A stretch of DNA of 64,000 nucleotides, taken from positions 25,048,001 through 25,112,000 of the forward strand of contig NC_047024.1 of the NCBI RefSeq assembly GCF_902652985.1. Direction: 5' to 3'. The first letter of the stretch is position 1. Each line of letters begins with the position of its first letter. The notes below the pieces were generated by a model. It had not been told where the DNA came from, did no database searches, and worked only from the letters and a program-made list of their open reading frames with translations. The stretch comes from Pecten maximus (Eukaryota). Made by a program: the position numbers and the translations under genes. Below, piece after piece: positions 1-64,000 of the stretch.

Positions 1-249
1 AGTTTATTATACAGAGCTACTTCATATAACTGTAGTTTCTCTATAAATATTTCATTATGCTAATTAACCCATACAGATCAGCACCATATCTATATGCAAA
101 CAAATACTATAAAACCCCTTCTATGTTTTTCAGAATAATCAATTTTTCAAATAGTAATTTTAAAGTGGTTCACAAATAAGCCCGCCTAAGATTTCAATAC
201 TACACTTTTCAGAGTTTAATTTGAGGATAAATATTTTACTTAAGTAAGT

Positions 250-960
250 ACTTAAATTTTACACTTGGGAGAGGGGGCTTATTTGAGGTTAAATATCGTA
301 CTAAACATTTACACTTGGGGAGGGAGGGGGGGGGGGGGGGGGGGGTATTTGAGGATAGATACAGTACTAAACTTTTGACGCTAGGCTAGGTTATATTTGA
401 GGATAATTACAGTACTTCAAGTTTTACACTAGGGGAGGGGGCTTATTTGAGAGCAAATATGATACTACACACTTAAACAGAGGGAGGGGGTCAAATTTGA
501 GGATAAATGCAGCACTTAAGTTTTACAATAGGGGAAGGGGCTTATTTGAGGGTAAATATGGTACATGTACTAGGCATTTACAATGGGGGGGGGGGGGGGC
601 TTATTTGAGGGTAAATGTTGTACTTGGCATTTACAATGGGGGAGGGGGCTTATACAGCACTAAAGTTTTACATTAGGGGAGGGGGCTTATTTGAGGGTAA
701 ATATGGTACTAAACAATTACAATGGGGAGGGGGCTTATTTGAGGGTAAATATGGTACTAGACATTTACAATGGGGGAGGGGGCTTATTTGAGGGTAAATG
801 TGGTACTAAACAATTACAATGGGGGAGGGGGCTTATTTGAGTGTAAATATGATACTAGAGATATAAAATGGGGAGGGGAGGGGACTGATTTGAGGGTAAA
901 TATGGTACTAGACATTTACAATGGGGAGGGGAGGGGACTGATTTGAGGATAGATATGATA
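250..960. repeat. Degenerate tandem array, about 49-bp unit (GGGGAGGGGGCTTATTTGAGGGTAAATATGGTACTAGACATTTACAAT)
   Basis: The GGGCTTATTTGAG core recurs more than 10 times (for example near 439, 539, 683, 731, 779, 829). The reverse complement TACCATATTTACCCTCAAATAAGCCCC resembles a TA-flanked Tc1/mariner-type MITE terminus. Confidence 0.85.
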
Positions 961-1964
961 ACTATACATCATAAACAGTATATTTTTTTCTGTTAACTTT
1001 ACACACATACCTTGTCTGTTGAATGGCCATAATTGTGGATATAAAACCAGTTAAATGATTAAATAGATGTACAAATTCTTCTTAGTCATTATAAATGATC
1101 TATTATTACAGGTAACATGATTATTATATACAGTATAGGTGTTTACCTGTCACCAATAGGTACGGTGACGTTACTGTGATGGTACCAACTATAATCCCGT
1201 ACCTTGAGGTGTCTGTAATGTTTCCGATACTAGCTCTACCAATCAGCGTGTACACCAGGTAACCTCGGGGTCAGTTTTAGTGTTTATAATGGAGACACAA
1301 TAAAGTAACAAACAATTATATTGACCCTTGCTCACAATGACTGGGAGTTTCATTTATTTACACCAGATTTGCCATCTAACATGTGTTAGCTCTGGGTTTT
1401 TATCTTTAATTCTTAATCATGTTAATATTGGAAAAAAACATTGACCTGGCATTACTAGATGTATAAGAGGTAAAAGATGTTTATCAATATTTTTGAAATA
1501 TTGAATGTAAGATGCACATCTTTGTAATGTGAATAAAAAATATATATGGGGTTAACAAGTAGAGTCTGTCTAACTCTGGTAGTATTTCTGTGAAAAAAAA
1601 GTAATTTCAATGTTGATACTGTTTGATACTTTGTAAGTTAATGTTATGCATTAAGACATAGCATACAATTATTAAGTGACCTATGCTAACTGACCACCTC
1701 TGTAAAGTGACCACCTCTATTAAGAGACAACCACTCTTTATGACCACCTCTGTCATCCATTAACTGACTAACTTACAACATAAATTAACAGTAAGTTGAA
1801 GTTGGAGAGACATAATTGTTCTGTTTGACTATTGTAACATAACCATCTGTATGATTCAGATCTGTGAGCCAGACAGAATTGTCCAGTCCTAATATACATA
1901 GGGATGTCTAAGTCTGATGACCAGGAACTCTACGTCTGATGGCCAGGAACCTATTTAACAATAT

Positions 1965-4330
1965 TCTGACACACTGTGGGACACAGTATATTGGTAGATA
2001 AACCTGTCTTATCTGACACACTGTGGATACAGTATATTGGTAGATAAACCTGTCTTATCTGACACACTGTGGGACAAAGTATATTGGATGATTAACCTGT
2101 CTTATCTGACACACTGTGGGACACAGTATATTGATAGAATAACCTGTCTTATCTGACACGCTGTGGGATACAGTATATTGGTAGATAAACCTGTCTTATC
2201 TGACACACTGTGGGACACAGTATATTGATAGATTAACCTGTCTTATCTGACACACTGTGGGACACAGTATATTAGTAGATTAACCTGTCTTATTTGACAC
2301 ACTGTGGGACAAAGTATATTGGTAGATAAACCTGTCTTATCTGACACACTGTGGGACACAGTATATTGATAGATTAACCTGTCTTATCTGACACACTGTG
2401 GGATACAGTATATTGGTAGATAAACCTGTCTTATCTGACACACTGTGGGACACAGTATATTAGTAGATTAACCTGTCTTATCTGACACACTGTGGGACAC
2501 AGTATATTAGTAGATTAACCTGTCTAATCTGACACACTGTGGGACACAGTATATTGATAGATTAACCTGTCTTATCTAACACACTGTGGGACACAGTATA
2601 TTAGTAGATTAACCTGTCTTATCTGACACACTGTGGGACACAGTATACTGGTATATTAACCTGTCTAATCTGACACACTGTGGGACACAGTATATTGGTA
2701 GATTAACCTGTCTAATCTGACACACTGTGGGACACAGTATATTGGTAGATTAACCTGTCTTATCTGACACACTGTGGGACACAGTATATTGGTAGATTAA
2801 CCTGTCTAATCTGACACACTGTGGGACACAGTATATTGGTAGATTAACCTGTCTAATCTGACACACTGTGGGACACAGTATATTGATAGATTAACCTGTC
2901 TTGTCTGACACACTGTAGGACAAAGTATATCGATAGATTAACCTGTCTTATCTGACACACTGTGGGACACAGTTTATTGGTAGATTAACCTGTCTTATCT
3001 GACACACTGTGGGACACAGTATATTGGTAGATTAACCTGTCTTATCTGACACACTGTGGGACAAAGTATATCGATAGATTAACCTGTCTTATCTGACACA
3101 CTGTGTGACAAAGTATATTGGTAGATTAACCTGTCTTATCTGACACACTGTGGGACACAGTATATTGGTAGATTAACCTGTCTTATCTGACACACTGTGG
3201 GACACAGTATATTGGTAGATTAACCTGTCTTATCTGACACAGTACATTAGTAGATTAACCTGTCTTATCTGACACACTGTGGGAGACAGTATATTAGTAG
3301 ATTAACCTGTCTTATCTGACACTCTGTGGGACACAGTATATTGATAGATTAACCTGTCTTATCTGACACACTGTGGGACACAGTTTATTGGTAGATTAAC
3401 CTGTCTTATCTGACACACTGTGGGAAACAGTATATTAGTAGATTAACCTGTCTTATCTGACACACTGTGGGACACAGTATATTGGTAGATTAACCTGTCT
3501 TATCTGACACTCTGTGGGACACAGTATATTGATAGATTAACCTGTCTTATCTGACACACTGTGGGACACAGTATATTGGTAGAATAACCTGTCTTATCTG
3601 ACACACTGTGGGACACGGTATATTGGTAGATAAACCTGTCTTATCTGACACACTGTGGGACACAGTATATTGGTAGATTAACCTGTCTTGTCTGACACAC
3701 TGTGGGACACAGTATATTGGTAGATTAACCTGTCTAATCTGACACACTGTGGGACACAGTATATTAGTAGATTAACCTGTCTTATCTGACACACTGTGGG
3801 ACACAGTATATTGGTAGATTAACCTGTCTAATCTGACACACTGTGGGACACAGTATATTAGTAGATTAACCTGTCTAATCTGACACACTGTGGGACACAG
3901 TATATTAGTAGATTAACCTGTCTTATCTGACACACTGTGGGACACAGTATATTGGTAGATTAACCTGTCTAATCTGACACACTGTGGGACACAGTATATT
4001 GATAGATTAACCAGTCTTATCTGACACACTGTGGGACACAGTATATTGGTAGATTAACCTGTCTTATCTGACACACTGTGGGACACAGTATATTAGTAGA
4101 TTAACCTGTCTAATCTGACACACTGTGGGACACAGTATATTGGTAGATTAACCTGTCTTGTCTGACACACTGTAGGACAAAGTATATTGGTAGATTAACC
4201 TGTCTTATCTGACACACTGTGACAAACAGTATATTGTTAGATTTACCTGTCTTATCTGACAACCTGTTCGACACAGTGTATTAGTAGATTAACCTGTCTA
4301 ATCTGACACACTGTCGGACTCAGTATTTTT
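1965..4330. repeat. 47-bp minisatellite, about 50 copies (CTGACACACTGTGGGACACAGTATATTGGTAGATTAACCTGTCTTAT)
   Basis: Highly homogeneous tandem units are directly visible. The array degenerates out to about 4530. Confidence 0.97.
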
Positions 4331-6015
4331 GTATATGAAACTGTCTTATCAATTATTTGACCTATCATGTGTCTTATATGACAAAATGTGGGTAAATATG
4401 TCTGTTTATCCTTAGTAATCTGACACTTTTTGGACGCAACCTATAAGCCAGACTAACCTATCTTATCTGACACCATGTATGACAACATATTGATCAGATT
4501 AACTTGTCTAATCTGACACTCTTTGGATACAGAAAATTTATCTTAGTGACTTCACTCATCAACATTTCAGAATCTTGAGTTGGTTACTCAAAGGTAGGAC
4601 ATTTCCCTTTCCCTGATTGACTAAGTATGTATGTCGCATGTTGAGACCACTAGACCCTACACCAGTTAAACACTACCTGGGCTGTTTGTTCCCCCGATCA
4701 CCTGTCAGGCCTTTATTGTACCCATAATAAATTATTTCATATTATAGATATAGAATAGTTGTCATTCGAACAGAAACTACTGCCATGATAAGAAAATGTT
4801 AAAAATATCTTGGACCCATATGGGTTCGTGACAAACGTCTTATCCACAGTGACAGGTCTAAAAGTCTTATATGATAAAATTAGTCAGAAATACCTATATA
4901 CATGTATTAAGTCTTTGTAGGTGTTTCTGGCAAATGTTATCACATAAAACTATATAGCTAGCTAGGCATGTCCCTGTGTCTTGTCTTAGTTACAAATATA
5001 TATCATTTAGCCTTTGAGCTACATGTTAAGATATCAATCATTAATATTATTAAATTTTACCATTAATAATGGTTTTAATAAATTCAAGTAGAATGATAAT
5101 TAAATGCAACACTTTATCAAACTTCGTACATATTACACAGTGGACTAACTATATGGTTGTATAGGTCTAGGTTTGGGTCATGTTCTACAGAAATTAATTG
5201 ATCAATAGATTTTTTTTCTCTGTATACACCATGTCATGTTTGACATGCTACAATGTCTTGAACTTTGAACCTATATCTACCAGGTACGGTAAAGACTATA
5301 ATTACCAATACTGATATTACACGTATGCAGGTATTCTTTAAAGTTCAAGCTTAAGTCTAAGCGACTGAAACTATTTAGACAGAAATCCACATGTTTCCAT
5401 TCAAACGCTCCAACATAATTCTAGTCATTCTTCAACGAGTTATCTGGCATATTGACCATGTCAAATACGGGTTTTACACTATATATCTTACCTGGTGTTC
5501 GATGGAGTATTCCAATTGTTAAATATAAGTCTGTCAACCTTATGGGATGATATGATTTCCATGTTCCGGTGTCGTGTACGTACGGGTCACCGCGTTGTAA
5601 CCAGGTACGCTTTTAAAATAGTCGACATATTAAATGACGGTGAAGTAGTGTTTACATTCTCTGCACAATGGCTGTAAGACCCCCATTCAACCAGACCGAC
5701 TCGGGGCACTCATCCATATCCTATATATATATACCTGTATATAAATATTTAAAGTACGTCAAATACATCGGTAAAACTGTGTATATAAGAGCCGACCACT
5801 TCATAACGAAAAGTTCTGAACTGTATAATGTACTTGTATGAATTACATTTGTTTCTAATCTTAACACTAATCTAAGTATATCTGATTTTTAGATAATGAT
5901 TATGCACAATGCATATATATTTGATATGATTTTATTGGAGCATGAATTTGTAGTTATAATGTCGCATATTTCAAACGCATGACAATTACAACATCCATAT
6001 CATAATGCTACCGGC

Positions 6016-6180
6016 CATAGTATGGCAAGCCAAAGTGGGAAAAAAAGTCACATATCCATAAATGACTTATGGATATCCATAAGTCATTTATGGATATTTA
6101 AAAATGAATTATGGATATTTGAAATGAATTGTGGATATCCATAAATCGTGACTTTTTTCCACTTTGGCTTGCCATACTAT
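6016..6180. mobile_element. Palindromic MITE-like element
   Basis: Terminal inverted repeats ATAGTATGGCAAGCCAAAGTGG (6016) and CCACTTTGGCTTGCCATACTAT (to 6180), with internal TATGGATATCCATA palindromes. Confidence 0.8.
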
Positions 6181-7592
6181 CGGACTCAGACCTACAGGGA
6201 ACTCTTCCCTATATAGCGAGCTCGGGGTTTCTCTGGCCCTGACACCAGACAGTCAGGGCCAGAGAATATTCGGGCTTAACCTCTCCCTAGTGTGTTCAGC
6301 ACATTTTCAGACGTTTTTAGGGGCTAGATTAAAATTCGGTGGACACCTCTGTATATAATGAATACCGGGTTGTCATTTTTACCGATTTTTATCCGAATTC
6401 CTGAACGTGTGCTAAAAACACCAGAGAAGGTTTAAATACACGTAGACTCTAACGACATTACTTTTAAATAGTTATATAAGATAGTGTTCTTATTTGCCAT
6501 CTTTCTATTTATAATGTAAAGCTTCTCTTGATGTTCAAAATCTTTAATTCAAAATCTTGATGTTTATAAAAGCAAGATGCTTGTGAAAAGCGTACGATTT
6601 TCAAATGAATTCCATTTCCATATACAATGATAAGTACATAAACAGTTTATTTGATATCATTGGTCATAAATATTAGGAGCACTTCCCTACTTTTTTAAAC
6701 GATGTTTTTGTATATTACTTGTAACTCTTTTGTAAATGAAAGTTTATCATGATGACGTCACAATGTTTATGACGCATTGAGCTGTATTATAATTATGTTC
6801 TGAATTATGCTGGCTGTGTTCTCCATCTCGTAGAATTAAATATGTTTGATATGTATGTATTTTATAATCCTATATGCTGAAAGCAAAGCGTATAATCTTC
6901 AAATCGGCTTAATTACATGTACATTGACACACACGTAAGGGCGTGGTTAAGAGTGTTTCTGGAATAAGTTTGTTTCTGTTAGAGTGAATGTGGTATAAAT
7001 TGTGTGTTAGTATGAAATATTCATGTGATTTATGTTTCCTTTGCAGTGTAGCTAATGTTGGCTCAGAAGACGCCTTAACCTGATTGATTTTCGGCACCCG
7101 TGACAGTAAAGTGATTCTATTTCATAAAAGTGAATCTAATGCTGATATATTTGTGTACATATATATGAAGGATTTGTTTTATTAAATGAAATGAGACTTG
7201 TTTGTTTCCATTCGTTCAATGTTTTAGCAGCACGTTATATGTACAGTATGTGTATCCTACGTGTCAAGTATAGTATACGCCCTTAATTGTGTCTAGGTAA
7301 ATGTGTTTCAAGATCTTTATATGATTGATGTAGCTTCCGATTGTGATTCGCACGAGGCATTGAAGATAATATTTGGAGAAGGAAGACAAATATAATCCTC
7401 GAAATCCAAGGGGTTTCCGAAGTTGGGGCAATCCAAACATGTTCGAAGTGCAGTAAGTATTTGGGCAATATGGAATAAGTACCAGGTTTGGTGACAATCT
7501 CTCCCGGAGGCCAGCTATGGCCGAAGATTCTTGTGCAAGGACCCTGGGAGAGGTCGATGTTACGAGACATCACACCACAGGGACATACCCAT

Positions 7593-7644
7593 CTTCGCTA
7601 GCCATGGCTTCTGATTAGGTAATCAGAAGCCTTGGCTAGCGAAG
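7593..7644. repeat. Near-perfect 52-bp hairpin (probable minimal MITE or element end)
   Basis: CTTCGCTAGCCATGGCTTCTGATT...AATCAGAAGCCTTGGCTAGCGAAG. Confidence 0.75.
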
Positions 7645-7839
7645 TATTTGTATTCCGGATTTCGCTTTCAGCATTGGGACTGATTAAGATAATCGGACAC
7701 CACAATTTACTGTATATAAAATGGACAAAAAGTAACAAAATTCAGCTCAACTGCTGAAAACGAAATATCAAGAATAAAATTTAATTTATCGGTCTCCTAT
7801 TGTATGATCGGTTTGTGTTTCTAGGGAAGCTCGGTCTTT

Positions 7840-8000
7840 GCTCTCGTGGTTGTGTCATTTGGTAAGGCACTTTACCCTAATTGCTCTGGATGTCAATGCG
7901 ACAGGCCACTGTATAATGTTCAGTGAGGTAGCCACCAACTACTACAAGGAGACTCCACGTCAGAGTGACACTGGCTGTTCACGGTGCGATAATCCCAGCA
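7840..8000 (+). mobile_element. SINE fragment (same family as 44800-45110 and 60075-60330)
   Basis: Shares TGTGTC..TGG.AAG.CACTTTACC and CCAACTACTACAAGGAGAC with the reverse complement of 60075-60190. Confidence 0.6.
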
Positions 8001-8649
8001 CACAAACAAACAAACCGCCTCATTTGATGACTCATTTGAGGGGCAAACTTTGTTTTGGAGCAACAGGAACAGTAATGTGGCGCCCACAAATACACTTTGG
8101 GGATACAACCAATCGGAACACCTCGCCTCCGTCTGGCTATCTAGTTTATTAGAAAATGACGAGGGCTTCCGATTGGGATACAACGTTTACGTCTGACGAC
8201 CTCCTTACGCAAGGACGCGAGTATATATTACATAAGGTAAAGGTCTACATCATATACTGTAAGTTTGCATGATTTAGGTGACAGTCATTAAGTTTGAAAA
8301 GTTTTGTATCAAAACTAGTTTAATTCATCCGACAAATCCATTACTACTGCCAGTGAGAAGAAAAAGCGCACACTATTCTCTCTTTTTTTCTGCAAAAGTT
8401 ATCTTGGCGTCAACAAATCTACATGAAATGTGTTTTTTTTTTTTAATTTGGAGTTGGGCAGATTCCCATTATATACATATATAACCAGGAAATTAAAAAA
8501 AAAGTTTTGGCTAAAACTGAAAAGTACTTCAAATTGTGTATTAAAAGCGTGTCTGGAACATGGAAATGTGTCAAAGGACAAATCGATAAATAACATCAAA
8601 ATTAACTAGATAAAAGACCAACTTATCTCTGGCATGAAACTGCAGTTGA

Positions 8650-9000
8650 TTGTTATACTTATATTGTAGTAGAAAATAGAATTTAGGATGTGTATCAGAA
8701 AGAAATCATTAATGATCCGTCAAGATGAGTATTATGTTAACATTTAGTTATATTTATTTTTGTTTACAATTTTATCTATTGAAGTCTATTGATGGTGTTT
8801 ATGAAAATTGTTTATCAAAAATAAAACTTTCGTCCCAAATATAGATATAGAGTATGTCAGAAAGCATAATGTTCCAATGGCTAACATATTGTCCGCATGT
8901 TGTAATTCAGAAGAAATTGAAGACGAGTATAATTTTTTTATTTCAATGTCCATTTTACTCTAATCTTAACAAAAATATATTAGAATCATTTTTGCAGAAA
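8650..9000 (+). mobile_element. Degenerate LINE ORF2 3' end (Cys/His knuckle region)
   Basis: Broken translation C..CNSEEIEDEYNF..QCPFYSNL at about 8890-8970, typical of non-LTR ORF2 C-termini. Confidence 0.55.
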
Positions 9001-9149
9001 GCCAAGTGTTTTTGAATAAGTAAAACTGTAAAGTGTAAACAATGTAATGTAATAGATGTTTTCTTACCTACGGGGTAAATCTTATAATCTATAGTGTCTT
9101 CAAGATAAACTTTCACGGTAGAAAATGGAGAAATTATGAGAAATGAGTG

Positions 9150-12100
9150 ATTACATACCAAGACATTTCATAAATACAAATGTCGCTCTATTCCTCTTTT
9201 TAATATTGTGTATAAAATAGCTTCAGGAACAATAGCACAAGGGGGAAAACAGCATTGCAAAAAAATTATCAGCACAGATCACACTGGATTTTGGGCAGGT
9301 AGATATATAGGTGAAAATATTAGGCTTATTTATGACATAGTGCATTCTACGGAACACTATAACATACCTGGGGAGTTCATTATGATAGATTTTGAAGAAA
9401 AAAGGTTTATTTATAAAATATTCAATGTAATACTAATTCGGCCACAAACCAAGGGGTAATATTGATAATTTTTTTTTTATGTTAAGAGAGGCTGTCGTCA
9501 AGGAGATCCGATTGCACCGTATGCGTTTATTCTCATGCTGAAATACATTTGTATTAGCAATTCGTTTGAGAAATAATTGGAATGTCAAAGGTATATATCG
9601 ACAATTTTTAAGTCATATGTTCATATGTAAGCATTATAAGAGCTAAATGGTTAGAAGAAAGAGAAAAGCCTACAAAGTATTTTTTTAACTTAAAGATTAA
9701 GAATCTTATACCCAAGATTATTCAGAAAGTAGAAAAGGAAAATTCGGAAATTGTTACAAATGAGAGAGAAATCCTTGAAGAAATTTGATTAATTGATGGA
9801 AGGCTTTATGAGCTAGTTATATATAGATGTTGTTATTTTGGAAGACTTTTTAGAAAATTTTGAGTAAATTGAGTAGGTTAGAATCTGATAATTTAGAAGG
9901 ATTTATCACACTTGACGAGGCATCATTGACTCTGAAAGTATTAAACATAACAAAAGCCCATGATCTGATGGTTTGACTATGGAATTAAAAAAAAAAAAGA
10001 TTTTGGAGACAACTTAGTGCTTTTGCAATCAGATCTATTAATTTTGGTTATGATATCGGTCAATTGTCAATTGTTCAAAGACAGGGTGTAATAACGCTTA
10101 ATAAAAAAGATAACATACCTAGACATTTCATAAAAAAACTGTCGCTCTAGTCCCTTTTTAATATTGTGTATTAGATAACTTCATTAACAATAGCACGTAG
10201 GGTAAAAACAGCAGAGCAAAAACAAAACAAAAACAACAAAAAAACGAAAAAAAAAACAACAACAAACAAACAAAAAACAAAAGCACAGATCACACTGGAT
10301 TTTTTGCAGGTAAATACATAGATGAAAATATTAGACTCTCAAGGCAAACCCGTACCAAGACACAAATTCATCAACTCCCAAGGACCACCCGTATCAAGAA
10401 ATCAAACCATCGGCTCCCAAGGACCACCCGTACCAAGACACGAATTCATCAACTTCCAAGGACCACCCGTATCAAGAAATCAAACCATCGGCTCCCAAGG
10501 ACCACCCGTACCAAGACACGAATTCATCAACTCCCAAGGACCACCCGTATCAAGAAATCAAACCATCGGCTCCCAAGGACCACCCGTACCAAGACACAAA
10601 TTAATCAACTCCCAAGGACCACCCGTATCAAGAAATCAAACCATCGGCTCCCAAGGACCACCCGTACCAAGACACGAATTCATCAACTCCCAAGGCCAAT
10701 CCGTACTAAGACATCAAACCATCAGCTCCCAAGGACCACCCGTACCAAGACACAAATTAATCAACTCCCAAGGACCACCCGTATCAAGACATCAAACCAT
10801 CGGCTCCCAAGGACCACCCGTACCAAGACACGAATTCATCAACTCCCAAGGACCACCCGTATCAAGACATCAAACCATCGGCTCCCAAGGACCACCCGTA
10901 CCAAGACACAAATTAATCAACTCCCAAGGACCACCCGTATCAAGAAATCAAACCATCGGCTCCCAAGGACCACCCGTACCAAGACACGAATTCATCAACT
11001 CCCAAGGACAATCCGTACTAAGACGTCAAACCATCGGCTCCCAAGGACCACCCGTACCAAGACACGAATTCATCAACTCCCAAGGACCACCCGTATCAAG
11101 ACATCAAACCATCGGCTCCCAAGGACCACCGGTACCAAGACACGAATTCATCAACTCCCAAGGACAATCTGTACCAAGACATCAAACCATCAGCTCCTAA
11201 GGATCACCTGTATAAGATACCAATTCGTCAACTCCAAGAATCACCCAGACCTAAACATGAAGCCAACAATTCCGAAAGGCCACTCGGACCAAGACAGTCA
11301 TTCCTCAGCTTCCAAAATCATTCAACAAAGACATCTGATGAGGGACTTCCAAGAACTACACAAAACCAAAGGAAAGAGAAATCTCCAAGTTCATCAAAAC
11401 ACATTTTAAGGAAATTGCTAATGAAACTATCAGTGAAATTTTTTCATAAAGTGTAATCAATGTAAATTCCTTAACCGAGTAATCCTGGGTGTATAGTGTA
11501 TGCTGCAAGAGATTCTCCGACTTTGTATTGATATCTCAGGGGACAGCGTGAACACAGTGACAAACAGGAAGACTGTGAAACAACCAAATCGTGATCTTCA
11601 TCAACCTGTGAAGACAACCAGCTGGCATCGGCAGCTATTATCCTTAGTGAGGAAGTTAATCGGACAACCATCATGGAAACCTTAAAATGATATTTCCTCT
11701 TCAAATGAAAACATTGGAACAATAGCCATTTAACCAGCAGGTGTGACCTTCCTGTTGCTTCAAAAAGAAGAAAGGAATGAAACATTTGAGTCAAATGTGG
11801 CAGATGGTGAAATAAGGAGTGCCTAGGCATGAAGGAAACGACATCAATGGTTAATTGCATCTTGTTTGTATGAACATAATAGTTGGCTGAATCAGTAGTC
11901 AACTAAAGCTATGTAGAGACAATCTGCAATAAAGGTATATTATGGAACAATTTTGGATTGCTGTGCTGAATGCATGGTTGAAGTTGATGTTTTTACAGGC
12001 TATACAATATACTTGGCTATTAAAAGCAATGACAGAACTGTAAAATTTAAGGCTTTACACATTTCACCACACTTTAATGTATATAATGAGGCGAAAGTCC

Positions 12101-14050
12101 ATTAAAAAGATGCATAAATGACCGGAAAAAAAGAAAATAGTATTTTGGCAGCTACTTACTATGTATGACCTCACACAATTTCATGCAGATTCACAGAATT
12201 CCTTTTGTCTGGTAAATGTAATGAAATTATTATTCTTTTTATATTTTTACATTATGTACTGAAATATTAGCAATTAGGTTAAGGAACAATAACAACATAA
12301 CTTTATATAAGTGACTTTTCTATCCTTCTTTCTCAGTATGCAGATGACACTTTGCGGGAATCAATTTTAGAACTGAATTTATTTGTCTAGATTAAAAATC
12401 AATACAAACAAAACTCAGGTAATATGGATAGGAAGTAAGAAATACAGCAATGAGACGTTTTTTTACAGGAATTACAATGGGGTAGGGATTAATTTACACT
12501 TTTTGGGGATAGATTTTAGTGTTAATTTACATGAAATATCTAAATTAAACCTTGACAAAATAATTAAACTTATATATAGTCAAGTCTTCGAGTAGAAGAA
12601 AATAACTCCTGGTAAAATGCACATCAAGTAAATCATTATTAAGTTCTCAATTTAATCACTTGCTCATTTCACTTAATAACACAAGCCTTACATAAATGCC
12701 GTTTTATATAGCTTTCTATGGAATGGCAAAACAGACAACACGAAAAGAAATATTATAAGTAAAGATGTTTTTGAAGAAGGCCTGGGAATGGTACTATGAT
12801 ACTTGGTTGGCTGAAGAGATTTTTTTCAAAGTATGTGCACTAGAAAGTTGCAAGCCATTCTTACAAATAATATTAATGTTGATTTTGTAATTAACTGTGG
12901 AAATGAGTACCTACGTATATGTCATAAGAAATTTCAAGCTTGGAAAAGTTGCTGAATTCCTATCATTTCCATCGATTTAAAGGCAGACAACTCTCTATTC
13001 TGAAAACACATTTATTGCATAACTCACTTCTGACTATTGGTTGAAAATCTCTTTGAAAGTCTCTTACAATCACTGGCATGCCAAGGGTGTTAGGCAATAA
13101 ATGTTACGGTGAAATACACAAATCCTGTTACTTTTTATTCTTACAATGAATTAACACAGAGATATAGTATATTAATAAACTTTCTGCAGTTTCATGGTCT
13201 TGTCAATTCGGTTTAATTAAATACACAGAAGGTATATAATATATAACTTCTACTGTCGTACAGGCTAGAGGAACAAAATACATATGCATTCATATACAAT
13301 CTTATCAAAGAATGATGAAGAGTAGGGAAAGATGGGCAAATCATTTTGACTTTGATGATTCTATCTGGGAAACTATTTTTTGTCTACCATTCAAAATAAC
13401 AAGTGTTTCAAAACTTCAGGGGTTTCAGTATAGAAATTCACTTCTGATTACGGCAAACATAACTGTTAGGCCATTATATACTTTTTGAAGTTCAGAAATG
13501 CAGAACCTTGAAATACTATCTAAAATTCTTTTAATTCCTTTCACTTTTAATTCACATTCATTATTTTTGTAAAATTCAGTTAAATTGATAATGAAATTAA
13601 CATTATCATTAAAACAATACATTTACAGAATTAGATGACTTGACACTTCCCTTAAGGTAAAGTTTCTAATAAATTTGAAAAAAGGACTATCACAATGTTG
13701 AAAAAATATACAGCAACTTCTTAGGGTGATGCTTCTCGTCTGTTATTGTAAAGAGGTTTATTTCTGACCCCTTCCCCATCACTCGTGGTGTAAGGCAAGG
13801 TTGTAGTCTTTCTCCTCTTTTGTACGTTTTGGTATCCTTTGCTAAAACAGTTCGTGACGATCCTGATATCATTGGTATAACGCTTCGAGGTTGCTCTCTA
13901 AGGCGGCAAAAATGTCATCTATGCTGATAATAGTACTTGCATTTGCTTCACTGATGAAACTATACAAAAATATCTTTTTAGAGCATCAGGAGCTAAATTA
14001 AATATTAAAACATCACTGGAGAAGTATTTCTTTCGAAATTTATCAAAGAG
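9150..14050 (+). mobile_element. Fragmented, partly duplicated L1/Tx1-clade LINE reverse-transcriptase remnants (interrupted at about 10336-12250)
   Basis: Motifs GRYIGENIRLIYDI, IDFE, RGCRQGDPIAPY, EKPTKYF, SQYADDT, LKINTNKTQVIWIGS, FLWNGK and RGVRQGCSLSPLLY/YADN, with many stops and frameshifts. Confidence 0.85.
10336..11310 (+). repeat. 39-bp minisatellite (78-bp A/B dimer), open as a 292-aa Pro-rich repeat ORF (10322-11200)
   Basis: About 22 units alternating SQGPPVSRNQTIG / SQGPPVPRHEFIN. The array degenerates after 11200. Confidence 0.9.
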
Positions 14051-14059
14051 TTGAAAGCG

Positions 14060-17000
14060 TCGTGTAAGATTTGAGTAATGACTGTCAGTGCCAGAGTTCT
14101 TGCTTGATGTAGTGCGGAGAAATGAAGCAGGAAGCGGGCAGTTGTTTTTCCGTCTTGTTAACATATTAAACGCTTCGGATCTATGCTATTTTGGTTGAAC
14201 GTACTGAGGTTTGATTGCAGGAGGTAAGTACCGGTAAGAATGTTATAAAGCTTAACTGAGATCCTGGCAGGTCCACGTGGGTTTGGATGTTCGGAATACA
14301 ACAAAGGATGTATCTTCTCTGTGGTGAACATTTCGTGATCCAGGTGAAGTAGAGACGAGTAAAGTTTTGCGATAATTACAATTCTTGCTTTCCAGTGGAT
14401 GTTTACGTGTTTATGAACGTCACGTTTCCATGACTCCTTTGTAGGTATATGTTCTGACATCAATAAGTCAATCTCACAGATTGTATTGAACCAACTGTTG
14501 TTGCCTGAGGTTTAAGTACATTGTTGATGGATAGCAATCTGTTTCTCGAGTGAATTGTTTTCTTTTCGGGACTATGAGTTGAAGACCGTTGAGTAACACG
14601 GGTAAAAATACATTAGTAGTAGGTTACGGGGTCAATTCCATTTCCCCCTTGAAGCCCTGAGCCCATTATGGAGCAGAGAGTTCGTCGTGCTTTTCTTATG
14701 CTATCGTTAGCTACGTTGGCAGATTGACCCATTGTGACACCGTCGAGCGTCCAACTTTTTTTCGATATAGCCGTATAATATTCTTTTGGTCCCGGATATG
14801 ATGCGACAGGTGGCGTTACTGGTCAAGATGAAGTATGTGATTGGTCAATGTAGCGGTAAATGCAAAATGCAAAGATATGCAGTTAAAAACGAATACATGC
14901 TGAATATGTGGATGTATCTTTTCAAATGACACATTGATAAAATTATATTACTGATTCAAATGCAGTCTTATTATCTCCAAAAATGATTCAAACTGATATA
15001 ATTTTGTTATTAGTTCGTTGATTTATTTCACCAGCAGTTTTACATTATAACCACCAACATTAAAACTATGCCGTTTATCTTTTTTTAAAGATATTTCTTG
15101 TTTTCTTTTCCCTTTCGGTAGCGGATTTATATTTAGCATAATTTGAAGCAGGCACAGAGAGTACTACACATTTTGCCGGTTGTAGCAAATATCTCTTGGA
15201 TTTACTATAATCAACTGTGGTTTAAGGAGTTGTTGTATTTTGTCGGCTTTATTGCTTAAAAGCGAGACGTCATCAGCGCAGGGCGTAGCAGAGCAGCTGA
15301 TGTGATCAATTATTCTCCCATTTTCGTTGTCTTGTAGTCTATCTAACAGTCGATTAATGAAAACTTTGTAGATATCTGCACTTAATACTCTTCCCTGACG
15401 GACTCCTTGCACGATAGGAAATGTGTTTGACGTTGCGTTGTCCTATTTTATAGTGCTGGCTACACCTGCGTGTAGATTGTTTCGGTGAAGCCACTTAAAA
15501 TGTATCTATGCCGAGCAGAAATAAAAGTTTGTGAGCAAACAAGTTTTTGCCGATGCTGCACACATTTTCATTTTAAATCTGAGCCAGGCCATGTTTAGGT
15601 GTATATACATAAATTTGGCAAGCACCGCCCATTTCCATATAAGGAAATTTACATCCGGGTCATATACGAGAGGTCAAATGTCATTGGTCAGTAGGATAAA
15701 TTTTGGCCCCTGCTCAGCCTCCGGGTACCCCATAGCTTACCCATTCTTGAAAAAACGACGCCATATTAGATTAGGAAAAAACAGACATTAGGAAAAACAA
15801 AAAATTTATACCAATCTTGGACAATATCTTTTGAAAAAGATTCATCAGAAGTGAAAGTGAAAGTCAATAGAACTTTAGCACGTGCATCAGCATCAAGAAA
15901 GTACAAAATCCCATACCCTTCCCACCCTGTAAGTGAAGGACATTTGATCTACATATCTTTGTTGTTGTATTTTGTTTTAATTAGTAATTAAATATTTCTG
16001 TATTGATACCATTGTGAACTTTATGTACTTTTAGTTTATGGATCAGTCCAAGGTTTTCCAGAGTTTTTTTTTTTTTAATGTATACATTATGCATTATTAA
16101 AATTTTTATCTCTGGTTTTTAGCCCAGGACTGGGTCTTTATTTAATGCTGAATTTGGGCCGCTCACCTTTGCGGTTTACATATATTTACATTCCTTTATC
16201 TAATCTGGAATTATAAAAGAATTCATTATCATGCAAAATAAACTACAAAGGCCACTTTAACAAGAAAGTGTGCCATTTTCCGCCATATATATTTGTGTTT
16301 GAGTTTTTAATTCCATGCGCAAACAGAGCTTCACAGCATTGAGGTGGATTAGGCCAGTGGTTTTTTAAACGAACACTAATGTTTGTTAATTATTTCTTAT
16401 CACAATGCAGGGAAGGCAAAAATAGTTTTCGCATCAGTAGTTCATATGAAATCCGATTTGACATCTAGGAAGGCTATGTATACCGGCTGTTTAAGATCTT
16501 TACTTAAATCCTCAACAAACAAGACGCTGAGAAGAGGTGTGGTGTCCTTCGTAAATCCTCTTTATAAGTTATTTTGTATATTATATATGAATGGTAAAAG
16601 ACGTCGTTTGAGGAGAGCTTCGATAACTTTCAGTATCACCGGTGTCTCAGTAATTCCTCTATAGTTTTTCGTGTTGGTTTTGTAGCCCTTTTTTAAAGAT
16701 CGGAGTTGGTGTACCAATCTTGAGTTTGTCGGGAATGCATCCTTTCGTTTACAAAGTTGTTGTGTGAAGTGATTCCCAGTATAAGTGGGATGTTCCGCAG
16801 TGAGTCCGTACAAGTCTGGAGATTTCCCTTTGGTTAAGTTGTTTAGTGCCTTGGTGGAACACCAAATGCCTTGTATATTGAGAGATGATGACGTTGGTGA
16901 TTTTACGTTAGTGTTGAACTAATCGATGGAGCATTGTTCTAGCTCCAATGATGTCTTGGGAGATGTTTATTCCACCGAATTGTTATTTTGTTTTTTGTTT

Positions 17001-17560
17001 TGTTTTTGTTCGGATTGCACGTGTTATCTCGACCACAGTGTGTTACGTCTGCTCCATCACTATGGTGGAGGTTGGCACTGTGCATGAAACAGTCTATCGA
17101 TAAGGAGTCTTTGCCGCGTGTATAAAGATTTTTTCTACGTTTTTGCATGATAAGATATGTACAAGGATGAACTTCATGAGTTCTTAAGCCCGAGCGTTTG
17201 TATTTTCAGAGTTTTCATTAAAATCATCCCAGCCAGCATTTCCCTACAGGGTATGTATACAGGGAATATAGCATATAGCGATCGGTCAATTGTTTCACTT
17301 CTATACCTTGAATATCGGTTACCTCCTTCTGTTAGCTGTGTACAACAGTGGTCGATTGATTCCAACGGCTCCGTAACATCTAGCAATTTGTTGGGGTAAC
17401 ATTAGTGAGTCAACCGCTTTTCCGGCTCCACCGGATTCACTGTTCATGCAATTCGGTTTCTGTAATTATAATATGGCCTCAAAATGTACTCGGAAGAACA
17501 GGTATTTGTCTCTGTTATTAAAGTATTGCTCCAAAATGAGAAAAGAAAATCACGTATTTG
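14060..17560 (-). mobile_element. Degenerate LINE ORF2 (APE endonuclease + RT; RTE-X/Proto2-like), with internal insertions
   Basis: APE-like GKAVD..PQQIARCYGAV, TEGGNR, VYIPCR and GDDFN (17560-17100). GKSPDLYGLTAEH and NYRGITETPVILKVIE (16850-16560). QGVRQGRVLSADIYKVFIN...CADDV (15412-15164). C-terminal LTGTYLLQSN..FNQN (14463-14158). Confidence 0.85.
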
Positions 17561-17639
17561 CCTCTAACTACTGACAATTAAATAGCCAATGTTCTTGGAT
17601 TAGAATAATACATACATGTAAATAAACCTGTAAAACCTA

Positions 17640-20143
17640 CATCTTGCTTTTCCACCTTGCCTGTATGTGTTGTGTCTTTCACAGGAAGTATGTGAATGAA
17701 AAATCTTAAGATATAGTTCTTTCACTTCAAAAGGTTGCTGCTTTACCAATTGTCAACAAGATACTCTCAAGCGTTACGGATAGAAGACAATGACCTCTAA
17801 ATTAGTTTTGAGTTTCCTATTTTGTACATTTTCGCTCATATCATCGTTTAGATCATCGTCATTAGATAGCCCTTTATACCTGCATGCCAAAGGTCAAATA
17901 TCATATATCGTGGCCAATTCAATTACTCCAATCAAATCGCAATGAATCTTTTATAACGATTACATACTGGAGACTTTGCTTAACTTAAATTCTTACAGTA
18001 ATAAAGCTTGATGGGATATGATTATAATCTGAAGTAATGTTGACAGATTTAATGATACCGCCAAATATGAGATATAAGGGTTCGGCGGTATATATACTGA
18101 CAGTATATAGATTGGCTCACCTTTCCTTCAAATATGTCTTTCAAGTAATCGTCATTTTCTGTAACAAGGTGCCAAACCTGTTGTTCATTTAAGTCCTTTA
18201 CATTTCTGAAGAACAAGAAACATGATTCAGACAATAGAGGCAGGGGACGTAATGGCATACCTTGTGGATGCCACTGGATGGACAACCGTTTTTTCATGTA
18301 ATGCAAACTTATCTGTTCACGTGAGTATGTATCCATAAATATATCAAAAGCAATTGTTTATAACGGAAACGTAACAATTTTGGAAGCAACAGTAAATTTT
18401 TGTTAATAAGAGCAGATAACTCTGCTTTATAAAAAGATGTCAAAAAAGGAGACAAATGTTATACATGTATACATTTGACGTCATTTACAATTCTTTATAT
18501 ATGAGCTCATTGATTACAGCATTTAATTACTGTGTGCTCTTTGACCCCTCGACAACAATTAGTGATTAGGCAACTAATATAATACTCACTTATTGTGTCT
18601 AATTTCCATTTGGATGTCTGAACCAAGACATGTCGATTCTTCATAAATTTGCATCTGTTGATCGTTGCCTGGCTGTAATTCCGGTGACTGTTGTTTGTGT
18701 CTGAAATAATGAGGTAGTCTGTTTAAAATTACGCACGTTTCGACATGTCATTAACGATGGAAAAGTATCAACAAGTGGATATGTGGAAGACGTTTTTATA
18801 TCAGAACTTACTCTAATCATATATGGTTGCTATTTCGCTATAACTCCAAATTAATGTCCTATTTTATTATCTTTTAGGACATAATCCTGTCAGAAGATGC
18901 CTTCCTAAGTAAAATCCCTTATAGGACAAGTTATCTCTCTTTCTACCTAATCGTCTTTCTACCTAATCGTAAGTATATGTTACAAATGTAACACTAGGTT
19001 AGGTAGAAATGCTTGCGTTTAGTGTAACGCCCCCTTAAGACAGTAAGCGTTATTACTATTTACACCTAACCGTAAGTTTATGTTGCAAATGTAACACTAA
19101 GTTACACAGGTAGAAATGCTTGCGTTTAGAGTAACGTCCCCTTAATAGAGTAAGTTTATGTCACAGACGTAACACTCGGTTGCATAAGTAAAACTGTCTG
19201 CTTTTAAAGTAAAGTCCTTTTTAGAGTTCCTTACAATTACTTTTTGTTCAATCTGTTCAATTAAGTAAATAGAAAGAAACCAATTATGCGACACCTATAA
19301 CATATGACATAAATAACATTAATCTGAATGGGTATAAAGGAGATTAACTCTTACAATATAACAAGAGTCGATATGATAAATAGATAGATCGCTACATATT
19401 TGGAATCATTTACAATTACCTTTTCTTCAACAGCTAAATCCTTGACATCATCATCACTATTATCGGTTCTTGATACCGCCCTCCTCTGAAACAGGAAACA
19501 GGAAGAAACTAATTACTTATCAAATTAAAAAAAATAGCAATAATATCATTCTAACTTCTAATGTAATTATTCATACGTCGTCGACATGCAATTTCCTGGA
19601 ACATTGGTATTAACGAATGAAATCATGTCGAACATTATGGGACACCTTTAACATGAGAGTGTGGAAAGATGTAAAGGAAAACGATTCTAATCACAAGCAA
19701 ATTCATCGACGGTCAATTTATATGCCTAATATATGGTCACTATATATGACTTTGATAACATGAATCTGGTGGGCTGTAAAGAATACATATAACCGTATAA
19801 AGGGATTCTAACCACTAGCCTGGAATTTTAGGACCTCTTTAGAATAATTACCTCTACCACTATAGCGTTTAATTTGCCAGTGTTTGTGATGTTGTGAACA
19901 GTCACCAGGTGTCGTCTAATATTCTGCACTCGTCGGAAGCATTCCTTGATTGGGCGATCCTTTGCAAAGTTTCACTTTGTAATCTCTTGGTTATTTCAAA
20001 CTCTCCCAGCGAGTGTTGTTCTCCGAGATGGCGTGGAAGATGGACAACATTAATCAGACAGAACGGACATTTCCGTTTTTTCTTACCATTGTCCTTTTGT
20101 CTCCGATCGACTGATCTTGGTCGTCTGGTCAGTGGCAGTTTAG
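17640..20143 (-). pseudogene. Decayed multi-exon gene with two C2H2-like zinc fingers (unidentified)
   Basis: AG/GT-bounded exons at 20143-19852 (CPFCLINVVHLPRHLGEQH, then after a frameshift PIKECFRRVQNIRRHLVTVH), 19485-19420, 18700-18590 and 18205-18121 (NVKDLNEQQVWHLVTENDDYLKDIFEGK), plus a stop-containing remnant at about 17880-17640. Two junctions are phase-compatible. Confidence 0.55.
18950..19230. repeat. Short degenerate tandem duplication (2-3 copies of a TGTAACACTA..GGTAGAAATGCTTGCGTTTAG unit)
   Basis: GGTAGAAATGCTTGCGTTTAG occurs at about 19002 and about 19109. Confidence 0.6.
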
Positions 20144-20699
20144 CTTATAAAACAAGACATATTGTATCTTTCTTAGAATCAATTACAACTCGAAAGACCG
20201 ATAAAAACAGTCGTTAGTTTCATATCTGAATACAGATTATCTTTTTTAAACAAAGGTGATCACTACATTTTCCCAGCCCAATTAAAATTTAAAAAATCAT
20301 TCATATTTTAGTTGTTTTTGGATTTATGATAATGGCGCCTAATTTTGTATTTTATCGTATTTAATGCCGGGTACATATTTTCACCATATGTGAACCAGTA
20401 TTTTTTAATAATATTGTAATATATTCAACAATTCAGTAAGCTACTTAACATTTCTGTCTCGTGTCATATTAATGATGTAATGATTGATTTAGTCAAAGTA
20501 GTAATGTTACCTAATATTCCTGAACACATCCCTGGTTTCTTTGGTTTCTTCATTTTCGTCATTGGAACCGAAAACAAACATATATTGTTTCAAATAATAT
20601 TGATATCAGTTAATAATTGGTCATTGTATGTGAGAAGATATATATTTATACAGATGGTTATTTGGAAGATTTTAATTTTGAGGATTCGAGAAATGATTT

Positions 20700-20960
20700 T
20701 CAGAGTTGTAATTTGAAGTATCTGTATCTTACGATATGATGACACGCCTTTCTAGAATTCTGGTGGATTTTCTTTCAATTCGCTGTTTCTGGATTCTAGA
20801 TTTTCTATATAACTTTTCATGTTTACAATTTCTTAATTCACGATGTTTCAATTCATCTTTCCACTTTTTAAGTGATATTTCTTTTTGTCTGAAGTTTTTT
20901 TTTAATTTCAGCTGTTGATCTGTTTACTTATTTTCCACAGAGTTTGTTTCTTGTACTCTT
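20700..20960 (-). other. Frameshifted coiled-coil coding remnant (LINE ORF1-like or an upstream exon of the decayed gene)
   Basis: FRQKEISLKKWKDELKHRE..., MKSYIENLESRNSELK and STRILERRV in shifting frames. Confidence 0.4.
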
Positions 20961-21124
20961 TTGCTGTTTTTGGAATAGTTGTTATTAGCTCCTTTTATTT
21001 TCAGTTGAATGACGAGAGTTGGTTGTAAGAAGAACATCGCCTATTTTCTCGGTTGTTGTGCAAGGGTTGACGACATTGACAGTGAGCAAAGTACCTAATG
21101 ATATAATTTCGCTGTTGTTAGGCA

Positions 21125-21275
21125 AGTGCCCTTCAGGGAGTAGGGAGTGTTACAAATACTATATATATATAGGGATACTTTTAAAGTATTGTTTGGGATA
21201 TACAAGTCTGATTTGACACCGGGACCTCAGAATTCTAGACGGACGCTCTAACCATATGAGCTATACCTGGACCCC
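21125..21275 (-). mobile_element. tRNA-derived SINE-like remnant
   Basis: The reverse strand has an A-box-like TAGCTCATATGGTTAGAGCG followed by a degenerate T-arm. Confidence 0.45.
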
Positions 21276-22634
21276 GAGACCTCATATAGCACCAACCATA
21301 TTTGAACCAAGGGTCAAACAAAGTCGTATTAGTTAAACTGTTGACATAAGTTAAGCCGTAAAAATCTGCCACTAATTTTGTTATACATTGAATGTCGACA
21401 ACCAGAGGATTATTAACTTAACACGCTACATAAAAAGGATAGGCTCTATGTTCGAATCACATTTATAATTGATTTAATTAGCAGGCTTTAAACCTAGGGT
21501 TTACACGGTACAAACTAAATCCAAGTATATATCTTACTTGTAGAGAAGTTAAGTAATATTCATAGGTTTTTTGACATGTCATGCAGATAAATGAATAATT
21601 ATAGTTGTGTTACCCATATCCACTTAACAATGCGTGAAGGTCAATTTTAATAGCAGTTATGTCTGCTTGTTGATCGCTCAGTGTACAGAAAAATCAGCAA
21701 CAAACTAGACGATATACGTACATAAACGAGACAAAACTCGTACGAACAAGACAAAAGTCGCATGACCGGAATAAAAAGTCGTATAAACGAGAAAAAATTC
21801 GGACAAACGAGACAAAAACTTGCATGAACGAGAGCAAAAAAATATATCGTTCACAGTACAAGTAAAATATTTAGATCATTTTGCTGTCTTTCTTTATAAA
21901 TTTTACAGAGAAACCTACTTGTAATATAATTTTAATAAGAAATCTTAATTACATCGAGGCTCGGTTACCGATCATATAGATCTACATACAATGCATCCTT
22001 ACATAAATTCCTATAGAAAGAACTTGACATTTTCAAAAAGATCATCGAAAAGGACCACTGGTTTAGAATTGCATTTTCTTTTGAATTCATTAGTGAAAAT
22101 TTACTATACACCTGTACATATAGATTGTTTAGCCCTATCTGAATTTTCAAACTTGTCTCTCAGTGTTTTTTCACACTTACGCCTACCCCGCCCCCTTCCC
22201 CAGCATTACTAAAGAGTCATAGATGGACGAAACAGCTGTTTGATGCAGTTTTCTATTCACTACATGTATATAGTATTTCCTGTGTACATACATGCGGTTT
22301 TTTTTAATATAAAAAATGTATGTGTACATATGTTTTTAGTAAATGTACTTTTCACTGGTTTGTATGTCTGTTGTACAATCCCGGTAAATGTGAAGATGCT
22401 ATATATAACCAGTTATAATAATACTTCTCGGACTTTCACAGGCATACACATATCTTGCACTTGATATTGAAAACGTCCTTGTTTAACACTTACTAGTTTT
22501 ATTTTCATTCACAAAACGTTTTTCATTTTTCAGATTCTTAGATCTACTGATTCCAAGTAGTACAAGTAGGGCATGTTTTATCAATATTTTGTTAAGTGAA
22601 TTAATCAATGATTAATCAAATTACAAAAAGCACT

Positions 22635-22710
22635 GCCCCCGCTGGGGTTCGAACCCAGGACCTCTAGTTTACTAGTCTTACGCTCATCTGATGGAGCTAA
22701 AGAGAAGTTC
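22635..22710 (-). pseudogene. tRNA-Thr(AGT)-like pseudogene or SINE head
   Basis: Reverse complement TAGCTCCATCAGATGAGCGTAAGACTAGTAAACTAGAGGTCCTGGGTTCGAACCCCAGCGGGGG has A/B boxes and an AGT anticodon loop, but the acceptor stem does not pair. Confidence 0.6.
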
Positions 22711-23144
22711 TCCTTACAGGAAAAGTTAATTTTGTATATTGCACTAGTATTTACCAGTGTTACATCTTAAGAAAAATAATTTCAACTCGTCTGAAACTAT
22801 ATAAAAAAATAACAATTCTATATTTCATTGTACGTGTATACGGACAAAGACAAAAGGTGATAGTGAAAACCAGCCAACTCTTATAACATACAACTTATAT
22901 AAGTTTCAAAACGGATATATCTGATAAATAGGAATACAATGGTTTCCTTTCCCATATATATATGCTACTTAACGGAAGTCACGTATCGGATTATTAATCA
23001 CCCAGAGGAAATCATTGATATTTCCCTTGGATATACACTGTATATACATTTTAAATTTACATTTCATCACAAGAAGATCTTGGTGTAGACATGTAACGAT
23101 TTTCAAAAGAAAACTGACTGCACCGGCATAACAACAACGAAGAT

Positions 23145-24453
23145 ATGAATACCAGTTCCTTAGCCGTGGGCTCAGATGAGTTCCTTATGGAAGCAGAGGA
23201 GAAAGCCTACTTGGAAAACTTCATACCTTTCACTATTCATGATGGCGTTTATCTTCGTCGTTGGGACGATAGGAAATGTGACGGTTTTGGTTATCTACTT
23301 CATCAGATATAAACCGTCGACATACCGGATTTGTATTCTGACTCTTGCTGCAATCGACTTATCCAGTTGTACCATAGACGTACCAGCCTATATTGCTGAG
23401 GAGAGATTTCGTTACACGTATCGCCATGGCGTACCGTGCATTTTGTTTGAAACGTTCCACTTCTACATTCTAAGCTTCTCCTATATGATGTTGAGTTTCA
23501 TTGCGATAGAGAGATATCGCCGGTCGTGCAAACCCTTTGCACACCAGATCACTCTGAACGAATCAAAAATAATTTGCCTAGTCCTTGGGATTTCGTGTGT
23601 TTTCATTTCCTCGCCCGGTATTTGGATACATGGAATCGTCCTTGTTCAAGTCGAGGGTGCAAATGTTACTGGTTACCAGTGCGACGTGATCGACAAATCC
23701 TCCACGCTCACAAAGGGATACTATGTTTTATGCTTGCTTCTTCTTTTAGTTTCGTTGGTCATCTGTGGGACTATTTATACACTTGTTGGTCGAGAACTGA
23801 TGAAAAGAAGAAACGAACTGAAAAAGCATTCTCCAAAATCAGCCGTTATTCCATCTGTGGCAAATGAAACTACCGGGGACACCACTACTGCTTCAAAGAC
23901 TCAATGTACGCCTGAAGAACAGGTTAATGAAGAAACGTCCTCGCATGAAGTTGTGGACATCGAGTCAGACCAATTAGACAAAAGTGAAACTACTTCAGTT
24001 GATCACAACAATAAGATAACGAGCACCGAAGACACGTCACACATCATACTAGCCAATCAGAAGCACAAACCTAAGGGAATTATCATGAAGAAGCATAAAA
24101 ATAAAAAGAAGAAAACTATGAAGTTAAAAATGGCGGACGATTTGAGAAGGAAACGATACAACAAAAGCGTCAGAATAACTCTGATGTTTCTTGTAGCGTC
24201 GATTCTGTCTTGTTTGTCCGCATTTCCTTTGCTTCTGCTCCAGACGATTGAGGGTATCAGTTCGTCGGCTATGAATTACATGGAAGAGAATATTTTGTGG
24301 TTATCAGTCATGTTGGCAAGATGTCAGCTTTTGAATCATATATTTAATCCGTTTGTGTACTGTTTCATGGATGAGAAATTCCGTAGCGAGTGTATCCTGC
24401 TTTGCAAACGTTTTAAAATGAAAATTTCGGAAAAGTGTTGCGGAGGAGTTTGA
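23145..24453 (+). CDS. Single-exon rhodopsin-family (class A) GPCR, peptide-receptor-like orphan. Main ORF 23176-24453; probable true start 23145 with a 1-nt frameshift near 23228-23230
   Basis: Seven hydrophobic segments. TM1 GTIGN, TM2 LAAID, TM3 IAIERY, ECL2 Cys, long acidic/basic ICL3, TM6 SAFP, TM7 NPFVY and helix 8 DEKFR. Confidence 0.92.
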
Positions 24454-24786
24454 AAACTCGGTACAGTAAAATTATAGATATACATGTACTAGACATATAT
24501 ATTTAATTATTTCTAAATTATGATATAACATTAAATATGTCAGAAATATTTAATTCACCAAGTAATCATATAAACAAAGTTTCGATGCCAAACATTTGAA
24601 AGGGCTAATTGTGCGTTATCCTCTAGTTGGCAATTTATCCTAAAATAGCCGTCCATACGATTACCATAAAACTATAAATGCATGTGGTCTGGCACCGTTG
24701 CAATAGAAGTGTTTGTCAAATTGCAGCTCAAAGATTCTCATTGATATATTTTTTGAGTGGAACGTTTAGAAACTATCTGCTTATAC

Positions 24787-24921
24787 CACAGGCATCTGCT
24801 TCTGGTAAGCATTGATAGATGGAAATATTAGCCCCTACTATAAGTAAGGGGTTAATATCAACAGTAGGAGTAGAGGCTAATATTTTTTTCTATTAATACT
24901 AGCCAGAAACAGACGCCTGTG
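24787..24921. mobile_element. Palindromic MITE (about 135 bp); second copy at 61536-61673
   Basis: TIRs CACAGGCATCTGCTTCTGG / CCAGAAACAGACGCCTGTG, with inner TAGCCC.TACT / AGTAG.GGCTA arms. Confidence 0.8.
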
Positions 24922-25623
24922 CGTTTACTTTAACAATAGATCAATATAGGGTAGGGTTATGTGTAGACATGATAAATGCACGTTGCAACAGTCTAATGCC
25001 ATTTTCGATGAAGCATATTTGACGATGTTATTTGAGTCGGCTCCAAGACGAACATGTGCGATTTTTTTTTAATCCTTTTGACGTGCGTAAGGACTTAGAG
25101 AAAGTGGTAGGCCGATTTGAATTAAACTCTGCATCTAACATTTTCTTATCCAGTCTTCCGTTACATGCCATAATAAATGCTCTAACATAGAAATTGACAT
25201 GTCCATACAACGGTACAAGCTCACGGCAAAATCTGACTGAAAGCATCACGTCAATTTTAAAGTGATTATGGTGTGTATCTTGCTGTGATTTCGACACGAT
25301 CGAATTAGTATATTTTATTTTGTATATTTCTATTTCTATTAGTTAACCCCCGTTAAAAGTTTGCCAATGCAAAGATATCTGGAGAAACAATGTACCTCGA
25401 AGGATATGAAGAGAAGTTTAAAAAAATGTTTCACCAGTAAGACAGTGTAAAGGAAATAAGCGACATGATTTTTCAACTGAATAAAACTATATCGAAATAT
25501 TCTGTTTACCATGCTGAATTATTGAATACAATTGTTTCAACTAAATAAAGAATTTGTTGTTGAATTAATATTAATCATTTCTCAAATTTATTTTTAAAAA
25601 CTGAAAAGTAATTTGTTTTCTGA

Positions 25624-25654
<31 letters not shown>
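25624..25654. repeat. (CAT)n microsatellite
   Basis: About 10 CAT units. Confidence 0.9.
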
Positions 25655-25988
25655 GACCCCTAGTACCAAAAACACAAATGAACCATATCCTAAAACAAAG
25701 TTTAAGGAAATGTCTAAGGTTGCTATGGATACAAAACAGCTTTCAATTTTATGACTAAATCACTGTTGAGTTGCTGGAAAGATAGATATACGTAGTACTT
25801 GCATCCATTTGAAACTGTTACCGAAGTCACCTGGAATGAATGAAACGTGTCACCAACAAATGAGAAGCAAAGCAGAACTGCGGCAACCTGATGGCGATAT
25901 AGACTTGTCTAGGGATCGGTTCCCCGTAAAAACAATGAGTATTCCTTTAGAATATGCCATGGTATTTTTGTGACTTACATTTACTAGG

Positions 25989-26368
25989 ACAAGAGGCCCA
26001 GGGGCTTTAACTGTTACCTGAGCTCTGATGTGTACATTGATAGATGATACTTTGCTTCGAAAGAAGGTCAAGGTCATTTATTTGAACAAACCTAGCATGG
26101 TACTTGCTTAATATCATGACCCTGTGCTTCTTAATTATTGAAAAGAAGTTGTTTAAAGATTTAAACACATTGGACACCTGTGACCTTGAAAGATCAAGGT
26201 CATTCATTTGCACAAACTATGTACGTGTAGCCCTTCATTCCAGCATGCTACCGGCCCAATATCATTATCATTGGCCTTCTGATTATTGAGAAATTATTAA
26301 TGGACAGATGACGGACAAAAGGCGATTGCAATAGGTATCTGGAGACTTTGACTGAGGTAACATAAAAA
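25989..26368 (+). mobile_element. Short degenerate Helentron-associated non-autonomous element (HINE/DINE-1-like)
   Basis: 5' ACAAGAGGCCCA..TTAAC.GT.ACCTGAG head, GAAGGTCAAGGTCATT core, GGACAGATGACGGAC microsatellite and a 3' hairpin followed by TAAAAA. Confidence 0.65.
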
Positions 26369-26410
26369 TAGATACAATGTATCTAAAAACTCTTGTTCTT
26401 GCTGATGAAG

Positions 26411-28032
26411 AACAAGAGGCCCAATGGGCCTGTATCGCTCACCTGGCTCTACAGCAACTTTGAAGTTGATTGAGGTCATTTCTACAGATACTATGCTGAT
26501 TACTTCTTTATTCAAATATCATAGTAAGCTAAGTTTATTCATATTAATAAATGTTCTAGTCCTTCATTCCAGCATTTTATTGGCCTAATATCAGGTCTCG
26601 ACCTTGGCTATCGCAAAATTATTGTTTACAGATTTAAGCGGATTTCACCCCTGTGACTTTTAGTGAAGGTCAAGGTCATTCATTTGAACAAACTTTGTAG
26701 CCCTTCACTCCAGCATGCTACAGGCCCAATATCAAGTCCTTGGGCCTCTTGGTTATTGGGAAGAAGTTTTTTGAAGATTATAGCCTATTTGACCCATGTG
26801 ACCTTAAATGAAGGTCAAGGTCATTTATTTGAACAAACTTTGTAGCCCTTAACCCTAGCATGCTACAGACCCAATACCAAGTCCCTGGGCCTCTTGGTTA
26901 TTGAGAAGAAGTCGTTTGAAGATTATAGCCTATTTGACCCATGTGACCTTTAGTGAAGGTCAAAGTCATTTATTTGAACAAACTTTGTAGCCCTTCACTC
27001 CAGCATGCTACAGGCCCAATATCAAGTCCTTGGGCCTCTTGGTTATTGGGAAGAAGTTGTTTGAAGATTATAGCCTATTTGACCCATGTGACCTTAAATG
27101 AAGGTCAAGGTCATTTATTTGAACAAACTTTGTAGCCCTTAACCCTAGCATGCTACAGACCCAATACCAAGTCCCTGGGCCTCTTGGTTATTGAGAAGAA
27201 GTCGTTTGAAGATTATAGCCTATTTGACCCATGTGACCTTGAATGAAGGTCAAGGTCATTTATTTGAACAAACTTTGTAGCCCTTCACCCCAGCATGCTA
27301 CAGGCCCAATATCAAGTCCCTGGGCCTCTTGGTTATTGAGAAGAAGTCGTTTGAAGATTATAGCCTATTTGACCCATGTGACCTTGAATGAAGGTCAAGG
27401 TCATTTATTTGAACAAACTTTGTAGCCCTTCACTCCAGCATGCTACAGGCCCAATATCAAGTCCCTGGGCCTCTTGGTTATTGAGAAGAAGTCGTTTGAA
27501 GATTATAGCCTATTTGACCCATGTGACCTTGAATGAAGGTCAAGGTCATTTATTTTAACAAACTTTGTAGCCCTTCACCCCAGCATGCTACAGGCCAAAT
27601 ATCAAGTCCTTGGGCCTCTTGGTTAGTGAGAAGAAGTCGTTTGAAGATTATAGCCTATTTGACCCATGTGACCTTGAATGAAGGTCAAGGTCATTTATTT
27701 TAACAAACTTTGTAGCCCTTCACCCCAGCATGCTACAGGCCAAATATCAAGTCCTTGGGCCTCTTGGTTAGTGAGAAGAAGTCGTTTGAAGATTATAGCC
27801 TATTTGACCCATGTGACCTTGAATGAAGGTCAAGGTCATTTATTTGAACAAACTTGGTAGCCCTTCACCCCAGCATGCTACAGGCCCAATATCAAGTCCC
27901 TGGGCCTCTTGGTTATTGAGAAGAAGTTGTTTGAATGAAAAAGTTGACGCCGGACGGCCGGACGGACGGCCGGACGACGGACGCCGCACCACGGCATAAG
28001 CTCACTTGCCCTTTGGGCAGGTGAGCTAAAAA
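26411..28032 (+). mobile_element. Helentron-associated non-autonomous element (HINE/Pearl/DINE-1-like) carrying about 9 copies of a 145-bp satellite
   Basis: 5' AACAAGAGGCCCAATGGGCCT hairpin, subTIR GCTCACCTG (26437) / CAGGTGAGC (28018), 145-bp period (repeat ORFs 290 and 435 bp apart), (GGAC/GACG)n tract at 27950-27985, and a 3' stem-loop followed by TAAAAA. Confidence 0.9.
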
Positions 28033-28059
28033 CAATACCATTCAATAAACATGAACAAA

Positions 28060-28065
28060 TTTATT
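28060..28065 (-). terminator. Candidate polyadenylation signal (AATAAA) of HORMAD
   Basis: TTTATT on the plus strand, about 415 bp downstream of the HORMAD stop and just before the HINE end. Confidence 0.45.
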
Positions 28066-28478
28066 AACAAAGCAAATTCAACAATTTTTGAACACGTAAT
28101 ATCACAGTATGTTTCAACAATAATCATTTGAAAAAATGCTTTTTCACAATAAAAACGGTCAACAGTTTTGGCACATGATAGTCACAGAAAAAACAATATT
28201 CAAATAAATATGGCAAATATCAACAAACCTTGTAACAAAAATCTGTACATTCTACTCGTACAGAATTTAACTCGGATAAGCTAACATATCCTAACTTAAT
28301 GAAATATATCAATGGCATCATTTCCCATTCAACATCAATTGGCATTGCTGAAATTAAATGAAAAAAAAAAGAAAGAAAAAAAAGAACTTTCAATAAAATC
28401 TTGTCATTAAAATTACAGATAATAGCATTTAAATCAAGAGTGCTTTGCATACATGTCTACTTCTTGTATTCTTTGCCA

Positions 28479-31400
28479 TCACACCATAATTTCTCTTGCG
28501 ACAATGCTCGCTTTCCTCTTCGTTGTTCTTGGGCCATCACACACATCTTGACTGTCGCAAACATCAAATTCGTGATTCTGTCATCAAAAGAATATAATAT
28601 ATTAATGTTATCACTCTTACTGTCTTTGATATTAACATTTGGCCAAAAACAGATAAACAATTGGACAGCAATCAGATCTAAGATTCATTGGACTCAATTT
28701 GTTGGCCTTAGCACTATCGAACTGGTGCTGTTTTTCTGAGAGAATGGAGGTACTACATGTTATTATAGTTGGCAATATATTGCAAGGTTGAAAATTTCCC
28801 TCATTTTCATATAGATTGGTTGTGCCTCCTGCAAAAAGTATTGCTAAAGAAATTTACATGTGTTTCTAATTAAAAATCCCAGACACACATAATTATATAT
28901 TTCTCTCATACTTCACAGGTCAATTTTTCCGTTTTTGGTAGGGAAAAGATAACACCTGTCTTTTACCAGGATAGGGAAGAGACAGCTCATATGCACTATG
29001 ACACCACTCACAATAATGTTACGTCATAATTGTAGTATGTAGAGTAACCACTTCACAAATTGATAACATCAATTTTGATGCACTTTTTCAAAGAAAATGA
29101 TGATAAGTGTGAAGAAAAGGTTTCACAAAACTTTTCAATTTTTTTTTTTTTTTTGAAAGAGTTTGAGTAAAAATAATCAAATATGGGCCTGTACCATGGA
29201 CAGGGATTTCTCTTACCCTGGACAGGGATATCCGCAGTTTTACTGGGGTGAGATTTTCTTATCACAGACATCACTATGACCTGACCCGGAACGTTTGAGT
29301 GTTAATATCAGTATTATTCAGAAATTAAAATAAGTATTAATTATCAGAGTTAACTGAGTGTTTGGTGTCCTTTTTGACAAGCTTATTGGAATTGTATTTT
29401 GTATGAAATTAACATTGTAAGGTGTAAAGCGTCTGCTGCAGTCTTATCACAACTGTCATCTGCCGTCCACGTGTTGTTGTTACATACGTTTGGATTTGGT
29501 TCACACTTGGAAAACAGGATAAGAGAAAAATAATCATTCACCCATTTTTAGGATGAGATAGGGGGGTCTCAAACCTCGGGGACAGATTGTTAAGTTCCCG
29601 AACACTCGACAAGCCTCGTGTTTGGGAATTTAACAATCTCCCCTCTCGGGTTGAGATCCCCCTATCTCACCCCAAAAGGGGTGAAAGATTCTATTAATCT
29701 TAACCCGGGGATATCTTAAGAGTTTGGCTAGTCAGCACTCCAGCCTCGTGCTGAGTATAGCCTCACTCTTGCACTCAGGTTGAGATATATCAGTCCACAG
29801 GACAGGTCATCTAAGATTATTTAAATCTCATTTTTTAAACATTTTACATTAAATAACATGACATCTCTTGTTAGATTAAGCGATTGAAAACATTAATGGT
29901 CAACCAACTGAGAAAACAGTGGATTATGTAGATGTTGAAAAGCAATCACAAAAGATACCTATCAATATTCTAATTTTGTCACGACATGTTAGTCACCTAA
30001 ATATCAGCACCCCATTTCAGCAATATTTAACACCAAATAATGGTTGCAGTGACCTATATTTTGTATACCATTAGGGTTTACCATTACACAAATCATGAAG
30101 ACCATATATGAAATACTAATGTAGTAGAGTAAATGCTCCAGAATAAGTTTTTGTCAAATCTAGGTCAAAGATCAAACTATATGCCACAGTGACCTACATC
30201 TACTCTGGTACCTCCAGGTAACTAGACATATGTATTCTTCTAAAAATATGGATATTTCAAATATGAAAACTCACTCCATCGACCTTTGAGATTGCCCTTT
30301 TCCTTCCTCTCTTTTTGGCTGATGGTGGTTTAAATTCCTCTTCCTCTTCATTCATTTTAGGGGATAGTCTAGGACTGTGTCTCACCTTGGTTAAAAATAT
30401 TCAGCAAAAGATGTGATGCAATTTAGGAAAATATATGAACACTGAACAGTAAAATGTCATTGCTTCATCAGCAAAATTTTCCCTTCATTTTTCTTAAAGT
30501 GCAATTAGCTTTTATTTGCAAAATTGGGAATCTTGCATCTAGAAATATCTGTCTTTTGCTGGTAAATTATACATGTATTGTGAATATAAATTACATTACT
30601 AAAAATCTTGATATCCAACAGATAGGATAACAAAGATTTTGATATCTACATCAAACCTATCTGCAGTCCTGTGTTTAACTCAAACTGTACCTTTTCAACA
30701 GGCGCTGCTGGTTTCTTCTTGTTCTTTTTCCCTTTCTTCTTTCTTGAAAGACTGATACCTTCTGCCATCTCAGTCAGCTGAGAAATCTATTCAAGTAAAT
30801 GATATGTTTGCACATTATTTAGATATTGCAAGTAACTATCTTAATGATATTGAGGGACATGGACTTGGTGTAGTGGTGTAAACTGAAGTATTCTGTCTTG
30901 GTGATCAGGTTATATCATGATTTTGATACCTCGATCAGGTCAGGACATGAGTCATAAAACTGACTTCCTTTGTCATTTGTGTTATTATGTTAATCATGCA
31001 AGATTTAACGTTATATGCATAACAACCATACATATAAAACAATATAAGCATTTACTGAATGTTCAGTTGCCCGAAGAACTAAATCTGATTTATATTTCCA
31101 AGAACGAAAGAACAATAGATGTAGATACCCTTCCGGCCCCTGATAAAATAAAGGAAACAGTGACCTTGACCCAAAACTCTGGAACTCGAAATTGTCTGAG
31201 ATATTCCGGTTCTTAATTTATCATGTGAAGTTTGATCAAAATCCTTCAAGAAATGAAGTTACTAGAGTGCTGACAATCGTTGGCGTTATGTACATCTGTA
31301 CATCGTACGTAAAAACAGACAGAGGGGAAACCTACAGTACTCCCGGTTTTACATGTAGGGCACTTATAACATACCGGTACATCTTCCTTAGATGTTGGCT

Positions 31401-34400
31401 GTGTCTCACTTTGTTGTTGTGGCTGACAATTTTTCTTCTTGAAGTACCTTGGTATACCTTCATTCAAAATCTTACTCTTTTCCACCATTTTTCCTAGTCT
31501 TTAATTAAAAATATTTTCTCAGTTTAACTAACACAAGTTATTGAAGTACATTTTGTATGTCTCTGTGTTTTATATCAACATTATGTATTAATTAAACAAA
31601 TACTTCTACAAAAGAAGAGACTATCAAGCCAAATTCAATTAAATTCATTGCATATAGAAGCTGAAATAGAACATTTTATGCTGTGATTTTTTTTAATGGG
31701 TGATTGGAATTATGTTGTAGACATATTTAGATTTTGTCATGTGGTTTTATCATGTATATTTTGAAAAAAATGGCAAGTATCAATTTAAAACTTCATCCCA
31801 AAACCTTAAACCATACCTTTTTCCTTTCCCTGCATTACGAATGAAGCCTTCTTTTTCCAACCTGTTCATGAGACCTTGAGCCACAGTCATCTCCACACCA
31901 AGCCTTCTGGCAAGATTAGGTCCAATCACCCTGTTCATCTCAGAGGTAGCCATCAAGGCCCTTCTCCACAGACAAGTAGCCTACATTCATAAACAAAATA
32001 TTGCAGTAAAACTGTTAATTTTTTTTAAAGGTTTTAATGAACATGTTTAAAATCACCATTGGAAGTACACCATTACTGTATTTTATTCTAATCTAGTGAA
32101 AAGACAGAATTTCAATTGAGATACATGTAGGTCAATTATTAAGAGTAGCAAAAATACCAACACGGCTGTTGTGACTAGAATATATGCATATAGTTCTTGT
32201 ATCTTGGGTACTTAAATGTTTTTTTTTTTTTTTTTTTTATATTTCTTTTATTTTCAAACATTTTACATGGTATACATAAATAGACATCAACAAACAATCA
32301 CTTGCACACTCGCACCCACAGCCTTCAAAAGATCATTGNNNNNNNNNNNNNNNNNNNNNNNNNNNNNNNNNNNNNNNNNNNNNNNNNNNNNNNNNNNNNN
32401 NNNNNNNNNNNNNNNNNNNNNNNNNNNNNNNNNNNNNNNNNNNNNNNNNNNNNNNNNNNNNNNNNNNNNNNNNNNNNNNNNNGATATACTTGCATATGTA
32501 GCATCATGACATAACATAGTACAACATAGCGTAAATAAACATAACATAAACAGGATTTTCCCTCATATTTTGTTATAAAAGGTCCTTTATAAATAAATCA
32601 AAAAAATCAAAAAAGTTTTCTGCATTCAAATGACAGATTTTAGAATTAACAGTACATCCTAAGGATGCAGAGTGCAGAGACGTTTAGTTTGGGAGGCCTT
32701 GATGGATTTTCTGCGTATAGCACGCATGAATCCAGTGTCAGGGAAGATCCTGCATACATAACATACATGTACATACATACACATATATATACACACACAC
32801 ACCTATACACACACACCCATCCTCACACACACCCTCACAGACAGAAAGGCAGAAGACACACTAAGGAAGACAGATAGGAAGGGAGAGAAAGGAAGAGAGA
32901 GGAGGAGGTACCATTTCTTAATTACATACATGTAATTATTGCATACATGCATGTACAAGAATATTGTAATACAATATGTATTAAGAGATAAAATACTGAT
33001 AAATCACTGGGCTAGTCAGCGATACAGACCACAACAGTCAGTGTTATGATATACAATAATAGAAGATAAGTAAAAGAAAAGTAAGTTACCTGTATTTATA
33101 TAATAATACAGTGTATATAAAAATAAGTTTAAGACCAGGGTAGGATGTGTAAAAGACTAATACAACTCATAGATCCAATAAAGGCTTCCACTTCCTCCAG
33201 CCTAAATCAAATTGTCTTTTACCATGGTCACTAAGACTGTTATACATATATTTTTGGACTACAAAATTATCTTTAATTACATTAATGAGAGCATTGATAT
33301 TCAAAGAATTGCTAAGACATCTGGTTTTATATATGTAATGTTTCATAATGATTAAAATTTCATTGTCAACAGAACTACAATTTTGTAAAACTATTCCAAA
33401 AAGAAATGAGTCTTTATTATATGCAAAAGGTATAAACAACAAATCTAACAAAGTTTCAAATTTATGAAGAAGAGTTTGCACCTCCTTGCATTCCCATAAG
33501 CAATGTATAATTGTCTCCCTTTCCATATTACATAAAGTACACATAGTTGGGTACTTAAATGTGGTGTGGAGAGTGATAGGCATGATGATTAATATTTCTT
33601 TGGTTTTTAAGCTACAATCTGCTTTATCAAGACTGTCAGTCTCACTGGGAAATCAGAGTTCCAGGGGAAACACTAACCCTCGACATGTAATTGACAAAAC
33701 TTTTAAATCATGGAAACAAATTCTAATCCCTGAACATGAACAGATGTGCAAATATAGAAAGTCCTAGATTTCCATAAATCTTGTAAAACTAATGTGAAAA
33801 AATGTGAAAGTTCATTCCTTTTAACACTAATGACTATAGTGTAAAATCTCTGAAGATTTGGTAGGGAATTTTAGGCATATGGACACAGATGAATATTCTA
33901 AGTAAAAAAAAAAAAAAAAAGATTTAACTTTTGTTAAGATATCTAACAAGACGTGCTTTTGTGATTGCAAGAATATTAAAAGAGAAAACGATGGATTCAG
34001 TATGAAATTTGATCTATCAAATCATGCACAGTGATTTCCTGAAATTCTGAAAGGTTACAAAAGATATATCACAATATGTATTATGTTGTGACCCTTGTAC
34101 CCTGATGTGTATTGTATTGTTAGTACCTCAGTGATATACAGCTCCAAGTATTGATAAATTGACTATGATTAATTAACATTTCTACCACAATACCCTGTGT
34201 TATTCAACTCTCAGACCATCAGTTAATCATTACAGCTGTTGATTAACAATCTGTTTATACCACACGTGGTATAAACTCTGTACGCATTTTGATTGGCTAA
34301 CATGGTGAACTTTGACCCAAGCTGCAATTGTTATTGACGTCATCAATAATCTAATGACGTCACATCACCGGGTCCTGGACATCACCGGTACACTTTATTT

Positions 34401-37400
34401 GCATACGCGAAATTATACTTGGCCACCTTTCCCTTTGATTCAAGCCGATATTCTTGTGGTAGAAACAGGTCACACGACTCGAAATTGTTGGATATGGAAT
34501 TTATTTCACACTCGTAAGTTATTTTTCAAAAGTTGCAAAAAACACTCGCTAAGCTCGTGTCTTTTGTAACTTTTAAAAAATAACTTACAAGTGTGAAATA
34601 AATTCCATATCCAACAACCACTCGTTGTGTAACCTTTATTTAAATACCTGTATTCCAATTGCTGATAGTGTATTCAGATAGGGATCTGTTGGTTCTTTAT
34701 CTTGATTTCCTGGCTACAACGTTAATTAAATATAAAAAAAGCAAATTTAACAAACAAAAATGCTCAAACTTCTTCAATTTAGAAAGATCAGGAAGTTTGT
34801 CCAAAATTATGGGATGTAAAAAAACACACATACCAGTACTGATAACTATAGTTTTTGAATAAAAGTCATGGTCTTACATTAAATTTAACAAATGATGTAT
34901 CAAGGTAGCAAAATAGCTGTCAAAGACAGGAGAATTACTGATTACTGTTATATAGTTTTACTTTAGTTAACACAATAATATTGCAAATGAAATTACTCCA
35001 CCTCTCCACAGACTTCACAAATGTGCCGTGCAGGAGCATCAGTCTCACACTGTACAAGGAAGCATACTCCATGTTGCCACGTATTGCAAACTGCACACAA
35101 AATCATTAATCCATCATCCTACAAAAAACAAATATTACAAATGTGAATGTTTTGCCTTTTAACAGATCAATAGGAACAAAAGTTGTGGATTGTGGGATAA
35201 ATTTTCTTTAATTTATACCAGGTATCATCAGCCTTGCATGCACCTTTAAAGCAGTGCATGAAATTAAATTACTTCTACCTCAATCCGAAGGGTGACAAAT
35301 AAATAAGAAAAAATACCTCATTACATCCACAAGGGCAACGAACTCCCATCTCCTCATCCTGTGCTGACATTTGACTCTTCTGTGATCCAGTTGTATCAAT
35401 AGCACGGTCTGTTGAACCTTTTGTGATTATAAATAGAACTAGTTAACATTTTCTAGTCTTGCTTTGAAATTTTTCCAACACTGCTTGCCTTTTTCTAGAT
35501 GTTTAAAAATTGAAATCCAGTTTATCTTGAGCCCTTCACCTTTAATTTCCATTGATTTTGAGGATGACAACTTACCTGGTACATACATTAATTATCCAAT
35601 TCCTTGTGTCTTGGTTAGACATCTCTTGCAATTTTAGAGATATATCATATGTTCTTTGATTAAATGTTTAACATTTGAACTTATGTTTTTAAAGTAACAA
35701 GTATATACAAAGTATATTTGATCATTTTATAAATAGTGACTGACCAGGCATAGCAGGCATTTCTGTTGGTACTACCGCATCTGGTGTACGGCATTTCTTT
35801 GATTGCTTTCCAAGAAGAGATATCTTTTCTGTTGAGCTATCTTCATTAAAGGAATAAACATCCCCTTCAATGATTTCTTGATCCTAAAAACAAACATAAC
35901 CAAAAGCAACAACTGAGTAAATTATGGGTCCAATTTTGTGGGTTTTTTTTTGGAAATACATCAGTGTGCAAAGTTCAATAACTCTAGGTTGTGGCAAAAA
36001 TATTTTGCCCCAAAATTATGTAGCATCTAGAAAATATTTTGCCCCAAAATTATGAAACGAACACATTGTACCCATTGTTCCATTTTCTAGAACAGTTTTA
36101 CTGATAAGAATCTAATGTATAGAAAAAAGTACAAACCTCTTGCTCCATTAATTCTCTATCTGGAACTTCCACACACATTTCTTCCTGCACAGGACTCTCA
36201 ACCTTTTCTTTATCCTCTTCTTCAACTGCGTCATCTTTCAGTTCAAACTGCTTACTGTCAGTTTTTATTCTCATTTTTATTCTGAAAGTTTAAAATACAA
36301 AATGTATATACAAACATCTACAACGTATAATATTCATCTTTATGATGCGGTTATGTATGAATTGTATTGATTTGATGATCAATATGTAAATCTGAAAGAA
36401 GAATTTTACCTTGCACCTTATACTCATCTTTGTATTTGACATCAATCGTCATACTACAATATAATTTTCATGAAGTACAATGGTAGTAGTTAATGTTAAT
36501 GGAGTTCATATGATTTAACTTGTACATTCCTACAGTAAAAGATGTAATGTCCCCACCACTTTTTGATGAATGAATGTTCTATCAGTTCAAATGAATATAT
36601 TATTGGACTTGCATATGAATTGATCTTGTATGCAGCATTTGCATGAATGTTTTTACTTCTCTGCATGTTAGTTTGAATCAATTGTTAGATTCATAACCAT
36701 TTCCACAATATTCTGACACTACACATACACATTGAATATACAAAAATGTGTTAACCACAAACAAGTAATCAAAAACTGCATATTAAAATGTGCTGGAGAC
36801 AGTTTGTTTTTGTATTGTTATTAAATCAAGCTAGTCTATATTTGTTTGCAAGTGTATATCTTGCATCTAAAAATCATAAATTTCTTTACTAATTTAGGGA
36901 AAAGAAATACCAAAATGTTATTGTTTACTTTGAGATTAAAGTGTTATTCATCTGAATAACTTGGATCTAAAAATCATAATTTTTTATACTAATTTCAGAA
37001 AAAGAAATACCAAAATGTTATTGTTTACTTTGAGAATGAAGTGTTATAATATATATCTGAATAACTTAGCTCAACTGAGAAAGTTAGCTTATCAGATGTG
37101 ACATTTTAGGTGCTACTGCATGTGTATTCAAATGATCAAATTTGTACTGGTAATAGTTTTGATTATTGGTTTATATCAAAAGCAACATAAAAACATGCAT
37201 TGTGAACATAGACTTAAAACTGAGTGAAATGGAATTATTATTCAAATGTTGAAAAAGTTTTTTTGGGGGAGTCGGTAATTATTAATTACAAATAATAGCA
37301 AAATAAACTTGTAACAGAACAAGAGATCCCAGAGGGATCTTGGCGCCCACCATTGAATGATCTTTATAGGTTCCATGTCAGATTGATCTTTTCTCTACTT

Positions 37401-40400
37401 TTCCCTTCCTCTAAGTCTTACTAATCTGTGTAAATTCAGAAACAGCCCTCTAGTACTTTTCAAACAAGGGCAACCTATATATAAAATTTAAGATTTAGCA
37501 ATAATGGCTGTCTGTTGGCCATGTTGTTTTCCGATTGGTCCCAAAATGCAATACCAGGGACCAAGGGGAACCTACATATGAAATTTCAGAAAAATCCCTT
37601 CAGTACCTTCTGTACAATAGCGATAACAAACTTCAATTTTCAAAATACAAGATGGCTGCCTGTCAGCCAGGTTGTTTTCTGACTGGTCTCAAAATCCAAT
37701 ATGCATAACTAGACACAGAGGGCAACCTACAAATGAAATTCAGAAAGATCCTTTCAGCAATTTCTGATTAATAGCGATAACAATCTTCAATTGTCAAAAT
37801 CCAAGATGGCTGCCTGTCGGCCATATTGTTTTTCGATTGGTCTCAAAATGCAATATGCATAACTACGCACTGAGGGAAACCTACATATGAAATTTGAGAA
37901 AGATCCCTTCAGTACTTTCTGAGAAATAGCGATAACAAACTTCAATTGTCAAAATCCAAGATGACTGCCTGTCGGCCATGTTGTTTTCCGAATAGTCTCA
38001 AAATGCAATATGCATAACTATGCGCCGAGGCAAAGCTACAATTGAAATTTCAGAAAGATCCCTTCATAAGTTTCTGAGGAATAGCTATAACAAACTTCAA
38101 TTGTCAAAATCCAAGATGGCTGCCTGTCGGCCATGTTGTTTTCCAATTGGTCTCAAAATGCAATATGCATAACTAGGCACCAAGAGGAGCCTTTATATGA
38201 AATTTCAGAAAGATCCCTTCATAAGTTTCTGAGAAATAGCGATAACAAACTTCAATTGTCAAAATCCAAGATGGCTGCCTGTCGGCCATGTTGTTTTCCG
38301 ATTAGTCTCAAAATTCAATGTGCATAACTAGTCACTGAGAGGAACCTACATATGAAATTTCAGAAAGATCCCTTCATTAGTTTCTGAGAAATAGCGATAA
38401 CAAACTTCAATTGTCAAAATCCAAGATGGCTGCCTGTCGGCCATGTTGTTTTCAGATTGGTCTCAAAATGCAATATGCATAACTAGGCACCAAGGGAAAC
38501 CTTTATATGAAATTTGAGAAAGATCCCTTCAGTGCTTTCTCAGAAATAGCGATAACAAACTTCAATTGTCAAAATCCAAGATGGCTGCCTGTCGGCCATG
38601 TTGTTTTCCGATTAGTCTCAAAATACAATATGCATAACTAGGCACTGAGGGGGACCTACATATGAAATTTCAGAAAGATCCCCTTATTAGTTTCTGAGAA
38701 ATAGCGATAACAAACTTCAATTGTCAAAATCCAAGATGGCTGCCTGTCGGCCATGTTGTTTTCAGATTGGTCTCAAAATGCAATATGCATAACTAGGCAC
38801 CAAGGGGAACCTACATATGAAATTTCAGAAAGATCCCTTCATTAGTTTCTGAGAAATAGCGAAAACAAACTTCAATTGTCAAAATCCAAGATGGCTGCCT
38901 GTCGGCCATGTTGTTTTCAGATTGGTCTCAAAATGCAATATGCATAACTAAGCACCAAGGGGAACCTAAATATGAAATTTGAGAAAGATCCCTTCAGTAC
39001 TTTCTGAGAAATAGCGATAACAAGAATTGTTTACGGACGGAGGGACGGACGGACGGACCACGGACCACGGACCACGGACGCAGGGCGATTTGAATAGCCC
39101 ACCATCTGATGATGGTGGGCTAAAAATAAGAGAGACAATACTTACGTATGGAATTGCTAAATGGGGTTGAGGCAAAATTATTTGTTGACGGATAAAAATG
39201 GTACACATTATTAATTGTATTCGAGTAATTGTCAGAATCGAATTTGTTCCCTGTTAAACTTATTTATCTGTATTTAATTTTTCATCCGAAAGTTTGCAAA
39301 CAAACATAATTTTCTTGATGTTAAAAAAATACAATAAAATAGTAAATATCAGTAGACAGCAGTTATACACATCTAGAAGTACAGAAGATATGCTACATGT
39401 TCACAACATCACTTACAGTAGATACATCTCCAACTTTGATGTTCATTGGTTCTTCATCAAACACAAATGTATCACTCTGTGCTGGTTTGAAACCTGGAGG
39501 TTCATAATCTGCTGGTGTACCTGTTGGAGAAAAAGGCTCCGTTTAACCCTACATGTATATACCCAGCAATTGTCAATACAAAACATGAAACCTTGGGCTC
39601 ATTGCAATTTCACAAAACTTTGTAGTTATTTATTTCCAACTTTGTTATAAACATACCATACTTAATTAATCATGCCTTTTTTAAAAAGCAAATTTTTTGG
39701 TTGACTTCTCATATATAAAAAAATATAAACAGGTATGTTAAATGCCACATAGTTAAATGATTGCTTTCCTTAAAAAGATTTAATTAAAACATAGTGAATG
39801 CATCATAATGATTGAGCTTTTATTATAGAGTTGATCACGGTTGGGGGTTTCGAAAAAAATTTAATGCCAATATGCACACTGACTTGGCATTTCCAATAGC
39901 TCTCTTGCATGTAAATTCTTTAATATTTTATATTTATTTACTTATGTTCAATATGAAAACAAAAAAATGTCTGAATTCCTGGAGGCAATTAATTTTCAAA
40001 TTGCAGTCTAGTTTTAATTGTATTATTCTTGGTATATAATTTTTTTTACACAATTTTTTTTACAAGTGTAAATTCTGACAAGTTAAATCAAGCTTGTTTC
40101 ATGATATTTATGTTTGTATCGACAAAAATACACACAGTCATCATAGTAAAGTAGTTTCATGGTCAGCATCACATCATCTGGTAAAGACTTCAAGGTCTGG
40201 GTCAATACAACCATTGTTCTCAACAGCCTGATGGTAGCTTTCTTAGTCTCCAAAACCGAGTCAGCACTAGCAATCTTCTTTTCATTTCTGAAAATTACAT
40301 ATATTGTATAAAAAACTTTGAAGATGAATTTCGGAAATTTGTTAAGTTACTGAATAAAAAGTTATAGTTAAAATCAATATGAAGAAATTGAGGTCACTCC

Positions 40401-43400
40401 ACACTCACCTTATCTTACAATTAGCATTTATATCACCAATTAATCTGTTATAGTCTTACCTATAAACATCCATTTCTGCAGTGTTTTTATATGAGAATTT
40501 GAAGGTGTAAGATTCAATGACTGTCTGCAAATAGAATTAAACGAGACATTTACAAAAAAACATTTATAAATGAAACATAAAAATACCATAATACATGTAA
40601 ATGACATCTTTAAATTTATACAGTGTAATGTTATGTAGCTTTTTTTCATTTAATTTGTAAATATAAATAACATTTAATCGAATCAAACAGAATTTACATG
40701 AAAAAGGTTTAAACTTACGATATAAGCATGGTTATTTTAAATAAATGCACAAAATTTGTGTTTTTAAGTGCACTGCAGTGAGCGTGCTATTAAGGTTGGA
40801 AACTGAATAATTAACTCTGTAGCTTTATGTAGTCAAATTTGACATTTATCATAGGCAAAGAGCTATTCTAATGACTGCAAAAAAATGTTTTGAAACAATG
40901 TGATTGTAGTTTCATTCAGGTGTTATGTACAGTGACATTGTATATTGACAAGTTGTGATACATTTCAATTCTAACCTCAGCGACTTTGACCCGTAGTACA
41001 GGTATGTGAAAGCTACATTTCACTGTTGGCAGATATTGCAACTTACTGTTGCTTAAAGTTTCATTCAAGTTTCTACAATCATGAACATTTATAAGCCCTG
41101 GAAAAGGTGTGTCCCAGTTCCTTGCCAGATTTTGTCATTTGACCTTGAACAGTGACCTTTACCTTGACCCAAGTGATGTGAAGCAGCACATGTCAAAACA
41201 AAGTCTTGGGATGGTCCGTACCATATTGTATAGGTATGCATGATCAGTTTCATTGAGTACTAGATGGAATGGGATGGACATGAGTTGATCAACTCTATAT
41301 TACTTATTATGAAAATTTCAAACTTAAAATATGAAATCTAATTCAACTTGTTGTTCTTTCATTAACTTACATCAGGGTCTTCTGCATCTATGTATATCTG
41401 AAATAAGATGAAATTATAAATTATGATACAGATTTAAATTTTTTACTAACTGCATGTAACAGTACACAAAATCATCAGACTTAAAATTGAGTATCAGAAA
41501 ACTATCATTTAGTCCTCACAAATTTCTGATTATAGACTTGCATAATAGTGTGTAAAGTAGTTATTGCAAGAATCAATGTACAAGGAGAGAAATATAGGCT
41601 CCCATTAAAACTACAATGTACGTATATACAATACAACAAATATTCAAAGTTCATCTGAAAAAGATCAATCCATATTGAATTATCATAACTTAATCACTGT
41701 TTTATGACATCCATGTGATCAGGGTTGTGTATTATTAGATTAAACTTTACACCTGAAGGTAACATTTTGTAATCTATACTTACTCCCATGATAAGCATTC
41801 TCAGCTGAAAAGGAAAACAAAAATCCACCATGATAAAGCATTTTTTTCTAAATTGAAAACCTTATGAGTGAGAATACACATCTGTTCCAGCTGGCTAGAA
41901 TGCATATCATTGATTATATAGAAACTCTACAGAGATTTTTTTAATATAAAATCACCCTTTTGACTAGAATCAGGTAAATATCATTGACACAAGGAAACTT
42001 TTATACATATTGTGTATACAAAATTAGCATCCCATTCCAAATGATCAATGTCCAAATACAATTGTCCTTATACAGAGAAACATCAATAAATAACTGTAAA
42101 TCCTGGATACCTACTAAACAAATTTTCTGGAAAAAGTTGTTTATGAATATTGATTGACAATGAACAAAAGTTAGTATGCTCGGGCAAATTGTGCCATGCA
42201 AGCTAAAAGGTCAAAAAGAATCATAACTAGCCCAGTGATTTATCTTACATATTTCTTGTCAACAGCATCAAAACATCCCTTGACCCACTTAATGACTTGG
42301 GAGGCACCTGGACAAGCACTGTCATCTCTCATAATTTTGAGATTTAAACCTGGAAGAAAAGAAGAAAATTCATATCTGGATTAAAATATGGAATCATTGA
42401 CAAGATAAAAAAGGAAAAAAACAAAAGCAAAAAGCAATGCTCTTTGTAAAGTTTCTTAGATTAGCTAGTTACATTGAATTTACATGGTTATAATAAATCC
42501 TACATATAGTTTCAAATTGAAAAGCTCTAGAATTTGTGAACAAGGGTCCAATGGGCTGGAATCGCTCAGCTGCTATCCAGTGGGCCTTTTTATACATAAA
42601 CATGATTAGAACAAGTGTATCAGAGACCAGATATAAGATCTCAGGGCCTTAATTGCAGTTATTTGAAAAGGTATCTTTTAAATATTTAGGCCATTTTAAC
42701 TCTTTCACTTAACTCATGGTCAAGGCCATTCATTTCAAATAACAGGTCACTTTTGGTTATTGAAAAGAAGCAATGGAAATATTTTGGTCCATTTGACCTT
42801 GAAGGTAGGTCAAGGTCATTCATTTGAACAAATTTGATAGGCCTTCACCCCAGCATGCTACAGAACCAATATCAGGTCTCTGGGCGGGAGGACAGACGAC
42901 GGATGCCACGCCACAGCATAAGGTCAGATGCTCTTTGGGCAAGTAAGCTAAAATGGATGGATGGACAGAAGGAAGGACAGAAAAACAAGGCCATGCATTT
43001 ATCATTTCTTTCATCAAAGTTGAACTTAAGGCTTGATCAACATCCAAATTGGAATTTACATCCCTGCTTTTCTGACATATTATTACACCATTGGCATTGC
43101 AAGTCTTTTTTTCTCATCTGCCATTACCATTTACCCTATCACCAATTTGGCTCAGCCCTTAATACATTGAATATTGTTCTTAAGTTTGAAGACTTTCAAA
43201 AAATATTTGGGAGTTATTTAATGGCAAATGATAGTGTTTTTCATAAATCAAGGGACAATAACTAAGTTTGGTGATAATCAGATAATATGTGCATGGAAAC
43301 AGTAGAAAACATTTTTTTTTCTTTGATCATGGGGCCATAGCTCTGCCAAATACCATCCAGCAAATCTGGCAATCGAACTTGGCATTAACCTGGTAATAAA

Positions 43401-44552
43401 GTTTGAAGAAAATCTGTTGACAATTGTTCCAGTTATTTCACAGAAATGGCAGAAAACAATGTTTTAAGTTAATCAAGGAGCCATACCTCCATCAAATAAA
43501 GCCAGGTAAAAGTTGCAATCAAACTTGGCAGAGCTTTCAGGCTTTAAACCTTGTTACCAAGTTTGAAGAAGACATTTGTTGCAGTTATTGTACGGAATTG
43601 AAGCGTGACAGACAGACAGTCTCAGATGGCCAGCCTGACAGATAAACCCAAATTAATATCCACTGTTTCGGTGAAAGCAGGAGATAAAAAGCGTACATTA
43701 AACCTTTACTTTTGTCTCACCTTCAAGGCATCTGTCACCAAATGCATGTTCAGGAAAAATTGCCCTGAGGTATGCAATATTGGAAATTGCAACTGCAAGC
43801 AACTTCTTGACAAATAGTGCAGACTGCTGTTCAGTAACTTGTTCATTTGGAAATATTGAAGACCACTGAAAAATTGATAAAACATATAAACATTGATGAT
43901 AAATCATCACAATAATCAGGTATACGTATTTGATTCAAAATAAATATCTTCTAGACTTTGAAAATATATTGAAAATATGTGACAATTGAAGAGTGAATAC
44001 TACCATAAGATTTAAATATAAGCTGTCACCAGGGTATATTACTATGCATTCTCTATAATGATAACCAGAAGTTTGTTTAAAAATTACATAAATTCAGTTA
44101 AATTTGAAGAACTCATTTCTTTATTCAAAAGCAAAATTTTAAGGAAGCAAACAAAATCCCAAAAACTATTAATGTCTGCATGTAAAACATACACATTTTG
44201 TATAATGTCCTTTCCGAACCATTTTTGCTGTAGGTTATTTTCAAAATATGGAATGCATAGATCTACAAACATACACTTCTGGCAATAAGTATCAGTCTTC
44301 CTAAGATCAAGAAGGAAGTACTTATTTTTGAAGGCTAAAGCTCAAAATATTGGTTGCAAATATCTCCTTGTAAGAGATACCCTGCATGTATCTATTTAGA
44401 TTATTCCTAAGAGTTAATATTAATGTGAAATGGAATGGGAGGTGTCCTGGATACAAAAGACAACATGGATTCATTTTTACAGTTGACACCAGTATTTCAC
44501 CTACCGTATTACTTTTCTCCTGGGGTCTTTGTAGTGTGGCCGTGCACGCCAT
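28479..44552 (-). CDS. HORMAD1: HORMA-domain meiotic axis protein (Hop1/HORMAD1-2 homolog) with PHD finger, winged helix and closure-motif tail; about 611 aa, 19 coding exons
   Basis: Phase-consistent GT-AG exons: 44552-44505, 43865-43721, 42349-42249, 41804-41784, 41397-41371, 40524-40460, 40287-40136, 39520-39417, 39156-39146, 36281-36137, 35883-35745, 35417-35317, 35118-35002, 34713-34648, 31980-31817, 31498-31375, 30786-30691, 30385-30275 and 28577-28479 (1836 nt in total). HORMA motifs: IFPNEQVTEQQSALFVKKLLAVAISNIAYLRAIFPE, KWVKGCFDAVDKKYLRML, ESYTFKFSY, LTMKLLYYDDCTPADYEPPGFK. Confidence 0.95.
29530..29825. mobile_element. Two adjacent fold-back (palindromic) MITE-like elements in the last HORMAD intron
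   Basis: TTCACCC..GAGATAGGGG..GATTGTTAA..TCCC / GGGAATTTAACAATC..CCCCTATCTCA..GGGTGAA around a CTCG..GCCTCG centre, followed by a second weaker hairpin. Confidence 0.65.
32220..33546 (-). mobile_element. 5'-truncated L1/Tx1-like LINE insertion with poly(A) tail and 16-bp target-site duplication, in a HORMAD intron
   Basis: ORF 33167-33546 has the knuckle CTLCNMERETIIHCLWEC. Poly-T at 32219-32238. TSD TTGGGTACTTAAATGT at 32204-32219 and 33547-33562. Spans the N gap. Confidence 0.9.
32339..32482. other. Assembly gap (N run)
   Basis: Run of n bases. Confidence 1.
34245..34640. mobile_element. Non-autonomous DNA element ending in a near-perfect palindrome of about 170 bp (34467-34636)
   Basis: TTGTTGGATATGGAATTTATTTCACACT.GTAAGTTATTTTT / AAAAATAACTTAC.AGTGTGAAATAAATTCCATATCCAACAA around CTCGCTAAGCTCG. 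The left end has the palindrome TTTATACCACACGTGGTATAAA. Confidence 0.75.
36865..37068. repeat. Tandem duplication of about 100 bp
   Basis: ATCTAAAAATCATAA...AAAAGAAATACCAAAATGTTATTGTTTACTTTGAGA...ATCTGAATAACTT occurs twice. Confidence 0.8.
37318..39126 (+). mobile_element. HINE/DINE-1-like element with about 10 copies of a 155-bp satellite, in a HORMAD intron
   Basis: Head AACAAGAGATCCCAGAGGGATCT + GCCCACCA. CCAAGATGGCTGCC at 37801, 38111, 38421 and 38731 (155-bp period). (GGAC)n tract. 3' hairpin AGCCCACCATC-TGAT-GATGGTGGGCT followed by AAAAA. Confidence 0.9.
42539..42952 (+). mobile_element. Old short copy of the 26411-28032 HINE family
   Basis: AACAAGGGTCCAATGGGC..ATCGCTCAGCTG head, CCTTCACCCCAGCATGCTACAG core and CTTTGGGCAAGTAAGCTAAAA tail. 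Confidence 0.7.
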
Positions 44553-44799
44553 TATCCTGATAAGAAATAATAAACAAAGATTACGGTAAACAAGATACAT
44601 ACATGTGATAAGCTACATAATAGTTATCTCATTAGAATTAATAGTGAAAAGCACAGGAGAATGATGATTTATAGTTATAAACATTTGTAGTAATCTCTAT
44701 ACAAAATGCTCCGTTTATGGCATTATCATTAAAAAAATATTTATAGCAATCTCTATGAAATATTTTTTATGGTACAATTTCATAGTCAGTTTGTTTGCT

Positions 44800-45110
44800 C
44801 CTTTAGATTTGTTCAGTGAGTTTATGGCCCTGCAAACAACCAGTGTCGTTTTGAGAGAGGGTCTCCATGCAGTGGTTGTCACATATATATATGATATCCA
44901 GCATTCATAATTGGGATAAAGCCAAACTGCTTAAGGACACAACAACGATTAATAGCTCAGGACAATTTCAGCCATCGGATTTCAGCTTCCTGGGAAACAC
45001 AAAATGCCCCATATGGTGCTGGGAATCATTCAAACCTCACAACATATGGATCTTCACTGGAGATTGCATTGTCAGATGCTCTACCAAATAAACAACTGAG
45101 ATTGCGAAAT
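44800..45110 (-). mobile_element. Degenerate tRNA-derived SINE
   Basis: Collinear similarity to 60075-60330 (TTTTGAG..GGGTCTCC; AAGGACACAAC.ACGA), and a TGGTAGAGCA tRNA-like head on the minus strand. Confidence 0.55.
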
Positions 45111-45373
45111 AGTGTATGTTGGCCATGGTATCATCTAAATTGATCTTATATTACTAAGCAACCTGAAAATGACAACACTTTGTCAGCTTCTCTCCCTCAA
45201 CATCCCCACCAATTTCCAGCTTGATGATACCGGCCGGCGGCGTGGAGAAGTTAGAGCCGAATCCCACTGGTGGAACTTGAGAAGTTTAAAATAGGTGTTG
45301 TTCAGGAAAACCACGATTGTCATCGTGATGACTCATCAGTGGCATAGCTTCAATGCATGAGAATGTAACAAAA

Positions 45374-46751
45374 AACAAGAGGCCCAAAGGGCCTTAACGG
45401 TCACCTGAGATTTGAAATATTTCGGCCAACTAAATTGACCCTTTTTGGCCCCACCCATCAGTCCTAATGGGGTCAGTCTATGAAGAGTATTTGATTCTAA
45501 CATATAGTAGATAAGAAGATTTTTGAAATTTCAGTCAATTTGACCCTTTTTGGCCCCACCCACCAGCCCCTGGGGGTCAACCAGGGCCAACATGTACATA
45601 ACATCAAACTGTAATCCCATGCTGATAATTTGAACCAAGTTAGAATGAATTCCAATACAAATCCAACAAATAATAGTCAAAAATGTGATTTCCCTATATA
45701 AACTATAGTAAAGTTTACCCCCTCCCCAGGGGCAAACGTGAGACCCCAGGGTCATGAAATTCACAATTTTGGTAAAGCACCTTAAGACCCTTCCATCTAT
45801 GAAGAATATTTGATTCTACCATATCTGAGAGTATAGAGAAAGATTTTTGAAATTTTAGTCAATTTGACCCTTTTTGGCCCCGCCCACCAGCCCCTGGGGG
45901 TCAACCAGGGCCAACATGTACATACCATCAAAATGTCATCCCATGCTGATAATTTGAACCAAGTTAGAATGAATTCCAATAGAAATCCAACAAATAGTAG
46001 TCAAAAATGTGATTTCCCTATATAAACTATAGTAAAGTTTACCCCCTCCCCAGGGGCAAACGTGAGACCCCAGGGTCATGAAATTCACAATTTTAGTAAA
46101 GCACCTTAAGACCCTTCCATCTATGAAGAGTATTTGATTCTACCATATCTGAGAGTAGAGAAGAAGATTTTTGAAATTTCAGTCAATTTGACCCTTTTTG
46201 GCCCCGCCCACCAGCCCCTGGGGGTCAACCAGGGCCAACATGTACATACCATCAAACTGTCATCCCATGCTGATAATTTGAACCAAGTTAGAATGAATTC
46301 CAATACAAATCCAACAAATAATAGTCAAAAATGTGATTTCCCTATATAAACTATAGTAAAGTTTACCCCCTCCCCAGGGGCAAACGTGAGACTCCAGGGT
46401 CATACAATTCACAATTTTGGTAAAGCACCACAAGACCCTTTCATCTATAAAGAGTGTTTGACTCCACCATATCTGAGAGTAGAGAAGAAGATTTTTGAAG
46501 TTTTAGTCAATTTGACCCTTTTTGGCCCCACCCCTCAGGCCCCTAGGGGGTGGGGACCATATAATTCACAATTTTGGTTGACCTTCAGCCATAGAAACTT
46601 TCTGCCAAATTTCATTGAATTTTGTTAAGTGGTTTTGTAGAAGAAGTCGAAAATGTAAAAAGTTTACGGACGTACGACGCACGACGGACGACGACGGACA
46701 AAAGGCGATTAGAATAGGTCACTTGAGACTTCGTCTCAGGTGACCTAAAAA
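45374..46751 (+). mobile_element. HINE/DINE-1-like element with about 3.3 copies of a 324-bp satellite, in the HORMAD 5'-UTR intron
   Basis: Head AACAAGAGGCCCAAAGGGCCTTAACGGTCACCTGAG, 324-bp period (repeat ORFs at 45797 and 46121), GGACGACGACGGAC tract, and 3' hairpin GGTCACTTGAGAC-TTC-GTCTCAGGTGACC followed by TAAAAA. Confidence 0.9.
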
Positions 46752-46754
46752 CCT

Positions 46755-47025
46755 GGGGGTCAGGATGAGAAAAAATTTTACAGCCTAAAAAAAAACCCCG
46801 CCTATGCCAATTTAACTCCCACTTATCAAAAATTGTATCCCCGAAAGATTGCAAAATTTGTTATAGTCATTTCATTTTCTGAAGTTTTGGCCCCCAGATC
46901 CCCCGCCAAAAAAAAATTGGCTCGCGCCTATGCCTACGCGCTCACATTACCACTAAATGACTGGACCACCGGGCACCCCCCCCCCCCCCCCCCCCCCTTT
47001 TCAAATTCCTGGATCCGTGCCTGGT
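46755..47025 (-). mobile_element. MITE remnant (CAGGCACGGATCCAG-type end with poly-G)
   Basis: CTGGATCCGTGCCTG terminus preceded by a long C-tract. Confidence 0.45.
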
Positions 47026-47559
47026 CCCATATCAGATCTTTGAGCTAGGCGTAAGTGTGACAGGGTTCAAACCACAGACACAAGTTTATAAAATATTTAC
47101 AGTTTTAATTACAGGCCACATACTGTAGAACTGATTTTTAATCTAAATTTACTATTAAAATCAACTGACAGATTACTTTGGGTCCTAATCTCACCAAGAC
47201 CATTTAAATATATATACTAAATCTTGAGGACTAATACAACAGCTTTTTTTATTCTACATACATATTTATTCTGTATTTGTATCTGAAAGAGTTAAATAGT
47301 GACAATCAGTTCTTCTCTGCCAAATAGCTATAGTATCAGATATATTTTCAGTGGCAGTTACCAATTTGTCATGTGATTGTTTTCGAACCACCATGACGAA
47401 GAAGATAGTAGACTTTTTCTACAAAATGCCTGTAACAAATGTGGAAGATGAAATGCCAAACGCTGATGTAGGTCATAATATATGGTCCCAATGTTGCATC
47501 AACTACAATCTCAAACCAAGGATAAGAATCGGCAACATCGCAAACAGATGTCCCAATTT

Positions 47560-48245
47560 CAACCAGAGAGAGTTGCATAGGACTTTTCAGTTTATGGACA
47601 CCAGGTCTTTTATCCCATTATATAAATGTCTGGTAAGATCCCAACTTGACTACGCTAGTCCTGTGTGGGCACCTCACTTACAAAAGCACATTGACAAGAT
47701 AGGAGTTCAAAGAAGAGCAACCAAGTGCCTCCCGGGAATGAAGGAATTGACCTACAGTGAGAGGCTGGAAAAACTCAGACTACCAACATTGGCATTCAGA
47801 AGAATTAGAGGAGATATTATGATAGAACTATACAAAATAATAACCGAAATATATGATAAAGAATGTTTTAATGGTATCATTTTATGGAAGGATGCTGCTG
47901 AACGCAACAGTACCAGAGGACATACCAAAAAAATATTCCCTAGACTATCCACAAATACGCTAAGAAAAAACTACTTTTCAAACAGAACAGTGTCAATCTG
48001 GAATGAATTGCCAGAACACGTTATATCAGCATTAAATGTAAACTCCTTCAAAAACAAACTAGACGATCACTGGAAAAACCAAGAACTTTTCTTTAATTAC
48101 AAAGCATCAATTAAATCATAAAAAACAATGTACAGTAGACCAGACAGAAGTACTATATCAATCAATCTGTATTATGTATTATTTTGAGTCTGGTATAGAG
48201 GACTTTAAAAGTCCTGAACCAGAAATAAACTTATCTTATCTTATC
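47560..48245 (+). mobile_element. 5'-truncated CR1-clade LINE (RT C-terminus + 3' UTR)
   Basis: LYKCLVRSQLDYASPVWAP, VQRRATK, YSERLEKLRLPTLAFRRIRGD, TRGHTKKI, FSNRTVSIWNELP and FKNKLD, ending in AATAAA + (CTTAT)3 tail. Confidence 0.92.
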
Positions 48246-48727
48246 GATCTTGTTCTGGAATCTTAAATGCTTTGATTTTGGTTTTTTGTTTGTTAAATTG
48301 ATAAAATTATGACGATCTCGTGACTTCACACGCGTCTAAGAATGTAAATTGTAATATTTCCTTTAACATCACCACCACCACTTTGTAGCACTCGATACCA
48401 CCAGTGATTCTCAAGAAGTTTAAAATGTGTTTTACAAGATGGTGGCCGTCTTGGATTAAGGACCCACCCGAAAAATAAAAACACTTGGTCAGGACCATCT
48501 CAAGAAAGATCCTGTCGTGTTAATCGAAATCACGAAACTGAGCTTATTTGTAAAGAACAGCAACATCACCACCATGCTTCAGATACATCTTAGACCAGAC
48601 AGCTATTGTTGTCATATTCACATTACTTTGATTAGCATTGATATAATCGATACAACGATGTATATCGATCAATCGCATTATTTCCATAAAATGTTCAATC
48701 GAGATGAGTCGACGAATATTGTCTCAC

Positions 48728-49092
48728 CTGTCTTCTCTTTCTTCTTGAAATGCAGACGACAATATCCCACAATGCTTAATCACGGAACTGCGCGTGAAAA
48801 CAAATCCTTGGCATGAAAACGCTTGCTTATATCAAAAACCGATAGGCTCTCCTTGATTAACCAACAAAATGATTTAATAAAAATCTGTCATATCGTTGTT
48901 CACGTGTTGTTGTTTTTAATTTTGAATATCGCGCGGTTTCAACGTTCATCCAACGTAAGCTTTGAAAACATAACATCTCAAGCGCTTTAAAGACTCGGAA
49001 CCAGAGGATTTCGATGACTTGCGCAGAGCTGTTGCTAGCAACAACAACTAACACATCCGGTAGAGAGGATTTTTGACTTGCTCGAGTAAACG
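48728..49092. promoter_or_regulatory. Probable bidirectional promoter HORMAD(-)/ROPN1L(+) with the two non-coding first exons; RFX X-box at 49031-49042
   Basis: Divergent strong donors CAG|GTGAGA (minus, 48728) and ACG|GTGAGT (plus, 49092), local CpG enrichment, palindromic GTTGCTAGCAAC, TCACGTG at 48900 and TTTGAA at 48921/48961. Confidence 0.65.
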
Positions 49093-50272
49093 GTGAGTTT
49101 TATAATCGAAAAAAATGTGTGAAATTTAAACGAATGTAATAGAAACGTATATACATTTTGTTAAAGAGTTATTAAGTCGATTAATGATTTGAAAAGCACT
49201 GTTTACGAAGGAAAATGAAACACGAAAAGTTAGAAAACCCCTGACACAGAAGTGGCTACTGTCACTGTGTACATCAGACATATCGAATGTTAGATTCATT
49301 TTAAATCATATCTTCGAAATCCATTGTAAAACATCACATCATTAACCAACTATACAACGGAAAATTCATGCCATTATCATGTAATCATTAATTTTAAATA
49401 TGTAAAGATGCAACCTACATGTACTTTATTTGATGTAAAGTCCAACATAATATATGCAGGACATTTGGGGCTGATTATGGACCAAATTCCCAGCTAAAAT
49501 GATTTATTATTGAAGCCAACTTCCACAATATTACAGTTTATTCCTGAAAAATACAAATTCACCAATTTTCTTCCCCAAATCAGGCAAATAGCCCCAATCT
49601 TAAATCGAGAGAAAAAAGCCCTACATACATGTACAGTAATAATGTACAATATTATATGTATTACCATTTAGGAGATTTGTTCAGGCCCTGTTAAACTATT
49701 ATAACCATAGCCTCATGGATCAGTTACTATGTATATATGTATTCTCAATTTGAACTAGCACAATTTGATATTTTAATTGCTTAATCTATTACAAGGGCTC
49801 CAAATTTGCCCGTCAAATTTCCTTTTCAGAACGTATTAGATAATTTTAAACCACATGTATTCCATTGCAATAGCTATAGTAGCTGTTCCTCTGTTTACCA
49901 GTCATTAGTAAGCTATTACTTATTTAATTGTTGGGTCTTTCTGTTATTTTTCATTCATAAAATAATATCTAAGGATTTGGCTTGTGTGTACAGTACAGTA
50001 ATACATGCAGGTGATAAAAACTTTTTTTTAAATGTATATTACATTTTTGACATACTTATAACCTTATACCCAGGTCATTTACATTACCTTAAGTATAAAT
50101 TTTGATATGATTGGCATGAATTCATTAAATGACAAATAATCAGTATAAATAATCCTGTGAAAAAAAAGGAAAAAAATAATACAATTCTTACCAAACTTGT
50201 CAGCTAATACATTTTGATGTTGTAATATATTTATAATAACAATTTTTATTTCTCCATAGCCAAACAGCAAGC

Positions 50273-53200
50273 ATGCCTTCCAATCCCGATGAACCCTACT
50301 ACTGCTCACAACAAATTAATATCCCTCCATCTCTACCTGATATTCTCAAGCAGTTCACCAAGGCAGCCATTCGCACACAGCCCAAGGATGTCCTTGCTTG
50401 GTCAGCAGCGTAAGTACAAACACAATTTTTCATTGTAACAAATCTACATTTCTGTGACTATAGATATCAGTAGTAAGTGTAATGATACCCCCCAGACAAA
50501 GTCAGGGGGTATACTGGAATCACAGGGGCTCCATTTTGGGATTTTGAGTAACATATGACATATCATAACAACCACAACACAATAAATTCAGCATTCATAT
50601 ACGTTCTGAAACCTTGTAAAAATCAGGGTTATCCAGGTGTATTAGTCGATAAACCCAATTTTTATAAGGTTGCAGAATGTATATGAATACTGAATTTATA
50701 GTGTTGTGGTTGTTAACTGATGTCATATGTATTTCTCAAAGTCCTGAAACAGAGCCCCTGTGACCGGAATTAGGTTATATGTCTCTGTTCATCTGTCCAT
50801 GATACGATTTTGTCAGTGTCTAACATCTGGTATTTAGTTTTTATCCTAACTTTTAGAAAATTTGAATTCACTGATGTAGTCAGCATCCAAAGATATTGAG
50901 TGCCTGCACTTGAATCAGTAATTTTTATGGCAGTTATGCCCCTTTTCCTATGTTTGAAGACGGTTATAATCTTGTCTGGACAAAATTTCTGTGTAGTCAG
51001 CACACATACTCTCAAGTTGTGCACCTCTGCTTGCTGATTTGTTGTGCTATTTTACCCCTTTTTATCATAATTAACAAGTGATTGGGGCAGAGTGGAAATC
51101 AGGGTAGATTGGGAAGCAGGTGCTAAGTCAGCCATCATAGTGACAGTTCAAGTTTCTTACTTGATTTTTTTTGGGATAGACTTCCTCATTCCTGATAGTT
51201 TTGAATTTAAACAATAATTCAGTAAATTGTTTCATGTCTATTTCCCTCTTTCTTGCAGTTATTTCAGGGCCATGTCTAAAGGAGAAACTCCTCCTGTAAA
51301 AGAACGCCTTGAAATGCCAGTGGCCACACAAAAGACAGATACTGGTTTGACGCCGGGTCTTCTCAGAGTTTTGAACAAACAGGTGAAGAAAGAATTCAAG
51401 AAAATCAACTGAAGCAATAGGAAAGCTGTAGGAAAGCTATAGTGTTACTGACTTAACAGTATTTATCAAGAAATTATAGCACTGAAAATATAGGTAGTGT
51501 AGAGTTGGGGAATCAGAAACTCACTACATGTATTTACAAGGTCTGATAAAGCACATAAAGAAGCACACCTAAAAAAAATCAACAAAAAGATTGTCATATT
51601 AAGATAAATGTTGCATTTTTATTGCATTCTGGACAAATTAACAGATGAATTTGGAAGTCAGGTCCACAAAGTTTACCCATCATTCCTGCTTTGATTTAGT
51701 ATTATTTCTGTAATCTGTGAAAGCTATTACATTATGTATACTTTTTACCTGAAAAAAAACCAACAGTGTATGCCTGCTTAAATCAGAAAGATATATATAG
51801 TAATATTTTCTGTAACATTGGGAAGACATTATGACATTTTTCTTCATTTTGGGAAAATAACTCATTTTTTAGCTAGGGGAGGCACCTGTTACTTAGGGCT
51901 CTGTTCTCAACTGTAAAACAGGACAAAAATATCACTCCGACCTAAGGACCTGTAGACAAAATAGTTTACAATAGGTTATTAGATTTACTGTATCAAATTT
52001 GTTCTCGCAAGACAGTGTTTTCTTTTTTGACAGCTGGGACCCAAGAAGACAGTCCCTCTGAGTGTGGTGGAAGAAAAATGGCAAGATGTAGCACTCCCTA
52101 AGGAACAGTTCGATGAGATTGTTAGAATCGGTAGCTTTGGTGGCGATGTGGAATGGAACAAATTCTTCACACTTGCTTGTTCAGCATTAGGGGAGGTAAC
52201 TGATTAACTAGTCTTATTATTCTTTTATCATTGATTTGCAAAGATGGTGTTGTACTCATGTGTATGTATAAGTGATTATGAGTAATGATACATATTTATG
52301 AAGACACTAGTGATTATGAGTAATGATGCATATTTATGAAGACACTAGTGGACCAGTTATATGAAGACCTATCAGGATCAACTGGGTTCCAACCAATTAT
52401 CCTTTCTTATTTGATATATAACTTTTTTTTAGCTTTTTAATGTACTCAGTTTTTTAGCCAATTTTATTAAGATAATAATTCATTTTTTTACATATCTGAT
52501 GTATTTCAGAACTTGACAGATGCAATGAAGCTTGTGTGTGAGATCCTCACAGCAGATCCTGAGGGTGGCCCTGCCCGGATACCTTTCCCCCTATTTAAAG
52601 AGTTATACACATACCTTGCACAGATAGATGGCGACATTTCACAGGGTCACATAGATGATGCTCTCTCCAACCTCAAATACGATGTGTAAGTCATCATGTC
52701 TAAGGATTTTATATTTAGGATATCTATGTGGGCAGCCACTCAGCTGGTTAGTTTTATAATCAAATTTATTGTGGTGTAAATAATCAAAAATAGTCAAACA
52801 ACACCAGGTAAATGAAATTTTTATTTATAATCAATTCAATTTAATGCATGATAATAATGACATAAGTAATTTGTTGGTAATGCATATATATACAAACATA
52901 CATATTGGTTCAATGCAATAGTATATTAAAGTAGAGTATTAGATTATACTGCGTGTGGATGCAAGCCCACTCTTCTCAGTTCTAATGACTTTTACCAATA
53001 GACAAATTCTTTGTATAATCTAAAATTTATCAGCTGACAAAATGGCAATAACATTTCCTTTTAAATGAATGTTATATTTATTTGACCACATTCTAGTTGA
53101 GTTCGAAGTCATGCTCAAAGAATCTAAACTTAGTATATCATTCTCTCGGATTGAAGTCGCTAATGCTATTTAAGCATTGATATCATTTTTTTTTAGTTTC

Positions 53201-53839
53201 ATTGGGGTATGAAAAAAAATGTATTTGCAATGGATTCTTACAAAATTTTGTAAACAAATTTTTTTTCATACCCCTATGAAACTAAAAAATAATTGACATC
53301 AACGCTTATAATTAATTTTTGAAATTGATTTTCAAAATTAAATCTTGTTTTATGTACAAACTGAACTGATCTTATAAGGGTTTCTTTTTCACAAATCAAT
53401 ACCCAATGTCAATGGCTGTCTTGTGACGTCACATATTTTGTGCCATTTTCGGATTTTTTTCATAGAGGTATGAAAAAATCAGAATGCCGCATTCTGCCTA
53501 CAAACAATGGACAATTAATTATATATACATTGTATATGGTTCCAGTTGATATTTTTGCTTCAATATATGCCAGGCTAAATTTGAGAGGAGTGTTATGATA
53601 TGGCATTGTCTGTCTTACATTGGTTTAAATTTATCAATTGACTTTTGTCAATGTCTCAATCAAGTTAGATGATTGCCAGAGGAGCTTTTTTCTATTATTA
53701 GTATAATTGCATAGAGAGAAATTAAGATTTATCAATTCTCTTACTTTCTTTTTACAGGGAAAAGCAAGATGGATACATCCAGCCTAGAAATTTCCTTAGC
53801 CCAGAAGGACCAAAGTTATCAATGCCAACCTCATCCTAG
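50273..53839 (+). CDS. ROPN1L: Ropporin-1-like protein (RIIa docking/dimerization domain; AKAP-associated, radial spoke RSP11 homolog), 226 aa, 5 coding exons
   Basis: Exons 50273-50409, 51259-51382, 52034-52195, 52510-52685 and 53758-53839 (681 nt, phases consistent). Motifs [52 protein letters not shown] and CEILTADPEGGPARIPF. Confidence 0.97.
50520..50763. mobile_element. Fold-back MITE (imperfect palindrome of about 240 bp) nested in an older repeat in a ROPN1L intron
   Basis: TCACAGGGGCTC / GAGCCCCTGTGA ends. The arms ACATATGACAT..ACAACCACAACAC.ATAAATTCAG.ATTCATATAC pair across the whole element. Confidence 0.8.
53168..53480. mobile_element. Palindromic non-autonomous DNA element in the last ROPN1L intron
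   Basis: TTTAGTTTCAT.GGGGTATGAAAAAAA / TTTTTTTCATACCCC.ATGAAACTAAA, plus a distal TTTTTCATAGAGGTATGAAAAA. Confidence 0.7.
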
Positions 53840-56589
53840 GGTTAAAACTTTTGTATAACTCTCTGAACGTATCAAATCACTACCTGGAACATCATTCTAC
53901 ATTAAAATCTGCCACATATACATTGATAGAGGACCGCTACAGCAACATTATCATTGTACCGAACTGAAACCAGTCAAACCAAAATGTGGCTGTGCATGAA
54001 ACCTACAGTGCTGAATAGTTAATGTGCTTGTTGTTTCTGTTCCCTTAAATCCTGCTGAATTTTTCATTAGACTGAAAGAACTTTATATGTATAATCTAAT
54101 GAGAGCAGAACAATGCTTGTTAGTGAAATTATTGTTCATAATGCAAAACTAAATTTAATATTTTGATAAAACAACTTGTCATTATCTGAAGTCTGCAAAT
54201 GATAATTTTGTTTTATTATTTATTATCATTTATGTATATATTCCTTTAGGTAAAAGAAATAATTTTGTTTTTGTTACTATAATGATTAGTTACATCCTTA
54301 AGGAAAAGGACAATATTTTCAGATAATACAAATATTTTTCTTGATTATCTTTCAATTATTCCAGTGATATGTAATTTTATTTTTACACTCCTCAAGATTG
54401 GAAGCATTTAAAATTTTCAATCAAGTTCTTGAAAAAATAAATGTTTAACCTTCTCACAATATAGAAGTTGTTTAAGAAGCTCCCATACACTTAAGAGTTT
54501 ATCCTATATCCCAGTCATAACTATTTCATCAATACTGTTGAGTATACATATTGTATTTTAGAGTATATAATAGTTGAATGCCTTAAATGACTTAACTTAT
54601 ATTTCAAATTATATTTCAGAATTTCTGTCTCACTGCTGAAAAAGTTCAGGTTCTCAGATTAAACTGTTCTAAATATTCCTTTTTTTATCAGATATTTATA
54701 TTATAGAAATCGAAAGCTGATAGAAAGGATTTAATATATTTTCATGCAATAATTATTCTTAAACTCAAGGTTTTCACTTGTTCTGTACATGTCTGTATTA
54801 AATTTATGATGATGTAATTAAACCTTCTAATGAGATCATCTTTGTTTTTATCTTATTTATTTTATCAGCTTGTATAATTATTTTTCTTTAAATAACTTTT
54901 CTGAATAACGAAGAGGCCCAGGATCATATTTTTTGTGAGTAATATACTGGGATAATTGAATGATGAAATGTTTGTTCAAATGAATACCTTGACAAACTTT
55001 CAAGGTCATTAGATTAAAATTTGTTAAAATCTTTAAAAATTCTTTTGAATAACTCTAAAAGGCCTTGGTTTGTTTTATTAGGTCAGTGATGTGCTAAAAA
55101 TAAAGGTTATCATGTTTGTCAAGGTCACAGTGGAGAAAGAAATTGAAATTCCAATAACCATACATACTGGAATGTGCTGGCCAATCTTTGAACATAGTCT
55201 TTATTCATAATATGTAGGATGATAACATCGTCTGGGACTGATCCTGATGAGTTCGATAAAAATCATAAAAGGTCAGCAGCAAGTGAACTATACAGACCCA
55301 TTGGACCACTTGTGAAACCAAACTGGCAGTCTTGAATTTGGTCTTGGAGTATTTTCTATCTAATCTAATCTAGTAGCCAATTGGCTGCTTAGAAAACTTC
55401 AAAGTATGTATTCAAGGGAGATAACTTACGCAAATCTAAAATAAATACATGTAAAATTGTAAACACCATATTGATGAATCGAGGCGAGTTTTCTATATCA
55501 TACCCTTTTATAGACATTTTATAAGGAAGGCATGGTGTAGTTCCATCCACCCTTTCCAGATTTCATCACTATGTCAATGAATTTCAGTTTTTATCAAACT
55601 GTAGGAATATACATTTCTGGGTGCTAAAATCACGCGGATACTTAACTGTTTTTGGTTTCATAATTCTGGAGTTTATGAATATATATCCCCACTGACTTTA
55701 ATTCAACTTATACTGTGTACAAAATGTAAGTACGAGGGTACATGTACCTTTGACAAGCCCGTGTCTCGTTATCAAGAGGGCAATGCCGCATGGTCAAATC
55801 CAGGTCAAGAATTTTCGTATTTTATATATTAAGTATTATAAAATGTATAAGTCTAGGTGGGATCTGACTATGGCTTTACTTATTGATGTTAAAATCTCAA
55901 CTATTGCAATTTAATAACACAACAAAGGCAAAGTCAATTTCAAAGGACTATATTGAAACTCTGTTGTTACGATTTACTTTATTGTCTTTCACATTTATGC
56001 TACCTGGAACAGGTAAACCAGGAGAGGATAGTCTACACATAGTAAATACGCTCTACTACATTTGTATAAGTATAACACGCAATCATGATTATATTGCGTG
56101 TTAATGTCAAATCAATATTTGTATTGGTAAACTTTTGCGTATCTTGTGTCTGGGTCGTATGAAACATCCCGATCGACGCGGGAAATGACGTACATTATAC
56201 ATTACACTGTATGTATTTATAACCACATTTGATATTATAACATAATATATGTATAATTACAGGATTAAGTTCCACAACATAAAAACAGGTTTTACAATAC
56301 AAGTCACAAGATTGAGCACACAAAGCGAAAGTTTTACAACATGAATTGATACCAATCGCATTTTTTACGTAACCTTATATCACGGCAAAACATAAGATCC
56401 AAGTTTTACATGCCATAGTCTAATTATATACAAGTACAAATAATGTTTGATTTCATGAACAGATGATACTTTACACATTCGAGTATGTCTGTATTAGCGA
56501 TAGATTTTAATTAATAACTATTACTCTAGAAACTGTAACAGCAAGCATTATATTTCCTGCACACATATGGCATTATTCTACGTACTACC

Positions 56590-56694
56590 CGAAAAATGGC
56601 GGGTGATTAACACACGTTGACGTCATATTGATATCATGACGTCACAAATTCTTTGGTCGGTTCCGCGTTGAAGGCGACATCAAAATGGCGGCGG
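56590..56694 (+). promoter_or_regulatory. Proximal promoter with two full CRE palindromes and two YY1-like AAAATGGCGG motifs
   Basis: TGACGTCA at 56618-56625 and 56637-56644. AAAATGGCGG at about 56593 and overlapping the ATG at 56682-56691. Confidence 0.55.
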
Positions 56695-59600
56695 AAACTG
56701 TGGACTTCGATTCTTCCTTCGATAACGAACATAGGGAAGATGAAATAGATCGAATGGTTGGCGATGTTTTGGATGACTCGTTCGAAGAAATTCCAGAGGC
56801 AACGGACGAATTTTGGAAGCCTGTCATAAGCACAAGTACAAATATGAGCAGACAACATACTGTTGACATTCCCAAAGAATTGTCATTGGACTCGGAGAAT
56901 GGTGGGAAACACTGTGAGTATCCACTCCCGGTTCATTCTGGAATTGATAATAACTGTAGCTGTTTTGACGAAGGAGTCCAATTATTACGACGTTCTAGAA
57001 GCGAAGACATTCTTTGCAAGAACCAGGAAGGCACTCAACCAGCATATTATGAATCCTTTCCTATGCACCAGAACTATATGACAACGCCAGATAAGGAGTC
57101 AAACCTTGCGGATTCATTACACTCGGTTGAACTTGATGACAATATACCAAATGACAATTTTTTGTTAGGCGATAAAGGATTTAAAAGTTTCTTTGACGAA
57201 TATGATAAGAAACTTGATTGTCTTGAAACAAAACACACTGCTATTGATGACTCTTTCAGTGGTATGCAGTCAATTTTAATGGAATTTGAGAACTTTGTGT
57301 CATTCATCGAACATCAGTACGAAAGTTTTGGAAATACCGATACATGTACGAGAGAAGCCGGCCCCTGTGTAGATGACGCTACTGTAGAAATTGAAAGCAA
57401 GATAACGGAAAGTGATACCGATAAATCGCAAGAAGAAGAAATCTGTAATGCTGATGTAAAACAGGCGCCTATTGAGAAAGATTGTGTTCATATAGATATT
57501 GACAGAGATGACTTTGACAAATACAAGCAAGAAACCGACATTGACAAGTGTGTCAATACCTCCGACAGGGAATATATTTCTGCTGAAAATGATGATAAAA
57601 CTACTGAGGAAACAGAAGACAATGTCACACATTCAGACAAACAAAAAGAAGAATCAGCCCAGGAACATGTTGGTGAAGTGGAGAAAAAAGAATGTAACGA
57701 AGAAGGACAAAAGGAAAAGACAGAATGTGACGAGTACTTGCAGGAACATGATTATGAGGACAATACCAAATGTAATCTGGCTGTGGATATGCGGTCGTTT
57801 TTGGTGTGTTTGAATTCAACACTGCAGGATATGTTCTCCCGATTCCAGGAATTTGTAAATGAAGTTGGAGGTAAAAAGATATTGGCGTTTATCAAATTTA
57901 TATATCTAATCAAATAAAATGTCCCGACAGGTGTTATAGAAATAAAATTAAATTGCCATGACATCGTCATTATTCATACTCTTACCAAAATATCATCAAA
58001 ATGATGTTGTGAAAATTCATGTAGTATATAACCTTTTGAATTTTCGTGTTTAAACGGCAACGGAAACATATAAAAATAAACTTGATACCAGTATCATTCA
58101 ACGTTCAATTTTTTTTAAATCAGTTTATCAACAAATTCAGGATAATTCTTTGAATAAAACGTTTGAATGGTAAGTCTAGAATATGTCGCAGAGTTATAGA
58201 TTGTGCATATAATGAATCGGTGATATCAATGACTCTATAAGTGATATCACTAATTAATTACGGGGATATCACGTGATCGTTTCATTGGTATTGATCACTT
58301 AAATTGAATGAAAAGTGAAATGGCGCCTAGTTGGTTAAATCCTGCATGTTTTAAAAAGCTGTTACAGAAAAAAAGTTAATGCGAATTATTTACATTATTC
58401 GTTCAATTATGATACTTTATTGAATCCTGGTAAAATATCAATAGAGAGTTGTGGAATTATAATAAACCGAAAACCAACGGATCGAATCACTACAGCCCTA
58501 AATTTTTGCCTGGAGTTATCGTTCTTTACGGTAACTCGAATAGTTGGTAACTTACTCCCAACCCACCCCCAGCAAACCCCGGGCTCCTCATGTGCCCCAT
58601 GTGCATACAATGTTGACGTAGCCTATGATATTGTAGTCGCAAGGTTAATAATTATTAATGTGACCTCAATTCATTCAGCGTAGCTGAGAGGGATCTAAAT
58701 TGAATGACGTCACGTCAACAAATTATTGAAGTAACCTTAACATTGTTATTTTAAAACTGCGTTCAGAATTCTGTCATCATCATTGACTCTTCTCGTCCTA
58801 CCCGTCACGTCTAAACCGTTCCCAGAATGACGTGGGTCTGGGGATACAGAAATATATTATGATACGTAAAGTGACGTCATAATATGAAACATTTAATATC
58901 CAGTCCATCATTTCATGTGGCTGATATTGAGGGTTTTGGGGTGATGTTAGATATCTCGACAAAAACACGGCAATCCTTACGAAGTTGGTGCTGAATAGCG
59001 ATTGACAATAATAAAGAGTCGTTCTTAGAATAAGGGTCAAATACAACACGATGTTTAAACGATTTTGTGAGGCCACAAGATTACTTCTTTTTTATGTTTC
59101 GTCTACTTAATTTCGGATTGATTCAAACCAACAAAAGATATAAAATATAATCAGTATAATAATATTGCCTAAGTTTTAAGTTTTAATTTTGAATCGCAAT
59201 TTGAAAAAAAAAATCGACATTACAGAAGCAAAATCGATAATCGTGAAAAGTTGTAATCAATGTTTCGGATTTTTGATACCTGTAGGTCAATGATTATAGG
59301 TTAACATCCAGCAGAACAAACTTAGTTGTTAAACATCTTTTTAAACGCAGCTCTTTTTATTGTAAAAAGTATTTTTAAAATGTACAAAAAATAAAAAATT
59401 CTAAGCTGATTTTTCTGTATATAGCGGAATATTTAAGGAACAATTCGGCCACGAAGATCAAATTCATTACCAATTTTGAAAATTGAATGCTTTAATCTTT
59501 GTTTTCAATGCAGAAACCGTTCACTTGGGAGCCTTAGCAACTCAACACTCACAACGAATGGATTCATGGGCATCCCACGTGCAGCGTCTCTACAACTCAC

Positions 59601-62600
59601 TGAAAACTGACCACAACAATATGCAGGTCAGAAAACAAATGTAAAGGGTTATCCCCTTGATCCTTCATTCTTTGGGCTCCAGTTTACAGAAGCTAAAAAA
59701 ACTTCCTCAGCTAAGATTCTTTTCCATAAATCCAACAATACGTTCTTATATATTTTTTATTAACAATATGAAAATTTAGAATTACTGGTCTTTCAAATGA
59801 AAATTTAAAAAAAAAATGAAAGAAAATGTTTCTGAATTGCTTTATTAACCGTGTAAACGTATGTTTGATTACCAGGAATACATAGAACAGAAGGAGAAGG
59901 ATTGGATCAAAGTTAGGAGTCAGTTACATTCTGAATTGGAGACCCAGGGCCGCCAGGTACACGAGGTCATCACCGCCCTCAAACAGCACGAGGACGTCCG
60001 GCGGAAGAGTGAACGCATTCTGAGCAAGAGAGGTAGGTATGCTTGTTTATTTGCTGTGTTTATCACAGGGTCATTTTGAGGCGGGGTCTCCTTGTAGTAG
60101 TTGGCGACTAGCTCATTGATTAATAGCGGGAGGCCCGTGGCATGCCATCAAGAGCAATTATGGTAAAGTGTCTTGCCCAAGGACACAACCACGACAGCAT
60201 AAACCGGACCGTTTCTCAGCTTTCCGAGAAACACAAACTGACACGGGTAGGGAGCTTCGAACCACGCACCTCGGATCTTTAGCCGGGGTTACGTGGTCGG
60301 CACTCTAACTGATTGAGCTACTGTGGCCGAAAGCAAGGGAGGTAATATGGACTAAGTCACATGGTCCAAGGTTTGGGGAATAGGGCAAGTGGTCATACAC
60401 AGGGACTTGTCACGAATTTCCATACCACGGTCCATACATGTACTATATTGTAATATAATGTATGTTAATGTAAGAAACAAAGGAAAATTTCTTGAGCACG
60501 AATTATTCGTTAAGAAACCTTAACATAGGTTCGTTTTTCAAATTTTGTCTCATATTCAAATGTTATGTCACTGGTCAGAAAGTCATGCCCAAGTTTCTCA
60601 ATTCTTAAGTTATTAGTGGTTGTAAATTTGTGATGTGCCTTAATTGCCACTGTACTATTTCATTTCTTGCTCATGCGGGAGCCGTGTAGTGACATTATTT
60701 ATTGAATGACCTGAGTATAAAGTACTGTAATTCCACGATACCAGTGAGTGTAGAGTGTAGAGATCCTTTACAACGCTAACTTCGGCTGATTCCGGTACTC
60801 TGATGTACATCGTAGGCACGGACTTCGCCGAGATGTGACGAATGTGACTCAATACTAAATACATGTAGGATATGCCTAATTATCGCAGGATCCAATTAAG
60901 AATCGGGATTAGATTTGTTACTTGATTGTTTTCTTAAGACAATGGTTGAAAGGATGTTAAACCACTTAAATTACAGCTTATTGTCATATAGGTACATTTG
61001 AGAAAGAACCACAGGAATAAGGGAATGATTCGTGCACTGTGGCACTTGTTAAACTTAAAAAGAAAAAAAGAAAATCATGCGGCATAACGTGAAGAAGGAA
61101 AAGTCATTACTACCTATATTCATATCTTTATAAAAAATAATACTAAATCCACAAGTGTACTGAATGTTCAGATATTCATCACGTGATCATGAGGTTATGT
61201 TCCTCCACGAAAGACACGAGGAAGATTCTTTTTATATTTTGTTTATTTCACTTATGTCACTTTAGTTAAGTAAGTACTGACGTCGCTGATCTACCTGAAG
61301 TGGAACGGTTTCTATGACTATCGCAAATACAGTAGCAACTACAACTCAAAATAGCATTATCCGGTTCCACGCAGTATGCTGATCAATATCGTGGTAAATG
61401 TTACTCTCTCGCTAATGTAAAGATTTAATTAGACTAATAACACGACAAATGTTTAATTTTTGTTACACGAATATGTTACACATATACTTTTTTTCAACAT
61501 CATTGCCTAAATGGCTGTTTTTGTGTTTGTTTAAACACAGGCGTCTGCTTCTAGTTAATACAAGTAAGAAAAAAAAATAGCCCATACTCCTCCTATATCA
61601 ACAAGGTTGCTATAATAGGGAGTAGGGGCTAACATTTTTTTTCTATAAATATTAACCAGAAACAGACGCCTGTGGTTTAAACGTCCTCACCACAGCCAGG
61701 GTCATATAAGGAGGAGGTAGGACTGGCTGTCATTTCTTGACTAATTGCTATAGATGCTTTCTTACGAATGATTTTTCTTAATTAAAAAAATAATTAATAA
61801 AAAAAAGAGTAAATATAAAACAGTCCTTAGCCAATAATTTTCAAGATTTTAAAAGATGTTTTTTCTTAAATAATTTACAAAATTCGCCATTGATACCTGT
61901 TTATAAAACCTAAAATCCATCCCTTATCTTAACAAGATAACATAACTCTACACAATATTTTAATACAATAGGTAGGCGATTTTCTTTTTTTGAAAAGGGG
62001 TAACTTTTAATTAACAAAAACTGCGTCATCATAATGCTTGGTTGATAAAGGATATAAATAAAGACTGAACACAAGCGCTGGAAAGGCTTGAATTCTACAT
62101 CAGCTATATAACAACAGCCCCATACGTAAATACCAGTCAATGAATCATTCAACGGAACGATACAAAGACCACTCACACGAAGACACTGTGTAAACATTGA
62201 CGTTAATTGCATGTTCTTTATCCTGATAACATCACTGTAACAAAAATAGTAAAAAAGCGCTGTATAAGTTGTCTACCAGGAAAGATCAAGGGATATATGT
62301 ATATATATATTTGCTCTATCTTATTCTTAATCTGTGTCGTTAGTGTTTCGGCCCTCCAGGATCGAGTGTGGTTTACCGACGTTTTTTTGTTGGGGTCACT
62401 GAAGAAACCCATGAATAAGGATGCGACTTAAAAAAAATGCAGGATGCGACTTAAAAATGCACCCCCCTCCTAACCCCTAACCCCCCTCCCAGGAAGAATC
62501 GATGATTTCTTCTCTTCTCCTTGAATTCTTCTCAGGGGACAAAGCGGAGATCGCAACTGACCTGCAGCTACTCCCATGCTCCCAATACCACAATGGATAT

Positions 62601-62983
62601 CTCTTTGGCTTTTCCTTTCTTTCTTTTCTTCTATTTCTTCCCGGGTTTTGTTTGTTATAATTTGATGGAGTCTCACTGGTCGCCCGTCTTTATTCACGCA
62701 TTGAACTGCTGTTAATTGGAAGCTATGAATGCCAGCTAGACAAATGCAAATTTAATGAAGCGCGCTAGCTGCAGTATAAATTCAAATATAAAACCACGAA
62801 ACAAACATACGTTTTGCCACTAAGCTAAAAGTTATCATTTTTGCAGTTGGTGATAGACTTCTCCGAAAGTCCGAACTCGTTAAAACCCTGGACAAGGTAG
62901 ACAATAATTTGGTGGATATTCTTCAGAAAAGGCGATGTGACCAGGAACATGCGATGGCACTTGATTTCTCCAGACAGCTGAAG
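56685..62983 (+). CDS. Unidentified protein with an acidic, probably disordered N-terminus followed by predicted coiled coil; 3'-incomplete
   Basis: Phase-consistent exons 56685-57870, 59514-59626 (ETVHLGALATQHSQRMDSWASHVQRLYNSLKTDHNNMQ), 59876-60032 (EYIEQKEKDWIKVRSQLHSELE...) and 62847-62983 (GDRLLRKSELVKTLDKVDNNLVDILQKRR...). No stop is reached within the window. Confidence 0.8.
60075..60330 (-). mobile_element. tRNA-derived SINE with a conserved central domain (GTGTCCTTGGGCAAGACACTT)
   Basis: The minus strand has an A-box TAGCTCAATCAGTTAGAGTG, a B-box-like GGTTCGAAGCTCC and the CORE-like CCTTGGGCAAG motif. Confidence 0.75.
61536..61673. mobile_element. Palindromic MITE (same family as 24787-24921)
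   Basis: CACAGGCGTCTGCTTCTAG ... CCAGAAACAGACGCCTGTG. Confidence 0.8.
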
Positions 62984-64000
62984 GTAAATAGCCAGATATA
63001 TCTCACGACGAGTCTCACCTCATCATATATACACCTCTCAAGATGAGTCTCGCAATATGTAAATCTAAAATGAGGTATATATTATGTTCTATATATAGCT
63101 CGAGTTGGGTGTCTCGAGGTTATACTCTATAAACGAAGTAGGTTGGGGTTGTCGTTACTTGGATTAACCTGTTTGTCCGGAAGTTTAAGGGGGAATTGTC
63201 CTGACAAACAGGTTGATTACTTGTGGCCGATTCCAATGCTATGTTATACATATCAAAACTTTACCCTGGAATTGTGCATCTGGACACATTTCTGTCATTC
63301 GGGCCCTTTTTATTGGACTTATGACCAATCATTGACATTCCTTGTCCAAATATTTACAGAAAGTTTAAACATATATAGGTAAACTAGAATGACCTGTCGC
63401 GTTGACCTTTTTGTGGAATATTCAAAGTGGGTAGTTCCATGATTGCACAGGTGTGTTAACAAAATATATTGATACGGAATACTACTGTGTCCAGCAGGGT
63501 GCTGTTTTGGACCATCCGTTTTTGTTACAATTTTATATTGACAATACAGGGATTGTATCATTTACTTTTGATGCATGGGTAACACATATTCAAGTAACTA
63601 TGTGATCAATTGTTCACATCTTAACAGTTTTGCCGCTAAATCTAGACCAGTATAAATACAAATGATGCAGCTGATGATATGGTTTGTTACATTATAAAAA
63701 AAACTAACATATATACATGTATATATACAAAGCACCTATTTCCCCTAAATGACTATAGACTCGTCTGTAATCAACACGACAGGTCATTCTGAACGGACTA
63801 TACCATGTAATGTTGATATATTGTGTGTTAAATTTTCATGATTGAATTGATATAAATAAATCTATGTCTTATGGTGAAAACAGGCTCATCAAAAAGAATG
63901 TAATAATTTCATTCGGAACCCGAATTTGATTAATCTTTGAACCTTTATTAAAAAATAACTATTTTGTGGTCAATTCTTCCTAAACTACTGCATTTATTTC

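Follow-up and report, generated by a model that had tools for sequence, protein, structure and literature searches.

Excision of Tc1- and pogo-type DNA transposons as the very probable source of an abundant octamer in the scallop Pecten maximus

Excision of a cut-and-paste transposon is normally invisible, and the turnover of DNA transposons is consequently judged from surviving copies only. For the Tc1 element of Caenorhabditis elegans, the described footprints include taCATGta (Eide and Anderson 1988, cited in PMC3520976), which the available part of PMC3520976 calls rare. According to the accessible sections of PMC4490562, Tc1 excision leaves non-complementary 2-nt 3' overhangs, and germline repair of the resulting breaks gives varied products. 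Templated joining of non-complementary overhangs is ascribed to Pol mu, which performs more poorly beyond two bases (PMC2396419). Related elements behave somewhat differently in the excerpts of PMC8151067 and PMC7913693. Sleeping Beauty and ZB both duplicate TA, retain terminal bases after end joining and favour A at -3, with a footprint of three bases (CAG) for Sleeping Beauty, and of 0-3 bases and a preference for ATATATAT for ZB. Passer, a DD35D member of the pogo superfamily, targets AAGTACTT and leaves footprints of 0-4 bp (PMC9976928, as far as its available text goes). The part of PMC13148408 that was available gives no footprint letters.

The octamer TACATGTA of the scallop is identical to the C. 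elegans word, with both 2-nt CA overhangs retained between duplicated TA. What is one rare product among many in the nematode is present in the scallop in about 207,000 copies, far above the other candidate footprint words tested. The scallop shares TA duplication, retained terminal bases and A at -3 with Sleeping Beauty and ZB. However, the three-base word TACAGTA is enriched only 1.4-1.5-fold at Markov orders 2-4 and appears as a gain at TA in just 2 of 64 repeat families, and the ZB preference is unlike that of the scallop scars. In the scar flanks, the A-N-G-[TA]-C-N-T component matches the Passer target. Such a footprint is textbook knowledge; its scale and uniformity here are new, and no taCATGta footprint on such a scale was found in the literature. 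With a uniform scar that can be counted, genome alignments become a means of measuring how often elements excise, which targets they choose and which pathway repairs the break in the germline. Motif searches also call for caution, because the leading 8-mer of such genomes, homopolymers aside, is likely to be a scar rather than a regulatory site.

The window, i.e., the whole 64,000-nucleotide stretch of DNA analysed here, contains 23 exact copies of TACATGTA. The initial annotation had listed 22, every one of which is exact, and the remaining copy lies at 57341. The composition-based estimate of 2-3 chance copies given there is borne out by 100 dinucleotide shuffles (2.35 +/- 1.48, maximum 7), none of which reaches 23, and window-fitted Markov models of orders 0-4 expect 2.3, 2.3, 2.7, 2.8 and 4.75 copies. 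Genome-wide, 207,406 sites were counted in 918 Mb, or one per 4.4 kb, compared with one per 2.8 kb in the window. The same-letter words TACTAGTA (26,179) and ATGATCAT (32,714) are about 6-8 times less common. The reversed word ATGTACAT (101,423) is a poor control, since it would overlap scars that have a flanking G or a following CAT. In 120 ten-kb stretches (1.2 Mb, with coordinates spaced by hand), the ratio of observed to expected copies is 6.9, 6.5, 5.0, 4.2 and 3.1 at orders 0-4, so that di-, tri- and higher-order nucleotide models fail to explain the excess. At orders 3 and 4, TACATGTA is the first 8-mer below four homopolymers, while TATATATA is ahead of it at order 2. Clustering among the sampled loci is mild (chi2 145, df 117). 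Of the 235 sites in these stretches, 220 lie outside tandem repeats. The window copies had been described as dispersed and non-tandem, which fails at position 562, located in a tandem array.

The most direct evidence comes from sister copies of repeats that differ at the word, among which the copy with TACATGTA is usually six letters longer than the one with plain TA. A 2-bp site predominates in 11 of the 30 informative TACATGTA families, as opposed to 5 of 256 control families built on other TA-NNNN-TA words (p 8e-9). Somewhat against this, 2 of 30 control families for other CATG palindromes likewise have a 2-bp majority. The commonest 2-bp state in the 11 TACATGTA families is TA in nine, CA in one and TG in one; five of the 11 have a single paralogue, so that insertion and deletion carry no polarity there. 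A 2.0 Mb sample gave a 2-bp majority in 16 of 52 families, one of the 16 being doubtful. Among polarised insertions in an unbiased list, TACATGTA accounts for 5 of 19 six-base events. A net gain at TA, with TA duplicated, is thus seen in families as well as at window sites 562 and 26222, and the inserted letters match the bases at the ends of TA-flanked resident elements. Most TACATGTA copies are very probably scars left by the excision of Tc1- and pogo-type DNA transposons and fixed in the germline; the six extra letters at TA are observed directly. The proposal that the octamer is a Tc1/mariner scar, for which an excess of 6-bp differences between TA and the full word was to be expected, is supported by a clear excess of exactly such differences between paralogous copies.

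Mutation bias offers a different origin for the word, through decay of (TA)n by two transitions, deamination of a CpG palindrome or fold-back copying. The enrichment of TATATATA fits such a process, as do the substitution history of site 31350 and the same-length substitutions in 3 of 30 informative families. Nevertheless, the one-step word TACATATA is rarer (230) than the two-step word (440), TGTATACA reaches 0.7-0.8 of expectation at orders 2-4, and TACGCGTA is rare (4). Other CATG palindromes stand at 0.7-1.0 at orders 2-3, except TGCATGCA at 1.3-1.5, and the density of TACATGTA does not correlate with CpG depletion among the sampled loci (rho -0.05, p 0.57). The flanks of empty sites are unrelated and provide no local template, hence CATG was not copied out of nearby DNA. 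Mutation bias is largely refuted as the main source, a role in which it is very unlikely, and accounts for a background fraction. About one-fifth to one-seventh of the copies are background and some others are passengers copied within repeats. For this reason, the suggested rate of one scar every 3 kb or so overstates the number of independent events, the genome mean being one word per 4.4 kb.

A selected protein-binding site of Irx homeodomain or Myb type, spread and kept for regulation, would also produce an abundant word. The octamer is reported as an Irx-preferred site in the available part of PMC3520976 and as a Phytophthora promoter motif in that of PMC11134190, and where contigs from other individuals cover a site, the word is present. 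On the other hand, the word arrives inside satellites as new 6-bp insertions and originates in a single step that adds an exact length, not through substitutions, which is not the pattern of conservation combined with gain by substitution. The flank signal is slight at inner one-mismatch words (A at -3 0.383, against 0.357 in the background and 0.533 at intact words; none at -1), from which an average decay of roughly 0-10% per base may be estimated as a rough figure only. Both the origin and the flanks are, moreover, common to longer variants. A conserved binding site is accordingly disfavoured, and as the explanation of the excess it is extremely unlikely.

These longer variants, of the form TACA-Tn-GTA, are also insertions at TA. 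TACATTGTA is enriched 2.5-fold and TACATTTGTA 3.0-fold, both show the flank signal of the scars, and a gain at TA was found in 3 of 14 families of the former and 3 of 5 of the latter; TACATGTACATGTA has 12 both-strand counts against 0.07 expected. The signal in question is A-N-R-[TA]-Y-N-T, resembling the Tc1/pogo target. In the 120 ten-kb stretches, A occupies -3 at 0.53 of scars compared with 0.35 of all TA, and a purine occupies -1 at 0.73 compared with 0.55. The base at -1 is A in 0.44, G in 0.29 and C in 0.10, and G..C pairing of the flanks is raised 3.2-fold. TACATG followed by another base lacks such a signal.

Candidate sources reside in the genome. DD34E Tc1 families with TA|CAGAGA ends carry open frames of 349 and 362 aa, further Tc1 and pogo families end in TA|CAG...CTG|TA, and a non-autonomous family contributes 1,247 exact 25-letter ends. 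The most abundant young Tc1 family cannot yield TACATGTA, because its ends are CT or TACT. A CATG-ended candidate that might have made the word by microhomology (L054) was rejected, since its copies share letters beyond TA and TACATG is internal to them. TA-CA...TG-TA elements are abundant, some with open transposase frames, but no site still occupied by one was found among orthologues or paralogues. Of 44 complete CAG-ended elements, none was matched by a TACATGTA paralogue, and in 52 scar families no paralogue contained a CAG-ended element, in a low-powered paralogue sample of 2.0 Mb from one assembly. Resident element ends have A at -3 in 64 of 88 cases, in common with the scars. Their -1 base (A 41, C 30, G 13, T 4; n=88) is unlike that of the scars, so that the sampled families do not pin down the main source family, and none of the sampled ends could be assigned to a Passer-like family having G at -1.

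The transposase might instead have acted without lasting insertion, in aborted or quickly reversed events, or a single hyperactive element, since lost or unsampled, might have written the scars, with resident families contributing little. The -1 mismatch and the missing pair of filled and scarred states point this way, as does the roughly hundredfold excess of scars over residents: a search limited to short, well-kept copies within 10-kb pieces found one or two elements with clean CA ends over 1.26 Mb, versus about 220 words in 1.2 Mb. The narrowness of that search tells against this reading, as do the many CAG-ended families and their shared preference for A at -3, and we consider it unlikely.

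For footprints of Tc1- and pogo-type elements, the following mechanism is proposed. An element with CA...TG ends would insert at TA and duplicate it, as resident elements do. Judging from Tc1 and the T-run variants, the transposase would cut two bases inside each end and leave a 3' CA overhang on each flank. A Pol mu-like polymerase acting in end joining may then copy across the unpaired overhangs, both being kept, to give TA-CA-TG-TA, and stutter on the terminal A could give TACA-Tn-GTA. Scars do stack, perhaps because a half-scar is a good target, which may also be why they sometimes adjoin resident elements. Finally, scars would be fixed by drift and copied further within repeats, where passengers are observed. 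A broader proposal is put forward tentatively, with somewhat more doubt than conviction: that scallops and other marine invertebrates possess near-deterministic, loss-free germline end joining, such that each cut-and-paste visit leaves a 6-bp tag. The ~160,000-180,000 excess words would then be a ledger of past jumps, ~100 times the surviving elements and for the most part the work of a pogo-like element whose target is A-N-G-TA-C-N-T, and the scars would seed targets and add ~1 Mb of DNA.

Individual window sites illustrate these origins. At 562..569, one unit of a ~49-bp tandem array has gained 6 bp at TA, giving TACATGTA, and its sister units read ...AAATATGG-TA-CTA...; ten alignments span it, and all three of those displayed have the 6-bp gap. 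At 26222..26229, an outlying copy of a 145-bp satellite unit contains TACGTGTA, a scar with one substitution and likewise a 6-bp gain at TA, the paralogous alignments having TA 45 times, GA 11 times and CA once. This scar is absent from the list in the initial annotation. Site 31350..31357 is no insertion and arose via substitution: it belongs to an old repeat family as a same-length relative of CACCGGTA, and in the alignment with 19 paralogous loci, those reaching it have eight letters there without any 6-bp gap. Sites 32927 and 63714 are passengers riding in repeats. The former lies, with 32764, in a polymorphic retroposon-like insertion on the reverse strand (32204..33546) that has a poly-A tail and is bounded on either side by a 15-bp direct repeat; in run X5, contig 10 joins 32203 to 33547, and a depth-473 contig spans 32927 gap-free. 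The latter (63714..63721) was inherited within a high-copy dispersed repeat, with the identical word in 16 of 26 paralogous alignments and a substituted 8-mer in most others.

None of the 22 copies first listed had been placed in a called exon; the additional one, 57341..57348, sits in a coding exon, with codons around D-T-C-T, within the spliced contig 56691-57868 of organism B, which aligns with 0 gaps. The homologue P0001 (44% identity) has no 2-residue gap at this place, and the site is probably background. Neither the 56640 ORF nor the 50261 exon matched a Pfam family. The remaining 17 copies (4899, 6914, 17613, 18462, 22261, 24481, 30570, 32122, 39550, 40592, 49416, 49626, 51525, 55446, 55739, 60435 and 60860, spanning 4899..60867) yielded no usable spanning paralogue in DNA searches. 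Paralogues at 49626 mostly stop just short of the site, with one poor alignment across it, and a search with 55600-55900 matched the window itself only. Long contigs over 49416, 49626 and 51525 (X5) and over 57341 and 60860 (X4) have fewer gap letters than a 6-bp loss would require. In other individuals' contigs over 28000-36800, no 6-bp gap occurs at 30570, 31350 or 32122 among the indels listed, and the alignments listed for other individuals show no presence/absence polymorphism of a scar; run X1 may be the assembled individual. The flanks of the 23 window sites, with A at -3 in 24 of 46 and a purine at -1 in 33 of 46, fit the genome-wide scar profile.

The octamer TA-CA-TG-TA is present exactly at all 22 coordinates listed in the initial annotation, and a further copy at 57341 makes 23 in the window, which spans G000:C10:25048001-25112000. 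The excess reported there is confirmed: dinucleotide shuffles give a chance expectation of 2.35 +/- 1.48 copies, with none of 100 shuffles getting to 23, and Markov models predict 2.7 copies at order 2 and 2.8 at order 3. The 918-Mb genome holds 207,406 copies, or 1 per 4.4 kb (26,179 for the comparison word TACTAGTA and 32,714 for ATGATCAT). In a genome sample of 120 ten-kb stretches, with coordinates spaced by hand and two stretches adjoining the window, the observed-to-expected ratio is 6.9 at Markov order 0 and has fallen to 3.1 by order 4. Only homopolymers rank above the word among 8-mers under the models of orders 3 and 4, and 220 of the 235 sites lie outside tandem repeats. By our own estimate, the genome-wide excess over background is roughly 160,000-180,000 words; independent events are fewer, because this tally takes in copies multiplied within repeats. 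Neither (TA)n nor CpG words explain the excess by decay, since the intermediates are less common than the product. The next enriched non-simple palindrome in the sample is TGACGTCA (128 against 21-33 expected), the CRE-type word.

The origin of the word was examined by comparing paralogous copies within the sampled DNA of one genome. Both flanks were found elsewhere for 65 of 354 word sites, which merged into 30 families. The predicted 6-bp differences between TA and the word were recovered: a 2-bp site is the majority state in 11 of the 30 families (TA in 9, CA in 1, TG in 1), five of which depend on a single paralogue, while the remainder comprise 2-bp minority (1), shared word (13), substitution (3) and other lengths (2). 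Of 1,500 sampled sites with other TA-NNNN-TA words, 492 were informative, and a 2-bp majority occurs in 5 of the resulting 256 families (p 8e-9 versus the word). Other TAC-NN-GTA words give 3 of 49, of which two are TACTAGTA and one is TACGTGTA; other CATG palindromes give an uninspected 2 of 30. Enlarging the sample to 2.0 Mb yields 16 of 52 families, including one doubtful case (L300). Because TA is found in many or several copies at window site 562 and in the sampled stretches L124, L145 and L173, the change there is polarised as a gain, of 6 bp at 562, where sister copies read TA. In an unbiased list of polarised insertions, the word accounts for 5 of 19 six-base events; TACAATGTA, TACATTTGTA and TACAAAATGTA were also gained at TA, as was a longer T-rich form in one case. 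The flanks of empty sites are unrelated, and the CATG is therefore of external origin. Gain of TACTAGTA at TA was seen in two families; this word shows no genome-wide enrichment, yet A stands at -3 in 0.52 of its flanks in the genome sample, and it is probably a rarer scar left by CT-ended families.

Within the window, paralogous alignments place a once-mutated scar at 26222 as a gain inside a 145-bp satellite unit. A selected binding site leaves such fresh insertions in satellites unexplained, although the word is reported as an Irx and Phytophthora motif. The word at 31350 is a product of substitution, and that at 63714 belongs to a dispersed repeat. The words at 32764 and 32927 are carried by a 1.3-kb retroposon-like intronic insertion (32204-33546, minus strand) that has a poly-A tail, is bounded on either side by a 15-bp direct repeat and is missing from a contig assembled from another individual (run X5). 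The copy at 57341 is coding, in a region where a homologue at 44% identity has no matching gap. Seventeen window sites are without a usable paralogue in the sampled DNA. No 6-bp loss occurs among the listed alignments in which contigs of other individuals bridge sites, so these scars look fixed. Positions 63401-63900 have a 100% identical copy 8.2 kb downstream (G000:C10:25119693-25120093); either the segment was recently duplicated in tandem or the assembly contains it twice.

The flanks of the scars resemble a transposon target. In the 120-stretch sample, A occupies -3 in 0.53 of scar flanks versus 0.35 for any TA, and a purine occupies -1 in 0.73 versus 0.55. The combination of a preceding G and a following C shows a 3.2-fold enrichment. 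TACATG followed by a different base carries no such signal; a variant one letter longer than the word has the same profile as the word. On both strands TACATTGTA is counted 99,036 times and its reversal 40,603 times. Double scars, TACATGTACATGTA, number 12 against 0.07 expected. Directly observed are the gain of six letters at TA, flanks that resemble a target, variants with runs of T, stacked scars, and CA-ended residents with TA duplication.

These features most likely reflect transposon excision. According to published work, Tc1/mariner elements are cut inside their ends, leaving 3' overhangs that end joining converts into footprints (PMC8151067); those of Tc1 are two-base and non-complementary (PMC4490562); Pol mu joins such overhangs by templated synthesis, less well beyond two bases (PMC2396419); and the Passer target is AAGTACTT (PMC9976928). 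Two CA overhangs copied across the break would give TA-CA-TG-TA, and repeated addition of T opposite the terminal A would give TACA-Tn-GTA. As a filler, TA is enriched (24 versus 9.7) and AT is not (6 versus 8.0), a pattern in keeping with T being added at each end; the TA-filler word could also derive from three-base overhangs of CAT-ended elements. The footprint itself is already known, and the observation is real and largely explained. In C. elegans, taCATGta is among the rare footprints of Tc1 (PMC3520976), whereas the scallop carries the same letters 207,406 times. No paper on mass accumulation of the footprint was found in open-access full text; new here are the counts over the whole genome, the paralogue test with its controls, and candidate families that are intact.

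Suitable candidate source elements are present in the genome, and the scars far outnumber the residents. Scored genome profile matches include at least 150 DDE_3, at least 151 DDE_1 and at least 150 Tc3-type HTH. Open frames of 349 and 362 residues, with DD34E spacing, occur in a Tc1 group whose ends read TA|CAGAGA. TA|CAG ends recur in further families of Tc1 and pogo type, and the exact ends of one non-autonomous family, 1.2 kb long, number 1,247. Clean CA-ended elements number one or two in 1.26 Mb of unselected DNA, in a search that reached short, well-kept copies only. The proposed TA-CA...TG-TA elements are borne out as residents with TA duplication. Paralogues lacking the element exist for 8 of 44 complete elements; the empty site has 2 bp in most cases (TA in 7) and is never the scar. 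A at -3 is common to scars and element ends (64 of 88); at -1, these 88 ends are richer in C and poorer in G than scars. Scar-like letters adjoin resident elements in L099 and L243, and 0 of 88 ends in the stricter set of complete elements. A hit-and-run or unsampled element is a less likely maker of the scars, departing from the excision reading preferred here in source alone. A very young, high-copy Tc1 family (L102-L121, 355-residue frame) is ruled out as the source by its CT or TACT ends; ATA lies immediately outside its TA|CTGAAACG ends in nearly all copies, so its true end and target are ambiguous. The 1.2-kb pogo-like non-autonomous family (L006:4288-5499) has TACATGTA internally in the majority of its copies, the others reading plain TA; a scar was therefore gained inside a master copy and amplified afterwards.

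Several genes were recognised in the window. The acidic 425-residue open frame of the spliced gene at 56640-57917, with further exons to ~62983, matches no Pfam family, and a homologue search returned only one relative (44% identity). A spliced gene supported by contigs (49091-54809, plus strand), one exon of which has no Pfam family, encodes a putative ropporin-1-like product. The spliced multi-exon gene at ~28059-36136 (minus strand) has a translation with a Cys/His-rich finger, presumably resembling a HORMA/Hop1-type meiotic protein. The DNA is identified as scallop by a single-exon 7tm_1 receptor, which shares 81-84% identity with its nearest named relatives, those of the scallops Argopecten, Ylistrum and Mizuhopecten.

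What the first reader, a model, noticed from the sequence alone, without database searches (positions are those of the whole stretch)
31375..35417. Molluscan HORMAD retains a Hop1-like PHD + winged-helix chromatin-binding region
Seen after splicing: VRCPCGCNEDDGLMILCAVCNTWQHGVCFLVQCETDAPARHICEVC (C4-H-C3 PHD), linker PTDPYLNTLSAIGIQ, then ATCLWRRAL...PNLARRLGVEMTVAQGLMNRLEKEGFIRNAGKGKRLGKMV (winged HTH). Established: budding-yeast Hop1 has a PHD/wHTH nucleosome-binding region, while mammalian HORMAD1/2 lack it. Inference: the PHD keeps the M and W residues (LMILC, TWQH) used in H3K4me-reading cages, so axis loading and hotspot placement in this animal may be directed by direct histone reading. 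None of the PHD or core wHTH exons appears in the ORF track.
Basis: partly seen in the sequence, partly recalled or inferred. Interest (0 to 1): 0.75.

Follow-up and report, generated by a model that had tools for sequence, protein, structure and literature searches.

The report
Scallop HORMAD with histone-reading module
This scallop gene encodes a HORMAD protein, likely the meiotic chromosome-axis one, that keeps the PHD plus winged-helix module already crystallised from sea star and blood fluke and likely binds nucleosomes the same way; the one new point is an 11-base exon whose skipping, seen in scallop and oyster RNA assemblies, breaks the reading frame ahead of that module and may act as an on/off switch.

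Summary
The exons belong to a 19-exon minus-strand gene (611 aa, 18 of 18 introns GT-AG) identical to database protein P0001, labelled Pecten maximus HORMAD1-like. RNA contigs show 15 of 18 joints, including all nine around the PHD and winged helix. The module is 61% identical to the crystallised sea-star Hop1 chromatin-binding region (9MYP) and keeps the zinc ligands, cage residues and DNA-binding basic residues. The architecture and the H3K4me3 idea are published (PMC10907721, PMC12365614); that work detected no histone-peptide binding and no H3K4me3 preference. I saw no mollusc in those papers' lists, so this is a new member of a known kind; it is the animal type, not the budding-yeast type. 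The scan noted the same module as a stand-alone arthropod gene before (e1-7709122). New here: an 11-nt micro-exon (39146-39156) sets the frame between HORMA and the module. The only scallop contig crossing it skips it (stop after 228 aa). Skipped forms recur in oyster contigs and in limpet and snail gene models, and the same 11-nt exon occurs in two other loci. Regulated switch or splicing noise is untested.

The parts
28479..44552 (-). HORMAD coding span, 19 coding exons, 611 aa
   Evidence: 18 of 18 introns GT-AG, one ORF, identical to P0001; only locus hit in G000
39417..43865 (-). exons 2-8, HORMA domain core (aa 17-221)
   Evidence: Pfam HORMA aa 31-224, E 2.8e-62; joints 1-2 to 6-7 in RNA contigs
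39146..39156 (-). exon 9, 11-nt frame-setting micro-exon (aa 222-225) in the HORMA safety-belt region
   Evidence: only one of 5 AG-11-GT candidates in 3135 nt that encodes the conserved x-F-H; skipped in the X2 contig; same exon in L060 and L062
36137..36281 (-). exon 10, last HORMA strand and start of acidic linker (aa 225-273)
   Evidence: model strand E224-229; match to human HORMAD1 8J69; RNA joint
35745..35883 (-). exon 11, disordered linker (aa 274-320)
   Evidence: RNA joints in 4 of 4 runs; pLDDT under 50
35317..35417 (-). exon 12, linker and PHD start (V345, C347, C349)
35002..35118 (-). exon 13, PHD body (D354, D355, M358, C361, C364, W367, H369, C372, C387, C390)
   Evidence: 9MUG E 2e-11, 9MYP E 4e-11, then Set3, PHF20, MLL5, ASH1L PHDs; Pfam PHD_5
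34648..34713 (-). exon 14, PHD-to-wHTH linker (aa 393-414)
   Evidence: joints 13-14 in 2 of 4 and 14-15 in 3 of 4 runs
31817..31980 (-). exon 15, winged helix-turn-helix core (aa 415-469; R454)
   Evidence: 9MYP E 4.5e-20, 9MUG E 7.2e-8; helices 410-427, 434-441, 445-457 in the model
31375..31498 (-). exon 16, wing and capping helix (R469, K472), then disorder
30275..30786 (-). exons 17-18, basic and acidic disordered tail (aa 511-579)
   Evidence: RNA joints; low pLDDT
28479..28577 (-). exon 19, C-terminus with likely closure motif and stop
   Evidence: basic-[AS]S-hydrophobic end in 63 of 78 relatives; closure-motif role inferred from position

Best explanation
This is the only HORMAD gene found in this genome, likely the meiotic axis protein, with a HORMA domain, a central PHD plus winged-helix module and a likely C-terminal closure motif; by analogy with the 61%-identical sea-star protein the module likely grips nucleosomes in two ways, the winged helix on DNA and the PHD pocket on the histone H3 tail. 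Shown here: gene structure, splicing of the module exons into one transcript with HORMA exon 8, sequence and predicted-fold match, retention of every residue that was mutated in the sea-star study (W367, and R454, R469, K472 for R463, R477, R480). Inferred: in meiotic prophase the HORMA domain closes round closure motifs of axis partners and of other HORMAD molecules, and the module adds low-micromolar, weakly mark-selective nucleosome binding that biases where axis protein accumulates. Full-length protein needs inclusion of the 11-nt exon 9; transcripts that skip it stop after 228 codons, before the last safety-belt strand and the whole module, and would likely give no working axis protein.
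For: Gene model identical to P0001; RNA joints; 89 of 147 residues identical to the 9MYP construct, E 1.6e-59, and 9MUG E 2e-33; AlphaFold2 module with 10-residue block pLDDT 71-93 over aa 341-490 superposes on 9MYP at 2.1 A, TM 0.85 by target, and 9MUG at 2.3 A, TM 0.88; zinc-ligand spacing identical to the Schistosoma numbering in PMC12365614; M358 and W367 in 78 of 78 relatives, R454 in 74 of 78; sea-star W376A and R480A each weaken nucleosome binding (PMC12365614); HORMAD transcript rises in maturing testis of another scallop (PMC3774672 passages).
Against: No binding or meiotic localisation was tested for this protein. An in-frame HORMA-to-module mRNA of this species was not seen in the 4 runs laid; the one crossing contig is out of frame; in-frame support comes from the public model and from transcript-sized contigs of relatives (P0003, P0159, P0160, P0085, P0148). 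The HORMA part of the AlphaFold2 model is poor (block pLDDT 49-76; 17.6 A to 8J69). The 78 relatives were found by similarity to this module, so conservation counts are inflated.
Confidence: 0.8

Rival explanations
1. One reading: the PHD is a selective H3K4me3 reader that loads the axis on marked chromatin and thereby places double-strand-break hotspots.
For: Cage positions I-IV kept (W367, M358, V345, D354 or D355); nearest solved PHDs are the H3K4me2/3 readers Set3, PHF20, MLL5, ASH1L; AlphaFold 3 placed H3K4me3 in the pocket for 17 of 17 such modules (PMC12365614).
Against: Same paper: no binding to histone peptides detected, and equal affinity for unmodified and H3K4me3-mimic nucleosomes. 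Oyster testis expresses Prdm9 and Zcwpw2 (PMC12111275 passages), so another targeting route likely exists in bivalves. No hotspot map was found or made.
Confidence: 0.3
2. Exon 9 is a regulated switch: somatic or pre-meiotic cells transcribe the gene but skip the 11-nt exon, giving a frameshifted, decay-prone mRNA; meiotic cells include it and make full-length HORMAD.
For: Skipped joint in scallop X2; in the oyster clusters 12 of 21 listed Logan sequences (45 contigs) carry the skipped joint, 2 (2 contigs) the included one, 7 are uninformative; limpet models P0006/P0157 begin across the skipped joint; snail model P0041 has a tail 12 of 12 compatible with the shifted frame, 0 of 2000 shuffles; exon size, phase and the donor context are the same in L060 and L062; out-of-place HORMAD1 harms mitosis in human cells (PMC12979829 abstract).
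Against: Tissues are unknown; contigs give no inclusion ratio; one scallop contig only; listed transcript-sized members of other clusters (mussel, bay-scallop-like, sea-cucumber-like, hydra-like) were all included forms; the snail and limpet records are gene models that can simply miss a micro-exon; no further skipped tails among 140 new representatives.
Confidence: 0.35
3. Skipping of exon 9 is unregulated noise on leaky transcripts: very short exons are poorly recognised, and the skipped mRNA has no role.
For: Low depth of all HORMAD contigs (2-11), several intron-containing pieces, and in X2 exon 2 is joined to a repeat-derived donor instead of exon 1, so that transcript may be ectopic; short, pyrimidine-poor stretch before the exon 9 acceptor.
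Against: An assembler keeps the commoner path, so a contig that runs straight through suggests skipping is the major form in that sample (inference); the same event recurs in at least two bivalve families.
Confidence: 0.5
4. The skipped mRNA makes a separate HORMA-less protein (module plus closure motif, 384-390 aa) from an ATG just before or after the joint.
For: ATG 11 nt before the joint opens a 390-aa frame in scallop; the same start is called in oyster and limpet records; stand-alone modules are reported in Encephalitozoon and noted by the scan in an arthropod (e1-7709122, unchecked).
Against: The ATG lies about 650 nt inside the upstream HORMA frame, behind many upstream AUGs; it arises automatically from conserved Asp-Val codons; no protein evidence.
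Confidence: 0.08
5. The PHD and wHTH exons are a separate or decayed gene unrelated to the HORMA exons.
For: Some public models split the two halves (P0005, P0006, P0016, P0037).
Against: One contig runs from HORMA exon 8 to exon 19; 73 or more of 78 relatives carry both Pfam domains or the HORMA domain on one chain; no stops or frameshifts in the model.
Confidence: 0.02

Closest known systems
Patiria miniata Hop1 chromatin-binding region (PDB 9MYP; PMC12365614)
   Same: PHD-wHTH fold, 89 of 147 residues identical, same zinc ligands, cage W/M/V/D, and basic residues R454, R469
   Different: K472 replaces R480; G370 replaces Ala after the His ligand; mollusc host; no binding data here
Schistosoma mansoni Hop1 chromatin-binding region (PDB 9MUG)
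   Same: same architecture and ligand spacing; E 2e-33; rmsd 2.3 A
   Different: 44% identity; Val rather than Ala at cage position III
Budding-yeast Hop1 chromatin-binding region (PHD-wHTH-HTH-C; PMC10907721)
   Same: [quoted passage not shown]
   Different: no HTH-C extension (model disordered after about aa 493); cage intact here but poorly conserved in yeast; yeast binds bent nucleosomal DNA by another surface; no yeast Hop1 chain among the 17 sequence hits
Human HORMAD1 (PDB 8J69)
   Same: HORMA domain E 3.3e-70
   Different: vertebrates lost the PHD-wHTH region (Table EV1 rows)
H3K4me2/3-reading PHDs of Set3, MLL5, PHF20, ASH1L
   Same: Trp/Met(Thr)/small hydrophobic/Asp pocket; E 8e-6 to 8e-3 for exon 13
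   Different: stand-alone readers with shown peptide binding; none was detected for Hop1 modules

Membership tests
Meiotic HORMAD (Hop1/HORMAD1) | N-terminal HORMA domain closest to HORMAD1 | tested here: met
   Pfam PF02301 aa 31-224, 210 bits; best PDB hit human HORMAD1
Meiotic HORMAD (Hop1/HORMAD1) | C-terminal closure motif after a disordered tail | tested here: inconclusive
   conserved basic-[AS]S-hydrophobic end in 63 of 78 relatives; binding to the HORMA domain not tested
Meiotic HORMAD (Hop1/HORMAD1) | germline expression and localisation on meiotic chromosome axes | not testable with these tools
   run tissues not given; testis increase reported for another scallop
Holozoan PHD-wHTH chromatin-binding region | PHD with Cys3His and Cys4 zinc sites | tested here: met
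   C347, C349, H369, C372; C361, C364, C387, C390; same spacing as Schistosoma; PHD_5 28.5 bits over cut-off 27
Holozoan PHD-wHTH chromatin-binding region | intact methyl-lysine cage positions I-IV | tested here: met
   W367 = Patiria W376, M358, V345, D354/D355; assignment of III by the paper's description, of IV between two Asp from recall
Holozoan PHD-wHTH chromatin-binding region | wHTH packed on the PHD with basic DNA-binding face | tested here: met
   model to 9MYP rmsd 2.1 A, TM 0.85; R454, R469, K472
Holozoan PHD-wHTH chromatin-binding region | binds DNA and nucleosomes in vitro | not testable with these tools
   shown only for the sea-star and fluke proteins
Budding-yeast type CBR (PHD-wHTH-HTH-C) | HTH-C extension after the wHTH | tested here: not met
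   pLDDT under 50 for most residues after 493; alignment ungapped conservation ends near aa 490
Budding-yeast type CBR (PHD-wHTH-HTH-C) | degenerate PHD lysine pocket | tested here: not met
   pocket intact
Selective H3K4me3 reader | measured preference for H3K4me3 over unmodified H3 | not testable with these tools
   closest tested relative showed none
Regulated non-triplet (poison-type) micro-exon | both included and skipped mRNAs exist | tested here: met
   oyster Logan members of both kinds; scallop skipped contig plus included public model
Regulated non-triplet (poison-type) micro-exon | inclusion differs by tissue or stage; skipped form is decayed | not testable with these tools
   only contigs of unnamed tissue were available

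The most novel reading that the evidence does not exclude
Probability: 0.25. Interest if true: 0.65.

Novelty: new member of a known kind. Interest (0 to 1): 0.33.

Why it matters
The domain finding extends a published architecture to molluscs and offers bivalves, which are bred and have triploid-sterility problems, as a test system for the open question of whether HORMAD reads H3K4me3 to steer recombination; it is not surprising to a specialist. The micro-exon matters in two ways: it explains why many public invertebrate models split or truncate HORMAD (which can fake loss of the module), and, if regulated, it would be a splicing-level gate on a core meiotic protein in animals, comparable in logic to the meiosis-specific splicing of budding-yeast recombination genes (recalled, not from a call).

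Tried and rejected
SSXRD (PF09514) search of G000 for PRDM9: no match, but nothing rang in the controls either, so no conclusion. zf-CW search gave 6 places, not resolved into ZCWPW or MORC genes. Short HORMA-only proteins tested for a skipped-exon tail: of 13 tried, 2 fit fully (P0041 12/12, P0043 8/8), P0046 partly (8/13, 87 of 2000 shuffles), 9 did not (intron read-through or other; including Ptychodera P0039 and Porites P0040) and 1 lacked the motif. The 50%-representative search gave no further skipped tails among 140 new proteins. The taxon of L060 and L062 could not be fixed (50-56% identity to several phyla). The 5' piece joined to exon 2 in X2 is not in the window; it is a repeat with 56 exact motif copies, none near the gene. 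Joints 7-8, 8-9 and 9-10 had no cover in the runs laid; this is not evidence of absence. No complex prediction was run (no methylated peptide possible). Literature: searches for a HORMAD micro-exon or frameshift isoform (listings only) and for mollusc work on this region showed nothing relevant; PMC8831610 has no mention of ASY1/HORMA in its main text. Nine large supplementary files and file 7 of PMC10907721 could not be read and may hold mollusc sequences.
Full report
Observation. Reading splice sites by eye and correcting my coordinate slips, I obtained a 19-exon coding model from 44552 to 28479 with 18 of 18 GT-AG introns and one 611-aa frame; it is letter for letter database protein P0001, which its source labels Pecten maximus HORMAD1-like. 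A search of the own genome with P0001 found 15 matches, all at this locus. Pfam gives HORMA at aa 31-224 and PHD_5 at aa 345-390, both over cut-off. The domains are thus already present in the public annotation.

Splicing. Four of 24 listed runs were laid (X2 on record as RNA, the others guessed or unknown; all contigs). All 9 joints from exon 10 to exon 19 stand in one 1606-nt contig of X2; X4, X6 and X17 show 7, 6 and 7 of the 9. Intron 14 holds a stretch of N, but three runs join exon 14 directly to exon 15, so no exon is missing there. Six upstream joints (1-2 to 6-7) were seen. That is 15 of 18 model joints; 7-8, 8-9 and 9-10 were not seen.

What the module is. Exon 15 alone hits the sea-star structure 9MYP (E 4.5e-20) and the fluke structure 9MUG; exon 13 hits the same two, then the PHDs of Set3, PHF20, MLL5 and ASH1L. 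Over aa 345-491, 89 of 147 residues match the 9MYP construct. An AlphaFold2 model from a 31-sequence alignment is confident only for this region (block pLDDT 71-93; whole-chain mean 57; HORMA part poor) and superposes on 9MYP at 2.1 A and on 9MUG at 2.3 A. The eight zinc ligands have the spacing given for Schistosoma. Among 78 relatives found with this region (molluscs, annelids, brachiopod, nemerteans, echinoderms, amphioxus, cnidarians, sponges, crustaceans by source label), M358 and W367 are in 78 of 78, V345 in 72, D354 in 77, R454 in 74, R/K469 in 75 and K/R472 in 75; the set is selected for similarity. W367, R454, R469 and K472 correspond to Patiria W376, R463, R477 and R480, the residues whose mutation weakened nucleosome or DNA binding. 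There is no HTH-C extension.

What is known. PMC10907721 (section 16 and passages read; Table EV1 rows) reports PHD-wHTH regions without HTH-C in 36 of 149 meiotic HORMADs, a conserved cage, loss in vertebrates and most nematodes, and proposes bipartite binding. No mollusc is among the proteins listed in that paper or the 21 of 22 metazoan rows shown from Table EV1 (name searches blank). So the finding is a new member of a known kind. In another scallop, HORMAD transcript rises with testis maturation (PMC3774672, passages). Oyster testis expresses Prdm9 and Zcwpw2 (PMC12111275, passages); my PRDM9 test in this genome was uninformative.

Mechanism. Shown: structure of the gene and retention of the module. 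Inferred from the family (PMC5758881, passages): the HORMA domain wraps its safety belt round closure motifs to load and self-assemble on the axis. Inferred from the sea-star protein: the wHTH binds DNA and the PHD pocket the H3 tail, adding weak nucleosome affinity. I put 0.8 on this and 0.3 on the stronger claim that selective H3K4me3 reading places hotspots.

The micro-exon. Exon 9 is 11 nt (39146-39156), phase 0 to phase 2, between a 260-nt and a 2864-nt intron. The X2 contig of 1606 nt maps with letters 1-93 to exon 8 and 94-239 to exon 10 (same run, length and depth, so taken as one record), and the loose end at 39417 matches the start of exon 10 in 29 of 30 letters: exon 9 is skipped. 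That frame stops after 228 codons, nine joints before the last exon, so it is a likely decay target, and it lacks the last HORMA strand, the module and the tail. The same event appears elsewhere. In the two oyster clusters (186 members, 21 Logan members listed), 12 sequences on 45 contigs carry the skipped joint, either as a HORMA-only protein with the shifted tail or as a module-only protein starting across the joint; 2 on 2 contigs carry the included form; 7 are uninformative. The listing is partial and long proteins split into more singletons, so this is no ratio. Limpet models P0006 and P0157 start across the skipped joint, and snail model P0041 has the shifted tail (12 of 12, 0 of 2000 shuffles), but gene models can miss a micro-exon. 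Two unnamed metagenome loci with introns, L060 and L062, hold the same 11-nt exon encoding P-F-H with the same 3' end and donor context (1 of 8 and 1 of 3 AG-11-GT candidates). Against regulation: tissue unknown, one scallop contig, low depth, a repeat-derived first exon on an X2 contig, only included forms among listed transcript-sized members of four other clusters, and no new cases among 140 representatives. Four literature searches (listings only) showed no report of this exon. Misexpressed HORMAD1 disturbs mitosis in human cells (PMC12979829, abstract only), which would give a reason for such a gate. I put 0.35 on a regulated switch and 0.5 on noise.

Verdict. Observation confirmed; interpretation partly supported and already in print; novelty: new member of a known kind; interest 0.33, most of it from the micro-exon, which is directly testable with raw gonad and somatic reads.

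Noticed in passing
window 32220-33546 (minus), intron 14: 5'-truncated non-LTR retroelement with a 16-nt target-site duplication (32204, 33547), poly-A end and a zf-RVT-like frame (E 0.012, below cut-off); 15 of 40 scored copies in G000 are 98% or more identical, so the family is young; longer copies stand in X4 and X6 contigs.
   Followed up: partly
window 43865 (exon 2 acceptor): An X2 contig joins exon 2 to a splice donor inside a dispersed repeat (56 exact motif copies in G000, none near this gene) instead of exon 1: possibly a polymorphic insertion driving an ectopic transcript.
   Followed up: partly
window 48700-50410: Likely shared promoter: a candidate non-coding first exon of HORMAD ends near 48728 (minus), an X-box-like palindrome sits at 49031, and a plus-strand gene starts at 50273 with an RIIa-type domain (weak, E 0.24; resembles ROPN1L from recall).
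   Followed up: partly
window 23167-24450 (+): Intronless rhodopsin-family GPCR frame of 428 aa (7tm_1, E 7e-19), tail to tail with HORMAD.
   Followed up: no
L011-L031: About 20 unnamed metagenome contigs hold intronless or nearly intronless HORMAD genes with the PHD-wHTH module and the exon-9 sequence fused in; L023 has two copies head to head. Looks like intron loss or retroposition in one lineage, which would remove the micro-exon gate.
   Followed up: no
P0005, P0006, P0016, P0037, P0010, P0015, P0027, P0084, P0109: Many public invertebrate HORMAD models are split or patched exactly at the micro-exon, a likely source of false 'stand-alone PHD' or 'HORMA-only' calls.
   Followed up: partly
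window 26650-27950, 37500-39100, 45480-46640: Tandem arrays of roughly 145-320-nt units and high-depth short repeats at 29200-29700, 34175-34645 and 42610-42890; ordinary bivalve repeats by appearance.
   Followed up: no
window 41784-41804 and 41371-41397: Two more micro-exons (21 and 27 nt, in frame) in the HORMA domain, both included in X2 contigs while the 11-nt exon is skipped.
   Followed up: partly
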